A stretch of DNA of 64,000 nucleotides from an uncultured delta proteobacterium (GTDB lineage Bacteria; Desulfobacterota; Binatia; Binatales; Binataceae), in the NCBI GenBank assembly GCA_963724765.1, contig CAVRVY010000003.1, forward strand, positions 128,001 through 192,000, read 5' to 3'. This document shows, piece by piece, positions 1 through 64,000 of the stretch. A program made the position numbers and the translations under genes. Numbering within the stretch: the stretch's first letter is position 1; every line of letters starts with the position of its first letter. The notes under the pieces were generated by a model that searched no databases, was not told where the DNA came from, and worked only from the letters and a program-made list of their open reading frames with translations.

Positions 1-1327
1 TTAGCGCGGGTTCGTTCGGAGTCGCGACATCACGCCCTTCATCGGACGAGATCGGCAATTTGATAGAAATCTGGATGCCGTCCTTCTTGAGTCCGACACG
101 TTCGATCAGCCGGGTCAGTGCTGATGCAGCTTCCGCTTCGGATCGCAGACTTTGAATCCAAGCTTCGGCGACCTTGAAGATGGAAGGCAATCGGTTCGCA
201 TCTATGTTGAGCTCCTCGATCGCTCCGGCGATTGCCGCTCGATCACTGAGAATCTGCTGAGTCGCGGCGCGAACGGCTCGTTCAAGCTCCGGTGCAGATA
301 CGCGCCACCCGCGCCGCTCATCTTGTACCGACCCTCTGACCAATCCACGCGAGACGTAGTAACGATAGTGGCGCGTCCCCTTTACCGCGCCCTGCACATA
401 CAGGGGCTCGCCGTTCTCGTCGAACAGTTTACCCGCGAGCGGGCTGGGCGGCGCCTTGGTTGGGCGTTCGCGATGCGTGGCGGCTTGATCGCGCAAGCGC
501 AGTTGGACCTTCTCCCAGAGCTCGCGGCTCACTATTGGCTGGTGCTGCCCTGGATGGCGTTCCTTCTTGTGGCGGATCTCGCCGAGGTAGATCGGGTTCG
601 ACAGCAGCTCATAAAGAGCTCCGCGCGAGAATTGCCGACCTCCAGATCGCACGCCGTTTTTCGACACCCGGACTTTGGAGACAATCTCGCGGCGCTTTAA
701 ATCGTTTCTCAGGAGCCTGACGGAACCGAGTTCGAGATATCGCTCGTAGATGTGTTTCACTGTCACGGCTTCGGGCCGATTGACTACCAGCCGGCGATCG
801 CGGACGTCGTAGCCCAGTGGCGATACCCCGCCCATCCACATTCCCTTGCGCTTGGAGGCGGCGATCTTGTCCCGGATCCGCTCGCCCGTTACTTCCCGCT
901 CGAATTGCGCGAACGAAAGCAGGACATTCAGCGTGAGTCGGCCCATCGAAGTGGTCGTGTTGAATTGCTGCGTGACTGCAACAAACGAAACGCCGCGCGC
1001 GTCGAACACCTCGACCATCTTGGCGAAGTCGGCAAGCGAGCGCGTGAGGCGATCGACCTTGTAAACGACCACCACGTCGACGAGTCTCCGCCTGATATCT
1101 TCCAACAGGTGTTGAAGGGCGGGACGTTCCATCGTCCCGCCCGAAAGGCCGCCATCATCGTAGGCGGTCTTGATGAGCCGCCAGCCCTCGCCCGTCTGGC
1201 TCTTGATGAATGCCTCACACGCCTCGCGCTGCGCATGCAGGGAGTTGAAGTCCTGCTCCAGCCCTTCTTCGGAAGACTTCCGCGTGTAGACCGCGCAGCG
1301 TCGTGTTCGCGACCTAGCGTGTTCCAT
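1..1327 (-). CDS. Large serine recombinase (resolvase + recombinase domains); runs off the left edge
   Basis: Manual translation from ATG at 1327: MEHARSRTRRCAVYTRKSSEEGLEQDFNSLHAQREACEAFI...YDDGGLSGGTMERPAL...VVVYKVDRLTRS...SFAQFEREVTGERIRDKIAASKRKG. Catalytic YxRxS motif present. No stop in the window, so absent from the ORF track. Confidence 0.93.
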   Translation of the reverse strand, partial: MEHARSRTRRCAVYTRKSSEEGLEQDFNSLHAQREACEAFIKSQTGEGWRLIKTAYDDGGLSGGTMERPALQHLLEDIRRRLVDVVVVYKVDRLTRSLADFAKMVEVFDARGVSFVAVTQQFNTTTSMGRLTLNVLLSFAQFEREVTGERIRDKIAASKRKGMWMGGVSPLGYDVRDRRLVVNRPEAVTVKHIYERYLELGSVRLLRNDLKRREIVSKVRVSKNGVRSGGRQFSRGALYELLSNPIYLGEIRHKKERHPGQHQPIVSRELWEKVQLRLRDQAATHRERPTKAPPSPLAGKLFDENGEPLYVQGAVKGTRHYRYYVSRGLVRGSVQDERRGWRVSAPELERAVRAATQQILSDRAAIAGAIEELNIDANRLPSIFKVAEAWIQSLRSEAEAASALTRLIERVGLKKDGIQISIKLPISSDEGRDVATPNEPAL

Positions 1328-1790
1328 CGCGGCGTTCCTCTTGTGATCGCTTGAGGCCGAAGAACAACGGCCCCGACCATCGAGTCCCGGTGATCTCGCG
1401 CGCGACTCCCGAGAGCGAACGATAACGCTTGCTCCGGAAGCAAAATCCTTTTTCGAGAACGCTTACTTGACGGCTGATACCGCGCCATTCACGCACCAGC
1501 ACCGCGCCGGGCCGCACGATGCGAGACGGTTCCGCGGCCAAAGACGACTCGTTAGCGCCATCATGGGCCAACTCGGCCAGCACGCGTCGGGTTGAGGGCT
1601 TAAGACCGCCAAAAGCCTTTTCCTGGAGGCGATATGCGATCGCGCGCGTCAGGAACGATCGGCTGATATCGCGCGACGGCGCCTTTCCGAACATAGCTTT
1701 CCAGCGCTCGCGGAGTTCGTCGATGCCTAGCTTCGACAGGCTGGCAATTTCCGACGCGAGGGTTTCACGGTCCCGAACCTGTCGCTTCAT
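1314..1790 (-). CDS. DUF2924 domain protein
   Basis: Motifs LRERWKAMFG, AIAYRLQEKAFGGL, PGAVLVREWRG and YRSLSGVAREITGTRWSGPLFFGL; overlaps the LSR start. Confidence 0.88.
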   Translation of the reverse strand: MKRQVRDRETLASEIASLSKLGIDELRERWKAMFGKAPSRDISRSFLTRAIAYRLQEKAFGGLKPSTRRVLAELAHDGANESSLAAEPSRIVRPGAVLVREWRGISRQVSVLEKGFCFRSKRYRSLSGVAREITGTRWSGPLFFGLKRSQEERRDGTR

Positions 1791-1840
1791 AGTCGTTTCT
1801 CTCGACACTTCTCGGCTTTCAACTCGGCTTCAAAACTCAT
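1787..1840 (-). CDS. Putative 17-aa leader peptide MSFEAELKAEKCREKRL coupled to DUF2924
   Basis: Strong SD AAGGAGGAG before ATG 1840; its TGA overlaps the DUF2924 ATG (ATGA). Confidence 0.4.
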   Translation of the reverse strand: MSFEAELKAEKCREKRL

Positions 1841-1848
1841 ATGTGCTC

Positions 1849-2145
1849 CTCCTTGAGCCGCGCTATTTGCTGCCCCAATGACACACACATTGCTCGATTC
1901 GCGACATACAGCCAGTCGTGCGCGGCGCGCGACTTGGGCATTTACGCTCTCATTAGACCTCGTTTTCTCTGCTGCGATTTCGCTGGTTTCATTCGCCTTC
2001 CAATCGCCTCGATCAGACTGTCGATTCGGGCCAATAGCCGGCTTCTCCCTTTTCTGCGCGAATGACGTTGGAAAAACCGGGGAAACCACTCGCTTCACGC
2101 GCCGACCAGAGCAAACATCCCGACGAGCCCTTACGGCTCAAGGAG
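1849..2145. promoter_or_regulatory. Divergent control region with two copies of ACTsGCT-N14-GAGCAA-(N19/N29)-CGGCTCAAGGAG
   Basis: Minus-strand copy 1849-1916; plus-strand copy 2088-2145; each ends in an SD. Confidence 0.55.
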
Positions 2146-2156
2146 ATTTAGAGGGA

Positions 2157-2441
2157 ATGGAACACGCGAAACAGGCGAACGGAAGCGGGCATGAACTATC
2201 GATCGGACATTCTCCATCTTCGGCCGGGAAGAAAGCTGTCCGGAAAAAGGCTGAGTCCCCACGGCCGCTCCGGAAGGAGGCGGGCAGCAAGTCGAAATCA
2301 GGGAAACTGGGTTGCCGCTATTGCGGGAGCGATGACCTGGCTCCGAGTTTCATCAAGCGGCGGGATCGGCGATGCCGCAAGTGTTTCAGTAAACGCTATG
2401 GGTCGGCGGCCCGGGCGAGGAAGGCGAAGGTCAAGAAATAG
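2157..2441 (+). CDS. Small basic protein with CxxC...CxxC zinc-ribbon-like motif
   Basis: SD-like AAGGAG/GAGGG upstream; CRYC and CRKC motifs; K/R-rich; followed by a terminator hairpin. Confidence 0.6.
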   Translation: MEHAKQANGSGHELSIGHSPSSAGKKAVRKKAESPRPLRKEAGSKSKSGKLGCRYCGSDDLAPSFIKRRDRRCRKCFSKRYGSAARARKAKVKK

Positions 2442-2464
2442 TTCGAACATGACTTCGGATGAGT

Positions 2465-2498
2465 GGCCGGGCTCGAAAGGGCTCGGCCCCTTTCGTTT
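2465..2498 (+). terminator. Intrinsic terminator
   Basis: GGCCGGGCTC-GAAA-GGGCTCGGCC hairpin followed by CCTTTCGTTT. Confidence 0.65.
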
Positions 2499-2642
2499 AA
2501 GGCTTGGTCTAGGAGCGAGGCTCTACGAAACTGGTAACACTTCGCCCTTCAAGTTGTCCAAATAGGCTGCGGCCTTTGGGAGTCGGTTGCACGCTATTCG
2601 ATAGCGCCCAGAATCTCATGCACTCAGGGAGGTTGCCTCCGT

Positions 2643-4357
2643 ATGTATCGCGACGTGGTGCAATGGTCGAAGATCCGACATCGGATTCTGGTGAAAGGCG
2701 ACTCGCGTCGCCAGGTTGCCCGCGAGACTGGCATCAGCACGAATACCATCGACAAGATGCTTGCCCATCGCCACCCGCTCCCATATGGGCCAAGAAGCCA
2801 TAGATATCCAAGGCTAGGGGCACACGTGGCCTCGATCCGCCGGATGCTCCAGAAGAACGCTGGTCTCCCGCCCTCGGCCCGGCTCTCAGTCAAGGACATT
2901 TACGAACGGGTTCGTGATGAGGAAGGCTTCCTCGGTGGATACAGCACGGTGAGCGACTATGTTCGTCCGCCCGCGAGCGATGAAGACTGCATCTGGAAAC
3001 AACCTTACGATTTGCTGATATTGCTCGAGAAGAAGCGTGTGCTCGACTTTTTAGTCTTGCTTTCTTGCGCCGATCCACCCGTCATCTCGCCGGCTCGAAA
3101 AAAGCAGTTCTTTCATGATGTCGGTCGGGTGATCGGCATCAACCCGAAGCCCAACAACAGAGCAGCGCTCCGAAGCGCCGCGTTCGAGTGGATGCGCTCC
3201 GTCCTTCAGAAGGAAATCAGCGACGACGCCCTGCGTCGCGAGATAGGTGACCTGCCCGACCTCAACCGCTTGCTACGCCGCCTGTATGAAGGACGCCTAT
3301 CCGATCGCAACCGGGTCAATGGTCGTTCTGGCGAGCCGACGCGGTCTGAGCAGCCGAATGATCTGCAGTTTTCTCGATATCGACAATAAATCCTGTCGAA
3401 AATATCTTCAGAGCTTCGAGCGCGGGGATTATACAGAGTTATTCGCGCTTCAAATCAAGCCTAACCGGAAGTTCGACGATGAGGTGATCAAGAAGGCGAT
3501 CTTCGGCCTCATGCACGAGCCCCCGTCCAATCACGGCATCAATCGCACGACTTGGATCATGGCCGACCTGTCTCGGGTACTGAGAGAAACAGGCAGACCC
3601 GCCTGCCCCGACGTGATCCGGAAGATCACGAAAGCAGCGGGATACCGCTGGCGCAAGGCTCGAGTCGTACTAACATCGAGCGACCCCGAATACTCCAAGA
3701 AACTCGATCGCATCCGCTCGATCCTCTCCGGGCTTTGTCCGGACGAAGCGTTCTTCTCGATCGACGAATTCGGTCCCTTCGCCGTGAAGATGAAGCCTGG
3801 CCGCACACTCACTGCCCCCGGCGAGCAGCGCATTGTGCCGCAGTGGCAGAAATCCCGCGGCTCTCTGATCCTGACGGCGGCGCTTGAGCTGTCCGGCAAC
3901 CAAGTCACCCACTTCTACAGCGCGAACAAAAATACAACCGAGATGATCCGAATGATGGAGCTTCTGGTCGAGCAATATCGCGACCGGCGGAAGGTGTATC
4001 TCTCATGGGATGCAGCCTCCTGGCACATCTCGAAGCGATTGTTTGAGCATGTCGAAAGCCTTAATGCGGTTGCCGCTAGGGGCGCTGCACCGATCATCGA
4101 GACCGTTCCATTGCCGTCAGGTGCTCAGTTCCTGAATGATTGAATCCGTCTTCAGCGGGATGGCTCGCGCGATCATCCACAACAGTGACTACCAGACACT
4201 CGATGACGCGAAGACAGCGATCAATCGATACTTTGAAGAACGGAACGCGCACTTTAGGCAGCATCCCAGAAGAGCCGGAAAGAAGATCTGGGGCAAGGAG
4301 CGCGCACCCGCCACTTTTTCCGAAGCAAACAATTGCAAGGATTCACGTTACCGGTAA
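2643..4357 (+). mobile_element. IS630-family DDE transposase with IS21 IstA-like N-terminal HTH, split by two frameshifts (~3314, ~4137)
   Basis: ORFs 2643-3389, 3247-4143 and 4136-4357 join into one protein. DDE motifs FSIDEFGP, LSWDAASWH and PSGAQFLN-IE; winged-helix TTWIMADL...GYRWRKAR. Confidence 0.75.
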
Positions 4358-4998
4358 CGGTGGCTACTTGCCTCGGTCATCGATCAAAATGCATTCTCAA
4401 ACGGGCGCCGGCTATGGTCGTCAGCTCGACGATTCTTGATGGCTTACTGACCGCTGCATAAGTCGCCTGTCAGTTCGAATTTGACTCGCTCCGCCATGCA
4501 GTCTCAGGTTTGAGGCATTCTCCTGGGATGACCGCAAAAAAGCGCGCGTGTGGGGCCGATGCGCGCGCCTCACCGGCACCAGAGAGACCTCACATGTCGA
4601 GTTATGCCGCGTGACTTCGATTTTCTCTCCGTGGGCGATCGGCTATGTCTTGCTCATTGAACAAGTCCGGGCGATGCTCGATAACGATTTTCTCCAGGCT
4701 CAGGCCGCCCCGTCGCTTGGACCGCTGAGCGCATTGTCGCGGTACAGCGGCAACGGGCGCACGAGCAGGCGCTGGCGTCGGTCAAGCCTAGGAGGTACCG
4801 CCGGCACGGCCGACGCTGAAGGACAGGTGGTGCTCGGACTTGGTGCACCGACGCAATCGCAACCAACACCTTGTCCCAAGGGCCTCACTGGCCTCCGTTT
4901 TCCCGCGCCTAGCCGAGCCGGCGCGACGGTTATGGCCATGCTCGCTGGCAAGGCCGTCGAAGTAGGCGGCGCACCGGCACAACTTTGTCCCGGCTGAA

Positions 4999-5373
4999 TT
5001 AGAATGAATTTCCGATTTCAATAATGTAGCCGTCCGGGTCGGCGAAATAAGCGTAGGCAACACCGGGCGCGTGTTCGCCGCGGCTCAGCAGTTTTCCACC
5101 AGCTCGTTCGACCTGCTCCACGCCATCATCCAGCTGGCCCTTGTCGGTGAGTGCGAAGCCGAAATGCGACACACCGCCGCCTCCAATCGGCTCACTCTTG
5201 TCGACTTCGCAGAGCGTGATTGTGTCGTGGACGCCTGGCGAGCCGAGGAATACCATCCGCTGGCCTTCCCAAAATTTGACCTCAAGGCCGAATGCCTCCT
5301 GGTAGAACCTGCGTGAGCGTTGGATGTCACTGACGTTCAGGTTGATGTGATTAAGTCCGCGCGACTTGACCAT
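4999..5373 (-). CDS. VOC/glyoxalase family protein
   Basis: LNHINLNVSDIQRSRRFY, SHFGF and YFADPDGYIIE; SD GGAGG before ATG 5373. Confidence 0.9.
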   Translation of the reverse strand: MVKSRGLNHINLNVSDIQRSRRFYQEAFGLEVKFWEGQRMVFLGSPGVHDTITLCEVDKSEPIGGGGVSHFGFALTDKGQLDDGVEQVERAGGKLLSRGEHAPGVAYAYFADPDGYIIEIGNSF

Positions 5374-5529
5374 AGGTTGGCCTCCTGAACTCGGCGTCCC
5401 GCGACTCACGCTCTCGCCCTGCGTTTGCTATTTTGCACGCTAGAGCGCGCGATCGGAATCGCGGAGCGGATCCCTAAGCGGACCGCGTATGGAGGCGTAT
5501 ACCTGGGGCGTGCGAGCGTCGGGCCTCGT

Positions 5530-6309
5530 TCATTTTCGATACTTGCCGAAATCCGGCTTGCGCCGCTCCATGAAGGCGTTGCGCCCTTCCATCGATTCCT
5601 CATTGCCGTAGTACAGCCCAAGCGCGGTCATCCCGAGCGCGCCGATTCCCTTGACGTGATCGGTTTCGGCATTGAACGAAGCCTTGGCGATCCGAAGCGC
5701 GGTCGGGCTCATCGCGAGCATCTCGCGCGCCCACGCGCACGCCTCATCCATCAGTTGCGCTGCGGGGACGACCTTGTTTACCAGTCCCATCGCGAGCGCC
5801 TCCTCGGCCGAGTACTGGCGGCAGAGATACCAGATCTCTCTCGCCTTCTTTTCGCCTATCAGGCGCGTCAGGTACGCGGTGCCAAAGCCCGGGTCGACGC
5901 TGCCGACGCGCGGCCCAACCTGTCCGAAGCGGGCCGTGTCGGCGGCGATCGTGAGATCGCATACGACGTGCAGAACGTGGCCGCCGCCGATGGCGTAGCC
6001 GTTGACCGCGGCGATGACGGGCTTCGGGATGTCGCGGATGATTGCGTGGAATTCGTCAACATTCATCCCGCCCTGGTAACCGCCGCCGCTGCGAATCGAC
6101 TGATCGCCTCCGGAACTGAACGCGCGTCCCGCGCCGGTCAGAATGACGACCCCGATCGTGCGGTCGTACCATGCGTCGCGAAATGCGTCGATCATCTCGT
6201 GCACGGTCTTTCCTCGAAACGCGTTGAGGACGTCGGGCCGGTTCATCGTTACGGTCGCGATGCCTTCGGCCTTGTCATAGATGATGTCTTCGTACGGCAT
6301 TGGATTCAC
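5530..6309 (-). CDS. Crotonase-family MenB/BadI-like enzyme (2-ketocyclohexanecarboxyl-CoA hydrolase-like)
   Basis: FSSGGDQ, GYAIGGGHVLHVVCD and GPRVGSVDPGFG (BadI-like GSVDPG rather than MenB GSFDG). Confidence 0.85.
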   Translation of the reverse strand: MNPMPYEDIIYDKAEGIATVTMNRPDVLNAFRGKTVHEMIDAFRDAWYDRTIGVVILTGAGRAFSSGGDQSIRSGGGYQGGMNVDEFHAIIRDIPKPVIAAVNGYAIGGGHVLHVVCDLTIAADTARFGQVGPRVGSVDPGFGTAYLTRLIGEKKAREIWYLCRQYSAEEALAMGLVNKVVPAAQLMDEACAWAREMLAMSPTALRIAKASFNAETDHVKGIGALGMTALGLYYGNEESMEGRNAFMERRKPDFGKYRK

Positions 6310-6463
6310 TCCCCGGGTTGGCGCGCGGCGATTTCAATTTCGGTCGGCGGGCGCGCGATGCCAATTCTCTGGCGGACTCTACGCCAAATCGGTCACACGA
6401 GCTCTTCGCGCGCGGCAGCCAGGTAGTCCGGTCCTTGCCGCCGGCGTCGAGCGCCTGCAGGAC

Positions 6464-6565
6464 GTCGAGGCGATCAGGAGATCCGCTACGGACGACAGAA
6501 CGAGCCAGCGGCTTGGCGCGGACCACGACCACAGGCGTTGGCGTTCACGAAGGGCGTAGAGCGCA
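6464..6565 (-). pseudogene. Fragment resembling a P-type H+-ATPase C-terminal membrane segment
   Basis: ALYALRERQRLWSWSAPSRWLVLSSVADLLIAST; recognised from memory. Confidence 0.45.
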
Positions 6566-6584
6566 GCGCGGAGACCGGCGTTAC

Positions 6585-7658
6585 TCATGATACGGCCTCG
6601 GCTTTCAGGACGAGGCGGCCGGTGACCTTGCCGTCACGCAGGCGCATCAGTGCTTCGTAGGCGCGGCTCTGCGGCACCGTGGCGACCGGCAGCGCCGGCA
6701 GCTCGCCATCCTGAGCGAGCTTGACCAGCTCCCGCAGTTCCTTTGGGTTGCCGACATAGCTGCCCTGAACGGTCAGCGCGCGGATCGCCATGATCGGCAG
6801 CGGCAGCATCAGTTCGCCGCCGAACAGGCCGACCTGGATCAGCTTGCCACCCTTCGCCAAGGCGCTGAAGGCGAAGCGAGCGGTGGCGGTGCCGTTCACC
6901 AGATCGATCACGGCAAGCACCGGGCCGCCAGCGGCTTCGATGATGCGCTTGGTCACGGTCGGGCCGTCGCCGCTGCCGTCCACCACCTTGTGCGCACCGG
7001 CCTTCAGCGCCGCATCGCGCTTTTCGGCGCTGACATCGACGCTGATGATGTTCTGATGCTTCAACGCCTTCAGCACCGCGATCGCGTTCAGGCCCAATCC
7101 GCCCGCGCCCACCAGCACGATCGGCTGCGTCGGGGTTAGCGGCATCGCCTTTTTGATGGCGGAAAAGACCGTGATGCCGGAGCAGGCATAGGTCGCGGCG
7201 ACCGCGGGATCAAGCGTGCCAGGATCGACCAGATGACGTGGATGCGGGGCAACGACGTGCGTGCCGTAGCCGCCGTTCTGGTATACGCCCAGGCTGCGGT
7301 TCGCGACCGCGCACATGTTGTCCTCTTCGGCCAGGCATTTCTCGCATTTGCCGCAGCCCAGCCACGGGAAGACGATGCGCAGGTCACCGACCTTCACACC
7401 CTTCGCATCAGGACCCAGCTTCACCACGCGGCCGACGATCTCGTGCCCCATTGCCAGCGGCAGGACCACGCCACGATCGGTCAGCGACATCCTCTGGCCG
7501 CCGCCGACGTCGTAATAGCCCTCCCAGATATGCAGGTCGGAGTGGCAGACCCCACAATGCGTGACTTCGAGGAGGATCTCGGTGCCCGTCGGCTCCGGCG
7601 TCGGCAACTCGATTTCCTTCAGGGGCTGCCCGTTTTCTACCACGGCCCATGCGCGCAT
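6585..7658 (-). CDS. Zinc-binding alcohol dehydrogenase
   Basis: CHSDLH, GHEIVG, structural-zinc CGKCEKC...C, and GAGGLG. Confidence 0.95.
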   Translation of the reverse strand: MRAWAVVENGQPLKEIELPTPEPTGTEILLEVTHCGVCHSDLHIWEGYYDVGGGQRMSLTDRGVVLPLAMGHEIVGRVVKLGPDAKGVKVGDLRIVFPWLGCGKCEKCLAEEDNMCAVANRSLGVYQNGGYGTHVVAPHPRHLVDPGTLDPAVAATYACSGITVFSAIKKAMPLTPTQPIVLVGAGGLGLNAIAVLKALKHQNIISVDVSAEKRDAALKAGAHKVVDGSGDGPTVTKRIIEAAGGPVLAVIDLVNGTATARFAFSALAKGGKLIQVGLFGGELMLPLPIMAIRALTVQGSYVGNPKELRELVKLAQDGELPALPVATVPQSRAYEALMRLRDGKVTGRLVLKAEAVS

Positions 7659-7737
7659 GTTTGTCTCCTGCTTTCTGACGTTTGCTAGATGGATAGCGCG
7701 TGGCGCGGATTAAGCAAGACCGGGCTCTGCCGGTTAG

Positions 7738-7835
7738 AATGGTGGCGGCCATCGCTGTCGTGGTCTATGGCATCTACGCGGCTATGGGCAATAACATCGG
7801 TTCACTCGCCAGTGGCGTCGATTCCGCTCTGACCA
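7738..7835 (+). pseudogene. Flp/type IVb pilin C-terminal fragment
   Basis: AAIAVVVYGIYAAMGNNIGSLASGVDSALT; the G-xxxxEY N-terminus is missing. Confidence 0.5.
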
Positions 7836-8129
7836 AACGTGTAAAGGCAGGATTAGTCTGGCTAGTGCCGTTGGTGTTCGGCCCTGCATTCGCTCCGGTC
7901 TCCGGTAATCTGCGCCCGCGCCAGCGCCGGGATCGTGAGCAGCGCGAGAAGTAGAAGCGAACTTAGCCAACGCACGATCAGCATGCCGGGTAAGCGAAAA
8001 CGGACTGCGGGCGCAGGAGCGCCAGGCGCCGCGATCACGAGCAAAGAACCGATCCAACGCTTCATTACCATCCCCCTTGCCGATAGCCCCAATCGCCACC
8101 GAATCTGCCGGGGCGAAGGCCGCGTTATC

Positions 8130-8300
8130 GCGTTATAATGGTTCGTGATCTGCATCGTGGAGAGCGGGTAAGTATAAAAAGCCACGTCCGCGATGATGAT
8201 CCCGGAGGTCGTGTACCCGTTGCCGTTATCCAATCCCGAACTGAACCCGCCGCCGCCTGTGCTCGGGGAACCTCCGCCCGATTCCGCCACGCCCGATCCG
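8130..8300 (-). pseudogene. LamG/concanavalin-like domain C-terminal fragment
   Basis: GIIIADVAFYTYPLSTMQITNHYNA resembles the IDEVAIY..ALS..QI..HY LamG ending. Confidence 0.4.
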
Positions 8301-8339
8301 CCGTCCACGCGCGCGCGTTCGCGTGGACGGCTGCACTGA

Positions 8340-8799
8340 TCGGAGCGGCATCACCGGCGTGATGCGCGCGGCGTTCGATTGCGCGCTGAATTTCGCACGG
8401 ACCGACAAACGATCCGGGCCGGTGCCGGTGATCGAGTACCAGAATGTCGGCTACATGCTGGCGGATCTGAAAATGAGAATCGAAGCGGCGCGCTATCTCA
8501 CCTGGAAGGCGTGCCATTACTTCGATGCCACCGGCGGGCTCGGCGAGGAACTTCCGATCATCACCAAGGTATATTGCTCGGAGCTTGCGGTGCAGGTTGT
8601 GTACGACGCGATGCGGCTGGTAGGTGCCGACAGCTACACCGACATGCAGCCGCTGACGGGGCTGATGCAGGACGCGCTCGCCTTTCCTCTCTACGACGGC
8701 GGCAACATGGGCGTCAGGCGCCGGCAATTGCGCGCGATCTTCCGCACGCCGGGGTACGATCCGATGGCGGCCACGGAGGGGCGGCCACCGACGCGCTGA
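8340..8799 (+). pseudogene. Acyl-CoA dehydrogenase C-terminal domain fragment
   Basis: VIEYQNVGYMLADLKMRIEAAR, KVYCSE, AMRLVG and PLYDGGNMGVRR; N-terminal two thirds absent. Confidence 0.8.
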
Positions 8800-8921
8800 C
8801 CCGGCAGCGCTAGGGGTTGCGTTGCGGCTCGAGCGGCAGGCTCGCCCGTCCCGGTCAGCGCGGACGAGTCGCTATGCACCGTGCCCATCGGTTAGACGCG
8901 GCGCCTGGCGACTCATTGGCA

Positions 8922-9203
8922 TCAGAAATCGGCGGGGACAGACTTCAGCAACTTGCGGTCCGCTGGGCTGAGCGCAGCGTTGGCCTGGTCGAATGCGCGT
9001 TGCGCCTCACGGCACTCCTGCAGGGCGGCCGCGACCGCTGAGCCGTCCGGCCAGCTGTTCGGGTCGAAAGGCGTTGTCGACGGCCCATCCCTGAGCGACC
9101 TCAGCAACCTCTCGGCCTTGTCCAACATATCCGAGAGCTGTTCTTCCGCGTCGGTCGCACGTGCCTTCGCTTTCAACCAGGCTAGAACTTGTTCGTCCGG
9201 CAT
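8922..9203 (-). CDS. Hypothetical protein
   Basis: 93-aa helical-looking ORF with SD-like GAGGG upstream. Confidence 0.45.
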   Translation of the reverse strand: MPDEQVLAWLKAKARATDAEEQLSDMLDKAERLLRSLRDGPSTTPFDPNSWPDGSAVAAALQECREAQRAFDQANAALSPADRKLLKSVPADF

Positions 9204-9354
9204 TTTTAGATCCCTCTTCGCGGTAGGTATCTTCGACGAACGTGGCGATTAAAATAATCTTTCTCGGAACGGAAGGAAAAAGAAAAGTGCAGACCCTCTC
9301 GGATCCGCCCTCATCGGCCCGGGAAGCCCTTCGCGGGGGACAGGACAGGCTCGA

Positions 9355-9510
9355 CACTACTTTTGCCCAAGGTGCGGTGTGGCGGTTTTGCGTAATCCCC
9401 GCACTTCACCCGATACTAAATTTTCGGTCAATGTCCGCTGTCTTGCGGGGGTTGACGTGTCGAAGCTAAAGGTCACGCAATTCGATGGTCGCAACAAGCT
9501 TAAGGTTTAA
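9355..9510 (+). pseudogene. GFA/CENP-V family C-terminal fragment
   Basis: Manual translation HYFCPRCGVAVLRNPRTSPDTKFSVNVRCLAGVDVSKLKVTQFDGRNKLKV*. Confidence 0.7.
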
Positions 9511-9689
9511 GGAAAGATCGTCGCAGCTCTAAACTCAAACCGTAACGTAGTGATGATGCTTCCCCCCTGGCCAACGATCGCCAATCGGAGATGGCCGCTT
9601 CGCGGATTCAAGTCCAGATCTACTCCCGTAGCCGATGAGCAGGGACAAGTGCCTGTGAGCACTTTGTCAGCATCATCCAAGGAGACGCC

Positions 9690-9794
9690 GAGAAAGCTGT
9701 CTTCGCATCTTTTGCTGCCATATTTCACAATTGCCCGAATTGCCGCATTGAGTCCCGGACAATCTCCACCGCCAGTCAGTACGCCTATCTTCAT
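9690..9794 (-). pseudogene. pfkA: 6-phosphofructokinase N-terminal fragment
   Basis: [24 protein letters not shown] with SD AAGGAGG; similarity is lost after about 35 codons. Confidence 0.8.
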
Positions 9795-9970
9795 AGCCCC
9801 TCCTTCTTTGATGCAGATTGTTGCCTGTTACGTAGGAAAAATACACGGGGTTTCGCGATTTGAAGCCGGCGATAGCCTAAAGAACGCACCGAAAAGGCCG
9901 GAGTCATAAGGGCTCCACGCTTGCCGGCTTGACCAGCACCATCGCATTCAGGCAATACGGCCGGCCACAA

Positions 9971-10063
9971 CGGATAGAGCGGGACCCCAGACTGCTGCGC
10001 GACTGGCGCGGCGCCCAACATCAAGTGATCGTCCGTGAGCACGGCGTCGAGTTTCAGGGGGAG
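9971..10063 (+). pseudogene. DUF2924 remnant
   Basis: RIERDPRLLRDWRGAQHQVIVREHGVEFQGE aligns with RIVRPGAVLVREWRGISRQVSVLEKGFCFRS of 1314-1790. Confidence 0.6.
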
Positions 10064-10607
10064 ACGACGCTCCAACAAAAAAATTAAAGCGGAAGCGCCA
10101 TGAAAGGTTCCTATTGCTCGCTTTCCTTGGTCGATGGGCGATTGGAGGGCGAATGGGGGCCGGCGAAATCGCAGAAGAAAACTAGATTCAGTAATAGCGG
10201 GAGTTGGCCGAAGGGCACCGGCTCGGTTCCTCGACAGAGAGAATCGAGCATTAATTACCTGCTGCTGGCCGAAACTGAGATTCTCCGGTGGGCGCCCCCT
10301 CTCAGACGCGCTGGACGCGCGCGGAGAAAGAGCAGATCGACGCTCGACCACGACATCGACCAGCCTGCCGCGCTCCCGAGAAGGGTTTTACTTATCGGGA
10401 GTATCTTCGCCGACGTCCGATCCCGGCAACTTGCCAGCTTTGGGCAAACTTGTCACCCGATGCCGAATCTCACCAGTCACTACCATTTGTAGCAGGACTC
10501 GGTCCGTGTTGGGGGGCAACGCACGCCTGAACTCAATCTTGTTCCGAATGCTGAAGGGTTTGGACTCAGCTAATGCCCGGATAGCGACGGTGGTAGTAAC
10601 CGTCGAG

Positions 10608-11246
10608 CTATGCTGCCGGCCGCTGGCCCGTACCACGGAGGTTATAGGCCATCAATAGCAAGTCGTGGCAACGACCTTCGCGATCTTCTGCCCAGTCTGG
10701 CAGCAGCGCTTCCACATGAAAGCCCAGCCTCTCGAACAGCGCCCGGGCGCTTTTATGGTCCGCCACCATCTGCACGGTGATTTTTCTAAGGTCCAAAATG
10801 CCGGCCAGGGCCACAATCTCCGCGCAGAGCCCCTCTCCGAGGCCCCTGGATTGCCACTCGGGTGCTATGTTGATCTGAATCTCGCCGACCTTTCGCGTCC
10901 ATCGAAGCGGGTTCACGTGGAGGCTGGCGTAACCCGACAACGTGCCGTCAGGCTCGGCCAAAAGAGTGACCGTGGCGCCCTTCTCGATACTCTTTATCCA
11001 CTCGTCCACGTTCGCCGGGTGCGTGATATCACTGCGCAGAAAGAGCAGGTCTTCCTGGGGAAGGCTATACGCGAACTGGAGCATTGCGGCCTTGTCTGCC
11101 GCACCCATCAGCCGCAGCGAAACTGGCCGGACCTGAGGCTGGCCACCCGGCCTTACGCGCAAAAACGAGGGCCCTGCTGGCACTTGGCCTTCGTCCAACT
11201 CAATATTTTTAGGATAGCGCTGGCTGATCTCCGGTTTCGTACCCAT
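10608..11246 (-). CDS. GNAT family N-acetyltransferase
   Basis: IAPEWQSRGLG acetyl-CoA motif and ARALFERLGFHVE; SD AAGGAGG. Confidence 0.88.
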   Translation of the reverse strand: MGTKPEISQRYPKNIELDEGQVPAGPSFLRVRPGGQPQVRPVSLRLMGAADKAAMLQFAYSLPQEDLLFLRSDITHPANVDEWIKSIEKGATVTLLAEPDGTLSGYASLHVNPLRWTRKVGEIQINIAPEWQSRGLGEGLCAEIVALAGILDLRKITVQMVADHKSARALFERLGFHVEALLPDWAEDREGRCHDLLLMAYNLRGTGQRPAA

Positions 11247-11521
11247 AAGGTTGAGACCTCCTTGGTCGCGATAACAATTCGCTCCCGCCGAGGCTGCGTG
11301 GCACGAGAGTCAGGCAGCTTTGAATCCAGGCGCAAACCTTGATGCAGCTTGGCACAAACACAAGATAGCAGATGGCGTCACCAACGCCCAAGCCATGATG
11401 CAGCGGTCGCCGGTCTTTGCAGGCAGAGCACAGGTTCCTAACGAGCGAACTGGCGCTTGGAGGAATCCGAGACAACCAGCGTCTCACGGGGGCCCCTTGC
11501 AAGATTCCGATTCCGTGTCTC

Positions 11522-11584
11522 ACCCCTCTTGGGACCGTAACGTCGCGGCTGGCGCGAGCCCGTGGAAAGCTCGCGAGGCAATGA
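11522..11584 (+). pseudogene. ECF sigma factor region 4.2 remnant
   Basis: TPLGTVTSRLARARGKLARQ*. Confidence 0.5.
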
Positions 11585-11794
11585 AAGACTCCTGGTCGAA
11601 GGCATGGTGGCTGAGGCCGTTAAGCAGGGCAAGCTCTGGCTCACAACAGGACAAGCCAGCATTCTTGCCGAAGAAATTCCGGCGGGACTTTCACTGACGA
11701 CGCGCGCGCGGACTTCGAGCAATTCTCCGAGAAGTACAAAAACTGATGGACTATGGTGGATGACACAGTCTGCTGCGAACCATTCTCCGCGGGC

Positions 11795-11992
11795 AAATTC
11801 CCTGATCAGCAGGAAAAAACAGGGAATTCCCTCGATTTTAGCCCGAACCTGAGCCTCCGGGCAGGGAAAAGGCCTTGATCCACTGCAGGTTTTTGAACGA
11901 ATTCCCTACTCCAGCGAACAGGGAATTTTCAAAGCCTCACAGGGAATTAAATGGGTGCATCAGGGAATTTCTTGGAGCGGTTTAGGGAAAAC
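11795..11992. repeat. CAGGGAAWW array, direct and inverted, with 21-bp phasing
   Basis: Direct copies at 11820, 11862, 11919, 11940, 11961 and 11983 (TAGGGAAAA); inverted AATTCCCT at 11796 and 11900. Confidence 0.85.
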
Positions 11993-12428
11993 CGTATTCA
12001 AGCTTCTTCGTGGGCGAAGAGTACAGCCCCGAGGGTCTAGACTCCTCCAGCATCACGGGAGGTCCCGCTTCCTGGCTGCCGAAATCTTAACTTACAATTC
12101 GAATCCGATAGGTCACCTGGAAGCATGACGCGAGCGGCATCTACCAGGCAGGAAACCGCGCGCATAGGAAACAGGTTCCCATCTACGGCGTAGAGCCGCC
12201 GAGAGAAGCAATGGCAACACTGGAAGGTCCATGATGCCGAGAAGATTCTTGCTATTCTTCCCATTCCTAATCGGGTGTCGAGCCTTGCACCCCGCACCGT
12301 TTAGGCGGGGTGGATCTTGCAAACGTCCTCGCACCGCCACCGTCTCTCGATTCCGCCAATTTCCCAACCCAAGCCGGTCGATGGTCTGCTAGGTGCCCGT
12401 TGTCCCAAACGATCGATAACGGCAGGAT

Positions 12429-13301
12429 CTATGCTGTGTTTGTCCGCCTCGCTGTTAACTTCCGCGCGCGTCGACGTGCCTGTGCTTCCCGCCAAGCGGC
12501 CCTGATACCACAGGCGTTGCAATAGGCATTTCTGTTCGAATTGGGCCGCCGAGAGGGTGCGAAGAGCTTTCCACAACTGGAGCAGACCGCAATGCCGGCC
12601 GAGCGCGTCACCGCGAGCATGATCTGCATTGCCAGCGCGCCCGGTAAGGGCGGCGCACCGCCGATCCGGATTTCAAAGCGCTTGCGCCGCGGATTGTAAG
12701 AGACCCGCGGGCGCACCTGAAAAAAACGCAGCCACAGTTCCATTCCATAGGCGACGAAGGACGCGGGGTCGCGCCGCGCAGCCCTCAGGCGCGGCGCCGA
12801 AAACAAAAGCTGCGGGTTGAGCCGGGCCAGGGTTAGGTCATCGACTCGGCCCTTGGAGAGCTGGGCCGCCGTGTTGAGCAGCGCGCGGGCGTGGCCTGCA
12901 AGATTGCGCCACCACTGAAGCGCCTCACGCACAGCGGTTTGACCGGCGCCGGTGGTGCAAACGGCCGCAGCGCAGCCCTCGGGACGAAGGCGGTGGCTGG
13001 GATCGCCATGCTCGCAGAAACCGAACCGGCCGTACCGGCGAGCGTAATCGAGAATGCGCTCGGCCGGGGCCTCGTCGAGCTTGACGAATTCGGTAAGCAC
13101 GCCGGCGGCCGCCTCGACTTTGCGAAATTGGAGCACGCGTCTGCCGCGTCTCAAAGTACGTATCGGATAGCGAAAAAGCAGCCATTGACCGTCGAGCTCG
13201 ACCTCAGGGGCAGCGGACCAATTAGGCACCGCTGCTGGGCGATCCACCCGTCCTTCGTCGTCGCCGAGAGCCACCCAGTCCCACCACTCTAGTTTTGTCA
13301 T
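12429..13301 (-). CDS. Hypothetical protein with C-terminal CGNR-like zinc finger
   Basis: CSSCGKLFAPSRRPNSNRNAYCNACG followed by the basic helix AQARRRARK. Confidence 0.65.
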   Translation of the reverse strand: MTKLEWWDWVALGDDEGRVDRPAAVPNWSAAPEVELDGQWLLFRYPIRTLRRGRRVLQFRKVEAAAGVLTEFVKLDEAPAERILDYARRYGRFGFCEHGDPSHRLRPEGCAAAVCTTGAGQTAVREALQWWRNLAGHARALLNTAAQLSKGRVDDLTLARLNPQLLFSAPRLRAARRDPASFVAYGMELWLRFFQVRPRVSYNPRRKRFEIRIGGAPPLPGALAMQIMLAVTRSAGIAVCSSCGKLFAPSRRPNSNRNAYCNACGIRAAWREAQARRRARKLTARRTNTA

Positions 13302-13415
13302 AGTCGAATCATCTTAAAAAATTTCACCGACGAACGCCAAGTCAATAGGATCGCTAAAAGTGCAGCGCGGGCGACCACTTCGTCCGACGAGATTTGGGAG
13401 GGTTGAAACCCACTC

Positions 13416-14792
13416 ATGCAGAAACAAGGCGACAGGCGACTTTCCACAAGCTCAGTAGACCAGGCCCGAGGCCGGGTCCAGGTAACTTATCGTCGGCTTT
13501 CCGAGCTCAGGCTCGATCCCAACAACCCGCGGACACATAGCCAAAAGCAGATCCGCCAAATCGCCCACAGTATCCAAACCTTCGGCTTCAACGTCCCGAT
13601 TTTGGTCGATTCCAAGGGCAAAGTGATCGCCGGTCACGGCCGCGTCATGGCCTGTCAGCAGTTAGGCTGGACCGAGGTTCCAACCATCACTCTCGAGCAT
13701 TTGAGCGAAGCGCAAGCTAAGGCATTCATGATTGCCGATAACCGACTGACCGAGAACTCGACTTGGGACGACCGCCTTCTGGCCGAGCAACTGAAGGAGC
13801 TCTCGGCAATCGAGCTCAACTTCAATCTCGAGGCCATCGGCTTCGAGACCGCTGAGATCGATTTGCGCATCGAGAGTCTGAGGGCGGATAGCGACCAACG
13901 AGAGGATCCCGCGGACCTCCTTACAGCCATACCGGCCGAGCCGCCAGTGAGTCGACCAGGCGATCTCCTTCTGCTAGGCAGGCATCGGGTGTACTGCGGC
14001 AGCGCGCTCGAGCAAGCCTCCTACACCGCCCTGATGAGGGAGGAACAGGGCGCGATGGTGTTCACCGACCCACCGTATAACGTCGCCATCAAGGGCAACG
14101 TTAGCGGTCTCGGCGCCATTCGCCACCGCGACTTCGCGATGGCCTCAGGCGAGATGGACGAGGCTCAATACGCCGCTTTCCTCACCCACGCCTGCTCGCT
14201 GCTTGCCCTCCACAGCGCAGATGGCGCGCTGCACTTCATCTTTATGGATTGGCGGCACATCGGTGAGCTACTTGCGGCGGGTCGGAGCGTGTACGCGGAC
14301 CTGAAGGGCATGTGTGTCTGGGTCAAAAACCATACCGGTATGGGAGCGTTCTATCGCAGCCGCCACGAGCTGGTCTTCGTCTTCAAGCACGGCCGTGGGT
14401 CCCACCGCAACAACGTCCTACTAGGCAAATATGGCCGCGATCGCACCAACGTATGGAGTTACCCGAGCCCTCGCACGCCCAGCGAAGAAGGCAACCTGCT
14501 TGCGTTGCATCCCACGGTGAAGCCGGTGCGGCTGGTCGCCGATGCCATCCTGGACTGCACCGCGCGCGGCGACATCGTGGTCGATGCCTTCCTCGGCAGC
14601 GGCACCACCGTCATCGCCGCCGAACGTGTGGGCCGGCACTGCTACGGACTCGAGCTCGACCCAATCTACGTCGACACGATCGTGAGGCGCTGGCAAGCCT
14701 ATACGGGCGAGGCCGCCCGCGATGCATCAAGCGGGAGATCATTCAACGAGTTGGAAGCCGAGCGAACGGAGGAGGTGCGCAATGTCCGCTGA
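13416..14792 (+). CDS. ParB-N-terminal-domain DNA methyltransferase (N4/N6, beta class)
   Basis: NNPRTHS...IAGHGR...IADNRL (ParB/Srx); FTDPPYN, HPTVKP and DAFLGSGTT. Confidence 0.93.
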   Translation: MQKQGDRRLSTSSVDQARGRVQVTYRRLSELRLDPNNPRTHSQKQIRQIAHSIQTFGFNVPILVDSKGKVIAGHGRVMACQQLGWTEVPTITLEHLSEAQAKAFMIADNRLTENSTWDDRLLAEQLKELSAIELNFNLEAIGFETAEIDLRIESLRADSDQREDPADLLTAIPAEPPVSRPGDLLLLGRHRVYCGSALEQASYTALMREEQGAMVFTDPPYNVAIKGNVSGLGAIRHRDFAMASGEMDEAQYAAFLTHACSLLALHSADGALHFIFMDWRHIGELLAAGRSVYADLKGMCVWVKNHTGMGAFYRSRHELVFVFKHGRGSHRNNVLLGKYGRDRTNVWSYPSPRTPSEEGNLLALHPTVKPVRLVADAILDCTARGDIVVDAFLGSGTTVIAAERVGRHCYGLELDPIYVDTIVRRWQAYTGEAARDASSGRSFNELEAERTEEVRNVR

Positions 14793-15129
14793 AATGGGCT
14801 ACGGGAAGCCGCCGCGGGCGACTCGGTTCCGCAAAGGTCAATCGGGGAACCCCAGGGGCCGGCCGCGCGGCTCAAGAAGTTTCGCGAGCCTGATGGAGGA
14901 GGCGCTCGCCGAGCCGGTAATAATAAATGAGAACGGGCGACGGAAGAAAGCAACAAAGCTGCAAGCGATCGTTAAACAGCTGGTGAATAAAGCTGCTCAA
15001 GGTGATCATCGCTCGATTCAACTTTTGATGGCATTCACTGAGCGACAACAACTGTTAGGCAAAGACGGAAAGCCCATAACAATAGTTGAGCTGCTTTCCG
15101 CGATAGGTCCAATTTCTGATGAAGACTGA
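14782..15129 (+). CDS. DUF5681 protein (terminase small subunit-like)
   Basis: GYGKPPRATRFRKGQSGNPRGRPRG; overlaps both neighbours. Confidence 0.85.
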   Translation: MSAEMGYGKPPRATRFRKGQSGNPRGRPRGSRSFASLMEEALAEPVIINENGRRKKATKLQAIVKQLVNKAAQGDHRSIQLLMAFTERQQLLGKDGKPITIVELLSAIGPISDED

Positions 15130-16741
15130 AAAGCACGAACTCTCCCCTCAACAGAAGACGTTGGCACGTAGGGTGGTCACCGACCCCGTGCTGTTCGGCA
15201 CCAATGTCCTCGGCGCTCAGCTCTGGGAACAACAGATTGAAATACTGCATTCAATCCAGAACTGTCGACGAACCGTCATAAGATCCTGCCATGGCGTGGG
15301 CAAGACTTACGCCTTGGCCGTGGCCGCACTTTGGTGGTTAGCGCGCTACCCTGACGGAATTGTTCTGACTACCTCATCGACCTTCCGCCAGGTCAAAACC
15401 CAGTTGTGGTCAGAGATTCATCGCCTCATTGCGCAGGCGAGGGTTCACTATCCCGAACTCAAAAGTACGGAGCTCAGGCTGCGTGACGACAGCAACTTCG
15501 CTTTGGGTTTCTCGACCGACCGATCTGCAAACTTTCAGGGGTATCATGGCAAGCATGTCCTGATCATCGCGGACGAGGCGCCGGGGATCGAGTCCGGCGT
15601 TTGGGACGCGATTGCGGGTACCATGGCTGGCGGCAAAGTGCATATCGTGATGGCCGGAAATCCCACTCTACCATCGGGTGCCTTCTATGACGCGTTCACG
15701 CGAGAACGGGAACTATGGAATTGTATTACTATCGACGCATTCGACTCGCCGAACTTAAAAGACATCGGGCTCGACGAGCTTCTGCAGATGGATCCAGCGG
15801 AGGGCGGACTCTTGGACCAGAATCCGATGCCTTACCTGGTGACCAAACGCTGGGTTTTCGATCAGTATAGGGCATGGTGGCATGGCGACGAACGCAGCTC
15901 GCCCAACTGGGTCTCGCGCGTGCGCGGCCAATTCCCCGACCAGGCACAGAACGCTCTCGTGAAACTGCGCTGGTTGGAGCGCGCCAAGGAGCGCGTTCTT
16001 CGCACTCCGGTGCAAGATAAGGCGGCCAGCCTGGTAGCCGGAGTGGACGTTGGCGGCGGAGAAGCGGAAACGGTCGTTTATGTCTGCGAGTCCAAGCCGC
16101 ACGACTTCAAGATCATCGCCATGGGGGCGTGGCGCTGCGAGGACACGCGCGGCGACGTGGTCCGGTTCTTGGCCTCGTACCGCGGACGCCTTCGTTCCGT
16201 TCGAGTTGATGCGATCGGGATGGGTCACAACTTTGGCCTGCATCTCAGGGACGAGAGATTTCCGGTCGAGCTGGTCAACGTCGGCATGGCATGTGAGAGT
16301 CGTCCGGAATGGCCCGAGAACGATCCTGCCGGGCGATTCGTGAATCTAAAGGCACAGTACTATCAGGAGCTGGCCGATGCGTTCGAGCGCAACGAGGTAC
16401 AGGGTTTGAGAGACGATGTGACTATAGACCAACTGACCGGCATCTTGTACGAAGTTGATTCTCACGGAAGAATTAAGATCGAAAGCAAGGAAAGCGCCCG
16501 GGCGCGCGGAATTCCCTCGCCCGATCGCGCCGAGGCGCTCATGCTCGCGCTTTGCAAACCGCCGCAGAAATACGAATGGTACTCGATCCGCGATTTTCCA
16601 CGTTTGAGGTCGGGTTCTGCCCAGAGGCTGGGTGATCAATGTGGAGGATTAGCATATATGGGCTTCAGAGAGGTCCCCCATGACCCTGCGGAGGACATAC
16701 CGCTGAGAGGGAGATGGCCGCGCGGCTGGGAGGTATTCTGA
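15119..16741 (+). CDS. Terminase large subunit-like ATPase/nuclease
   Basis: Walker A SCHGVGKT, Walker B LIIADEA, coupling motif GNP; nuclease motifs AGVDVG, VDAIGMG and SPDRAEALMLA. Confidence 0.88.
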   Translation: MKTEKHELSPQQKTLARRVVTDPVLFGTNVLGAQLWEQQIEILHSIQNCRRTVIRSCHGVGKTYALAVAALWWLARYPDGIVLTTSSTFRQVKTQLWSEIHRLIAQARVHYPELKSTELRLRDDSNFALGFSTDRSANFQGYHGKHVLIIADEAPGIESGVWDAIAGTMAGGKVHIVMAGNPTLPSGAFYDAFTRERELWNCITIDAFDSPNLKDIGLDELLQMDPAEGGLLDQNPMPYLVTKRWVFDQYRAWWHGDERSSPNWVSRVRGQFPDQAQNALVKLRWLERAKERVLRTPVQDKAASLVAGVDVGGGEAETVVYVCESKPHDFKIIAMGAWRCEDTRGDVVRFLASYRGRLRSVRVDAIGMGHNFGLHLRDERFPVELVNVGMACESRPEWPENDPAGRFVNLKAQYYQELADAFERNEVQGLRDDVTIDQLTGILYEVDSHGRIKIESKESARARGIPSPDRAEALMLALCKPPQKYEWYSIRDFPRLRSGSAQRLGDQCGGLAYMGFREVPHDPAEDIPLRGRWPRGWEVF

Positions 16742-16975
16742 GATCTGAGTTTGGGCTTGTCTCTACTGAAAACTCCGAAAGCATTGAAAAGTCTGGCGAT
16801 TCACCCTGGCCCGCCGTTGTGTGGGTACGTGGGGAGAACTGTGTTCTCAGAAGAACCGGATTCGTTTGTCGTGAGCCTCCCTTTAGGTATAAATCTTTTC
16901 AAGATCGGAAAGTTATTGCACGTGCCACACAACCGTGTCCGAATCGGACGGCCATAAACCCAACGGAGTTCATTC

Positions 16976-17158
16976 ATGGACGCCTATCTGGATCGTATCG
17001 CTCCTGAGAAATTAACGGTCCTCTGCGCAAGCGGGTTTTTCCTCGACGATAGAAGGCTGACATTTATCGACGAATACGGGGCGGAGCTTTCTATCGAAGA
17101 GGTCGAGGAAAACAACGTACGCTGGCTGAAGCGCCGGATCGGTGAGGTCGGACACTGA
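16976..17158 (+). CDS. Small acidic hypothetical protein
   Basis: 60-aa ORF with GGAG SD upstream. Confidence 0.4.
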   Translation: MDAYLDRIAPEKLTVLCASGFFLDDRRLTFIDEYGAELSIEEVEENNVRWLKRRIGEVGH

Positions 17159-17299
17159 TAGGCTGCTGCCGGAGTCTTTTCAGGAACGCGCAAGCGTTAA
17201 AGCGGCGTGCGTAAAGTCCGCGCGTGGCAAGTCGAACACTCGTCCACATCTACATCACGAACTCGAAGGGAACACGAAATTAGTAATCTGTTTCGACGA

Positions 17300-19112
17300 T
17301 CATTTCGTAACGGGGGCGGTGAGGCCGGCGCCATCCTCGAGTGCTGCTTCATGGTCCAAGCTCGAGCCGAGCCTAAGCACCCGCGTGTGAAATTTTCGGA
17401 GGCTCGGCCGGTGGCCAAGACTGACGACGGTCGTCGGCATCCGCGCGAGCCTCGCATACAGGAGTTCCTCGTTTCCCGGATCGAGCGCGCTGGTCGCTTC
17501 GTCGAGGAACGCATAGCGCGGACGGTTGAACAGAAGCCGCGCGAAAGCTAGCCGCTGCAGCTCGCCGGCGGAAAGCACGTCCACCCAATGCATCTCGGCG
17601 TCCAGTCCGCCGAATCGCGCCGGCAGATCGGCCAGATTCACCTCCTTCAGCGCCTCGAGTTGTTCCTCTTCGGTGGCGTCCTCCGCGCTCGGGTAGCGGA
17701 GCTGATCGCGCAGTGATCCGAGGATCATGTACGGGCGCTGCGGCAGGAACATGATCTGGTCCAGCGGTGGACGCTCGATACGTCCGCTGCCGAAGTCCCA
17801 AAGTCCGGCGACCGCGCGCATCAACGAGGTCTTGCCCACGCCGCTCGGACCCATGACCAGCAGCGCGTCGCCCTCGTTAACCGCCGTTGAAAGCCCGTCG
17901 AGCAGCGTCCGCGACCGATCCGGCGTCATCAGCGTCAGGTTTTTAAGCGCAAGGCGTCCGTCCTCGACCACCTCGATCCGCTCCGCGCCGTCGGGTTCGG
18001 GAGCATCAGTCTTCTCGCATTCTTTCTTGAACGTCGCGAGACGGTTGACCACCGACGCATAGTCAGTGAGGCTTTGGAAACGGTCGATCACCAGTGACAG
18101 AGAGCTTTGAAGCACCGCGAACGCGTAAGCGGCCTGGGTGAATTCACCCAACTTGAAATGCCCGGAAAAGTACGCGCCTGCGAGGACGAAATAAGGCACG
18201 AGATTCGCCGCGTCGTCATAGGATTCGGTGAAGAAGGTGAGATGGCGCTGCCACAGAATCAACAATTTGAAGTTGCGCAGCACGCGCGCAAAGTGGCTGC
18301 TCAACTGACGCGCCTCGTCGCGGGTGCCTTGATAGAGCGCGATCTGTTCGGCGTTGTCGCGTGCGTGCACGAGCGCGAAGCGGTAATCAGCCTCGTAGCG
18401 TTGCTGATCGAAATTGATCAGCACGAGGCGCCTGCCGATTATGACCGTCAGCCAGGTACCGACGGCAGCGTAGCCGACCAAGCACACTGCCAACCCATGA
18501 CGAGATCGACCACAGGATTCCGAAAAACGTTGCGGCGGTGACGAGCGCGCTCAGCATTACCATCGAGTAGGTCAGCGCGCCGGTCGTGAAGCTGTTGATA
18601 TCCTCACTGATTCGCTGGTCGGGATTGTCGACGGAGCGATCGCGCATGATGCGGTAGAGCGCGTTCTTGTGCAAGCTAAGCCGGACGAACCGCTCGGTCA
18701 TCCAGTCGCGCCATTCGATCCCCAGCAGCCCGGTCAGGTAGGGATGAAAAGCTGCGATGGGCACGAAGATAACGATCCATACGACATACAGAAGCATCAA
18801 GTGATAAAAGTGCGCAGCATCCTTGGCCTGCAGCGAGTTCATCACATCGCGCGAGACATAGCTGAAGATGGCTCGCATCCCGGTCGTGCCCAGGCTCAAA
18901 GCCACCACGATCGCTAGTAGCCCGAGAGCCCGGGCCCGCTTTTCGGAGGTCCAGTAGGGCCTCACCAGGCTCCAGAGCCCCTTCCAAAACACACGGTCGA
19001 ACTTGCCCACCGCTGCCTCCGATTCACCCGCAGCAATTCCAGTAGGGGCTTCATAGAACGGCGCCGAGCCGGCGCTTGCGAGGCTGCTGAACCGTCGAAT
19101 GATTCTGCGGAC
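17300..19112 (-). CDS. SbmA/BacA/YddA-like ABC transporter (permease + ATPase); frameshift at ~18495; 5' end abuts an IS
   Basis: DNPDQRISED, EADYRFALV, GPSGVGKT, LSAGELQR and FLDEAT; ORFs 18387-19124 and 17300-18493 join. Confidence 0.85.
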
Positions 19113-20328
19113 TGTGCTCCGCAAAAATTAGCGGCGTGACTTGAAACGGGAAAAATAGCAGCCAAAGTGAAAGGAGAAGATCGAAGACGAAGGACATCGG
19201 TGCATCATGAATTTCTGCGCGTGCTGGCTGAACTTGTTTGCCGATTTGCTCCGCTTCCTGTTTCTCGGGTTACGATCCAGAAGCTCGCTCGCGGCCGAGA
19301 ATCTGTTTCCTGCGCAAACAGCTCGGTTTCTACCAGGAGCGCAGAATCAAGCCCTGCCGGATCTCCCATCCAACGCGTTTGACCCTGCTGTGGCTCAGCC
19401 GCTGGTTCGATTGGCGCGGCGCTCTAACCGTCGTGACGCCGAGGACCTTCATCGGTTGGCACCGCCAGGGCTTCCGGTTTTACTGGCGCCGGAAGTGCCA
19501 AGCTGGCCGACCGCCGATTCCGCTGGAGCTCCAACATTTGATTCGCCGGATGGCGCGCGAGAATCCCTCGTGGGGTGAGGAGCGCATTGCAAACGAATTG
19601 CTGCTGAAGCTCGGCCTGCGCGTGTCGCCGCGCACGATCCGGAAGTATCTGCCAAAGTCGCCGGCCCCGCCCGGTGGCAACCCGCGCCACGATCAGCGCT
19701 GGTCCACCTTTCTGAAGAATCACGCGGCGGCCATCATCCCCTGTGACTTCTACGTCGTCGCGAGCGCGACTTTCCGGTTGTTTTACGTGTTGGTGGTCAT
19801 GGAACACGCTTCGCGCCGAATTATTCACCTTAACGTGACCGCGCATCCAACCGCCGCCTGGACCCTCCAGCAGCTGCGTGAGGCCATCCCGTCAGACCAC
19901 GCGTATCGATTTATCCTCCACGACCGCGACGCAATCTTCTCCCCCGGATTCGATGAGTCGCTCGCGCACCTCGACCTTGAGATCATCACAACGCCCGTGC
20001 GGAGCCCGCAAGCGAATGCACTCTGCGAAAGACTCATCGGGAACCTTCGGCGGGAGTGCCTCGATTGGATTATTCCGTTGACCGAGGACCATCTGCGACG
20101 AACCCTGTGGTCGTGGCTACCGCATTACAATCGCGGCCGGCCACACACATCGTTAGGACCCGGCTTTCCCGTTCCGCGTCAGCATTGCCCCGTGCAGGTG
20201 CAACGCCAGCGGCATCGCTTCGACCGGCCCAGCCGCGTCGTGGCGCACCCCGTCTTGAACGGACTTCACCATGAGTACAGCCTCTCGGCCCGCGCTGCAT
20301 GACGATCGTGGTGTTTTTGCGGACCACA
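19113..20328 (+). mobile_element. IS481-like element with integrase-core (rve) transposase (~19207-20302, frameshift ~19307)
   Basis: Terminal IRs TGTGCTCCGCAAAAA (19113-19127) and TTTTTGCGGACCACA (20314-20328), 14/15 match, TGT...ACA ends; CDFY, HDRD and NALCER...RRECLD motifs. Confidence 0.85.
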
Positions 20329-20535
20329 ACTTGCGCAGAGCTTCCCTAGATGGGTGCATGAGGCTCTGGTGATGGAGTTGCTGCATCTCGATCGGCTGTC
20401 GCAAGCCAGCCGGAAAATCGGGTCGGGAACAACGCAATCCCGAGTGAGTTCGAACAGATGCGCGGAAATGGACCAGTCATCAGGCACTGTGTCTTTTGGC
20501 GCCACAGATCCTATCGCCATCACTCTCGATAATTG

Positions 20536-22824
20536 CTAACCCAGAGGGCACGCCGTTGTCTGATGCCGGCGGAGCTCGTGCTGTCGGCCGTTCACTAACA
20601 GCGTCATTGAGTCGTCTGTTTCCAATGTTGCTTGGAGAAGGCGATCCTGACCGTCGATCCTGATCTTCAGGCGGCGGCCACGCCACTCAATTCCAAAACT
20701 CAGGCTTCGCCAACTCGCAGGCAGTTTGGGGTCAAGGGCGAGCCCATCAGTTCGTAGTGACAGCCCGGCGAAGCCAAATACCGCCGTCAACCAGGTACCT
20801 CCGAGAGCAGCCATGTGCAGCCCTCCGGCGATCGCCGTGTGCGTATCGGCGAGGTCTATCGCCACGGCGTGCTGGAAATAGCGCAATGCCATCTCGGAAT
20901 AACCCAGCCTGGCCGCAACCAGCGCATGCATGGCGCCGCTGAGCGAACTACCGTGGCTGCAGCGCGGTTCGTAGTAGCGAAAGTTCGCCGCTGCGCTGTC
21001 ACCGGGGAATTCCTCCGGCAGCAACCCGAGGAGAGCTACAACGTCGGCTTGCTTGATCACTTTAGTCCGTTGCGTCCGCTGTCGTCCGAGTACGACGTCC
21101 ATGGGCACAGAGCGGCCCTCGTAAGCCGAAAGATCGATGTCCTCAAGGCCGAAGAACCCTGCGAATTGCTCGAACAGCCCAGTTTGCGGACTCCAGCCGG
21201 TCGCCATCGTCTGTGCCACGGTCCGCCACTGCGCGAGTTCGGTATCGGTCAAGCCAAGACGTGATGAGAAGCCGGCCCAGTGGTCGGGCCAGCGTTCCCG
21301 CAATATTGCGGCCACATCCAGCGCCCGCCGGATGTTCCAGCGCGCCATCACATTGGTGAACGCGTTGTCGTCGATTTGCTCGTGATACTCGTCCGGTCCG
21401 ATCACACCGCGGATGTGGCAGTAGCCGTCAGGTTCCGGTTGAGCGCGGCTCGACCAGAACCTGCCTGTCTCGAGGATGATCTCGGCCCCGGCGTCTAGCA
21501 GAAATTGTTCGTCTTTAGTCGCCTCCCAGTACTGCCAGACCGCGTACGCGATGTCTGCGGTAATGTGCTGCTCCTGCTTCCCGCAAAGAACATCCACAAT
21601 ATGACCATCGGGACAGACAACCTGCTGAGGAGTCGCTTCCGCACCGCTATCGGCGGATTCCCAGGCGTACATGGCGCCACGCCAACCCATCGCGGCCGCC
21701 TTCGCCCGCGCTCCATCGATGGTCCAAAAACGATACATGAGCAGCGCACGGGCCGCTTCTGGCCAGGTCAATGTATAGAACGGCAGCAGATAGATTTCGG
21801 TATCCCAGAACACGTGCCCGTTGTAGTCTTCGCCAGTTAGCCCACGCGCTCCGATGGAAACGCGCTCGTCGGCTGGGTTGGCCGCGCTAGTGAGGTGGTA
21901 CACGGCGAAGCGCAACGCCTGCTCCGCGGCCGGGGCTCCCCCGATTTCGATTTGGCTTCGCTGCCATCGCTCTGCCCAAGCTGCCTCGTGTTCCTGGACA
22001 ACCTTGTTCCAGCCGAGCCGTTTGGCTGCTCCAAGCTTCTCCGAAGCAACTGGCCCAGGGTCCGCATCGTGCGTGTCGCCTCTCGCTACCGCAATCAACC
22101 GCACAAGGCGCACTGTCTGGCCGGGGCGAGTCTTCCAGTGCCAGGACCACGCAAACGGTCCGGGCTTGGCCGGCGCGATGTCGGTGCCGTCGATCTGCAA
22201 CGAGGAGGCAGCGGCGACGGCGAGGCGTTTGCCCGAATACCTGGTCCGCCAGGTGCCGAGGTCTTGCTCCAGACGCTCGGTCACTAGCCCGAGACCTAGC
22301 CCTTCGAACGATGCTTCCAGGGTGAGCTCGATTTTCCCTTCCTCGATTTCCAAATTCACCACGTGGAGTCCGATCGCGCGCTCTCGTAATGATACGAGGC
22401 GCAGCGTTCGTGCGCGGACGGCTACAGTCGGGTGGTCGGCCAGCCGACCTCCGGTGAGCAATACGCCTCGTCGCATGTCGAGCGTCGCGCTGGGGGAGGT
22501 GACTTCCGAAAGGTCGTGGACGAGCGGTTCGCCAGTGGTAATGATGCGCACCTGCAGCCAGCCCGGGGCGGCGAGGAGTCTCGGTATCGGGTGATCAGGG
22601 CCCGTGGTGTCGAACAGACCGGCAATATAGGTGCGATGGGGCTCGATCCAGCGCCATCCGTGACCGACAGCGGGTCCTCCTCGAACCCCGAGGAAGCCGT
22701 TGCTCGTAGCAAAGCGTGCCTCGTAGATCTCTTCGCGAACCGGGTCATATCCCCATTTGGCAAGCAACCACGTGGGATCACTCGTGGGTTCGAGCAAGCT
22801 TTCCATCTCAAACAGACCCATCAC
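20536..22824 (-). CDS. Glycoside hydrolase family 65 (trehalose/maltose/kojibiose phosphorylase)
   Basis: SNGFLGVRG, ARGLTGEDYNGHVFWDTE, GPDEYHE, KQADV and HGSSLS. Confidence 0.93.
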   Translation of the reverse strand: MMGLFEMESLLEPTSDPTWLLAKWGYDPVREEIYEARFATSNGFLGVRGGPAVGHGWRWIEPHRTYIAGLFDTTGPDHPIPRLLAAPGWLQVRIITTGEPLVHDLSEVTSPSATLDMRRGVLLTGGRLADHPTVAVRARTLRLVSLRERAIGLHVVNLEIEEGKIELTLEASFEGLGLGLVTERLEQDLGTWRTRYSGKRLAVAAASSLQIDGTDIAPAKPGPFAWSWHWKTRPGQTVRLVRLIAVARGDTHDADPGPVASEKLGAAKRLGWNKVVQEHEAAWAERWQRSQIEIGGAPAAEQALRFAVYHLTSAANPADERVSIGARGLTGEDYNGHVFWDTEIYLLPFYTLTWPEAARALLMYRFWTIDGARAKAAAMGWRGAMYAWESADSGAEATPQQVVCPDGHIVDVLCGKQEQHITADIAYAVWQYWEATKDEQFLLDAGAEIILETGRFWSSRAQPEPDGYCHIRGVIGPDEYHEQIDDNAFTNVMARWNIRRALDVAAILRERWPDHWAGFSSRLGLTDTELAQWRTVAQTMATGWSPQTGLFEQFAGFFGLEDIDLSAYEGRSVPMDVVLGRQRTQRTKVIKQADVVALLGLLPEEFPGDSAAANFRYYEPRCSHGSSLSGAMHALVAARLGYSEMALRYFQHAVAIDLADTHTAIAGGLHMAALGGTWLTAVFGFAGLSLRTDGLALDPKLPASWRSLSFGIEWRGRRLKIRIDGQDRLLQATLETDDSMTLLVNGRQHELRRHQTTACPLG

Positions 22825-23555
22825 GCCGCACGACGACTGAGCCGGCCGGCCGCCAGCTCGTCCACGGCGATTTCATCGAGGCTTGTCACTACCACATCGG
22901 CGCCGGCCGCCCGCAGCACATCGGAATCGTTAAGCCGGGCAACCCCGAGCACTATCATGCCGCCGGCACGCGCCGCCTCGACTCCGGCTGGCGCGTCCTC
23001 GACCACGAAGCATTTTGCAGGCGGCAGTTTCAGCTCTGCGGCGGCCAACAGGAAGATTGCCGGATCCGGCTTGCCCCGGGGCAGATCGCGTCCGCAGACG
23101 TTAACGGTGAACATGTCCAGTAAACTCCCGCCGGTTTCCAGGGATATCGCCTGCATCATCTGATTGGCATTGTGCGAAGATGAGGCCACGGCCATTGGCC
23201 AGCCCAGCTCGTGAACGGCCTGAACGAAGCGGATGGCGTCAGGGAAAGCAGCGAAATCCCTGGCATGGATCAGCTCCTCGAGCCTTTTCTGCTTGCATTC
23301 GGCGTAAGCGAAGGCGCGCTGTTTGGCGGCTGGTACTCCCAAAGCCTCCAGAACGGCAATAGCGCCGCTGAGCCGCGGTTTGCCCGCGACACGACTCTCG
23401 TAGAGTTCGGTGGTCAGACGCTCTGGATCAGCGAAGCCCCCAAGCGCCTCCCGCCACGCCCGCTCATGGGGCGACGCCAGCAGGACACCATCGACGTCAA
23501 AAATGGCCGCCGCCAAGCTACATTTGGTTGTTTTCAAATCGGCCAAGGACATCAC
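22821..23555 (-). CDS. HAD hydrolase, beta-phosphoglucomutase-like
   Basis: FDVDGVL, GKPDPAIFL and VEDAPAGV. Confidence 0.88.
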   Translation of the reverse strand: MMSLADLKTTKCSLAAAIFDVDGVLLASPHERAWREALGGFADPERLTTELYESRVAGKPRLSGAIAVLEALGVPAAKQRAFAYAECKQKRLEELIHARDFAAFPDAIRFVQAVHELGWPMAVASSSHNANQMMQAISLETGGSLLDMFTVNVCGRDLPRGKPDPAIFLLAAAELKLPPAKCFVVEDAPAGVEAARAGGMIVLGVARLNDSDVLRAAGADVVVTSLDEIAVDELAAGRLSRRAA

Positions 23556-25621
23556 TTTTGAGTCTCAGCTTTGTCACGGCGGGGGCGCACGAGAACAACA
23601 ACTGACCTAGCGGCCACTTTGTAGCGTACCGACGACAGTGACTCGCCGTGGTCTGTCTCGGAGATGTCTTCCGGCGCGCTGCGAGAAGTGTCGATTGCCT
23701 TAAGCCAATCCTCCACGGCTCCCTCTTGGACGATGAAATCAAGATCTTGCCAAAATGCATTGATCATTACATACAAATCGTCATCACCGACCTGTGACCC
23801 GCTCAAGAAAAAAGCCAGTGTATGGGAATCGTGGGAAAGATCAGGTTGCCCAGTGACTCCGTACCAGCGTACGTCGTCCGCCCAGAAACCACTGCGCCCG
23901 ATCGAGGGATGGCGCTTGCGAAAAGCGATCATATGCTTGAAGAATCGGAAAATATCCCGGTTCAGCTCAAGACGGCCCCAATCGAGCCAGACAGTTTCAT
24001 CGTCCCTCCTGTATGGGTTGGGATCGCCGCGCTGGGTATTCATGAATTCATCCCCTGCTCGGAACATCGGGGTTCCGTTCGCAAGCATCAGAAGAGAGAA
24101 GAAGTTCTTCACCTGACGCTTGCGAAGCGCAATCACATCTTCGGGAACATCCGAGTCACCTTCCCAGCCACAGTTCCAGCTCCCTTGGCTATCGTTGGTG
24201 TAGGAGACGAGGTCATTCAGGGACATGCCGTCGTGGCAGGTTACAAAATTCACACTTTGTGACGGACGAGAGGCATTCGCGAGATCATCCGGAAACAGGT
24301 CGGTGCTACCATAGAGCCTGGTCATGACAGCTGAAACCAGTCCGTTATCGCCTTTGACGAAACCACGGAGGTCGTCGCGAAATTTCCCGTTCCACTGCTG
24401 CCAGCCCAGCCCTGGAAACGAACGGCCCAGCACATACCCGCTACCAGGCTCGCCTTGCCAGGGTTCCGCTATCAATCGGACGTTTTTGGCGAAATAGCCG
24501 GTGATTTCTGCGATGATGGCGGGATCGTGGTAATTTAGGGAGCCGCTGCTGTCGCGCATGAAGATCGAGGCGAGGTCGAAACGAAACCCGTCTACGCCGA
24601 TCTCGGTGGCCCAATAATGCAAACTGTCAAACACTAATTTGCGAACCAGTGGGTGGGCATTGCGCAGATCATTGCCGCACGCGCTGAAGTTCACGTACTG
24701 GCTCAAATCGTTCGGGTCGAGTGCGTAATATGTCGAATCGTCAATGCCTCGGAAACTATACGTAGGACCACTCCGGTCGCCTTCCGTGGTATGGTTGTAG
24801 ACGACGTCTAGTATCACCTCGATTCCGGCGCGATGAAGAGCCTCCACCATTTCTCGAAATTCGCCGGGCGCAGCATGAGCGTCAGCGTTTTCTGCGTATA
24901 AGTGGTGCGGAGCGAAGAAGCCCAGGGGCATATACCCCCAGTGACTTCCCTCTTGCGGATCGCACTGATGAACCGGCATGAGCTCGACAGCGGTGACCCC
25001 AAGCTCTTTGAGATAGGGGACCATAGCACCGACGCCCGCGTATGTCCCGCGAGTTGGGTCATCCAGCTTACAGCTTGAATGTCTCGTGAAGTTGCGCACG
25101 TGCAGCTCGTAGATTACCGAATCATGAGTGTGTCGCAGCACACCTGTTTGCGCAGCCACAGCTTCGAAAGTTCTGTCGGGCAGAATACCTAGGGGAGCCT
25201 TGCCGTCATTCGGACCCGGCGCACACGCTGCTCTGCGGCTGAAATCGGGTGGTAGAAAGATCCGACGGGCATACGGATCGAACAGTATTTTGCTATCGTC
25301 GAAACGATCTCCCGTCACTGGATTGAACGGACCGTCAAGTTTGTAGGCATAGTACCTCGCCTCTCCGATTTCTGCGGCAGGCACCAACATGTGCCAGACT
25401 CTCGACGTCTTGTTGGTCGGAAAACTAAATCGATATACCTTCGCCGGGATGGTGAAATTCGGCTCTTGATAGAGGAGAAGCGACGCCGACGTGGCGTTCT
25501 TGGAATAGATGGAGAAGTTGTAAGCCTGCTCCGACGCAAACCATGTAGCTCCGAGCGGCAATGCGGAACCTTCTACGCGGCTCCAGTTGTCGAGGGTGAT
25601 GCGATTTTGGTTTGAGGACAT
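23552..25621 (-). CDS. glgX: Glycogen debranching enzyme / isoamylase (GH13)
   Basis: YELHVR, DVVYNHT, GFRFDLA, EPW and CHDG; start placed at MSSNQNR after SD GAGG. Confidence 0.9.
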   Translation of the reverse strand: MSSNQNRITLDNWSRVEGSALPLGATWFASEQAYNFSIYSKNATSASLLLYQEPNFTIPAKVYRFSFPTNKTSRVWHMLVPAAEIGEARYYAYKLDGPFNPVTGDRFDDSKILFDPYARRIFLPPDFSRRAACAPGPNDGKAPLGILPDRTFEAVAAQTGVLRHTHDSVIYELHVRNFTRHSSCKLDDPTRGTYAGVGAMVPYLKELGVTAVELMPVHQCDPQEGSHWGYMPLGFFAPHHLYAENADAHAAPGEFREMVEALHRAGIEVILDVVYNHTTEGDRSGPTYSFRGIDDSTYYALDPNDLSQYVNFSACGNDLRNAHPLVRKLVFDSLHYWATEIGVDGFRFDLASIFMRDSSGSLNYHDPAIIAEITGYFAKNVRLIAEPWQGEPGSGYVLGRSFPGLGWQQWNGKFRDDLRGFVKGDNGLVSAVMTRLYGSTDLFPDDLANASRPSQSVNFVTCHDGMSLNDLVSYTNDSQGSWNCGWEGDSDVPEDVIALRKRQVKNFFSLLMLANGTPMFRAGDEFMNTQRGDPNPYRRDDETVWLDWGRLELNRDIFRFFKHMIAFRKRHPSIGRSGFWADDVRWYGVTGQPDLSHDSHTLAFFLSGSQVGDDDLYVMINAFWQDLDFIVQEGAVEDWLKAIDTSRSAPEDISETDHGESLSSVRYKVAARSVVVLVRPRRDKAETQK

Positions 25622-25699
25622 GTCCTCTGGCTTCCAATGGATTCGTTTGTCAGTGGTCTGCATAACCTGGGGTTTGAGCCCCTTCTCTAACGCCTTGCC

Positions 25700-26025
25700 A
25701 TTATGCGGCCCCGGCGCCGCGATAATGGATGGCCCCGGCGAAGCTGACAAAATGGGTCGACGGCCAGAATTGCATTATTCGCTGCAAAGTGTCGGGCATA
25801 CTGCCTAGCGGCGTCGTACTGCCGGACAGGAGACTCAGAAGGATGAAGACCGGCTGCGGCATCGAGCTGATCTGCGAAGCGATCATTATGCTCAGGGAGG
25901 TGATCGAAGAGAGATAGACCGCCACTCCGCCTGCGAACAGCGCCAACGAACCGGCGATCGGCACGCCAAGCAGACCTTTTACGACAAAAATCAATGACAA
26001 CACCGCAGCGCTGACGATCACGAGA
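25700..26025 (-). pseudogene. Degenerate ABC-2 permease (YhhJ-like) fragment
   Basis: VPIAGSLALF and SMPQ...LLSGSTTP..SMP parallel the intact permease at 26812-28029. Confidence 0.7.
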
Positions 26026-26029
26026 AGCC

Positions 26030-26163
26030 CTCGGGCAGGGTATTCCCGTGCGGCTCAGGTTGTGCGTCGTTTCTCCAAGCGAGGCGTTGTTCCCGCCCAG
26101 TTGGCGGACATTGGAAGAAGCCGGATCGGAGAACCAGATAACTGGACGAGTCCCTGCGGACAT
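26030..26163 (-). pseudogene. ppsA: PEP synthase N-terminal fragment
   Basis: MSAGTRPVIWF...LGGNNASLGETTHNLSRTGIPCP (cf. GGKNASLGEM); SD GGAGGA. Confidence 0.65.
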
Positions 26164-26207
26164 ACTCTGTTCCTCCGTGAACCTACGAGCTTCTGGCAAA
26201 TGCCTAT

Positions 26208-26931
26208 GCCATGAAGGTGATTGTCTTACGGAAGCGCGCCAGCGCGACACCGAACAAGATCGAACCAATCAGGCCGAGCGCGGCAAATTGTTTCCAAACC
26301 AGCGAGAATCCAGCGCCACGGAATTCTGATCATGGCACCACGAGTACAAGAGAGGGTGCCAGTGACACCAGCTTCTGAGATACGCTCCCTAACAGTAATC
26401 CCGCTAGCTGCCCTCGTCCTCTCCGTCCGACTACTATGATGTCGGTCCGTTCCCGTCGAGCCATGTCCATAATGGCTTCCGCCACGTCACCGGAACCAGA
26501 CGATGTTCGCACCTTTGCTACCCCGATACTCTCGGCCCGTTCTTTAGCTTCGACCAAAATGCGTGTTTCCAGCAATTCCAACCCTTCATCAACTCCTCCC
26601 TCGGCTCGCGCCAATTCGCTCCATTTTGCTGGAGGAAGAGTATTCTCAGGAAGAGTGAGAATCAGCAAGTCGCAATCCAAAGCCTTTGCCATTTCGGCAG
26701 CAGCGGTCACAGCACGACTACCGCCAGACGATCCATCTGTCGCCACCAACATTCGTGATATTGGCATTTGTTATTCCATGGCACGAGCTATTCTTTTTTT
26801 CCAGCCCCCGTTCACGCCATGAAGGTGATTGTCTTACGGAAGCGCGCCAGCGCGATACCGAACAATACAGAGCCAATCACGGCGAGCGCGGCAAATTGTT
26901 TCCAAACCAGGGAGAATCCAGCGCCACGGAA
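26208..26931. repeat. 116-bp imperfect direct repeat (26208-26323 and 26816-26931) of the permease 3' end flanking the USP gene
   Basis: Both copies run GCCATGAAGGTGATTGTCTTACGGAAGCGCGCCAGCGCGA...GAGAATCCAGCGCCACGGAA with scattered substitutions. Confidence 0.9.
26330..26767 (-). CDS. Universal stress protein
   Basis: LVATDGS, IIVVGRRGRG and LLGSVSQKLV. Confidence 0.93.
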   Translation of the reverse strand: MPISRMLVATDGSSGGSRAVTAAAEMAKALDCDLLILTLPENTLPPAKWSELARAEGGVDEGLELLETRILVEAKERAESIGVAKVRTSSGSGDVAEAIMDMARRERTDIIVVGRRGRGQLAGLLLGSVSQKLVSLAPSLVLVVP

Positions 26932-28029
26932 CAGGATAGCTTGTCCCAGCGTGACCAAGTGAGTCGTCGGCGCGGCGAGCATCACAATTTGTACGGGCTC
27001 GGGCATGCTCTCTCGCGGAGTGAAGCCGCCCGACAACAACACTAGGGGGAGCAGCACCAGGATCATCAGTAAGCCGAATTGCGGCATGGAGCGAGCGAAG
27101 GTCGCCAAGAAGATACCGAGGGTCGTAGTGGCAAAAAGTTCAATCCCGGCACCGGCCAGAAAAAGCGCGATTGACCCCTCGAGCGGAACCGACATCGCTA
27201 TGTGTACTACAAATACGAGAGACAATCCGCAGACCGCGAGCACGACCAGGGCCATCGACCAGATTTTGCTCGTCATAATCTCGAACGGGGTGACCGGCAT
27301 CACGAGCAGATGCTCTACCGTGCCGTGCTCGCGCTCACGAATGAGAGCGGCGCCGGTAAGGACAATCGAGAGCATCGTAACCTCGTTGATGATTTCGCAC
27401 ACCGCGCCAAACCATAGCCTTTCGAGATTCGGATTGAAGCGCACGTATAGGGCAAGATCGGGCACTTCCACCCCGCTCTGCGGCCAATCTTTGGACTCAG
27501 TCGAACGTCCCACATAGGCACCCGCGGTGATGGCTCGACCGGATGGGGGATAACCCGCGGGTTGCGTGCCGGCGGGCTTGTAGTGCTTTACGAAGGCGTC
27601 GACCTCGGCACTGATGATGTTCTGAATATACCCGCCCCCGGTGAACGCCTGATGCATGCGTGTCGCATCAACGTTGAGTTGGACTCGAGGGTTTCGCCCC
27701 GCCATGACATCGCGCTCGAAGTCCGGTGGGATGTCCACGGCGAAGGTATCAGACCCGGCGTCCATCCGTGCATCCATTCGATCCCGGCTGATAAGCGCGG
27801 GTCGCATAAACTGGGGCGGGAAAAAAGCATCAATGATCCGCGCGGAAAGCTGCGACTGATCCTCGTCCACAATCGCGATCGGAACCTTGCTGAGCGTTTC
27901 CGGTATCGACTTGCCCACCGCGTAAACTGAAAGGGTAAACGCCCATGTAATAAGGGCTATCATGACCGGGTCATGGGCCAGGCTGCGAAGTTCCTTGATG
28001 CCAAGATTCCAGATGTTCGCCAGGCGCAT
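26812..28029 (-). CDS. yhhJ: ABC-2 transporter permease
   Basis: LGIKELRSL and GAALIREREHGTVEHLLVMP. Confidence 0.9.
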   Translation of the reverse strand: MRLANIWNLGIKELRSLAHDPVMIALITWAFTLSVYAVGKSIPETLSKVPIAIVDEDQSQLSARIIDAFFPPQFMRPALISRDRMDARMDAGSDTFAVDIPPDFERDVMAGRNPRVQLNVDATRMHQAFTGGGYIQNIISAEVDAFVKHYKPAGTQPAGYPPSGRAITAGAYVGRSTESKDWPQSGVEVPDLALYVRFNPNLERLWFGAVCEIINEVTMLSIVLTGAALIREREHGTVEHLLVMPVTPFEIMTSKIWSMALVVLAVCGLSLVFVVHIAMSVPLEGSIALFLAGAGIELFATTTLGIFLATFARSMPQFGLLMILVLLPLVLLSGGFTPRESMPEPVQIVMLAAPTTHLVTLGQAILFRGAGFSLVWKQFAALAVIGSVLFGIALARFRKTITFMA

Positions 28030-28032
28030 CGC

Positions 28033-30864
28033 TTAAGTCTCCTGCTTCTTCAGCAGCAGCGTGGTCGCGGCGACCATTACCAGCCCAGCCAGCAGCAATG
28101 GGATATAGAACGCTCGCAGGTCCCAGAAGCCCAGTGCCTTTGAAAAAGTTCCTCGTGAAATCTGGATGTAATAAGTAGTGGGATAGATTGCGCCGATGAA
28201 CTTTCCGAATCCTCCCAGGCTGGATACCGGGTCGAGAACTCCGCAGAACTGCATGGCTGGTACAAGTGTTAGTATCGCAGCTCCAAAGATTGCTGCGATC
28301 TGACTTCGAGTGAAGCTGGATATCAGCAGCCCAAACGCGGTGGCGGCGTTCACATATAACAGGCTCCCTATTGCCAGCGCCAGGAAACTGCCCTTGAGAG
28401 GCACCCCGAACACCGTGATTCCCATCAATAGCAGCAGCACAAAATTCACCATCGCGATGGCTACATACGGAAGCTGTTTGCCAAGCAGGAACTCAAGCCG
28501 GGTTACCGGGGTAACGTAGAGATTGACGATGGAGCCGAGCTCCTTTTCCCGCACCACACTGAGAGCGGCCAGCATCGCGGGGATCATCATCAGCAGCAGC
28601 GGGATCACTGCGGGAACCATGGCCGGCAGGCTCCGGACATCCGGGTTATAGCGGTAACGAATTTCGACCGTGGCTAGAGTGCCCTCGGGAGACATCCCTG
28701 GTGTCTTCTCGGAGGAAACCCCTGGAATATGCGAGACACGACCTTGCATATTGGCCAGCCATTGCGAATGTACAATCTGAACATAGCTGCGGATGGTCTC
28801 GCCGCGGGTAGGATTGGCGCCGTCGATCCAGGCTCCGATCCGCGCAGTTCGACCACGGGCCAGATCGCGTCCGAAATGCGGCGGAATTTCGAGCGCGAGA
28901 CTCAGCTCGCCTGAACGCATACGCCGGTCCAGCTCTGCATAGTCGCGAATCGGACCGTGCTCGATGAAATAACGTGGTGAGCCGATGAATTGAAGCGCGT
29001 AGTTATTACTAGTCTCGGTTTGATCCCGATCGAGTACAGCAAATGACAGGTGCTCCACGTCCAGGGTGATGCCATACCCCATGACGAGCATAAGGATGAG
29101 GGTGCCGAGCAGCGCCAGCGCCGCGCGCATCGGATCGCGCCGCAGCTCGAGCGACTCGCGGCGCGTATAACTGAACATCCGCCCAAAATCGAAACCGGAA
29201 CGGGGCCTTGCTTCTTGCGCTTCCGACAAACCCTGTTCAGGCGCTCGAGTGCTGGCCGAGACCGCGGGCTTGGATGATACCGCAGGCTTGGATGAGGAAG
29301 GGGGCTGGCCTTTCACGCCAGTCGCTTCTTCGAGATAGGAGATAAAGGCATCCTCCAGTGTTGCTGCTCCGCGCTTCTTAACCACTGCGCTGGGAGCATC
29401 ACTGACCAGCACCCGCCCGGCATTCATTAAGGATATGCGATCACAGCGCTCGGCCTCGTTCATGAAATGCGTCGAGACGAAGATGGTGACCTGGTCGCGG
29501 CGCGAAAGCTCGAGCAGAATTTGCCAGAACCCGTCACGCGCGACAGGATCGACCCCGGAAGTGGGCTCGTCCAGGATCAGCATCTCCGGGTGATGGATCA
29601 TCGCCACTGCCAGCGAGAGGCGTTGGCGTTGGCCCATCGGCAGCGCGGACGGAAACGCGTCTATCACCGACGCCAGATCGAACCGCTTCACCATCTCCTG
29701 AACGCGCGCCAGGATCATCTCAGCGGGGACCTGGAAAAGGCGCGCGTGAAGCTCGAGGTTCTGGCGAACGGTCAATTCGGTATAGAGCGAGAAGGCCTGC
29801 GACATGTAACCGACCCGGCGACGGGTAGCGAGGTCGTTTGGATCGAGGAGCTGGCCGAATAACCGAGCTTGCCCCTCGGTGGGTGCGAGCAGCCCGGTCA
29901 TCATTTTCATCGTGGTCGTCTTGCCACAACCATTGGAGCCGAGGAATCCGAAAATTTCGCCACGTTCAATATTGAAGCTGACATGATCGACGGCCGTAAA
30001 GTCGCCGAACCGCATCGTCAGGTCCTTGGCTTCAATGGCGACGGCGCCGCCTTCCGTCACCCGACGCGGCTTAATCTCCACCGCGCGATGGCCGCGCCGT
30101 TTTTCTTCGGGTAGCAGTTCGATAAATGCAGCCTCCAGCGAAGTCGTGCTGGTGCGCGAAAGCAGTTCTTGCAGTGAACCGGTTGCGAGCACGTGACCGG
30201 CGTCCATTGCCATCAGCCAGTCAAACCGCGAGGCTTCTTCCATGTAAGCGGTAGCCACCATGACGCTCATGCCGGGCCGCTCTACCCGGATGCGCGCGAT
30301 CAGTTCCCAGAATTGGCGCCGTGAAAGGGGATCAACACCGGTGGTCGGCTCATCGAGGATGAGAAAATCCGGGTCGTGGATCAGAGCGCAGCACAAGCCA
30401 AGCTTCTGCTTCATCCCGCCGGAGAGCTTGCCGGCTGGGCGGTCGGCAAATGGGGCCAAACCTGTACTTTCCAGGAGCTGGGCAATACGTCGTTGGCGGT
30501 TCTCCTGAGAATGACCGAACAGGCGGCCAAAGAAGTCGATATTCTCGAACACCGACAGCGTTGCGTAGAGATTCCCACCGAGACCCTGCGGCATATACGC
30601 GATGCGCGGACACACCGCCCGGCGATGATCCGCTGAGGCCATGTCTCCGCCGAGCACCATGACCTGCCCGGTCTGTACGGCGTGTGCGCCGGCAAGGAGC
30701 GAAAGCAGGCTTGATTTGCCGACACCATCCGGACCGATCACGCCCACCATGCAATCTGCAGGGACGTCCAGAGTAATGCCATCCAGTGCCTGCGTTCTGC
30801 CATAACGCAGGCTCACGTCGCGAAGCCGGGCGACCGGCGGCACATTCTGGCGACCATTGCTCAT
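28033..30864 (-). CDS. rbbA: Ribosome-associated ATPase / ABC transporter with two NBDs and a permease
   Basis: [24 protein letters not shown] and [11 protein letters not shown]. Confidence 0.93.
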
Positions 30865-31964
30865 TGTGGTTGGCTAATTGGCGGTGGCAGCCGAGTCTGC
30901 AGATCGCTGGGCCACTCTGCGTGGGGATCGAGCCGGACATAAGCCATGCCGGGCAGGCCCGTCTTGACCTGGCTGAGGTACTGGCGGAGTAACTCCGGTG
31001 CGATCTGGCCTTTGATCCGGAACGTCAGCTTTTGGCGTTCTTCCGCGGTCTCCACCGTCTTGGGAGTGAACTGGGCGACGTTGGCGACAAAGCTTACTTT
31101 GGCCGGGATGACGAACTGGGGGACGGCGTCGAGTACGATCCGCACGTCGGCGCCAACGGCCACTTGGCCCGCCACTTTGTCGGGCAGGAAGAAGGTCATG
31201 TACACGTCGCTCAGATTGACCAGATTCAGCACACGCCCACCCGCTCCGAGAACTTCGCCCGGCTCCGCGACGCGGTACTGCACGCGTCCGTTCACCGATG
31301 AACGAAGCTGGCTGTCGTCAATATTCGCCTGGATGCGCTGGATGGTCGCTCGTTCTGCGTCCACCTTGGCCCGCGCATCAAGGACTTCGGAGGTGGCCGA
31401 ACCGACAGCAGCGTCGGCAGCTGCGGCTTGCGCCTCGGCCGCACTGACCGCTGCCTCCGCGCTCTTAAAATCTGCGCGAGCGTTATCCAGAGCCTGGACC
31501 GTGACAAAGTCTTTCGGGGCCAGCGCCTGGGTTCGCAGGAAGAGCTTCTGAGCGGCATCAAGCTCTGCTTTTCGTTGCGCTATAACTGCGATTGCGGCGG
31601 TCTTATCGGCGCGCCGTTGCGCTACCTGGCTCTGAGCGGTCGCGACGCCGACAACCGCGCTCTGAAGCTGGGCTTCCGCCTCCCTGCGCTGTGCCATAAG
31701 CACGTCGGTGTCCATTTGGACCAGAAGCTGCCCGGGGCGGACGAGATCGCCTTCGTGCACCGTGACGGTCCGGATACGTTCCGCAATTTTGGCGTCAACG
31801 TCGACCTCGGTCGCTTCGATGCGGCCGTTCCCGCTTGCGAAACCTTCCGGCAAACCTTTCGGTTTAAGAAGCTGCCAAGCCAAAAAAGCAATGGCGCAGG
31901 CGGCGACAATGAGGGTGGTCCTTACCCACCAAGCGCGTTTCTGTAGAAATCCAAAGGATGCCAT
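30861..31964 (-). CDS. HlyD family membrane fusion protein (YhiI-like)
   Basis: [21 protein letters not shown] and KTGLPG. Confidence 0.93.
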
Positions 31965-32012
31965 GTCAGTTCGCCTCAGACCGCAGCTGAGCGATGTGTT
32001 TGCAATCGAGGT

Positions 32013-33593
32013 TCATGGTATCGACCCGCTGGACCGAGACGATGCGCCGACGGCGTGAAGCAGGTTACAGGATGCGATCAGAAGATCTGCCTTGCTCTGG
32101 ATGAACGTGTATCGCGCCGACATTACATCCCGTTCGGCCGAGATAAGGTCGGTGATCGTCGCGAGGCCGTAGCGATGGCTTTCGAAGTTGGCTGCGAACG
32201 ACTCTTCTGACGAATCCAGCAACGCCTTGGCGGCATCGCGTTTCTTTTTCGCGGAGAGGAAATCATAGTAGGCGGTCCAGGTTGCGGCAATGACGTTAAG
32301 TTGAACCGACTTGAGCTCCGAGAGGGCCGCGCCCCTCTCCGCGGTTGCCTTTTGCACGGCGTAGTACCGATCGAATCCAGTGAACAGATCCCATCGCATT
32401 GTTAACCCTGCGCCATAAAATGGCTGGTTGAGATTCTGACTGTGCCCGCCGTTGACCGTGTAGTTCCAAATTGCCTGACCATAGTTCCCGCCCACGCTGA
32501 TTTCGGGGTAAAACTCCGCCCTCGCGCGCGCGACGGCGGCGTCACCGGCCCGCACTGCAGCGATTTGGGCGGCGAGATCGGGTCGCCGCCTGACCGCTTC
32601 GGCAATGAGTGCCTCAACATCGTCACTCAGATTTTTGGGCAGGCGGTCCAACTGACCGGCGTCGATGTTGAGGTTGGTGTCGGCGGGAACACCGATGGTT
32701 TGACGGAGGTTCGCTTCTGCATCGTGCACTTGCGAGTTTGCATTTTCGAGGTCGTACACAGCCTGTGCCTGGACACGCTTTTCGAGCAGCACTTGCGGCT
32801 TGGTTGCGAGGCCGACCTGGTGACGCTGCTCGACGGCAGCCAGGGCGATATTCGCGAGCTTGAGGTTAGCCTCCGCTGCACTCACGTTGGCATTCGCTGC
32901 CGCAAGAACATAGAACGCCCTTTCTACATTGAAGACGACGTCCTGGATCGCCTGATTGAAGTTGAAGTTCGCCGCGATCAGCTCTTCGCGGGCCTTTCGC
33001 TCATTTGCGCGAGTGCGGCCGAAGTCAAGTAAATCGTAACTGACCTTAAATTGAGGAAAAAAGACGTCATTGCGGATAACCAGAGTTTGCCCGGGAAACT
33101 CGAGCGGCAGCTTGAAGTAGCCGCCTTCGGCGTGTGCTTGGGCCATCGGATAATTGTTGGCTTGCGACCGGCCGAGTTGGCCTTCATTCTCTAGCGCCAC
33201 ATACCAGGAGTGCTGGGTTTGGGGACTTAGCCTTAAAGCGAGGTCCACGAGTGAGGGCAGGTCATAGGTCTGTTTCCCCGATGTTTGAAGCGCGCCTCTT
33301 TCCTGCGAGCCGCGAAGTTGCTCGAGATTTGTGACAGGACGATTCAAGGCCTCGATGGAGGGGGGCGGCGTCCAGACGTTCTCCGCTTTCTCGGACGGCG
33401 CCAGTTCGGAGTCGGGATTTAGGTGAATTGAACCGCAACCCATCGAGGGCACAAGCGCTAGCGCCAGGAGCAACGGTACAAGCGGCCACGCGAATGCGCG
33501 CGCTGCAGTCCCCGAAATGCTGTCAGCCGGTTTGCTCAGCGAGCCGCTTTTCCGACGACAGGCCTGGTTCCGATGACTCCCGAATTTCTCCAC
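32013..33593 (-). CDS. TolC family outer membrane efflux lipoprotein (start uncertain)
   Basis: Lipobox-like SMGC after a hydrophobic stretch; YDLLDFGR, EFYPEIS and WDLFTGF OEP repeats. Confidence 0.85.
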   Translation of the reverse strand: MEKFGSHRNQACRRKSGSLSKPADSISGTAARAFAWPLVPLLLALALVPSMGCGSIHLNPDSELAPSEKAENVWTPPPSIEALNRPVTNLEQLRGSQERGALQTSGKQTYDLPSLVDLALRLSPQTQHSWYVALENEGQLGRSQANNYPMAQAHAEGGYFKLPLEFPGQTLVIRNDVFFPQFKVSYDLLDFGRTRANERKAREELIAANFNFNQAIQDVVFNVERAFYVLAAANANVSAAEANLKLANIALAAVEQRHQVGLATKPQVLLEKRVQAQAVYDLENANSQVHDAEANLRQTIGVPADTNLNIDAGQLDRLPKNLSDDVEALIAEAVRRRPDLAAQIAAVRAGDAAVARARAEFYPEISVGGNYGQAIWNYTVNGGHSQNLNQPFYGAGLTMRWDLFTGFDRYYAVQKATAERGAALSELKSVQLNVIAATWTAYYDFLSAKKKRDAAKALLDSSEESFAANFESHRYGLATITDLISAERDVMSARYTFIQSKADLLIASCNLLHAVGASSRSSGSIP

Positions 33594-33818
33594 GCTCTTC
33601 GCCCAAACGCACAACCCAATCTTGCGATCAGGTCTGTGGGCGCAAGCGATGACCTTTCGCAAGATGAGCTGTGACCCAGGTCTCAAGACGTCGCCAGTTG
33701 TTTCTGTCTTTATGACGCGTAGCATGGCAGCCCTCGGTAACAACGGCACCCTGGCAGCGCGATCGTAACTCAGGGCGCAAGTTAACCATTTTATAAAACG
33801 CTTCAAGTGCACACTCCC

Positions 33819-34265
33819 CTAAAATAGCGGACCAGAGATCCGCAACTCGTTGCGGCACGCTTCGCTAAACGCACGCAAGGGAGCCAGCGCGTCGCTGTTC
33901 ACGACCTCTTCTATCTCGTCGAACGTTTTTTTCGGCCCGCGGTATGTTTCCATGATGGTGTGAGCAATGCTTTCCGCCATTTCGACGATCTTCGGCGACG
34001 ATAGAAGATGCATCCTGCCGATCAGGGCATACAGTTTGACCAACTTGATGAATTCCGCTTTCTCATGTTCGAGGGCATCTGCATATAACTGCGCCGATTC
34101 CTCAATAAAGTCCGCATACAACTCCTCCCGCCTGCTCCTATGGTGCTCCAACTGCTCCGCTCGGGCCTGAGCTCTCTGGCTCAGCCATGACGACGCCAAC
34201 AACATCAACCCGCCGATCGCTGATCCAGCGAGCGCGGCAAACGCGGAGAAGTATTCTGTGTTCAT
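33819..34265 (-). CDS. Hypothetical protein with N-terminal membrane anchor
   Basis: SAFAALAGSAIGG TM segment followed by a helical soluble domain. Confidence 0.7.
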   Translation of the reverse strand: MNTEYFSAFAALAGSAIGGLMLLASSWLSQRAQARAEQLEHHRSRREELYADFIEESAQLYADALEHEKAEFIKLVKLYALIGRMHLLSSPKIVEMAESIAHTIMETYRGPKKTFDEIEEVVNSDALAPLRAFSEACRNELRISGPLF

Positions 34266-34641
34266 AGTCAAAGCCCACATGGGCCGGACCACGTCTTAAC
34301 CGCTAGCCGTTGCGGCAACCTCGCGACCGCACGACGGAGCATCAGATGTGCCAAGCCCAGAAACGAGTACAAATTCCGATGTGTGGGCGGCCGTGTAGCC
34401 AAAAGGAGCAATGAGGTGTCGCGAGTCGCGCCAGCTACGCCGTCCTACACGCGTCTTCGCGCGGGAACAACCCCGTTCTGCCTCCAACCGTCACGGCGGA
34501 CGTTAGACGAGGTGGAGTTGATGTCGATGCGCGACGCCTTGGGCGAGGCGCTCGGTTATCAGATTCAGATAGGATCGAAGTGCCTTTAGCCCCTGGTCGC
34601 AAGGCATAGCGCCGTGGCGCGAGTAGGACTCGGATCAAACC

Positions 34642-34833
34642 TCAACGCTGGAGCGCCGTCGCGCGCCGATCTCTGAGCTCGGCTTCTGCCTTGAGCCAAT
34701 CGCCCACCTCGCTGCCGGGGTCGCCGTTTCGGGCAGAGTATATTTCATAGGCGCGGATACGGATCTCGTCTTCTGTTGGCTGAGAGTTGTTTTCGAGTGG
34801 CGTTTGATCTGCCGCTGGTTTCTTGTCGACCAT
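34642..34833 (-). CDS. DUF2934 domain protein
   Basis: IRIRAYEIY...DWLKAEAEL. Confidence 0.85.
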   Translation of the reverse strand: MVDKKPAADQTPLENNSQPTEDEIRIRAYEIYSARNGDPGSEVGDWLKAEAELRDRRATALQR

Positions 34834-34885
34834 TTCCTTTCCCTCCCGGTAACACGTATTTTAGAAAGAGCGGCGACAGGATTCT

Positions 34886-34909
34886 GTTCAAAATTGCTCA
34901 CTTTTGAAC
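34886..34909. promoter_or_regulatory. Inverted repeat GTTCAAAA-N8-TTTTGAAC between the Crp/Fnr gene and DUF2934
   Basis: Perfect 8-bp arms; function (operator or terminator) unknown. Confidence 0.35.
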
Positions 34910-34932
34910 GACTTTGAGAACCTCGGCTCCGC

Positions 34933-35571
34933 TCAATCGCGCAGCACCACGCTCAGGAGAGAACTGTGGACCTCCAGTCCGTCGTTATAGTCGATGAAGC
35001 CCAGCTTCCTGAACCGGTTCATAAAAAAGCTCACTCTTGACCGAGTCGTTCCGACCATCTCGGCGAGCGTTTCCTGGCTGATTTTCGTGATTATTTGCTC
35101 GTTCCTGCCTTCCTTTCCGAAATTGGCCAGCAACAATAGAAGGCGGGCGAGCCGCTTTTCGCTTGAATTGAATAGCTGATCGACCAAATCCTCCTCGACT
35201 CGCTGATTGCGCGAAAGCAGATGCGCGATGAACATCCCGGAGAAACGGGAGTTCTTGCGAAGTGCGTCCATCATCGCTTCTCTCCCCATCCGCAGAACGG
35301 AACAATCTGTCATCGCCCTCGCGGTCGCGATGCGCCGTGTCTGTCCATTCAGACATCCTTCACCGAAGAAATTTCCGAGACTCAGGATCGTGACGACCGC
35401 TTCCTTCCCTTGTCTGGATGCAACGCTCAGCCCGACTTGACCTTTTTCAAGAAAGAAGACGTCGCCGGCGGGCTGCCCTTGGGCAAAAATAACTTGTTTC
35501 TTTCGATAGTCCTTGAATGTCCCTCCCATGATCGACTGTAGCGTTTTCGCATCGATTGGTTCGTCGCGCAC
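34933..35571 (-). CDS. Crp/Fnr family transcriptional regulator
   Basis: cNMP domain FFGEGCL; HTH SQETLAEMVGTTRSRVS; no FNR Cys cluster. Confidence 0.92.
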   Translation of the reverse strand: MRDEPIDAKTLQSIMGGTFKDYRKKQVIFAQGQPAGDVFFLEKGQVGLSVASRQGKEAVVTILSLGNFFGEGCLNGQTRRIATARAMTDCSVLRMGREAMMDALRKNSRFSGMFIAHLLSRNQRVEEDLVDQLFNSSEKRLARLLLLLANFGKEGRNEQIITKISQETLAEMVGTTRSRVSFFMNRFRKLGFIDYNDGLEVHSSLLSVVLRD

Positions 35572-35727
35572 GACCTTATCGAACCTCCTTTCCGTGCGGC
35601 CGTCGGATCACGCGGGATGTCGCCTTCGGGGCCCGGTCCTGCTTCATTCCGATGATCAAACGGCTTCGCATCGAATTCGATCATCTGTCCGGATGGTAGT
35701 TACCAACGCTTACTCTGGGCCAGTCTC

Positions 35728-35761
35728 TTGACAATCATGTCTAAATGTGACGTTAATGTCA
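35728..35761 (+). promoter_or_regulatory. TetR-type tandem operators TGAC-N6-GTCW overlapping a TTGACA -35
   Basis: TGACAATCATGTCT (35729-35742) and TGACGTTAATGTCA (35748-35761). Confidence 0.55.
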
Positions 35762-35764
35762 ACT

Positions 35765-36460
35765 ATGAACAGAATTGTCAGTGAAGCCCCCATGAGAGAA
35801 GGAGCCCAAGTTCGCCACGCAAAACCAAGACCGCGCGCGTTTCCCAACCGCCGCGAGAGGCGCAAGCTGGCAACTCGCCAGACGCTACTGGACGCGACCC
35901 AGGCCCTGCTCGCCAAGCGAAGTTTGGATGCACTGAGCGTCGACGAAATCGTAGAGCGTGCGGACGTCGCCAGGGGCACCTTTTACAATTACTTCGCTGA
36001 CAAGGATGCGCTCGAGCGCGAGCTCGCGTCGCAGGTTCGCGTGCGCGTGGAAAGTGAGATAGCGCGCACAAATGAAGGAGTCAGCGATCCAGCGGAGAGA
36101 ATCGCGCGCGCATTCTGCTGCGTACTCCATTTTTGCCTCGGCGCGCCGGAACAGGCGGCCGCAATGATGCGGTTGTTTCCGCACGCGACCGATCCCGCGG
36201 CGCCGATCAACTCTGGTGTGCGCGGCGATGTGACGGAAGGACTCGCGCGAGGCCGTATCTTGGCGTCGTGCGAAGACGTCGCGGTCGCCTGCATCGTTGG
36301 GGTGTTCATGGCCGGAGTGAATCGCGTCTTGGACCTGCCATCCAGCAAGGCAAGCACGTTTGCGATCGGTATGGGCTCGATCCTGCTGCATGGGCTTGGG
36401 ATCAGCCGGAGTCAGGCTAAGCGGATCATGGCCCAAGCGGTCCAATCAGTCCTGCGCTGA
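35765..36460 (+). CDS. TetR/AcrR family regulator (start uncertain)
   Basis: SVDEIVERADVARGTFYNYFADK. Confidence 0.92.
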   Translation: MNRIVSEAPMREGAQVRHAKPRPRAFPNRRERRKLATRQTLLDATQALLAKRSLDALSVDEIVERADVARGTFYNYFADKDALERELASQVRVRVESEIARTNEGVSDPAERIARAFCCVLHFCLGAPEQAAAMMRLFPHATDPAAPINSGVRGDVTEGLARGRILASCEDVAVACIVGVFMAGVNRVLDLPSSKASTFAIGMGSILLHGLGISRSQAKRIMAQAVQSVLR

Positions 36461-36473
36461 TCGGGAGTCAGAT

Positions 36474-37400
36474 ATGGGAATCAAAATTCAGGATGTCGCC
36501 TACGTAAGATTCAGCGCGCCCGATCTGGACGCGATGGAAGCATTTCTCACCGATTTCGGAATGGTTCGCGCGGAGCGAACCAGCGACACGCTTTACATGC
36601 GCGGCCTGGACGAAGATCCGTTTCTTCATGTGACCCATCGGGGCGAGCCGCGTTTCGTTGCTGCCGGATTCGAAGCCGCCTCGGTGAAAGACCTCGAAAC
36701 GCTCGCCCAAGAAGAGAATGCGTCGATCGTGCAATTGGATGGTCCCGGGGGCGGGTCTGTGGTTCGGCTAAGCGATCCCAATGGCTTCGAAATCGAGGTG
36801 GTTGCCGGACGGACAGCGGTCGCTCGAAGCGAGAGGCCCGCGCCGGCACCCATCAACGACGCGCACGCAAGGCTGCAGCTCAACGCGCTCAAACGCCTTC
36901 CCAAGGGGCCTTCGCATGTGAAGCGGCTTGGTCACTGTGTGCTGAACGTGAACAACTTCCGCGAGTCGGAAGCCTGGTACAAATCGCGATTTGGCTTGAT
37001 TACTTCGGACGAGATCAATCTAGGGTCGCCCGAGCGGGCGCTCGGTGCATTCTTGCGATGTGATCGCGGAGCCGTACCGAGCGACCATCACACCCTGTTT
37101 TTGATGGGCGCCGGCAAGCCCGGATTCAATCACGCCGCTTATGAGGTTGCGGATTTCGACGACCTTATGTGCGGGCATGATTGGCTGAAACAGAAACGTC
37201 GCCAACATGAATGGGGCGTCGGACGCCATCTGCTCGGGAGCCAAATCTTCGATTACTGGCGCGACCCGTGGGGCCACACGTTGGAGCATTGGACCGACGG
37301 CGACCTGTTGGACGCGGGCTGGGGCTCCCGCACGTCGAGTTTTGAGGAAGTGGTAGCCACTCAGTGGGGCCCGATGCCGCCCAGCACGATGGGAACCTAA
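36474..37400 (+). CDS. Two-domain VOC extradiol-type dioxygenase
   Basis: RLGHCVL, DHHT, NHAAYE and WGVGRHLLGSQIFDYWRDPWGHTLEH metal-ligand pattern. Confidence 0.85.
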   Translation: MGIKIQDVAYVRFSAPDLDAMEAFLTDFGMVRAERTSDTLYMRGLDEDPFLHVTHRGEPRFVAAGFEAASVKDLETLAQEENASIVQLDGPGGGSVVRLSDPNGFEIEVVAGRTAVARSERPAPAPINDAHARLQLNALKRLPKGPSHVKRLGHCVLNVNNFRESEAWYKSRFGLITSDEINLGSPERALGAFLRCDRGAVPSDHHTLFLMGAGKPGFNHAAYEVADFDDLMCGHDWLKQKRRQHEWGVGRHLLGSQIFDYWRDPWGHTLEHWTDGDLLDAGWGSRTSSFEEVVATQWGPMPPSTMGT

Positions 37401-37414
37401 GGAGACTTCTTGAG

Positions 37415-38299
37415 ATGAAGATAGTCCGCTATGTGGAGAAGAACGGGGTCAAGCTTGGTGCCGTCAAAGGCGATGGCGTCATCGATCTAACCCGCCGATT
37501 CCCTTCTCTGTCCGACAAAGCAATCGAGCTCATCCAACAGTGGAGCGAAGCGAAGCCCCACCTGGAGAAGATCGTTTCAGAGAGTGCGCCGGATGCAGCT
37601 TTGGCAAATGTGCGCCTGCTCGCTCCGGTAGCGCGACCCGGCAAGATCATGGCGATCGGCCTCAACTACACGGACCACATCAGAGAGACAGGTCAAAAGA
37701 TGCCGCCTCATCAAATCTGGTTCACCAAGGCGGTGACCTCGATCAACGGACCGTTTGATCCCATCGAGCTGCCGATCGCTTCCGCGCAGGTTGATTACGA
37801 GGCGGAGCTGGTGGTGATTGTCGGCAAGCGCTGCAAGCACGTTCCGAAGGAAAGCGCAGCCGATGTTGTATTCGGCTATTGCGCCGGCAACGACGTGTCG
37901 GTGCGCGACTGGCAGATGCAGACCACGCAATGGGTGCTCGGCAAATCGTTCGATACGCACGCGCCCATCGGCCCCTGGATTGTTACCGCGGACGAGATTT
38001 GCGATCCCCACACGATGGGCATCCGATGTTTCGTCAATGGCGAGCGGCGGCAGAATTCCAATACCGAGAACCTCGTGTTCAACGTGTATGATCAGATTGC
38101 GCACCTGAGCCGCGCCATGACGCTGGAACCCGGCGACATAATCTTTACGGGAACTCCAGGTGGCGTCGGGCTTGCGATGCAGCCGCCGCAGTGGCTCAAG
38201 GCAGGCGACAAGGTGCGTGTCGAGATAGATCGCATCGGATCCATCGAGGCTGAAATGCAGCCTGAGCGTGCAAGCCAAGCCGCTTCATCCTGGAGGTAA
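37415..38299 (+). CDS. Fumarylacetoacetate hydrolase family protein
   Basis: IGLNYTDH, DYEAEL, NDVSVRD, GKSFDT and TGTPGGVG. Confidence 0.93.
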   Translation: MKIVRYVEKNGVKLGAVKGDGVIDLTRRFPSLSDKAIELIQQWSEAKPHLEKIVSESAPDAALANVRLLAPVARPGKIMAIGLNYTDHIRETGQKMPPHQIWFTKAVTSINGPFDPIELPIASAQVDYEAELVVIVGKRCKHVPKESAADVVFGYCAGNDVSVRDWQMQTTQWVLGKSFDTHAPIGPWIVTADEICDPHTMGIRCFVNGERRQNSNTENLVFNVYDQIAHLSRAMTLEPGDIIFTGTPGGVGLAMQPPQWLKAGDKVRVEIDRIGSIEAEMQPERASQAASSWR

Positions 38300-38305
38300 T
38301 AGTCA

Positions 38306-39478
38306 ATGACGAACGAACTCGTAGAGACCGCAAGACGGATCGCGCCGGAGCTTGGGGAGACCGCCGCCGAGGACAACGCACTCCGGAGGCTCAGCGATCG
38401 CACCTGGAATATCCTGATGGACAACGGCTTTTTGCGATCGCTACAGCCAGAGCGATGGGGCGGCGGCGAAGTACCGCTGATGGAGTTCGTCGACGCCACG
38501 ATCGAGCTCGCGCGCGTTTCGCCTTCCGCTGCATGGATCGCCGGCGTGATCGGGTTACATCCGTGGCAGCTCGCTCTCTTTGATGAAAGAGCGCAGCAGG
38601 AGATGTGGGGTAAGGACCCCGCCCTGATGCACTCCTCGTCTTACAACCCTACCGGCAATGCCGAGAAGGTGGCCGGCGGCTACAAGCTTTCGGGGCGATG
38701 GTCGTTCTCGTCCGGATGCGATCATTGTCACGGCGTGATGCCGGGAGCGATTTGCGGCACGCGCGAGGTGCTGGGCAGACCAGTACCGGACTTCAGGTCT
38801 TTTCTCTTGTTGGGCGATCAATATCGCATCGATGACAACTGGCATGTTGCCGGACTCAAGGGCACCGGCAGCAAAGACATCATTGTCGAAAGCGCTTTCG
38901 TACCTGAGTATCGATCTCAGTCACTCATTGACTACGCGATGAATGCGCCGCTGCCGGGGCAAGAGCGCAACAGCGGTCCGCTTTATCGATTACCTTGGTC
39001 GGTAGTCTTTAACACGGCGCTGGTTGCTTCGGTGCTGGGCGCTTCGCGCGGGTTCGTCCATGCCTGGACTTCGCAGACGCGCGAGCGCAAGTTGAGCTTG
39101 GGCGGAAGGGCGGCCGACGATGCTCTCATGCAGCGGCGGCTCGCAGAGGCGATCTGGCTGATCGACGTCACGATCACGCGACTGCGAACCGACATCGCGG
39201 AATTGTGGCAGATGGCGCAGGACCGCGTGCCGGTTCCGATGCAACTCAAGACGCAGGTGCGCTGGAACATGAACCGCGGATGCGAGTTGGTCGCGCAGGC
39301 GATCAATGATCTGTTTCGGGCGTCAACTGGACGCGCGGTGTTCGTCGATCACCCGCTACAACAGCGCTTTCAAGACATCGAGGCGGCGATGGCGCACGCG
39401 TACTTGTCTTCGGATCCGCTCGCAAAGGCGGTGGGCGGATATCTGTTGGGTACGTCGCAGCCCGAATTTGTCCTCTAA
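38306..39478 (+). CDS. Flavin-dependent monooxygenase oxygenase subunit (HsaA-like, ACAD fold)
   Basis: LQPERWGG, SGRWSFSSGCDH, WHVAGLKGTGS and LQQRFQD..AAMAH. Confidence 0.88.
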   Translation: MTNELVETARRIAPELGETAAEDNALRRLSDRTWNILMDNGFLRSLQPERWGGGEVPLMEFVDATIELARVSPSAAWIAGVIGLHPWQLALFDERAQQEMWGKDPALMHSSSYNPTGNAEKVAGGYKLSGRWSFSSGCDHCHGVMPGAICGTREVLGRPVPDFRSFLLLGDQYRIDDNWHVAGLKGTGSKDIIVESAFVPEYRSQSLIDYAMNAPLPGQERNSGPLYRLPWSVVFNTALVASVLGASRGFVHAWTSQTRERKLSLGGRAADDALMQRRLAEAIWLIDVTITRLRTDIAELWQMAQDRVPVPMQLKTQVRWNMNRGCELVAQAINDLFRASTGRAVFVDHPLQQRFQDIEAAMAHAYLSSDPLAKAVGGYLLGTSQPEFVL

Positions 39479-39878
39479 GGGTGCTTACCTCGATCGTGCC
39501 ATCGCGTGCATCGAACACTACGCCGATGAATCCAGGCACAGTGCGCTATGGGAACGCAACGGCACAACAGCGATCAATAAAACAACCAGGACGGCTGATC
39601 GGTTCAGCGCGCCCGATCTGTTTCCAGCAGTTTTGGAGCGCGGGCACCGCGAAATGCTCTCGGACACTTATGCCGCGCAGCCGCTGGAGAATCGGTCGTT
39701 GATACTCGGGCGGTCTTCCATTTCTCTTTGGACTCTTTAACGACTCAGGACTACGATTCCCCTAAAACGAAGCAGTCGTTCGCTCGCTTGAGCGAAATTG
39801 AGGATCAAGTTCGCGTGCGTCGAGGCAAGAGAAGCCCCTAATAATGCTTCACGGCGCTCAAAGGAGAAAGTGCGGGCC

Positions 39879-42332
39879 ATGACCACAGTCGCAAGAAACT
39901 CGGAGGCCGTCCTTTACGACGAAAAGACATCTACGATATCGGCGTACGGTCCAGCCCGTTCGACGATCAAAGGGACGCCGCCCAGCCCGGACGAGCTGCG
40001 CAACATCGACGCCTACTGGCGCGCCAGTCTCTATCTGTGCCTCGGGATGCTTTACCTCAAGGAGAACCCCCTGCTGCAGGCGCCACTTACGCCGGAACAA
40101 ACGAAGCCACGGTTGCTCGGCCATTGGGGCTCGGACCCCGGTCAGAGCTTCACCTACATTCACTTCAACCGCCTAATCAACAAATACGACCTGAACGCAA
40201 TCTTCATCTCGGGTCCCGGGCACGGGGCGCCGGCAGTCTTGTCCAACGCCTACCTCGAAGGAACGTACTCCGAAATATATCCGGACAGGAGTCAGGACCT
40301 CGCCGGGATGCAGCGCTTCTTCAAACAGTTCAGTTTTCCGGGCGGTATCGGCAGCCATGCCACCCCCGAAACGCCGGGAAGCATCCACGAGGGCGGCGAG
40401 CTCGGATACAGCATATCGCACGCGTACGGGACGGTTTACGACCGCCCGGATCTGATCACTCTCGTGATAGTGGGTGACGGCGAGTCCGAGACCGGCCCTC
40501 TTGCGACAAGCTGGCACAGCAACAAGTTCGTCAATCCGATCACCGACGGCGCCGTGCTGCCCGTATTGCACCTCAACGGCTACAAGATCAATAACCCTAC
40601 CCTGCTTGCCCGGATCAGCCACGAGGAGCTGGAGGCCTTGTTTGTCGGTTACGGTTATACCCCCTACTTCGTCGAAGGCAGCGACCCGCAGAGCATGCAC
40701 CAAGCGATGGCCGCCACGCTGGAGCACTGCGTGCTTGAGATTCGCAGGGTCCAGGAGGAGGCGCGGGCGAACGGGAAGGCCTTCCGGCCGCGCTGGCCGA
40801 TGATCATACTACGCAGCCCCAAGGGTTGGACTGCTCCGCGGGAGATTGATGGGCATTACCTGGAAGGCTTCTGGCGAGCGCACCAGATCCCAATTGCGGA
40901 TATCACTACCAACCCAAGCCATCTGAAAGTGCTCGAGGGGTGGATGCGCAGCTACAAACCCGATGAGTTGTTCGACCAGGCCGGTCGGCTGATTCCCGAG
41001 TTGCAGGCTTTGGCCCCGAAGGGACCGCGACGCATGAGCGCCAATCCGGTCGCTAACGGCGGTCTGCTGCGGAAGCCGCTCGACATGCCTGACTTCCGGA
41101 GCTCGGGAGTCGAGGTCAAGAAACCCGGAGCCACTCTGGCGGGGAACGTTCCAACATTGGGTAATTTCCTTCGCGAAGTGATGCGACTGAATATGGACCG
41201 CTTTCGTGTCTTTGGACCCGATGAGACGCAGTCCAACCGTCTAGAAGCGATCTACGAGGTGGGCAAAAAAGTCTGGCTGGGAGAATACTTTCCCGAGGAC
41301 GCTGACGGCGGCGAGCTCGCGCCTAATGGACGCGTGATGGAGATGCTGAGCGAGCATACCGTCGAAGGGTGGCTGGAGGGTTATATCCTGAGTGGCCGGC
41401 ACGGTTTGCTCAACAGTTACGAGCCGTTCATCCACGTCATCGATTCGATGTTCAACCAGCACGCGAAGTGGCTGGAGAAATGTAATGAACTGCCCTGGCG
41501 CGCAAATGTGTCATCCCTGAACCTGCTGATCACTGCGCTGGTCTGGCGGCAGGATCATAACGGCTTTACCCACCAGGATCCCGGTTTCCTCGATGTGGTA
41601 GCCAACAAAAGCCCGAGCGTTGTTCGCGTTTACCTGCCGCCCGACGCAAACTGCCTGCTCTCCGTCGCGGACCATTGCCTGCGAAGCGTCAACTACGTGA
41701 ACGTTATGGTCGCCGACAAACAGGTGCACCTCCAGTACCTGGAAATGGAGGCGGCAATCGAGCACTGCACGAAGGGAGTTGGCATCTGGAACTGGGCCAG
41801 CAACGACCAGGGCGCCGAACCCGACGTGGTAATGGCGAGTTGCGGCGATGTCCCGACCTTGGAGTCGCTGGCTGCCACAGCTCTGCTCCGACAGCACTTG
41901 CCGGACATCAAAGTCAGGTTTGTGAACGTGGTCGACCTGTTCAAGCTCGTGCCCAGCACCGAGCATGCGCACGGGCTGACAGATCGCGAGTTCGAGGCTC
42001 TATTCACCCCGGATAAGCCGGTAGTCTTCAACTTCCATTCTTATCCGTGGCTGATTCACAGACTCACCTACCGCCGCCCCGGTCAGCACAACATTCACGT
42101 ACGCGGCTACAAGGAAAAGGGGAACATCAACACCCCGCTGGAGCTGGCTATTCAAAACCAAACGGATCGCTTCAGCCTGGCGATCGATGCAATCGACCGG
42201 ATCCCACGCTTCCAGGTCAGAGGAGCTAACGTTCGGGAGCTTCTGCTCAACCAGCAGATAAAAAGTAAAAACCACGCGCACCAGTTCGGTATCGATCCGA
42301 AGGACATCACGGACTGGCAGTGGCCATTCTGA
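39879..42332 (+). CDS. xfp: Xylulose-5-P/fructose-6-P phosphoketolase
   Basis: [27 protein letters not shown] and [12 protein letters not shown]; SD AAGGAG. Confidence 0.96.
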
Positions 42333-42360
42333 AAGGACCATTTCTGAAGGAAACGAACTT

Positions 42361-42956
42361 ATGGGTGAAATGCTCCCAACGCTTTACATCGCGAGGCACG
42401 GCGAGACTGCATGGAGCCTCTCGGGCCAGCATACTGGGCTTACCGATCTGCCATTGACTGAGCGCGGACAAAGCAACGCCCGCCGCCTCGGTAACCAGCT
42501 CCGAGGACGGTCCTTCGCCCACGTCTTCACCAGTCCACTGCAGCGAGCGCGCCGCACATGCGAGTTGGCTGGCTTTGGCGCCGAAGCTGAGGTCGATCGC
42601 GACTTGCTCGAATGGAACTACGGTGACTACGAGGGTCTGCGCACCGCGAGATCCACGCCAAGCGTCCCGGCTGGGAGCTGTTCCGCGATGGCTGCCCCGG
42701 AGGCGAATCGGCCGGCGACGTTGGAGCGAGGGCTGATCGCATGGTTGACCGCGTGCGTGCGGTCCAGCAGGACGTTCTGATTTTTTCGAGCGGGCACTTT
42801 CTCCGCGTACTAGCGGCACGTTGGCTGGGGCTGGAACCCGAGGCTGGCAGATATTTCCTGCTGAGCACTGCCAGCTTGAGCGCTCTTAGCTACGAGCACG
42901 ATCTGTCCCCTGTAATTCAACTTTGGAATGACCTGCATCATCTGACCCATCACTAG
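42361..42956 (+). CDS. Histidine phosphatase family protein, frameshift ~42646
   Basis: RHGET, TSPLQRARRT and EWNYGDYEG; C-terminal half in ORF 42741-42956. Confidence 0.82.
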
Positions 42957-43038
42957 ACTTCAACAGCCAAACGATTCGGGAGCGAACAGTCCGAGGAACT
43001 GCTGCAAACGCAAAGGATCGAGTTACAAGGAGACACAC

Positions 43039-45534
43039 GTGGCGAAATCCGTTAGAGCGGCGCTTTCCGACACCATAGAAAAGCTCATCGCGCAGTATAG
43101 TTGCGGTCCCGTAAAATTCAGCGGAGCTGACGAGGCCCTATATGAGCGCCATCTCCTTTTCGACAGTGTTACGGACATAAAGGTCGCCGACGCGCGCGAT
43201 CGCTTTGAAGCGATTGCACGATCCGTACGCGACGTGCTTTCCCAGCGTTGGATCCGCACCGAGCAGACGTATGAGAGCAGGAATCCCAAACGTGTCTATT
43301 ATTTGTCGATAGAATTTCTTCTCGGTCGCTCGCTCGCCAACAACGTTCAAAACCTTCTGCTCGACCCTGTGGCGGAGCAATTGATCAAAGAGAAAAATCT
43401 CGATCGGCTGGGTTTGCTGGAGCAGGAACCCGACGCCGGTCTCGGCAATGGAGGCCTCGGCCGGCTCGCTGCTTGCTTCCTTGATTCTATGGCAGCGATG
43501 CAACTCCCAGGAATGGGCTATGGGCTGCGCTACGAATACGGGATGTTCAAGCAATCAATCGACAATGGCTGGCAGCAGGAACGCCCGGACAATTGGCTGC
43601 GTCGCCCGGACCCTTGGGAAGTGGCTCGTCCGCATGAAAGAGTCGAACTGCAGCTCAATTGCTCCATTGAGGTCCGCGGGGGAGCGCTACATCCGGTCAG
43701 CGATCGGCCTTCGACTCTGATCGGGATTCCCTTTGATCGTCCGGTGGTTGGCTACGGCGGCAAGACCATAAACACGCTAAGACTCTGGGCCGCTGCTGCT
43801 CCTGATGAATTCAAGTTTCAGGAATTCAGCCACGGCGATTTCGTCTCTGCCGTGGCAGAGAGGCTGGGAGCGGAATCACTGACTCGAGTGCTGTATCCCG
43901 ACGACTCCACCAGTATGGGGCAGGGCTTGCGCTTTGTCCAGGAGTACTTTCTGGTCGCCTGCTCGCTTGCCGATATTGTGCGACGGTTCCGGCGCGACAA
44001 TCCCGATTGGAGCACGCTTCCTGAGAAGGTCGCCGTCCAACTCAACGACACACATCCGGCAATCGCGGTGCCGGAGTTAATGCGGATATTGCTCGACGAG
44101 GCGAAGCTGGGGTGGGACGAAGCCTGGGACCTGACGGTAAAAGCGCTGGCGTACACAAATCACACGTTGCTGCCCGAAGCGCTCGAAAAATGGCCAGTTG
44201 AGTGGTTTCGGATGCTCATACCGCGCAACCTAGAGATCACATTTGAAATCAATCGGCGATTGCTCGATGACGTTCGTAGCCGCTTTCCGGGTGACGACGG
44301 TCGTGTCTCGAGGATCAGCTTGATCGAGGAAGGCCCGACGAAGCACATACGGATGGCCAACTTGGCCATCGTCGGGTCGCACAGCACTAACGGCGTAGCC
44401 GAGATCCACTCTCAATTACTGCGCACGACGACGGTCAAGGATCTGGCCGAATTGTTTCCCGAACGCTTCAACAACAAGACGAATGGCGTCACGCCCCGGC
44501 GCTGGTTGCTGCTCGCGAATCTGGCCTTGGCCCGCACGATCACAGAGGCGATCGGCGAAGACTGGATTACCGATCTGAGCCAGTTGAGCAGACTTAAGCC
44601 GCTTGCCGCGAACAGAGCCTTTCGCGACAACTTCCGTGAGGCCACTCGTCAGACGAAAGTTCGGTTTGCTGACTGGCTCAAGTCGAAGTTCGGGGTAACG
44701 GTAGATCCGGATTCAATTTTCGATAGCCAGGTTAAACGCATCCACGAATATAAGCGGCAACTTCTGAACGCACTTCGCATCGTGGTGCTCTACAACCGAC
44801 TGCGGGAAGATCCCAAGGCACTGATACAGCCGCGGACCTTTTTCTTCGCAGGGAAAGCGGCGCCAGGCTACCACCTGGCGAAGCTCATCATAAAGTTCAT
44901 TAACAATGTGGCCGATACAATCGACAATGACCCTGTGATTCGAGGTCGAATCAAAGTCCTGTTTGTTCCCGAGTACGACGTTTCACTGGCAGAACGGCTG
45001 ATTCCGGCCAGCGATGTTTCCAATCAGATCTCAACCGCAGGTTACGAAGCCAGCGGCACCAGCAACATGAAGTTCATGATGAATGGAGCTCTGACTATTG
45101 GCACGCGCGACGGAGCGACGATCGAGATGGCGCAGGAAGCGGGCGAGGAAAACCTCTTCCTGTTCGGTCTCACAGCCCAGCAGGTGGCCGACAGCCGAAG
45201 CTGGTACAACCCGCACTGGCACTATGACAACGAACCCGAAACGCGCGCCGCCTTGGACCTGATCTTTTCTGATCACTTCAGCCCTAATGAGCATGGCGTG
45301 TTTGAACCGTTGCGGGACGCCCTTCTCAGGCACGGGGATTATTACATGCACTTGGCAGACCTCAAGTCATATCTCGACGCCGACCGCAGGCTCGTCGACT
45401 TATACGCGGACCGAGAAGAATGGGCACGTCGGGCGATCCTCAACGTGGCGAGCTCAGGCAAGTTCTCAAGCGACAGAACCATTGCAGAGTACGCAAAGGA
45501 CATCTGGAACGTCGAGCCTTGTCCCCTCACATAG
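43039..45534 (+). CDS. glgP: Glycogen/starch phosphorylase
   Basis: GLGNGGLGRLAAC, KRIHEYKRQ and EASGTSNMK. Confidence 0.96.
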   Translation: MAKSVRAALSDTIEKLIAQYSCGPVKFSGADEALYERHLLFDSVTDIKVADARDRFEAIARSVRDVLSQRWIRTEQTYESRNPKRVYYLSIEFLLGRSLANNVQNLLLDPVAEQLIKEKNLDRLGLLEQEPDAGLGNGGLGRLAACFLDSMAAMQLPGMGYGLRYEYGMFKQSIDNGWQQERPDNWLRRPDPWEVARPHERVELQLNCSIEVRGGALHPVSDRPSTLIGIPFDRPVVGYGGKTINTLRLWAAAAPDEFKFQEFSHGDFVSAVAERLGAESLTRVLYPDDSTSMGQGLRFVQEYFLVACSLADIVRRFRRDNPDWSTLPEKVAVQLNDTHPAIAVPELMRILLDEAKLGWDEAWDLTVKALAYTNHTLLPEALEKWPVEWFRMLIPRNLEITFEINRRLLDDVRSRFPGDDGRVSRISLIEEGPTKHIRMANLAIVGSHSTNGVAEIHSQLLRTTTVKDLAELFPERFNNKTNGVTPRRWLLLANLALARTITEAIGEDWITDLSQLSRLKPLAANRAFRDNFREATRQTKVRFADWLKSKFGVTVDPDSIFDSQVKRIHEYKRQLLNALRIVVLYNRLREDPKALIQPRTFFFAGKAAPGYHLAKLIIKFINNVADTIDNDPVIRGRIKVLFVPEYDVSLAERLIPASDVSNQISTAGYEASGTSNMKFMMNGALTIGTRDGATIEMAQEAGEENLFLFGLTAQQVADSRSWYNPHWHYDNEPETRAALDLIFSDHFSPNEHGVFEPLRDALLRHGDYYMHLADLKSYLDADRRLVDLYADREEWARRAILNVASSGKFSSDRTIAEYAKDIWNVEPCPLT

Positions 45535-45571
45535 CCGATTTGACTCGACCACATTCGAAGAGAAACCAATC

Positions 45572-47251
45572 ATGAACGTCAGTCCCAAAGCAGGCAAACC
45601 TGCCGAGCCGGCGATTCTGATCGATGTTCCGAAGCTGGTGGACGCTTACTATGCGGGCCGACCCGATCCATCCGTGACCGCGCAGCGCGTGGTGTTCGGT
45701 ACTTCCGGGCATCGCGGCTGCTCGCTCGAGAATTCCTTCAATGAGGCACACATCCTCGCGATTACTCAGGCGATCTGCCTCTACCGCAAGCAACAGCGCA
45801 TCGACGGGCCGCTGTACATCGGTTTCGACACGCACGCGCTTTCCGAACCCGCTTTCAAGAGTGCATTGGAGGTGCTGGCGGGCAACAGCATCGAAGTGAT
45901 GGTCGATGCCGGGAACGGCTATACACCCACGCCCGTGATCTCGCATGCGATTCTCAGCTACAACCGGGGCCGCCGGCGCGGACTTGCGGATGGCATAGTC
46001 ATCACGCCGTCGCATAATCCGCCGCGATTCGGCGGCTTCAAATACGACCCGCCACACGGCGGTCCTGCTGACACTCACGTGACAACATGGATCGAAGAAC
46101 AGGCTAACGCACTCATTTCGGACCAACTACGCAGCGTCGCGCGGGTACCGATCGAACGACCACGCACGACTCCAATGGTCCATCAGCATGACTATTTAAA
46201 TTCTTATGTGAACGATCTCCCCGCTGTGGTGGACCTTGATGCGATTAGCCACAGCAAGGTTCGCATCGGGGTCGATCCGCTGGGCGGCGCCAGCGTGGCC
46301 TACTGGGATGCCATACGCGATCGCTATGGACTCAACCTAGAGGTCGTCAATCGCGCCGTCGACCCGACGTTCAGGTTCATGACGGTCGATTGGGACGGCC
46401 AGATCCGAATGGACCCTTCATCGGTGTACGCGATGGCGCGCATCGTCGCCCTGAAAGACCGATTCGACGTCGCCTTCGCAAGCGACACCGATGCCGATCG
46501 CCATGGAATCGTGAGCCACAGTCAAGGGCTACTCGATCCGAACCATTATCTTTCGGTTGCGATTTCGTACCTCTTCGCGAATCGTCCGCAGTGGTCCAAA
46601 GAGGTAGCCGTTGGCAAGACCATCGTCAGCAGCGGCATGATCGATCGGGTGGCAGAGGGTTTGAAGCGCCGACTGATCGAAGTGCCGGTGGGATTCAAGT
46701 GGTTCGTCGACGGGCTCATCGATGGCAGTGTCGGATTCTGCGGCGAGGAAAGCTCGGGGGCAACGTTTCTGCGGCGCGACGGTACCGTGTGGACGACGGA
46801 CAAAGACGGAATTGTTCCGAACCTGCTTGCCGCCGAAATCACGGCACGCACCGGCCGCGACCCGGGTGAACACTACCGCAAATTGACGGCTGAATTCGGT
46901 GACCCGCTATACGAGCGACTCGACGCCCCTGCGACATCGGAACAGAAAGCCAGGCTGGCAAAGCTTTCTCCAGAAGCGATTACCGAATCGACGCTGGCGG
47001 GCGAGCCGATCATCGCCAAGCTGACGAACGCGCCCGGCAACCAGGCTCCAATCGGCGGCTTGAAGGTGATTGCTGCTAGCGGCTGGTTCGCGGCGCGTCC
47101 TTCCGGAACGGAGAGCATCTACAAAATCTATGCGGAAAGTTTCAAGGACCGAGATCATCTGAACGCCATCGTCAGCGAAGCTCAGGCAATCGTGAAACGC
47201 GCGTTGGACTCGTCTGAACCAGACCGCGGCTCGCGGGCAGCGCGACAATGA
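45572..47251 (+). CDS. pgm: Phosphoglucomutase (alpha-D-glucose-1,6-bisphosphate-dependent)
   Basis: FGTSGHRG, TPSHNP, DTDADRH, GEES and RPSGTE. Confidence 0.95.
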   Translation: MNVSPKAGKPAEPAILIDVPKLVDAYYAGRPDPSVTAQRVVFGTSGHRGCSLENSFNEAHILAITQAICLYRKQQRIDGPLYIGFDTHALSEPAFKSALEVLAGNSIEVMVDAGNGYTPTPVISHAILSYNRGRRRGLADGIVITPSHNPPRFGGFKYDPPHGGPADTHVTTWIEEQANALISDQLRSVARVPIERPRTTPMVHQHDYLNSYVNDLPAVVDLDAISHSKVRIGVDPLGGASVAYWDAIRDRYGLNLEVVNRAVDPTFRFMTVDWDGQIRMDPSSVYAMARIVALKDRFDVAFASDTDADRHGIVSHSQGLLDPNHYLSVAISYLFANRPQWSKEVAVGKTIVSSGMIDRVAEGLKRRLIEVPVGFKWFVDGLIDGSVGFCGEESSGATFLRRDGTVWTTDKDGIVPNLLAAEITARTGRDPGEHYRKLTAEFGDPLYERLDAPATSEQKARLAKLSPEAITESTLAGEPIIAKLTNAPGNQAPIGGLKVIAASGWFAARPSGTESIYKIYAESFKDRDHLNAIVSEAQAIVKRALDSSEPDRGSRAARQ

Positions 47252-48783
47252 GCAACCAAGACCGGCTTACATCTCTTCCGCCGTTTGCCTCTGACTACCG
47301 TGCCTCAGGCTTGTTGCTGCACATTACGTCACTGCCCTCAGCGTACGGGATCGGCGATGTGGGACCCTCGGCGTTTGCGTGGCTAGACCGTCTCCAAGAA
47401 GCAGGTCAAAGCTGGTGGCAGGCACTGCCTCTCGGCCCCACCGGGTATGGCAACTCTCCGTATCAATCGCTGTCATCCTTCGCCGGCAACGAGCTGCTGG
47501 TCAGCCCAGAGTCTCTCACCGAGGACGGACTGTTGCGAGCCAACGAATACTCTCCTCATTCGTGCTCCCCCGCCATCGACTACGATGTTGTCATTCCGTT
47601 TAAACGCGATCTGCTCGAAACGGCATGGACCAACTTCAAACAGGGGGCCCGCCGGGATCTGCAGGCCGCTTTCGATGAGTTCCGCCACGCCGAAGCGCAT
47701 TGGCTGGACGATTACAGCCTTTTCCGTGCGCTGAAGTTGAAGCACAACGGCGCATATTATCTGGAGTGGCCCGTAGAAGTGGTTCAGCGTGTCCCCGCAG
47801 CACTGGCTCGGGCCCGGGCCGAGTTGTGGGAACGAATCGAGAAGGTCTGCCTTGCTCAGTTCTTGTTATTTCGGCAGGGCGAACGGCTTAAAGAATACGC
47901 GCACGCCAAGGGCGTGCGCCTGATTGGTGACCTGCCCTTTTTCGTTTCGCCGGATTCGAGCGACGTTTGGGCCAACCCCGACTTGTTCGTGCTCGATGAT
48001 CACCACCACCCGCGTTTCGTAGCCGGCGTGCCTCCTGACTACTTCAGCGCCGACGGACAGCTCTGGGGGAATCCCGTGTACGACTGGGACGCGCACCGGC
48101 GGACTGGCTTTCGCTGGTGCATCGATCGGTTGCGGGCCTTGCTGGCGCACGTCAACGCGATTCGCCTGGATCACTTTCGTGCGTTCGCTGCTGCATGGCA
48201 TGTTCCGGCTGGAGCACCCACGGCCAAAGCCGGGCACTGGGCGCCAGGCCCCGGCGCTGAGTTCTTTAACGCGCTACAGAACGAGCTTGGCAACCTTCCA
48301 TTTTTTGCGGAAGACTTGGGAGTGATCACGCCGGACGTGTGCGCATTGCGCGACCAGTTTCAGATCCCTGGAACCCGAGTCCTCCAATTCGCCTTCGACG
48401 GCAACCCAGAAAATCCGCATTTGCCGCAGCACTACATTCCCAACGCGGTCGCGTACACCGGTACTCATGACAACAACACGACGCGCGGCTGGTTTGAAGA
48501 GCTGCCGAGTCAACAGCGGCAGCGGGTGTGGAAATACCTCAACCGATCCGAGGGCGACAGTCGGGAGGTCACGACAGCCTTGATGCAAGCGGTGTGGTCG
48601 TCGGCTGCGGCTTTGGCGATGGCTCCTCTCCAGGATGTCCTCAACTTGGGAAGCGAAGCGCGGATGAACGTGCCCGGCCGTCCCGGAGGTAACTGGCGCT
48701 GGCGCTGCAACGAAGAAATGCTTTCAGGTCCAGCTTTTGAACAGCTGCGCGACCTGTCGAAGGCGACGAACCGATGGAGGTGA
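47248..48783 (+). CDS. malQ: 4-alpha-glucanotransferase
   Basis: GVPPDYFS, RLDHFR, EDLG and TGTHDN. Confidence 0.95.
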   Translation: MSNQDRLTSLPPFASDYRASGLLLHITSLPSAYGIGDVGPSAFAWLDRLQEAGQSWWQALPLGPTGYGNSPYQSLSSFAGNELLVSPESLTEDGLLRANEYSPHSCSPAIDYDVVIPFKRDLLETAWTNFKQGARRDLQAAFDEFRHAEAHWLDDYSLFRALKLKHNGAYYLEWPVEVVQRVPAALARARAELWERIEKVCLAQFLLFRQGERLKEYAHAKGVRLIGDLPFFVSPDSSDVWANPDLFVLDDHHHPRFVAGVPPDYFSADGQLWGNPVYDWDAHRRTGFRWCIDRLRALLAHVNAIRLDHFRAFAAAWHVPAGAPTAKAGHWAPGPGAEFFNALQNELGNLPFFAEDLGVITPDVCALRDQFQIPGTRVLQFAFDGNPENPHLPQHYIPNAVAYTGTHDNNTTRGWFEELPSQQRQRVWKYLNRSEGDSREVTTALMQAVWSSAAALAMAPLQDVLNLGSEARMNVPGRPGGNWRWRCNEEMLSGPAFEQLRDLSKATNRWR

Positions 48784-48787
48784 CACG

Positions 48788-49864
48788 ATGAGAGCGACCG
48801 AGCAGCTCCGTAATTTGGGCCAGAGTCTCTGGCTCGACAACATCACGCGCGATTTGCTCGACGGCGGCACGCTCAAGCGCTACATCGACGATCTGTCGGT
48901 GACGGGACTCACGTCGAATCCAACGATCTTCGATCACGCCATCACTCATAGCAAATCGTACGATTCAGAAATTCAGCGCCTCCTGAGCACTGGGCTCTCC
49001 GGTGAAGCATTGTTTTTTGAGCTGGCGCTGCAGGACTTGACACGTGCCGCCGATCTGTTCGCTCCGATACACGAACGCACCGCTGGCGTTGACGGCTGGG
49101 TATCGCTGGAAGTCTCACCGCTTCTTGCCTACGACGCCAAGGCCACGGTGGTCGAGGCCAAAGCACTTCATAAAAAGGCCAATCGGCACAACCTGTTCAT
49201 CAAAATTCCCGGCACCAAGGAAGGAGCGCCAGCGGTCGAAGACGCGATCTTTTCAGGTGTACCGGTGAATGTGACTCTGCTTTTCACGCGTGATCATTAC
49301 GTGGCCGCCGCCGAGGCTTATATGAGCGGACTGGAGCGACGAGTCGCTGCCGGTCTGAGTCCTGACGTCCGTTCGGTGGCATCGCTCTTCATCAGCCGCT
49401 GGGACAAGGCCACGATGGATAAAGTGCCCGAGAGGGACCGCGACAGACTGGGCGTCGCCATCGGCCAGCAAGTTTACGCGGCATACCGCGACCTGCTCGA
49501 GTCGGATCGCTGGCAGCAACTGGCAAGTTGCGGCGCACGCCCGCAACGGTTGCTCTTTGCAAGCACTGGCACCAAGGATCCCAAGGCGTCCGATGTCCTT
49601 TATATAGGTGCCTTAGCCGCTCCCAACACAATCAACACGATGCCCGAGGAAACCTTGCTCGCGTTCGGCGAGCACGGTCGGGTCAGTGACGTCATTCCGC
49701 GCGGCGGCGGCGACTGTGAACAAGTGCTGGCAGAGTTCGGCAGCGTCGGCGTTGATGTGGCAAAACTTGGCATAGATCTGCAGAAGGAGGGAACCAAATC
49801 TTTTGACGATTCCTGGCAGGACCTGTTGAACGCAATCGAGGCCAAGAGCAAGGCGTTGAAGTAA
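48788..49864 (+). CDS. tal: Transaldolase
   Basis: [22 protein letters not shown] and ASTGTK. Confidence 0.94.
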
Positions 49865-49886
49865 TCAGCACGAAGGAACAGATCAA

Positions 49887-50491
49887 ATGCTGGAAGGCAG
49901 ATTTTTAAGAGAGACTCCCGCGTGGGGCGCGCTGCAGGCGCACTACGAGAAAGTCAAAGATATCCACTTAAGGCAGCTGTTCGCGGACGATCCAGACCGG
50001 GGAGAGCGTTTTACCGTCGAAGGCGCAAACTTGTACCTGGACTACTCCAAGAACCGCATTACCGATGAAACAGTTCGATTGCTCGTGCAGCTCGCCAGGG
50101 AGCGAGGCGTCGCGGAGCGGCGCGACGCGATGTTCCGCGGTGAGAAGATCAATGTCACCGAAAAGCGGGCTGTGTTGCATGTGGCCCTGCGGGCCCCGAA
50201 AGGAGCCTCGATTGTCGTCGACGGCCACAACGTGGTGCCTGAGGTTCATGCCGTGCTGGACAAGATGGCTAACTTCTCCAACCGCATCCGCCGCGGCGAA
50301 TGGAGGGGCCACACCGGCAAGGTCATACGCAACGTTGTCAACATAGGCATCGGCGGCTCCGACCTCGGACCCGTCATGGCGTACGAAGCACTGAGACACT
50401 ATAGCGATCGCTCGATCACGTTCCGCTTTGTTTCCAACGTCGATGGCACTGACTTCTTCGAAGCGACCCGTGACCTCGATCCGGCCGAAAC
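49887..50491 (+). pseudogene. pgi: Glucose-6-phosphate isomerase, 3' end lost at the IS21 left end
   Basis: [24 protein letters not shown] and FVSNVDG; breaks after LDPAET at about 200 aa. Confidence 0.92.
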
Positions 50492-50607
50492 TGAGAGCGC
50501 CAGAGAGAAAATCCCTCACTGAAGCAGCCGGATAGACCGGTTGCACCGGAGTAAAAATCCGGCAGCAATAGCCCATTTGCCGTGGAACGGCAGAGGTGGG
50601 CGGAGGG

Positions 50608-52107
50608 ATGAAGCGGGTGGAACTATACGCGCAGGTTCGACGAGCGGTTTACGTGGAGGGGCTGAGTCGGCGGGAAGCAGCACGGCGCTTTGGGATCGAC
50701 CCGCGGACGGTGGCGAAGATGCTGGCGTTCTCGGTGCCGCCTGGTTATCGACGGAGCCGGCCGCCGGCGCGGCCCAAGCTGGATCCGTTTGTCGGGATTA
50801 TCGACCGGATCTTGGAAGAAGATAAGTTACGCCCAGCCAAGCAGCAGCACACGGCGAAACGGATTTTCGAGCGGCTGCGCGATGAGCATGGGTATGACGG
50901 CGGGATCTCGATCGTAAGGGCTTACGTACACGAGCATCGCCAGCGGCTGCGCGAGATGTTCGTGCCACTGCACCATGATCCTGGACACGCGCAAGTCGAC
51001 TTCGGTGAAGCGCTCGCGGTAATCGCAGGTGAGGAGTGCAAGATCCACTTCTTCGCGATGGACTTGCCGCACAGCGATGCTTGTTTGGTGCAGGCCTATC
51101 CGGCGGAGAGCACCGAGGCCTTCTGCGAAGGTCACAACGTCAGCTTCGAGTTCTTTGGCGGAGTGCCGCGTTCGATCCTCTACGACAACACCAAGCTGGC
51201 GGTGGCGCGCATACTCGGAGATGGCACCCGTAAGCGCACCAAGGTCTTCAGTGAGCTGCAGTCCCACTCTCTGTTCGCCGATCGCTTCGGGCGGCCGGGC
51301 AAGGGTAACGATAAGGGCAAGGTCGAGGGGTTGGTCGGCTATGCGCGGCGCAACTTCATGGTGCCGATCCCGCGCGCACTCAGCTTCGCTGAGCTAAATG
51401 AGCAGTTGCTGGAGTGCTGCCGCCGTCGTTTGAAGGATCGGCTACGTGGTCATGATGACACCATCGGCGAGCGGCTGGTGAAGGACCGTGAGGCTCTCCT
51501 GCCGCTGCCGCCCGCACCCTATGATGCGTGCGAAAAGAGGCCCGCCTGGGTCAGCTCGTTGTCGCTGGTGCGCTACCGCGGCAACAACTACTCAGTGCCA
51601 AGCGCATACGGTCACCGCGAGGTGCTGGTCCGAGGTTACGTCCACGAAGTTGTGATCGCCTGTGCAACCGAGGAGATCGCCCGGCACGCTCGTTCCTACG
51701 AGCGCGAGGACTTCGTGTTCAACCCACTGCACTACCTGGCCCTGCTGGAGCGGAAGATCGGCGCGCTGGACCAGGCCGCGCCGCTGGTCGGCTGGGAACT
51801 ACCTGAAGAGTTCGCAACGCTGCGCCGGCTGCTCGAAGCGCGCCTGCGCAAGCCCGGTAAGCGGGAGTTCGTTCAGGTCCTGCGCTTGCTCGAGGTGTTC
51901 GGTCTCGAAGACGTGGTCGCAGGAGTTCGAGAAGCGATCGATCGCGGAGTGATTAGCTTCGACGCGGTCAAGCATCTCGTGCTGTGCCGCATCGAACGGC
52001 GCCCACCGCGACTCGACCTGAAGATCTATCCCTATCTGCCACAGGCGACTGTGAGCACCACCTCGGCCCGATCCTACCTGAGCCTGATGGCGGGAGCAGG
52101 TTCATGA
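50608..52107 (+). CDS. istA: IS21 transposase
   Basis: AQVDFG, LYDNTK and KGKVE DDE motifs. Confidence 0.95.
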   Translation: MKRVELYAQVRRAVYVEGLSRREAARRFGIDPRTVAKMLAFSVPPGYRRSRPPARPKLDPFVGIIDRILEEDKLRPAKQQHTAKRIFERLRDEHGYDGGISIVRAYVHEHRQRLREMFVPLHHDPGHAQVDFGEALAVIAGEECKIHFFAMDLPHSDACLVQAYPAESTEAFCEGHNVSFEFFGGVPRSILYDNTKLAVARILGDGTRKRTKVFSELQSHSLFADRFGRPGKGNDKGKVEGLVGYARRNFMVPIPRALSFAELNEQLLECCRRRLKDRLRGHDDTIGERLVKDREALLPLPPAPYDACEKRPAWVSSLSLVRYRGNNYSVPSAYGHREVLVRGYVHEVVIACATEEIARHARSYEREDFVFNPLHYLALLERKIGALDQAAPLVGWELPEEFATLRRLLEARLRKPGKREFVQVLRLLEVFGLEDVVAGVREAIDRGVISFDAVKHLVLCRIERRPPRLDLKIYPYLPQATVSTTSARSYLSLMAGAGS

Positions 52108-52880
52108 GCGATACGCCCCAGGTTCTGCTCACCCATTACTTGAAAACACTCAGATTGCCCACCTTTTTGCGCGAGTATGACAAGTTGGCGCGCCAATGCG
52201 CCGGCGAGGATGTCGACTATCCTCGCTACCTGTTGCGCCTGGCCGAGCTGGAGATGATCGAACGGGAACGCCGGACCATCGAGCGGCGAATCAAGGAAGC
52301 CAGGTTCCCGGCGGTCAAAAGTCTCGATAGCTTCGAATTCGCAGCGCTCCCCTCGCTCAACAAGACGCTAGTGCTGGAACTGGCCCGCTCGGAGTATATC
52401 GCGCGCCGCGAGAACATCATCGCGGTCGGCAACAGTGGCACCGGCAAGACTCATGTGGCTCTCGGGCTAGGTCTGGCCGCCTGCCAGAAGGGTCTCGCGG
52501 TCGGCTTCACCACCGCTGCCGCTTTGGTCAACGAGCTGCATGAAGCGCATGATGAGAAGCGTCTGCTGCGCCTCCAACGTCAACTCGCCGGCTACAAGCT
52601 TCTGATCGTGGATGAACTCGGCTACGTCCCGCTCTCCCCAACTGGTGCAGAGTTACTGTTCGAAGTCTTCAGCCAGCGCTACGAGCGCGGCTCGATCATC
52701 GTTACCAGCAATCTGCCGTTCGATGAGTGGACCAGCGTGTTCGGCTCCGAGCGCTTAACCGGCGCACTGCTTGATCGTCTTACCCACCACGTTCACATCC
52801 TCGAGATGAACGGTGACAGCTTCAGGCTCAAACACAGCAAGCGCCGCATCAGTGACGATCAACCGCGAGAATCCGGCTAA
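52104..52880 (+). CDS. istB: IS21 helper ATPase
   Basis: GNSGTGKTH, IVDELGY and LLDRLTHH. Confidence 0.95.
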   Translation: MSDTPQVLLTHYLKTLRLPTFLREYDKLARQCAGEDVDYPRYLLRLAELEMIERERRTIERRIKEARFPAVKSLDSFEFAALPSLNKTLVLELARSEYIARRENIIAVGNSGTGKTHVALGLGLAACQKGLAVGFTTAAALVNELHEAHDEKRLLRLQRQLAGYKLLIVDELGYVPLSPTGAELLFEVFSQRYERGSIIVTSNLPFDEWTSVFGSERLTGALLDRLTHHVHILEMNGDSFRLKHSKRRISDDQPRESG

Positions 52881-53044
52881 CACCACTAACTCCAACCCAC
52901 AAAGCTAGATCTTTTCGACACAGTAGCGAGGGGGTGATCCCCCTCGCGCTCCCCCTGCCAGACGTCAACCTACCTGCCATCGGCTTATCCAAATGATGGA
53001 CTTTTGCTCTGGCGCGCTGATGTACTTTCACTCCGGTGTTGACA

Positions 53045-53810
53045 CCGCTGTATGCGCAGGGTGCCGTTAGGCGTGGACGGCGCTATCGGTACTACGTATC
53101 ACGAGCGCTGGTCAGAGGTTCCACAGCGGAGGGACAACGTGGATGGCGGGTACCAGGGCCCGAACTGGACCGAGCGGTCGCGATCGCCGCACGAAGCATT
53201 CTGGACGACAAGCCGGCTATTCTCGCTGCTCTGCGGAGCGAGGGAATTGAAGATATCGATGTCAATCAGGTTTTCAAGTTGGCGACTGAATGGAGGGAAC
53301 GTCTTCTGTCTGAGATCGAATGTTCAACGGTTCTGGTTGAATTAGTGGAAAGGGCAACATTGACGGACGAGGGCATTCGACTCGGGCTGAAAATATCCGT
53401 GCCATGCAGCGGGCCAGGCGGCGCCGCGCTGCACAAGGTGCTCCGTCTGTTTCGGTTCGTTCCGCTGAAGGTGAAGAGACGTGGCGTCGAGATGCGGCTC
53501 ATCATCAACGGAGGCGATGAGCCTAGGAGACCCGATCCTGCGCTGCTGAAGGCATTCGCACGGGCTCGAGGATGGTTCGAGGAATTGGCATCGGGCCGCG
53601 TCCGTTCGCTCGTCGAAATCGCGCGCCGCGAAGGACTCGCGAAACGCTACGTCGCCCGCCTGACTAAGCTGGCATTCGTATCGCCGGCGTTCGTGGGACG
53701 CGATCGCAGACGGCAATGTGTCGCCTGGAACCAACCTGCAAATGCTGATGGACGGTCGCGTTGCTCTCCCCCTTTGCTGGAGCGATCAGGAACACCTTTT
53801 CAGCGACTAA
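53045..53810 (+). pseudogene. 3' half of a second large serine recombinase (frameshift ~53696)
   Basis: PLYAQGAVRRGRRYRYYVSRALVRG...GWRVPGPELDRAV matches PLYVQGAVKGTRHYRYYVSRGLVRG...GWRVSAPELERAV of the LSR at 1-1327; corrected frame ends LPLCWSDQEHLFSD*. Confidence 0.85.
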
Positions 53811-53827
53811 ATAGTTCGAGCAGGACC

Positions 53828-53874
53828 GATTCGTAATCAGCAGATCGTCGGTTCGAATCCGACGGGTGGCTCCA
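53828..53874 (+). other. 3' half of tRNA-Thr(CGT), att-like island boundary
   Basis: GATTCGTAATCAGCAGATCGTCGGTTCGAATCCGACGGGTGGCTCCA: anticodon loop, T-arm GTCGG/CCGAC and CCA; no 5' acceptor or D arm upstream. Confidence 0.85.
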
Positions 53875-54159
53875 AATAAGTCAAATAAATCCAACACTTT
53901 TACTGAGGCCGTCACGGTATTTCAATTGGCTTTCAACGCGGATTGCTCGCGAAGTGTCCGCATCTGTCAAGAGTCGAGACATTCTGGATGTCCAGAAAAT
54001 GACGTGAGAAACCTGCTGCAGCCATAATAACAAGCGCACAGGGCGAACCCCTCTTCACCGCCCCGTTTGGAGATTAGCTTCGAAGCTAGATCCTGATCCT
54101 CCGCCGGGGAAACACGGATGAAGCTCGAGGCGAATCACGAGCGTTGAGCGCGGTCGGGC

Positions 54160-54340
54160 AAACCCGGAACCCTACTAGCACTACATTAAGGAGCAATTAA
54201 AAGCCGCCGTGCCGGAATGGATCCGGACACGGTGCCGCTGCGTGAGGTGAGAGCGCTCGGCTATCCGCGTGGCGCGAACATACTGAAAGATCACTTCGCG
54301 ATGTTAATGCCAATGGCCAAGCAGGTTCGGTCTATCCGGA
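54160..54340 (+). pseudogene. Degenerate IS21 IstA N-terminal remnant
   Basis: HYIKEQLKAAVPEWI / DTVPLREVRALGYPRGANILKDHF, with a stop and frameshift. Confidence 0.5.
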
Positions 54341-54461
54341 GCGGCGGACTCCACCATGAAGATGAGCCAGACAACCGCGCGAGCTGTACCTCACTTGGAC
54401 GGGTCGCCGACCGCGCTCGCAGATGGCAAAACTACCACATTGCGCTAATCAATGGCGCTGA

Positions 54462-55556
54462 CTAATCAATGGCGCTGACGGTGGCGGGCGAATCGGCGAA
54501 ATACTTCCGCCGTGTCCACAAAGCTACGTCAACCAACCCGATCATCACCGGCACCTCGATCAGCGGTCCGATCACTGCGGCGAAGGCCGCGCCGCTATCG
54601 ATCCCAAATGTCGCAACCGCAACCGCGATCGCGAGTTCAAAATTGTTCGAGGCTGCCGTGAACGACAATGTTGCGCATTGCGGGTATGTCGCGCCTACCC
54701 GCCTGCTCAGCGCGAACGATACTGCGAACATGATTCCGAAATAAATCATCAGCGGGATTGCGATACGTACGACATCGATCGGCATCCGAACAATTGCCGC
54801 ACCCTTGATCGAGAACATCACTACGATGGTGAAGAGCAGGAACGTCAGCGTCAGCGGGCTAATCTTTGGAATGAAGTGCTGCCGATACCAGCTCTTTCCC
54901 TTTGCGGCAGTCAACACTTTCCACGTCGCCAGGCCAGCGACGAAGGGGAGGCCCAGGTAGATGCCAACGCTCTCGGCAATCTGGCCGATCGTGATGTCAA
55001 CGATTGCGCCGCCGAGGCCGAGCCATCGCGGGAGCACCGTGATGAACACGAAGGCGTAAACCGAAAAGAACAGCACTTGAAAGATCGAGTTGAAAGCTAC
55101 CAGTCCCGCGCAATAGTCGGGATCGCCATTGGCGAGATCGTTCCAGACGATCACCATCGCAATGCAGCGCGCGAGGCCGATCAAGATAAGCCCAACCATG
55201 AACTCAGGACGATCGCGCAAGAAGATGATCGCCAGCGCGAACATCAGGATTGGACCGATAATCCAGTTCTGTAAGAGCGACAGCCCGAGAATTTTCCAAT
55301 CGCTGAAAACGTCGCCCAATTCGTCGTAGTTCACCTTCGCTAGCGGCGGATACATCATGAGGATGAGACCGATTGCGATCGGTATGGAGGTCGTGCCGAC
55401 GCTCATGCGGTCGAAGCTCGCCTTCACGTCTGGGAAAATCGCACCAATCGCGATCCCCGCCGCCATTGCGAGAAAAATCCACAATGTGAGGTAGCGATCG
55501 AGGAAGGAGAGCCTGCGTAAGATCGGCGTTTGGGCTATCGACACAGTGGCGCTCAT
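54462..55556 (-). CDS. acr3: ACR3 family arsenite efflux transporter
   Basis: [42 protein letters not shown] and GPLIEVP. Confidence 0.96.
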
Positions 55557-55720
55557 TCGTCGGCTCCTATACGCACGGGCATGGAACGGGCCCCGAAATC
55601 CGTTATCTTTCCGAGTTTGCAGGATTTTACTCCGGTGCATCAACGGAGCTAACGCCTCATCGCGACTCCAAGTCTGCTGATTGAAGCATTGATCTCGAAG
55701 GCTTCTAGACGGCCGTAGCC

Positions 55721-55737
55721 TTAACACTCCCGTAACA
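55721..55737 (+). promoter_or_regulatory. Candidate two-unit Pho box
   Basis: TTAACA (55721) and GTAACA (55732), 11 bp apart. Confidence 0.4.
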
Positions 55738-55771
55738 TGCGGTCGCTATTAGGAGTTGTGAATTCTGTAAC

Positions 55772-55791
55772 GGTTTCATATATATGGAACC
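55772..55791. promoter_or_regulatory. Probable ArsR operator
   Basis: Palindrome GGTTTCATAT-ATATGGAACC (9/10 arms) abutting the arsR ATG. Confidence 0.7.
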
Positions 55792-56619
55792 ATGACAAAA
55801 GCAAACGTCATCGCAGCATTGGCCGCGCTCGCGCAGGAGACTCGTCTTGACATCTTCCGCCTGCTGGTCGAGCGAGGTCTCGAAGGAATGCCCGCCGGAG
55901 AAATTGGTGAGCGCTTGAAGTTGCCTTCGCCTACCCTCTCGTTCCATCTCAATCAGCTCAGGCACACGCGCCTCGTAACTTCGCGCCGACAGAGCAGACT
56001 GATCATCTACGGCGCCAAGTTCCGCACGATGAATGGTCTGATCGAATATCTCACCGAGAATTGCTGCGCGGGCGAAGCGAGCAATGCAATTCACGACCGT
56101 CCAAAAGGCGAAGCACCCCGACGCGAGTTGAACGTGCTCTTCCTGTGCACCAACAACTCCGCCCGCAGCATTATGGCGGAGTGCGCAATGAATCGATGGG
56201 GCGGCGGCAAATTTCACGCTTTCAGCGCCGGCAGCAAGCCGCTCGGGACTGTTCATCCGATCACCCTCCAGGTGCTGAATGAAATGAAATACGAGACCGG
56301 CGGACTACGGAGCAAGGACTGGAACGAGTTCGCTCAGCCCGACAGCCCACCGCTCGATTTTGTTTTCACCCTCTGCGACCGCGCCGCCGCCGAGGTCTGC
56401 CCTACCTGGCCGGGCCAGCCGATAAGAGCGCATTGGGGCATTCAGGACCCCGTCGCCGTCGTCGGCACGAGTGCCCCGACGCGAAAAGCCTTTTTCAAGG
56501 TCTACACCGAGCTAGAGCAACGAATCAGGATTTTCACCGCGCTTCCGATCGAGACGCTTGAACGTTTCGCCCTGGAACGGTGGGTCACGGAAATTGGCAA
56601 ATTGAATCTGGCTGCATGA
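55792..56619 (+). CDS. arsR: ArsR regulator fused to LMW-PTP-fold arsenate reductase ArsC
   Basis: [20 protein letters not shown] and LTENCC; then [18 protein letters not shown] and HWGIQDP. Confidence 0.92.
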
Positions 56620-56636
56620 TGGAGACAAGAGCGGCC

Positions 56637-57674
56637 ATGCCTGTACGCGTTGGCATTAACGGGTTTGGACGGATGGGTCGGCTGGCGTTGCGCGCCGCGT
56701 TCGACAACTCCCAGATTCAGATTGTCCATATCAACGAGTTGAAAGGCGGCCCCCAGACTGCCGCTCACCTGCTCGAATTCGATAGCGTGCATGGCCGCTG
56801 GCGCGTGCCGATAGCCGCGGAAGCGCACGGGCTCAAAATAGACGGCGATCGCGTCGGCTACAGCAACTTCGACGCTCCGGGCGACGTGCCTTGGAACGAA
56901 GCGGGCGTCGAGATCGCGCTTGAGTGTTCGGGCAAGTTCCTGACTCCCGAGGCTTTGGAACCCTATTTTACGCGCGGCGTGCGCAAAGTGGTGGTCGCCG
57001 CACCGGTGAAGCAAGGCGCGCTCAATATCGTGATGGGCGTCAACGATCAGTTGTATGACCCTGAGCGGCACCACATCGTCACCGCTGCTTCATGCACGAC
57101 CAATTGCCTCGCGCCGGTGGTCAAGGTGATCCACAAGACGCTCGCCATCCGGCACGGCATCATCACCACCATTCACGACGTGACCAATACTCAAACGGTG
57201 GTGGACCTACCTCACAAGGATCTGCGGCGGGCGCGATCCGCGCTGATGTCGCTGGTGCCGACTACTACCGGCTCGGCCACCGCGATCGGTCTCATTTACC
57301 CGGAGTTGCAGGGGAAGCTTAACGGCCTCGCGGTTCGTGTCCCCCTGCTGAATGCTTCGCTGACCGACTGCGTTTTCGAAGTCGCTCGATCGACGACCAC
57401 GGCAGAGGTCAACAAATGCTTGCGGGAGGCGGCAGAAGGGGAACTCCGAGGCATCCTTGGTTTCGAGGAACGTCCACTGGTGTCGGTCGACTATTTAAAC
57501 GACCCGCGATCCTCGATCGTCGATGGCCCTTCGACCATGGTCGTTGATGGCACGCAAGTAAAAATTCTGGCCTGGTACGACAACGAATGGGGCTACGTAA
57601 ACCGGCTGGTCGAATTGGCGGCCAAGGTCGCCGCGAGCCTGCCTTCGGCAGAGCGCAGCGCCGCGGCGGTGTAG
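56637..57674 (+). CDS. gap: ArsJ-associated glyceraldehyde-3-phosphate dehydrogenase
   Basis: [28 protein letters not shown] and WYDNEWGY; directly upstream of arsJ. Confidence 0.93.
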
Positions 57675-57678
57675 GACA

Positions 57679-58926
57679 GTGCGAAACGCCATACGTAACT
57701 ATGCCCTGGTCACGGGAGCCTACTGGGGTTTCACGCTCACCGACGGCGCTCTCAGAATGCTGGTGCTCCTGCATTTCGATCGGCTCGGATACAGCGCCGT
57801 CGAGATTGCTTTCCTGTTCCTGTTCTACGAATTTTTCGGGATCGTCACAAACCTGCTTGGCGGCTGGATCGCCGCCCGCTCGGGATTGAAGGTCACTCTC
57901 TATGGCGGCCTGCTCCTTCAGATCGGCGCCCTGATCATGCTGGCCTTTCTGCAGCCGGCGTGGGCTCGCGCCACAGCGGTCGCATACGTGATGGCGGCGC
58001 AGGCGCTCTCGGGAATCGCGAAAGATCTGACCAAGATGAGCGCCAAGAGCGCGATCAAGGTGGTGGTGCCGGAGGGAGAGGGCGGCGCTCTCTTCCGATG
58101 GGTTGCGCGTCTGACCGGATCGAAGAATGCGCTCAAGGGGCTCGGCTTCTTCATGGGCGGAGCGCTGCTGGGCGCGTTGGGGTTCGTCGGTTCGCTGACC
58201 GTGATGGCGGCCGGGCTGTTCGTCGTTTTGATCGGGACCGTCGTGGCGCTCCCAAGCGGTCTGGGAAAGGCCAAATCGAAAGTCAAATTCACAACGCTAT
58301 TTTCCAAGAGCTCGGCGGTGAACTGGCTTTCGGCGGCGCGCCTGTTTCTGTTCTCCGCGCGCGACGTTTGGTTCGTGGTCGGGTTGCCGGTCTTCCTGGC
58401 TTCAAATCTGCACTGGTCTTTCTGGCAGGTGGGCGCGTTCTGCGCCGCGTGGTTCGTCGGTTACGGCATCGTGCAGGCGATCGTTCCGGAGGTTCTTCGT
58501 CAGCTAGGTGCACGAGAGGGGGTTAATGGAGATACGGCTCGCCTTTGGGCTTTCGTGCTCGTCGCGATCCCGCTTGGTCTGGCGGCCGCACTGCAGCTTA
58601 ACGTTAGTCCGACCGCGGCACTGATGGTCGGGCTTGCCGTTTTCATGGTCGTGTTCGCGATCAACTCCGCCGTGCATTCGTACCTGATTCTCGCCTACTC
58701 GGAAGACGACGAAGTGGCCACCAACGTCGGGTTTTACTACATGGCGAACGCCGGCGGCAGGCTGCTGGGGACGCTGTTGTCGGGAGTGATTTTTGAATTT
58801 TACGGATTCAGCGCCTGTCTGCTTGCGTCCAGCATACTGGTCCTTGCGGCGGCGCTGTTGTCATTCAAGCTCCCGCGCGCGCGTGCGATTCCACTGACAG
58901 TGAAGCTCGAAGCGGCCGAGTCATGA
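57679..58926 (+). CDS. arsJ: Organoarsenical efflux MFS transporter
   Basis: YWGFTLTDGALRMLVLLHF, SGIAKDLTKMSAKSAIK and GFYYMANAGGRL. Confidence 0.93.
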   Translation: MRNAIRNYALVTGAYWGFTLTDGALRMLVLLHFDRLGYSAVEIAFLFLFYEFFGIVTNLLGGWIAARSGLKVTLYGGLLLQIGALIMLAFLQPAWARATAVAYVMAAQALSGIAKDLTKMSAKSAIKVVVPEGEGGALFRWVARLTGSKNALKGLGFFMGGALLGALGFVGSLTVMAAGLFVVLIGTVVALPSGLGKAKSKVKFTTLFSKSSAVNWLSAARLFLFSARDVWFVVGLPVFLASNLHWSFWQVGAFCAAWFVGYGIVQAIVPEVLRQLGAREGVNGDTARLWAFVLVAIPLGLAAALQLNVSPTAALMVGLAVFMVVFAINSAVHSYLILAYSEDDEVATNVGFYYMANAGGRLLGTLLSGVIFEFYGFSACLLASSILVLAAALLSFKLPRARAIPLTVKLEAAES

Positions 58927-59441
58927 ATCCGCGCATCTTCAACGTGTTGTTCCTATGCACTGGCAATTCGGCCCGCAGCATCATGGCGGAATGCGCGACA
59001 AACCGGTGGGGTAGGGAAACATTCAAGGGGTTTAGCGCTGGCAGTCATCCACTGGGCAGAATTCATCCGATGACTCTGGAGGTCCTGAAAGAATTGAACT
59101 ACGACACGTCAGGACTCCGCAGCAAGAGCTGGGATGAGTTCGTCCGCTCGGACAGCCCGCCGCTCGATTTCGTATTCACGCTCTGCGACCAGGTTGCTGG
59201 TGAGGTATGTCCGGTGTGGCCCGGAAAGCCGCTGACTGCATATTGGGGGTCAGCCAATCCAGTCAGTTTCGAGGGGAGCGAAGAACAAAAGCGCCGGTTC
59301 TTTCACAAAATCTATCGGGAGCTCGAGACCCGTATAAAGCTTTTCACCCTTTTGCCCGTTGGTGCTCTCGACAGTCTTTCGCTCCAAAGTCGGATAACGG
59401 AGATCGGCAAGGTCAAATCTTTGGCTGATCGCTCAGGTTGA
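58923..59441 (+). CDS. arsC: Arsenate reductase ArsC (LMW-PTP fold), DP motif changed to NP
   Basis: FLCTGNSARS, TLCD..EVCP and YWGSANP. Confidence 0.88.
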   Translation: MNPRIFNVLFLCTGNSARSIMAECATNRWGRETFKGFSAGSHPLGRIHPMTLEVLKELNYDTSGLRSKSWDEFVRSDSPPLDFVFTLCDQVAGEVCPVWPGKPLTAYWGSANPVSFEGSEEQKRRFFHKIYRELETRIKLFTLLPVGALDSLSLQSRITEIGKVKSLADRSG

Positions 59442-59530
59442 TCTCATTTCGTCACGTTCCGGTTTCGAAGAAGACAACCACAGTGCTACTAGCGCTCTCG
59501 CATGGAACAAACTGCCAACGGAGAAAACTC

Positions 59531-60589
59531 GTGAAACGCAATTGTACCCTGAACATGATGCCCGTGGTCTTCCTGCTCCTGCTGCTGGCCGCACCATTAT
59601 CCAATGGCGCGGCACTCGCCGACACCTTGGTGATTAAGGGGGACGGCTCAACCTTCGCCTATCCAATGTACAGCAAATGGATCGAGGAATATGAGAAGGA
59701 CGATCCGGCGGTGCGTTTGACCTACGTGTCGAACGGCTCGGGCGCCGGCATCCATGACATTATGCTGGGAACCGTGGACTTTGCCGGCACTGACGGCCCT
59801 CTGAACAAAACACAAATGTTGGATTTCGCTACGCACCAAAACTGCGAGGTGTTGCACTTTCCCACGGCGCTCGGAGCCGACGTTCCCATCTATAACGTAC
59901 CGGGAGTCATCCAGGCGCTTAACTTCACCCCACAGGCCCTCGCGGGCATATATCTTGGAACAATTACCAAATGGAACGACCCCGAGATCACCAAACCTAA
60001 TCCGAATGTATCGCTGCCCGTTAACGATATTGTGGTCGTCCATCGGCAGGACGGCAGCGGAACCACTTACGTATGGACCGACTATCTAACCAAAGTCAGC
60101 TCGGGCTGGCAGCAGCGCGTTGGGGTGGGAATTTCGGTCATATGGCCGGGCGGAGTCGCGGCTACAGGCAACGAAGGGGTTGTCCAGGTGGTCGCACGCA
60201 CGCCGTATTCGATTGGGTATTCAGAGCTTACGTATGCGGTTCGAAATCGATTGTTTTATGGTAGCGTCGCCAACCGCAGCGGGCAGTTCGTTCAGGCCAA
60301 TCTGGCCAGCGTTACAGCGGCGGCCGTGGGCGTAGCGAACAATATGCCCGACGACTTTCGGGTTTCGATCACCGACGCGCCGGGTCAAGACGCCTATCCG
60401 ATTTCGAGTTTCACCTGGATGTTGCTTCCTTCCGTTATTGCCGATACGGCAAAGCGAGAGGCACTCATAAAGTTTCTGCAGTGGGGTTTGACCAAAGGCC
60501 AGGATTATCTCGAACCGCTATCTTATGCACGGCTCCCCAACGTAGTGATTGCCAAGGAAGTCAAAGCTATTAGCAAAATCAAACCATGA
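59531..60589 (+). CDS. pstS: Phosphate ABC transporter substrate-binding protein (divergent copy 1)
   Basis: Signal peptide; GDGSTFAYP, NGSGAG, DFAGTD and RQDGSGTT. Confidence 0.92.
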   Translation: MKRNCTLNMMPVVFLLLLLAAPLSNGAALADTLVIKGDGSTFAYPMYSKWIEEYEKDDPAVRLTYVSNGSGAGIHDIMLGTVDFAGTDGPLNKTQMLDFATHQNCEVLHFPTALGADVPIYNVPGVIQALNFTPQALAGIYLGTITKWNDPEITKPNPNVSLPVNDIVVVHRQDGSGTTYVWTDYLTKVSSGWQQRVGVGISVIWPGGVAATGNEGVVQVVARTPYSIGYSELTYAVRNRLFYGSVANRSGQFVQANLASVTAAAVGVANNMPDDFRVSITDAPGQDAYPISSFTWMLLPSVIADTAKREALIKFLQWGLTKGQDYLEPLSYARLPNVVIAKEVKAISKIKP

Positions 60590-60742
60590 CAATCGTTATG
60601 CGCAAGAGCGACGATGCTGCGATCAAGAGAAGGCGCGGGAAACTTGCCGCTCTCGTTGAGTTTCAACGGGTTGAAGCTCTCCATGCGGCCTCGCCTGCGG
60701 TTGGCATGCGCACATGTCTCATCTTGGCGGCGCGGGGGCCTC

Positions 60743-60994
60743 ATGCTGGCAGAAAGGCGATCATGGTTGTTCTGCTATCTTCTGTTTGCTTCGTTCGCCG
60801 TGCCGTTGCTACTGGCTGCCGCAGCGGAGGCAGCGGGAGACAGTCTTCTCTGGTCAGGGCCTTACGCAAAGGCTGAGACCGACGATCGGCCTACCTATCG
60901 CGCTGGTTCATCCGGGACGCTTTTCCAGATGATGCAAGGGACAGTCGACTTTGCGCTGAGTGACATCCCAATGACCGATAGGGACCGCGTTTAA
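60743..60994 (+). pseudogene. Degenerate pstS N-terminal remnant
   Basis: Signal-like segment, then GSSGTLFQMMQGTVDFALSDIPMTD (cf. GSGGGIRQVTAGTVDFGASDGPMTD). Confidence 0.65.
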
Positions 60995-61029
60995 CTCTCC
61001 GTTCATTCAATCTTAACTTTACCTTAATC
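60990..61029 (+). promoter_or_regulatory. Four-unit Pho-box-like direct repeat
   Basis: TTAAC 60991, TTCAT 61002, TTAAC 61013, TTAAT 61024: exact 11-bp period upstream of pstSCA. Confidence 0.75.
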
Positions 61030-61146
61030 GACGCGGCCGGCCGTTCAATTATGCTGACGTGGGCTAGTGTGTGGGCGTTCATTGTGTTGGCGTGCAACGC
61101 TCGAGGCCGCAAAAATGAAAAGGATGAAACAGGAAAAAGGACGCCT

Positions 61147-62217
61147 ATGAGACTCGGAGCACATTTGATCAAGAACCCATTTTTTGCGTCGCGTCGCAAG
61201 TTCGGCATGTGGTTGCTGGCCGGAACAGTAATGTTGTGTTTAGCAGTGGTCTCCAGGGCGGCCCTATCGCTCACGGGGGCTGGGGCCACGTTTCCGTATC
61301 CAATGTATTCAAAGTGGTTTGACGCATATCACAAAGCGCATCCGGACGTTGAGATTAACTATCAATCGATCGGCTCGGGCGGCGGCATCCGGCAGGTCAC
61401 TGCGGGTACAGTCGATTTCGGAGCCAGCGACGGACCGATGACCGATGAGCAAATTGCTGCTTTTAAAGAGAAACGGGGCACTAATCCATTACACTTTCCA
61501 ACTGTCCTTGGTGCTGACGTACCTGCCTATAACGTACCAGGCGTTCAGGCAGAACTGCGGTTTACGCCGGAAGCATTGGCCGGTATTTTTCTCGGCAAAA
61601 TTACTAAATGGAACGACCAGGCCATCGCCAATGCAAACCCTGGCGTGACGCTTCCCGGTACGGATATCGTTGTGGCGCATCGCGCCGACGGTAGTGGAAC
61701 GACGTATGTGTGGACCGATTATCTGTCCAAAATTAGTCCCGAATGGCAAAAGTCCGTTGGCAAGGGCACCTCGGTCAAGTGGCCCACTGGACTGGGTGGT
61801 AAAGGCAACGAAGGGGTGTCGGGTCTAATTAAGCAAACTTCCGGCTGTATCGGTTATATCGAATTGATCTATGCTGTGCAGAACCACATACCTTACGGTT
61901 CTGTGCGCAACGCGTCAGGCACTTTTATCAAAGCAGACCTGGCTAGCGTCAGCGCAGCAGCCGCGGGCGTGCCGATGCCCGACGATTTCCGCGTATCTAT
62001 CACCAATTCGCCGGCGGCTACCGCATACCCGATCTCCAGCTTCACTTGGTTGCTAATACCGGAGAAGATTCCGGATCAGACAAAGAAGCAATCCATTGTC
62101 GACTTCCTGCACTGGATGCTCACCGAGGGGCAGACAATGACTGAGGCGCTCGCCTACGCCCCGCTTCCGAAACCGGTAGTTGAGAAAGAAGAACAGGCAA
62201 TCACCAAGATTCAGTGA
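61147..62217 (+). CDS. pstS: Phosphate ABC transporter substrate-binding protein (canonical copy 2; start uncertain)
   Basis: GAGATFPYP, IGSGGG, DFGASD and RADGSGTT. Confidence 0.95.
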   Translation: MRLGAHLIKNPFFASRRKFGMWLLAGTVMLCLAVVSRAALSLTGAGATFPYPMYSKWFDAYHKAHPDVEINYQSIGSGGGIRQVTAGTVDFGASDGPMTDEQIAAFKEKRGTNPLHFPTVLGADVPAYNVPGVQAELRFTPEALAGIFLGKITKWNDQAIANANPGVTLPGTDIVVAHRADGSGTTYVWTDYLSKISPEWQKSVGKGTSVKWPTGLGGKGNEGVSGLIKQTSGCIGYIELIYAVQNHIPYGSVRNASGTFIKADLASVSAAAAGVPMPDDFRVSITNSPAATAYPISSFTWLLIPEKIPDQTKKQSIVDFLHWMLTEGQTMTEALAYAPLPKPVVEKEEQAITKIQ

Positions 62218-62218
62218 T

Positions 62219-63202
62219 ATGGGTGGCGCGACAACTAAACAGGAGCTAGCCCGCTCGACCGATCGGATTAACTCCGCTTCCGGTGCCAAACAGTTGGAAC
62301 GCCGCGACCTGCCTGCCTATTTCATAACCCTTGGCTGCGCGGCCGGTGTTATTCTCATAACTGCTCTTCTCGTCTACGTACTGTGGAGCGAATCTGCTCT
62401 GGCAAGACAAAAGTTCGGTTGGCGGTTTCTCTTTACTCAGGACTGGGACCCGGTAGCCGAAGATTTTGGAGCTTTGCCATTCATTTACGGAACCGTGGTT
62501 ACTTCAGCAATCGCTCTGCTGATCGCGGTGCCCATGGGCGTCGGCGCCGCTATTTTTCTGGCTGAACTCGCGCCGCCGCGAATATCCAGTGCTCTGACAT
62601 TCATGATTGAGCTGCTGGCGGCGGTTCCCAGCGTGATCTTCGGATTGTTAGGTATTTTCGTACTAGTCTCAGTATTGCACGAGGTGGTTCCGACCTTGAA
62701 AGATGTTTTGGGGTTCCTGCCATTGTTTCAGGGTCCGTTCTATGGAGTCAGTATGTTGTCGGCCGGCATCGTACTGTCGATCATGATCGTTCCGTTCATT
62801 ACCTCCATCTCGCGCGAGGTTCTTCTTGCAGTACCTCTCGGGCAGCGGGAAGGATCAGCGGCGACAGGAGCGACGAGATGGGAAACCACTTGGCGCGTGG
62901 TGGTTCCCCAGGCCCGTAAAGGCATTATCGGTTCGGTCTTCCTGGCTCTGGCACGGGCGCTCGGCGAAACGATGGCAGTGACAATGGTGATCGGAAACAA
63001 TCCGCAGATCAAAGCTACGCTGCTAGCCCCCGGGTACTCAATCGCAGCCGTCATTGCGAATGAATTCACGGAGGCCACCAGTGACCTCTACGTAAATGCC
63101 TTGGTCGAACTGGGATTGGTGCTTTTTGCGTTGACATTTGTAATTAACGGAATTGCGCACCTCCTGGTATGGAGCGTGACTGGAATCGAACCCGGCGAAT
63201 GA
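62219..63202 (+). CDS. pstC: Phosphate ABC transporter permease
   Basis: ELLAAVPSVIFG, LARALGETMAVTMVIGN and IANEFTEA. Confidence 0.95.
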   Translation: MGGATTKQELARSTDRINSASGAKQLERRDLPAYFITLGCAAGVILITALLVYVLWSESALARQKFGWRFLFTQDWDPVAEDFGALPFIYGTVVTSAIALLIAVPMGVGAAIFLAELAPPRISSALTFMIELLAAVPSVIFGLLGIFVLVSVLHEVVPTLKDVLGFLPLFQGPFYGVSMLSAGIVLSIMIVPFITSISREVLLAVPLGQREGSAATGATRWETTWRVVVPQARKGIIGSVFLALARALGETMAVTMVIGNNPQIKATLLAPGYSIAAVIANEFTEATSDLYVNALVELGLVLFALTFVINGIAHLLVWSVTGIEPGE

Positions 63203-63208
63203 TTTGTT

Positions 63209-64000
63209 ATGTGGAGAAAAGTTGTCAACATTTTGATGTTCGGCCTGACCGGGTTCTGCGCCTTCATGTCGGTTGGCATCCTTTTTTTCATACTCAGCTA
63301 CCTCTTCTGGCAAGGCTGCACCAGCCTTAGCTGGAACTTCTTTACAAAACTCCCTACGCCGGTGGGGGAGCTTGGCGGGGGAATGGCCAACGCGATCGTC
63401 GGTAGCGGAAAGCTGTTGTTGTTGGCAACGCTGTTCGGGGTACCAGCAGGCTTCCTAGCCGGCGTCTACCTGGCCGAATTCGGTGGCACTATGTTCCCGC
63501 TTGCGGTTCGCTATACCACTGATCTGCTCAACGGTGTTCCGTCTATTGTCATGGGCATCTTTGCCTATGCGCTGGTGGTCCAGCCAACACATCATTTTTC
63601 CGCCTTTGCGGGAGGGCTGGCGCTCGGCGTTATGATGATCCCGATATCGCTGCGTAGCACCGAAGAGTTCCTGCGGGCCGTGCCTCAAAGTCTTCGCGAA
63701 GGCGCCGTCGCTTTGGGAGCGAGTAAATCCAGAGCGATTTTTACGATAGTTGTGCCCGCTGCAATGAAGGGCATTGTAACCGGTACCATGCTCGACTTGG
63801 CACGAGTTGCCGGCGAAACGGCGCCACTCCTATTCACGAGTTTCAGCAACCGCTTCTGGAGTCCCGGCTGGAATCATCCGATGGCCTCGTTACCTGTGAT
63901 GATTTTTACTTACGCGATCGCACCCTACCCTGATTGGCATCGCCAAGCGTGGGCGGCGGGCTTCGTGCTGGTAGCGGCGGTGCTGGCGGTTAATACGATC
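63209..64000 (+). CDS. pstA: Phosphate ABC transporter permease; runs off the right edge
   Basis: Manual translation MWRKVVNILMFGLT...GGMANAIVGS...LNGVPSIVMG...ARVAGETAPLLFT. Confidence 0.93.
   Translation, partial: MWRKVVNILMFGLTGFCAFMSVGILFFILSYLFWQGCTSLSWNFFTKLPTPVGELGGGMANAIVGSGKLLLLATLFGVPAGFLAGVYLAEFGGTMFPLAVRYTTDLLNGVPSIVMGIFAYALVVQPTHHFSAFAGGLALGVMMIPISLRSTEEFLRAVPQSLREGAVALGASKSRAIFTIVVPAAMKGIVTGTMLDLARVAGETAPLLFTSFSNRFWSPGWNHPMASLPVMIFTYAIAPYPDWHRQAWAAGFVLVAAVLAVNTI

Follow-up and report, generated by a model that had tools for sequence, protein, structure and literature searches.

Known satellites either redirect the terminase of a helper phage through a small terminase (TerS) or bring their own capsid genes together with a large terminase (TerL). 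For example, PICIs, in the sections of PMC10085698 that deal with their gene content, have a tyrosine integrase, a regulator, a primase-replicase and TerS only, and the cfPICIs treated there carry terL with terS plus capsid, portal-side adaptor and connector genes, with 11 core components. Tycheposons are linked to tRNA genes, some of them carry terS or a capsid gene and are presumed to be capsid hijackers, and a minority have large serine recombinases (LSRs), according to the part of bioRxiv 10.1101/2020.12.28.424599 that covers their composition. In the serine recombinase module of phage WO, a DUF2924 gene lies immediately upstream of the LSR, as set out in the passage of PMC10299305 on that module.

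We analysed a window of 64,000 nucleotides (the whole stretch of DNA under study) from an uncultured member of the soil-bacterial family Binataceae, in which positions 11713 to about 16757 are one complete copy of a discrete 4.6-5 kb cassette. Its parts follow in the order 85-bp dyad site, repeat array, divergent zinc-ribbon gene and an operon of a ParB-methyltransferase (MTase), a DUF5681 small protein and TerL. All the sequence features reported by an earlier sequence-only reading, namely the operon, the array, both LSRs, the DUF2924 gene with its remnant and the lack of structural genes, were located again.

1..2608, no strand: right-hand 2.6 kb of a 3.2-kb LSR unit (C3:127397-130608), abutting a second cassette left of the window
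2-1327, minus: left LSR, gene runs off the window (Pfam Resolvase 132.6 bits, Recombinase 59.6 bits)
1314-1808, minus: DUF2924 gene (Pfam), in the 3.2-kb LSR unit
1878-2441, plus: uncharacterised 187-aa gene, in the 3.2-kb LSR unit
9929..10063, plus: DUF2924 remnant, residues ~72-122 of 159 (tblastn E 2.8e-8)
11713..11796, plus: conserved dyad site, 85 bp, ..GACTnnnTGGYGGATGAcGCAGTCTgcTGCGAACC.. (nhmmer E 9.7e-15)
11796..11990, no strand: repeat array of CAGGGAATT type, 7 AGGGAAT cores on both strands, three at 21-bp spacing
12429..13301, minus: divergent 290-aa protein with C-terminal CxxC...CxxC zinc ribbon and basic tail, CGNR-like
13416..14792, plus: ParB_N + N6/N4 DNA methyltransferase, 458 aa (Pfam; PHROG phrog_498 1.3e-122; PADLOC MTase_II 2.2e-84)
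14722..15129, plus: DUF5681 small protein, 135 aa as listed (Pfam 85.9 bits), putative TerS-like adaptor
15119..16741, plus: large terminase homologue (TerL), 540 aa, ATPase + RNase-H-like nuclease, catalytic residues retained
16757..16822, plus: first ~65 bp of a multi-copy IS, truncated (rve-type transposase in intact copies)
16822..19030, no strand: duplicated block with split SbmA/BacA-type ABC transporter gene, 96% identical to C4:1580589-1582780, outside the cassette
50491..53045, plus: IS21 (istA/istB; Pfam), truncated PGI gene on its left, truncated LSR gene on its right
53027..53836, plus: C-terminal ~half of an LSR gene, of which 53027-53795 matches residues ~302-568 of 562-573-aa LSRs

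The order of the operon is that of the temperate-phage late operon (methylase, TerS, TerL, portal), but the cassette lacks the portal and what follows it. ParB-methylases often occupy this late-operon position in phages. The cassette descends from the beginning of such a late operon. It resembles PICIs and SaPIs, as far as PMC10085698 outlines them in the sections used here, in being a small integrated element with a candidate regulator and a putative small terminase of its own that would redirect helper packaging, and in lacking a complete capsid gene set. Unlike them, it has TerL and a methylase, is linked to LSRs and holds no replication gene, so its gene set is not that of a PICI. Likewise, terL beside a putative terS recalls the cfPICIs of the same sections, but capsid, adaptor and connector families were found neither in the window nor at the cassette loci. 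Tycheposons differ in possessing replication genes, in lacking TerL, at least in the part of the preprint cited above, and in belonging to another phylum. Neither in the cassette nor in the LSR unit was a replication gene found, and primase and replicase genes are likewise absent there.

The limits of the cassette are evident from two paralogues in one MAG (L007 and L008; 86% DNA identity), which match each other from 1 bp ahead of the dyad site as far as 26 bp past the TerL stop codon and show no likeness outside those limits. Cassette copies have nothing in common downstream of TerL, their flanks are wholly different, and they sit in accessory, IS-rich regions. A second complete cassette lies immediately left of the window. 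The right flank of the window's copy is disrupted: the 5' end of an IS begins 16 bp past the TerL stop and breaks off in turn at 16822, where the duplicated block starts. The same IS-end sequence stands directly upstream of a transposase ORF at two other loci (L077, L080). This anatomy bears on the claim that 11750-53874 is one integrative element of ~42 kb that carries 35 kb of metabolic genes as cargo and has the 53-kb LSR as its boundary. The LSR fragment does lie on the strand of the operon, the GC content of the region is slightly under the genome mean and some of the cargo is distributed patchily among members of the genus. Against this, the conserved unit stops no more than 26 bp past the TerL stop, with the IS end and the duplicated block immediately beyond, and an IS21, of which the genome has seven more copies, 100% identical, interrupts the 53-kb LSR and stands between it and the truncated PGI gene. 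The LSR fragment shares 40-47% identity with five full-length query LSRs and at most 52% with other copies in the genome, which holds eight full-length LSR paralogues and several fragments. LSRs linked to cassettes (L088, L057, L020), those of other genomes among them, have their 3' end 140-280 bp from the dyad site, and 35.7-47.2 kb is syntenic with contig C14 of a congener (G426), where no TerL match is reported. The 42-kb element is thus largely refuted and very improbable. The 53-kb LSR fragment is probably an unrelated remnant rather than the integrase of the element, and together with the 35 kb of metabolic genes it is part of an IS-scrambled accessory region outside the element.

We compared TerL with known terminases. 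Pfam Terminase_6N gave only 19.7 bits, under the cut-off of 22; PHROG phrog_2, 'terminase large subunit', matched at 1.2e-30, and a profile of 25 TerL sequences matched the solved nuclease domains of large terminases (8dkr, 5.8e-11; Sf6 gp2, 1.4e-6). Terminases of cultured phages are 26-32% identical to TerL across 85-91% of its length. The Walker A (K62) and Walker B (D152/E153) residues and the nuclease residues D310 and D469 are invariant among 25 aligned relatives, and D364 is conserved in at least 90% of them, in agreement with the sequence-only reading that these motifs are retained. TerL accordingly has both the ATPase and the RNase-H-like nuclease of a large terminase, and no gene for a portal-bearing procapsid was found nearby, either among the 63 scanned window ORFs or downstream of TerL at the 12 scanned core-clade loci.

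The ORFs of the operon overlap and are open from 13416 to 16741, as had been reported. The DUF5681 gene lies directly upstream of TerL, the position that a TerS requires, and may truly start at 14782, because the homologue at L057 begins at the residue equivalent to M21. The family is large, with 14,555 cluster representatives at E<=0.001. The AF2 model of the protein (pLDDT 75.7) gave no Foldseek match to solved small terminases at E<=0.001, and the best VIA-align Z was 4.2. This lack of fold resemblance counts against a satellite. The two types of small protein are ~24% identical, yet their last ~28 residues are common when the TerL type is the same, and DUF5681 proteins with a Terminase_6-type TerL partner have a different C-terminal tail. 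A complex model of the small protein with TerL scored 0.65 against 0.01 for the best control. Among solved complexes 116 of 157 attained that mark, as did 2 of 215 mismatched pairs; the model was made with self-built alignments, so that this calibration is approximate. Runs had at least 32% of contacts in common, with a partner pLDDT of at least 55. The modelled interface places small-protein residues 117-131 against TerL 7-30, 75-78 and 107-122, and the small protein is therefore predicted to dock on the TerL N terminus.

The left phased repeat array proved real: CAGGGAATT occurs five times, all within 11796-11969, where 0.45 copies would be expected across the whole window. The array lies beyond the 3' end of the divergent gene, outside the 115-bp divergent promoter gap, and is a candidate pac-like recognition site. 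AGGGAAT arrays accompany cassettes with ParB-MTase and DUF5681 (the window, L088, L057, L065), and GGTTGAC arrays accompany the other MTase with a 175-aa small-protein type at 11 loci with an intact MTase, and also occur at L009 and L018, two loci with a fragmented MTase. The two array types are never mixed. Array type follows the MTase/small-protein type, and the regulator family varies within one array type. The cassette swaps modules with its architecture kept, having two MTase/small-protein types and two TerL types. In the methyltransferase, the DPPY and FxGSG motifs are legible; PADLOC returned generic MTase models only and no meaningful match of TerL or the small protein to any defence model. 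The 290-aa zinc-ribbon protein is a candidate regulator of the operon. It has no Pfam match, and none of its 58 homologues is assigned to a family; the positional equivalent at L008 has a weak zf-CGNR match (17.2 bits, under the cut-off). At L020, L057, L065 and L081 an HTH repressor-like gene occupies this position instead, with Phage_CI_repr HTH in the first three, HTH_3 only at L081, and a weak Peptidase_S24 match at L020 only.

The dyad site occurs on the same strand 245-1773 bp upstream of the MTase in 15 cassette loci. It resembles the reverse complement of a tRNA-Ser 3' end, and on the left arm it is similar in sequence to the terminal ~45 bp of the LSR units; attP, a decoy attB and a fossil junction are candidate identities. 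The 3.2-kb LSR unit at the left end of the window matches C2:55310-58522 along 3214 bp at 99.4% identity, and this second copy is joined to tRNA-Ser(cga) and contributes the last 7 nt of the tRNA gene, TCCGCCA. The dyad site at the 15 cassettes has a core similar to this sequence. This tRNA-Ser-targeting unit abuts the dyad site in three loci, including the cassette left of the window. LSR genes or fragments lie a few kb from the cassette at L004, L009, L019, L021 and L075, with Pfam LSR domain matches also at L009, L019 and L075, and three different LSR/cassette arrangements occur. The pairing of DUF2924 with an LSR is that of the phage WO module as described above, but in the Binataceae the pair and one uncharacterised gene form a stand-alone, multi-copy unit, one of which is joined to tRNA-Ser. 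The DUF2924 remnant in the window is probably what is left of an LSR unit formerly upstream of its cassette; the interval from this remnant to the dyad site yielded no trace of an LSR.

TerL matches were found in 40 of 165 Binataceae genomes (one of the 40 flagged unpublished) and 16 of 30 genera, with up to six per genome, and at 12 loci in public MAGs and three in IMG/VR. At E<=1e-10 there are 443 clusters; the best 120 of the 443 span 464-581 aa, and almost all of these exceed 500 aa. A similar MTase > small protein > terminase trio, followed by metabolic genes, stands on a Sphingobium megaplasmid, and a Bradyrhizobium plasmid has MTase > DUF5681 and then a recombinase. Pfam searches of 63 window ORFs identified no portal, capsid, tail, primase or conjugation family, as the sequence-only reading had stated. 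We also scanned by Pfam 123 ORFs of at least 150 aa within 7.5 kb downstream of TerL at 25 loci. Only L066 and L067 gave Phage_portal and prohead-protease matches; both are without the MTase and small genes, and their TerLs are 45% and 44% identical to that of the window as aligned (48% and 50% over matched segments). The 14 TerLs of the core clade group together at 100/100, to the exclusion of these two. At 12 core-clade loci the Pfam scan showed no portal gene in the 7.5 kb downstream of TerL; at a 13th, L007, that interval contains no ORF as long as 150 aa. Omega for TerL was 0.225 (dS 0.30), 0.145 (dS 0.89) and, for the window against L057, 0.106 (dS 1.5), and for the MTase and the small protein 0.07-0.24. 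The cassette is maintained under purifying selection, without portal, capsid or tail genes, in Binataceae. The sequence-only reading had named three findings that would speak against it. Two of these, TerL genes usually beside portal and capsid genes and relaxed selection on TerL, do not hold, given the low omega (0.1-0.2) and the rarity of portal genes downstream (2 of 25 scanned loci, none in the core clade). The third, that the operon and the 53-kb LSR are unrelated insertions, probably does, in view of the ends of the unit, the IS cuts, the many LSR paralogues and the synteny of the cargo. What stands of the mobile element is a recurrent capsid-less methylase/DUF5681/TerL set linked to LSRs with DUF2924, and what falls is its 42-kb span with cargo.

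This recurrence without capsid genes suggests a small mobile element that uses the shell of another virus, and we tentatively regard the cassette, at somewhat less than an even chance, as a putative helper-dependent, satellite-like packaging module. The small protein would act as TerS, its N-terminal domain reading the type-specific pac-like array and its conserved C-terminal tail recruiting TerL, which would cut the DNA and translocate it into procapsids of an unrelated phage. The methylase may modify the DNA so that it survives in the host it enters next, and an LSR, adjacent or in trans, would integrate the element via the dyad site. Several observations count against this proposal besides the fold comparison. 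The N-terminal domain of the methylase, which also co-varies with the array, could equally be its reader. The dyad site is unsplit beside cassettes, when integration through it should give split attL and attR, and the LSR and the cassette are arranged in three different ways. No excision joint was found in the DNA contigs of public runs holding the stretch, and many TerL copies are truncated or stop-bearing, as decaying DNA would be. The genome lacks PF04860, PF05065, PF05133 and PF05136, with PF06074 present elsewhere in it. The portal genes found in it are of Mu type, together with a gp27 gene; neither a portal nor a capsid of HK97 type turned up, and therefore no resident helper was identified.

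The same truncated copies, and the position of the window's copy amid IS debris, would be expected of ordinary prophage decay, in which only the left end of a late operon persists, with its structural genes deleted and its function gone. The trio stands in the order with which a phage late operon would begin, and portal and prohead-protease matches come after the TerLs of L066 and L067. This explanation is decidedly unlikely: all three genes keep omega of 0.1-0.2 over dS of 0.3-1.5 with invariant catalytic residues, independent copies share the same right end, no more than 26 bp past the TerL stop, the 12 scanned core-clade loci show no portal gene downstream, and modules are swapped within a retained architecture while the genes are accompanied by a conserved site and array. 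We consider it quite unlikely that the terminase has been repurposed, either for a defence of the R-M or abortive-infection kind, where the methylase would label self DNA and TerS/TerL would cleave DNA that is unlabelled or comes from phages, or for processing the DNA of the element itself in excision or replication. The coupling of a methylase and a nuclease-ATPase in one operon, the TIR, type I R-M, Mrr and REase-ARP genes that neighbour some loci, and the lack of capsid genes in the window and of HK97-type portal or capsid genes in the genome would fit this function. Nevertheless, the PADLOC matches are confined to generic MTase models, the ATPase motifs and adaptor tail of TerL and its partner are conserved as in packaging motors, and a type-specific cis array suits self-recognition better than recognition of foreign DNA.

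A lateral-transduction or GTA-like device, which would package from the array in situ into the chromosome and move neighbouring accessory genes, the metabolic block right of TerL among them, in helper capsids, seems to us improbable to a similar degree. The array does lie beside an integration hot spot in accessory, IS-rich surroundings, no replication gene was found, and the dyad site is unsplit, as if there were no excision step, but the flanks differ wholly between copies. A combined reading, which is unlikely though less so, takes these as non-autonomous 5-kb packaging cassettes (site, pac-like array, switch, methylase, complete terminase with adaptor and motor) that would depend on an LSR in trans and on foreign procapsids, with possible in-situ lateral transduction of host accessory regions; since the array lies at an integration site that is left unsplit, packaging may start in situ.

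If the cassette is a satellite-like packaging module, a full terminase, a methylase and a matching cis array within 5 kb, kept under selection in the family and free of structural and replication genes, would constitute a new minimal route to capsid hitch-hiking, and DUF5681 would gain a testable role as a TerS-like adaptor. The natural swaps, of the array with the N-terminal domain and of the tail with the TerL type, predict which parts bind what.

The source genome (G000), 5.4 Mb in four contigs (C1-C4) with 62% GC, contains the window as G000:C3:128001-192000. All observations of the sequence-only reading held up; a Pfam scan of 63 window ORFs bore out the large serine recombinase (LSR), the DUF2924 gene, the trio of methyltransferase (MTase), DUF5681 and terminase genes, and the lack of structural genes.

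Features of the window (Pfam unless stated)
2-1327, minus strand: LSR
1314-1808, minus strand: DUF2924
between DUF2924 (1314-1808) and 13416: IS and metabolic fragments
13416-14792, plus strand: ParB_N + N6_N4 methyltransferase
14722-15129, plus strand: DUF5681 protein
15119-16741, plus strand: 540-aa ORF of the terminase large subunit, TerL (PHROG, phage TerL alignments, profile search)
right of TerL: split ABC transporter gene, rve-type IS
right of the rve-type IS, metabolic block: GH65, isoamylase, ABC-2 efflux, phosphoketolase, glycogen phosphorylase, PGM, GH77 and transaldolase genes
right of the metabolic block: truncated PGI gene, IS21, 266-aa ORF, then ars and pst genes

Portal, capsid, tail, primase and conjugation families had no Pfam match among the 63 ORFs. 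The 540-aa ORF scored 19.7 bits against Pfam Terminase_6N, under the cut-off of 22, and a PDB search with the single TerL sequence gave no match. Despite the sub-cut-off score, its homologies identify it as a TerL, as the earlier reading had it, because it matches PHROG phrog_2 (1.2e-30), is 26-32% identical to TerLs of cultured phages across 85-91% of its length, and matches solved terminase nuclease domains in a profile search. With its start as listed, the DUF5681 ORF shares 71 nt with the MTase gene (window 14722-14792); the homologue at locus L057 starts at the equivalent of M21, and the window start would then be 14782, with an overlap of 11 nt. About 100 bp at 7743-7846 have dozens of matches (80-88% identity) in each genome of the genus and look like a REP/MITE-like dispersed repeat.

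The trio recurs without structural genes. Relatives of the window TerL come from Binataceae MAGs, and G000 itself has two further homologues (66% and 37% identity), the former preceded by an MTase gene and a small ORF and lacking a downstream portal gene. Across the family, TerL matches, often truncated or interrupted, were found in 40 of 165 genomes (one of the 40 flagged unpublished) and 16 of 30 genera, with at most six per genome; a phylum-wide sample had a match in only 7 of 301 genomes. ORF clustering of 38 sources (the window and 37 loci, five of which duplicate others) placed the TerL family in 33, and the MTase family and the family of small proteins encoded between MTase and TerL in 25 each. 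The gene order was invariably MTase, small protein, TerL, and the flanks were unrelated. Downstream of TerL, we scanned with Pfam every ORF of at least 150 aa within 7.5 kb (123 ORFs, 25 non-redundant loci; L007 and L076 have no ORF of this size there). Phage_portal and prohead-protease matches were found at only two of the 25 loci, L066 and L067, so that the earlier view of a terminase without a neighbouring portal gene held up; the TerLs of these two are 45% and 44% identical to the window TerL when aligned (48% and 50% over matched segments), and both loci lack the MTase and small genes. L074 (TerL identity 28-32%), with seven unannotated ORFs downstream, may be a phage. At the remaining loci, the TerL neighbours are IS elements, a group II intron, and R-M, TIR, metabolic and LSR genes.

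Maximum-likelihood analysis groups the 14 core cassette TerLs in one clade with support 100/100, outside which fall the portal-linked L066 and L067, the cassette-linked L068, L070 and L075, and the tyrosine-integrase-linked L006, L071 and L072. A protein collection yielded 443 TerL clusters at E<=1e-10; lengths in the best 120 of the 443 range from 464 to 581 aa, nearly all above 500 aa. The distant TerL clade (37-42% identity; G000:C4:1247878-1249203, that is L006, with L071 and L072) lies near tyrosine integrases without portal genes, L071 also carrying a Prim-Pol gene, and may represent another type of capsid-less, TerL-bearing island. Directly 3' of the cassette at L013 (12548-14606), a 5-hmdU DNA kinase gene (HMUDK_hel, 3.6e-110) and a MazG/MazG_C gene are phage-type DNA hypermodification genes.

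Relaxed selection on TerL, which the sequence-only reading had named as a refuting outcome, was not seen in the pairwise NG86 estimates (omega 0.106-0.225).

Pairwise NG86 estimates for TerL
L007 and L008: omega 0.225, dS 0.30
L007 and L010: omega 0.145, dS 0.89
window and L057: omega 0.106, dS 1.5, near saturation

The MTase and the small protein gave omega values of 0.07-0.24 by the same method, and 25 of 25 aligned TerLs keep the Walker A lysine, the Walker B Asp-Glu pair and two aspartates of the nuclease. By these sequence measures, the cassette is under purifying selection and is maintained rather than decaying. Its best-matched pair of copies, L007 and L008 (86% DNA identity, both in one MAG), share homology from 1 bp before the upstream dyad site to 26 bp past the TerL stop, where it ends; homology between the remaining copy pairs extends no further, bar one pair with a common downstream gene, and no content common to cassette copies was found downstream of TerL. 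The limits of the L007/L008 homology therefore delimit a unit of 4.6-5 kb, of which the window holds a complete copy from 11713 to about 16757.

The larger proposal of an integrative element at 11750..53874, with about 35 kb of metabolic cargo and an LSR as its right boundary, fails: an IS end lies directly after TerL, a duplicated block starts at 16822, an IS21 breaks the LSR, part of the cargo is syntenic with a contig on which TerL had no match, and cassette copies have nothing in common past TerL. The 5' end of a multi-copy IS starts 16 bases past the TerL stop and is cut at 16822; about ten copies occur in G000, and at L077 and L080 the segment lies directly upstream of a transposase. The block starting at 16822 is 96% identical to C4:1580589-1582780. 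At 53 kb, the 266-aa ORF was correctly recognized as part of an LSR (it matches residues ~302-568 of full-length LSRs). The IS21 at 50491-53045, flanked by the truncated PGI gene on one side and the truncated LSR on the other, has seven further copies in G000, 100% identical, and was apparently recently active. Window 35.7-47.2 kb is syntenic with G426:C14:436-453 kb at 78-87% identity, in another genome whose sole TerL match is broken and lies on a contig other than C14. The region is an IS-scrambled accessory zone, the 53-kb LSR fragment being one among many such. A candidate empty site in a further genome (G427:C6), where only 308 bp separate the left repeat segment from the post-TerL segment, was rejected since the latter segment is the 5' end of the multi-copy IS.

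An arsenic-resistance cluster (ACR3, ArsR-LMWP, GAPDH-like, MFS) adjoins LSR genes or fragments in three genomes (window 53027-59988; L009 12434-19376; G435:C1:135458-141761), and a second ars cluster in G000 (C1:493237-498223) is 82-85% identical. The phosphoketolase within window 39798-48783 is an accessory paralogue, and copies 80-84% identical to it occur in just two congeners; the other G000 phosphoketolase (C4:1107560-1109791) is 70% identical to the window copy, which most congeners match at about 70%.

The repeat array left of the operon proved genuine, with five exact copies of CAGGGAATT in 174 bp against 0.45 expected across the whole window. It directly follows the dyad site and has two kinds of core, never mixed.

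Array kinds and the cassettes that carry them
AGGGAAT, with ParB-MTase and DUF5681: window (7 cores), L088 (6), L065 (3), L057 (2)
GGTTGAC, with another MTase and a 175-aa small protein: 11 loci with intact MTase; L009 and L018 with fragmented MTase

The two MTase types and the two small-protein types are each ~24% identical between types, while TerLs across both cassette types are 59-68% identical to the window TerL. When paired with a window-type TerL, the two small-protein types have in common only about the last 28 residues, with the motif ..GKDGKP[IL]T[IL]V.LL..[IV]GPI.DED. Two DUF5681 proteins pair instead with a Terminase_6N/6C-type TerL (L088, intact, 517 aa; L081, split), and these keep the DUF5681 domain with a different tail. 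These comparisons point clearly to module swaps, the array co-varying with the N-terminal type and the tail with the TerL type. The co-variation suggests that the array is recognized by the small protein or by the MTase N-terminal domain and is not an operator, because the divergent upstream gene varies within one kind of array (window and L088, Zn-ribbon protein; L057 and L065, HTH repressor-like, matching Phage_CI_repr) and because the array lies past the 3' end of that gene, outside the promoter gap. We also considered whether the 290-aa divergent gene encodes a replication initiator, the array being its iterons, and rejected this: the C-terminus is a CGNR-like zinc ribbon, and elsewhere the position is taken by HTH repressor-like genes (Phage_CI_repr in three of four loci).

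When TerL and the small protein were modelled as a complex, the score was 0.65, whereas the best of three controls scored 0.01; of 157 solved complexes 116 attain that mark, and of 215 mismatched pairs 2 do, a calibration that holds only roughly because our own alignments were used. The runs had at least 32% of contacts in common with partner pLDDT of at least 55, and the confident contacts were modelled between tail residues 117-131 and TerL residues 7-30, 75-78 and 107-122. For the DUF5681 fold model (pLDDT 75.7), Foldseek gave no match at E<=0.001 and VIA-align no informative one (best Z 4.2), and the small protein had no tblastn match among cultured phages. We only infer that the small protein is a TerS member, because its fold matched nothing informative; the one paper found on DUF5681 describes it as a phage virion protein.

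The dyad site spans 85 bp, with AGACT...AGTCT around TGGCGGATGA. With nhmmer, it was found at 15 cassette loci, 245-1773 bp upstream of the MTase on the same strand, near the broken or partial cassettes L009, L018 and L068, and in L011 at a distance of 6.4 kb upstream. The site is similar to the tRNA-Ser 3' end in reverse complement, sharing TGGCGGA exactly and having TGCGAACC for the T-loop TTCGAACC; ARAGORN found no true tRNA at the cassettes. In every cassette, its left arm resembles about the last 45 bp of LSR units. One such 3.2-kb unit (LSR, DUF2924 and a 187-aa gene) lies in part at window 1-2608 and is 99.4% identical to C2:55310-58522, where it adjoins tRNA-Ser(cga) and contributes the last seven bases. 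Two more LSR copies have a tRNA-Ser gene nearby, at 0.7 kb and 3.2 kb, and G000 has eight full-length LSR paralogues and several fragments. The unit (window 1-2608; G000:C2:55310-58606) looks like a minimal self-mobile serine-recombinase element.

The cassettes are physically linked to these tRNA-Ser-type LSR units. The window unit ends exactly where the dyad site of another complete cassette lies, just outside the window on its left (C3:122544-127015; L088 14545-19015); this second cassette comprises a Zn-ribbon gene and genes for a ParB-MTase (492 aa), a DUF5681 protein (158 aa) and a Terminase_6N/6C-type TerL (517 aa) of a family other than that of the window TerL; IS, cytochrome and Tad pilus genes follow, with no portal gene. 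At L057 and L020, the LSR 3' end is 140-280 bp from the dyad site in the same geometry, and at L004, L009, L019, L021 and L075 LSR genes or fragments lie a few kb from cassettes in other orientations. The DUF2924 remnant noted earlier is real (9929-10063) and lies 1.65 kb upstream of the window cassette's dyad site; no LSR remnant was found beside it, and it fits the trace of a decayed LSR unit. The dyad site may be an attP belonging to a composite element of 8 kb, an attB decoy that captures LSR units, or a fossil junction. A candidate second att-like site 3' of TerL was dismissed as a half-site only, in L057 and inverted.

Several observations count against reading the cassette as a packaging module. 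No replication gene was found, and the dyad site is unsplit. The search for a helper in G000 also failed to find one: PF04860, PF05065, PF05133 and PF05136 are absent, and nothing beyond Mu-type portal genes and one gp27 gene was found; the large ORFs downstream of TerL in L066, L067 and L074, including portal and protease, had no tblastn match in G000. The Mu-type portal genes (G000:C2:271874-273043 and C1:461664-462143) and a homologue of Mu gp27 with a 511-aa ORF after it (about C1:466994-469346; L090 14995-17347) are pieces of Mu-like prophage. The stretch occurs in 20 public runs, none on record as RNA; in contigs (200-600 bp) of four runs, no excision or circle joint was found across 9500-17500, apart from two small skips, each in a single contig of low depth.

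According to PMC10085698, PICIs carry TerS, a primase-replicase and a tyrosine integrase, and cfPICIs carry terL together with capsid and connector genes. PICI-like tycheposons have terS or a capsid gene, according to bioRxiv preprint 10.1101/2020.12.28.424599, and a DUF2924-recombinase pair is mentioned for phage WO in PMC10299305. We file the cassette as a satellite or defective-phage kind outside PICIs and cfPICIs, because their defining features were tested and not found here; a literature search, with subscription journals outside its scope, found no description of this gene set. A Sphingobium megaplasmid carries MTase, hypothetical and terminase genes followed by metabolic genes, like the cassette order, and a Bradyrhizobium plasmid carries MTase and DUF5681 genes followed by a recombinase, so that the architecture extends beyond Binataceae. 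The Sphingobium TerL may be of another lineage, because its close relatives are a plasmid set other than the matches of the window TerL.

We infer that the cassette is a helper-dependent packaging module. The TerS-like small protein would bind the array and recruit TerL through its tail, TerL would cleave the DNA and translocate it into foreign procapsids, the MTase would modify the DNA, and the LSR would mediate insertion.
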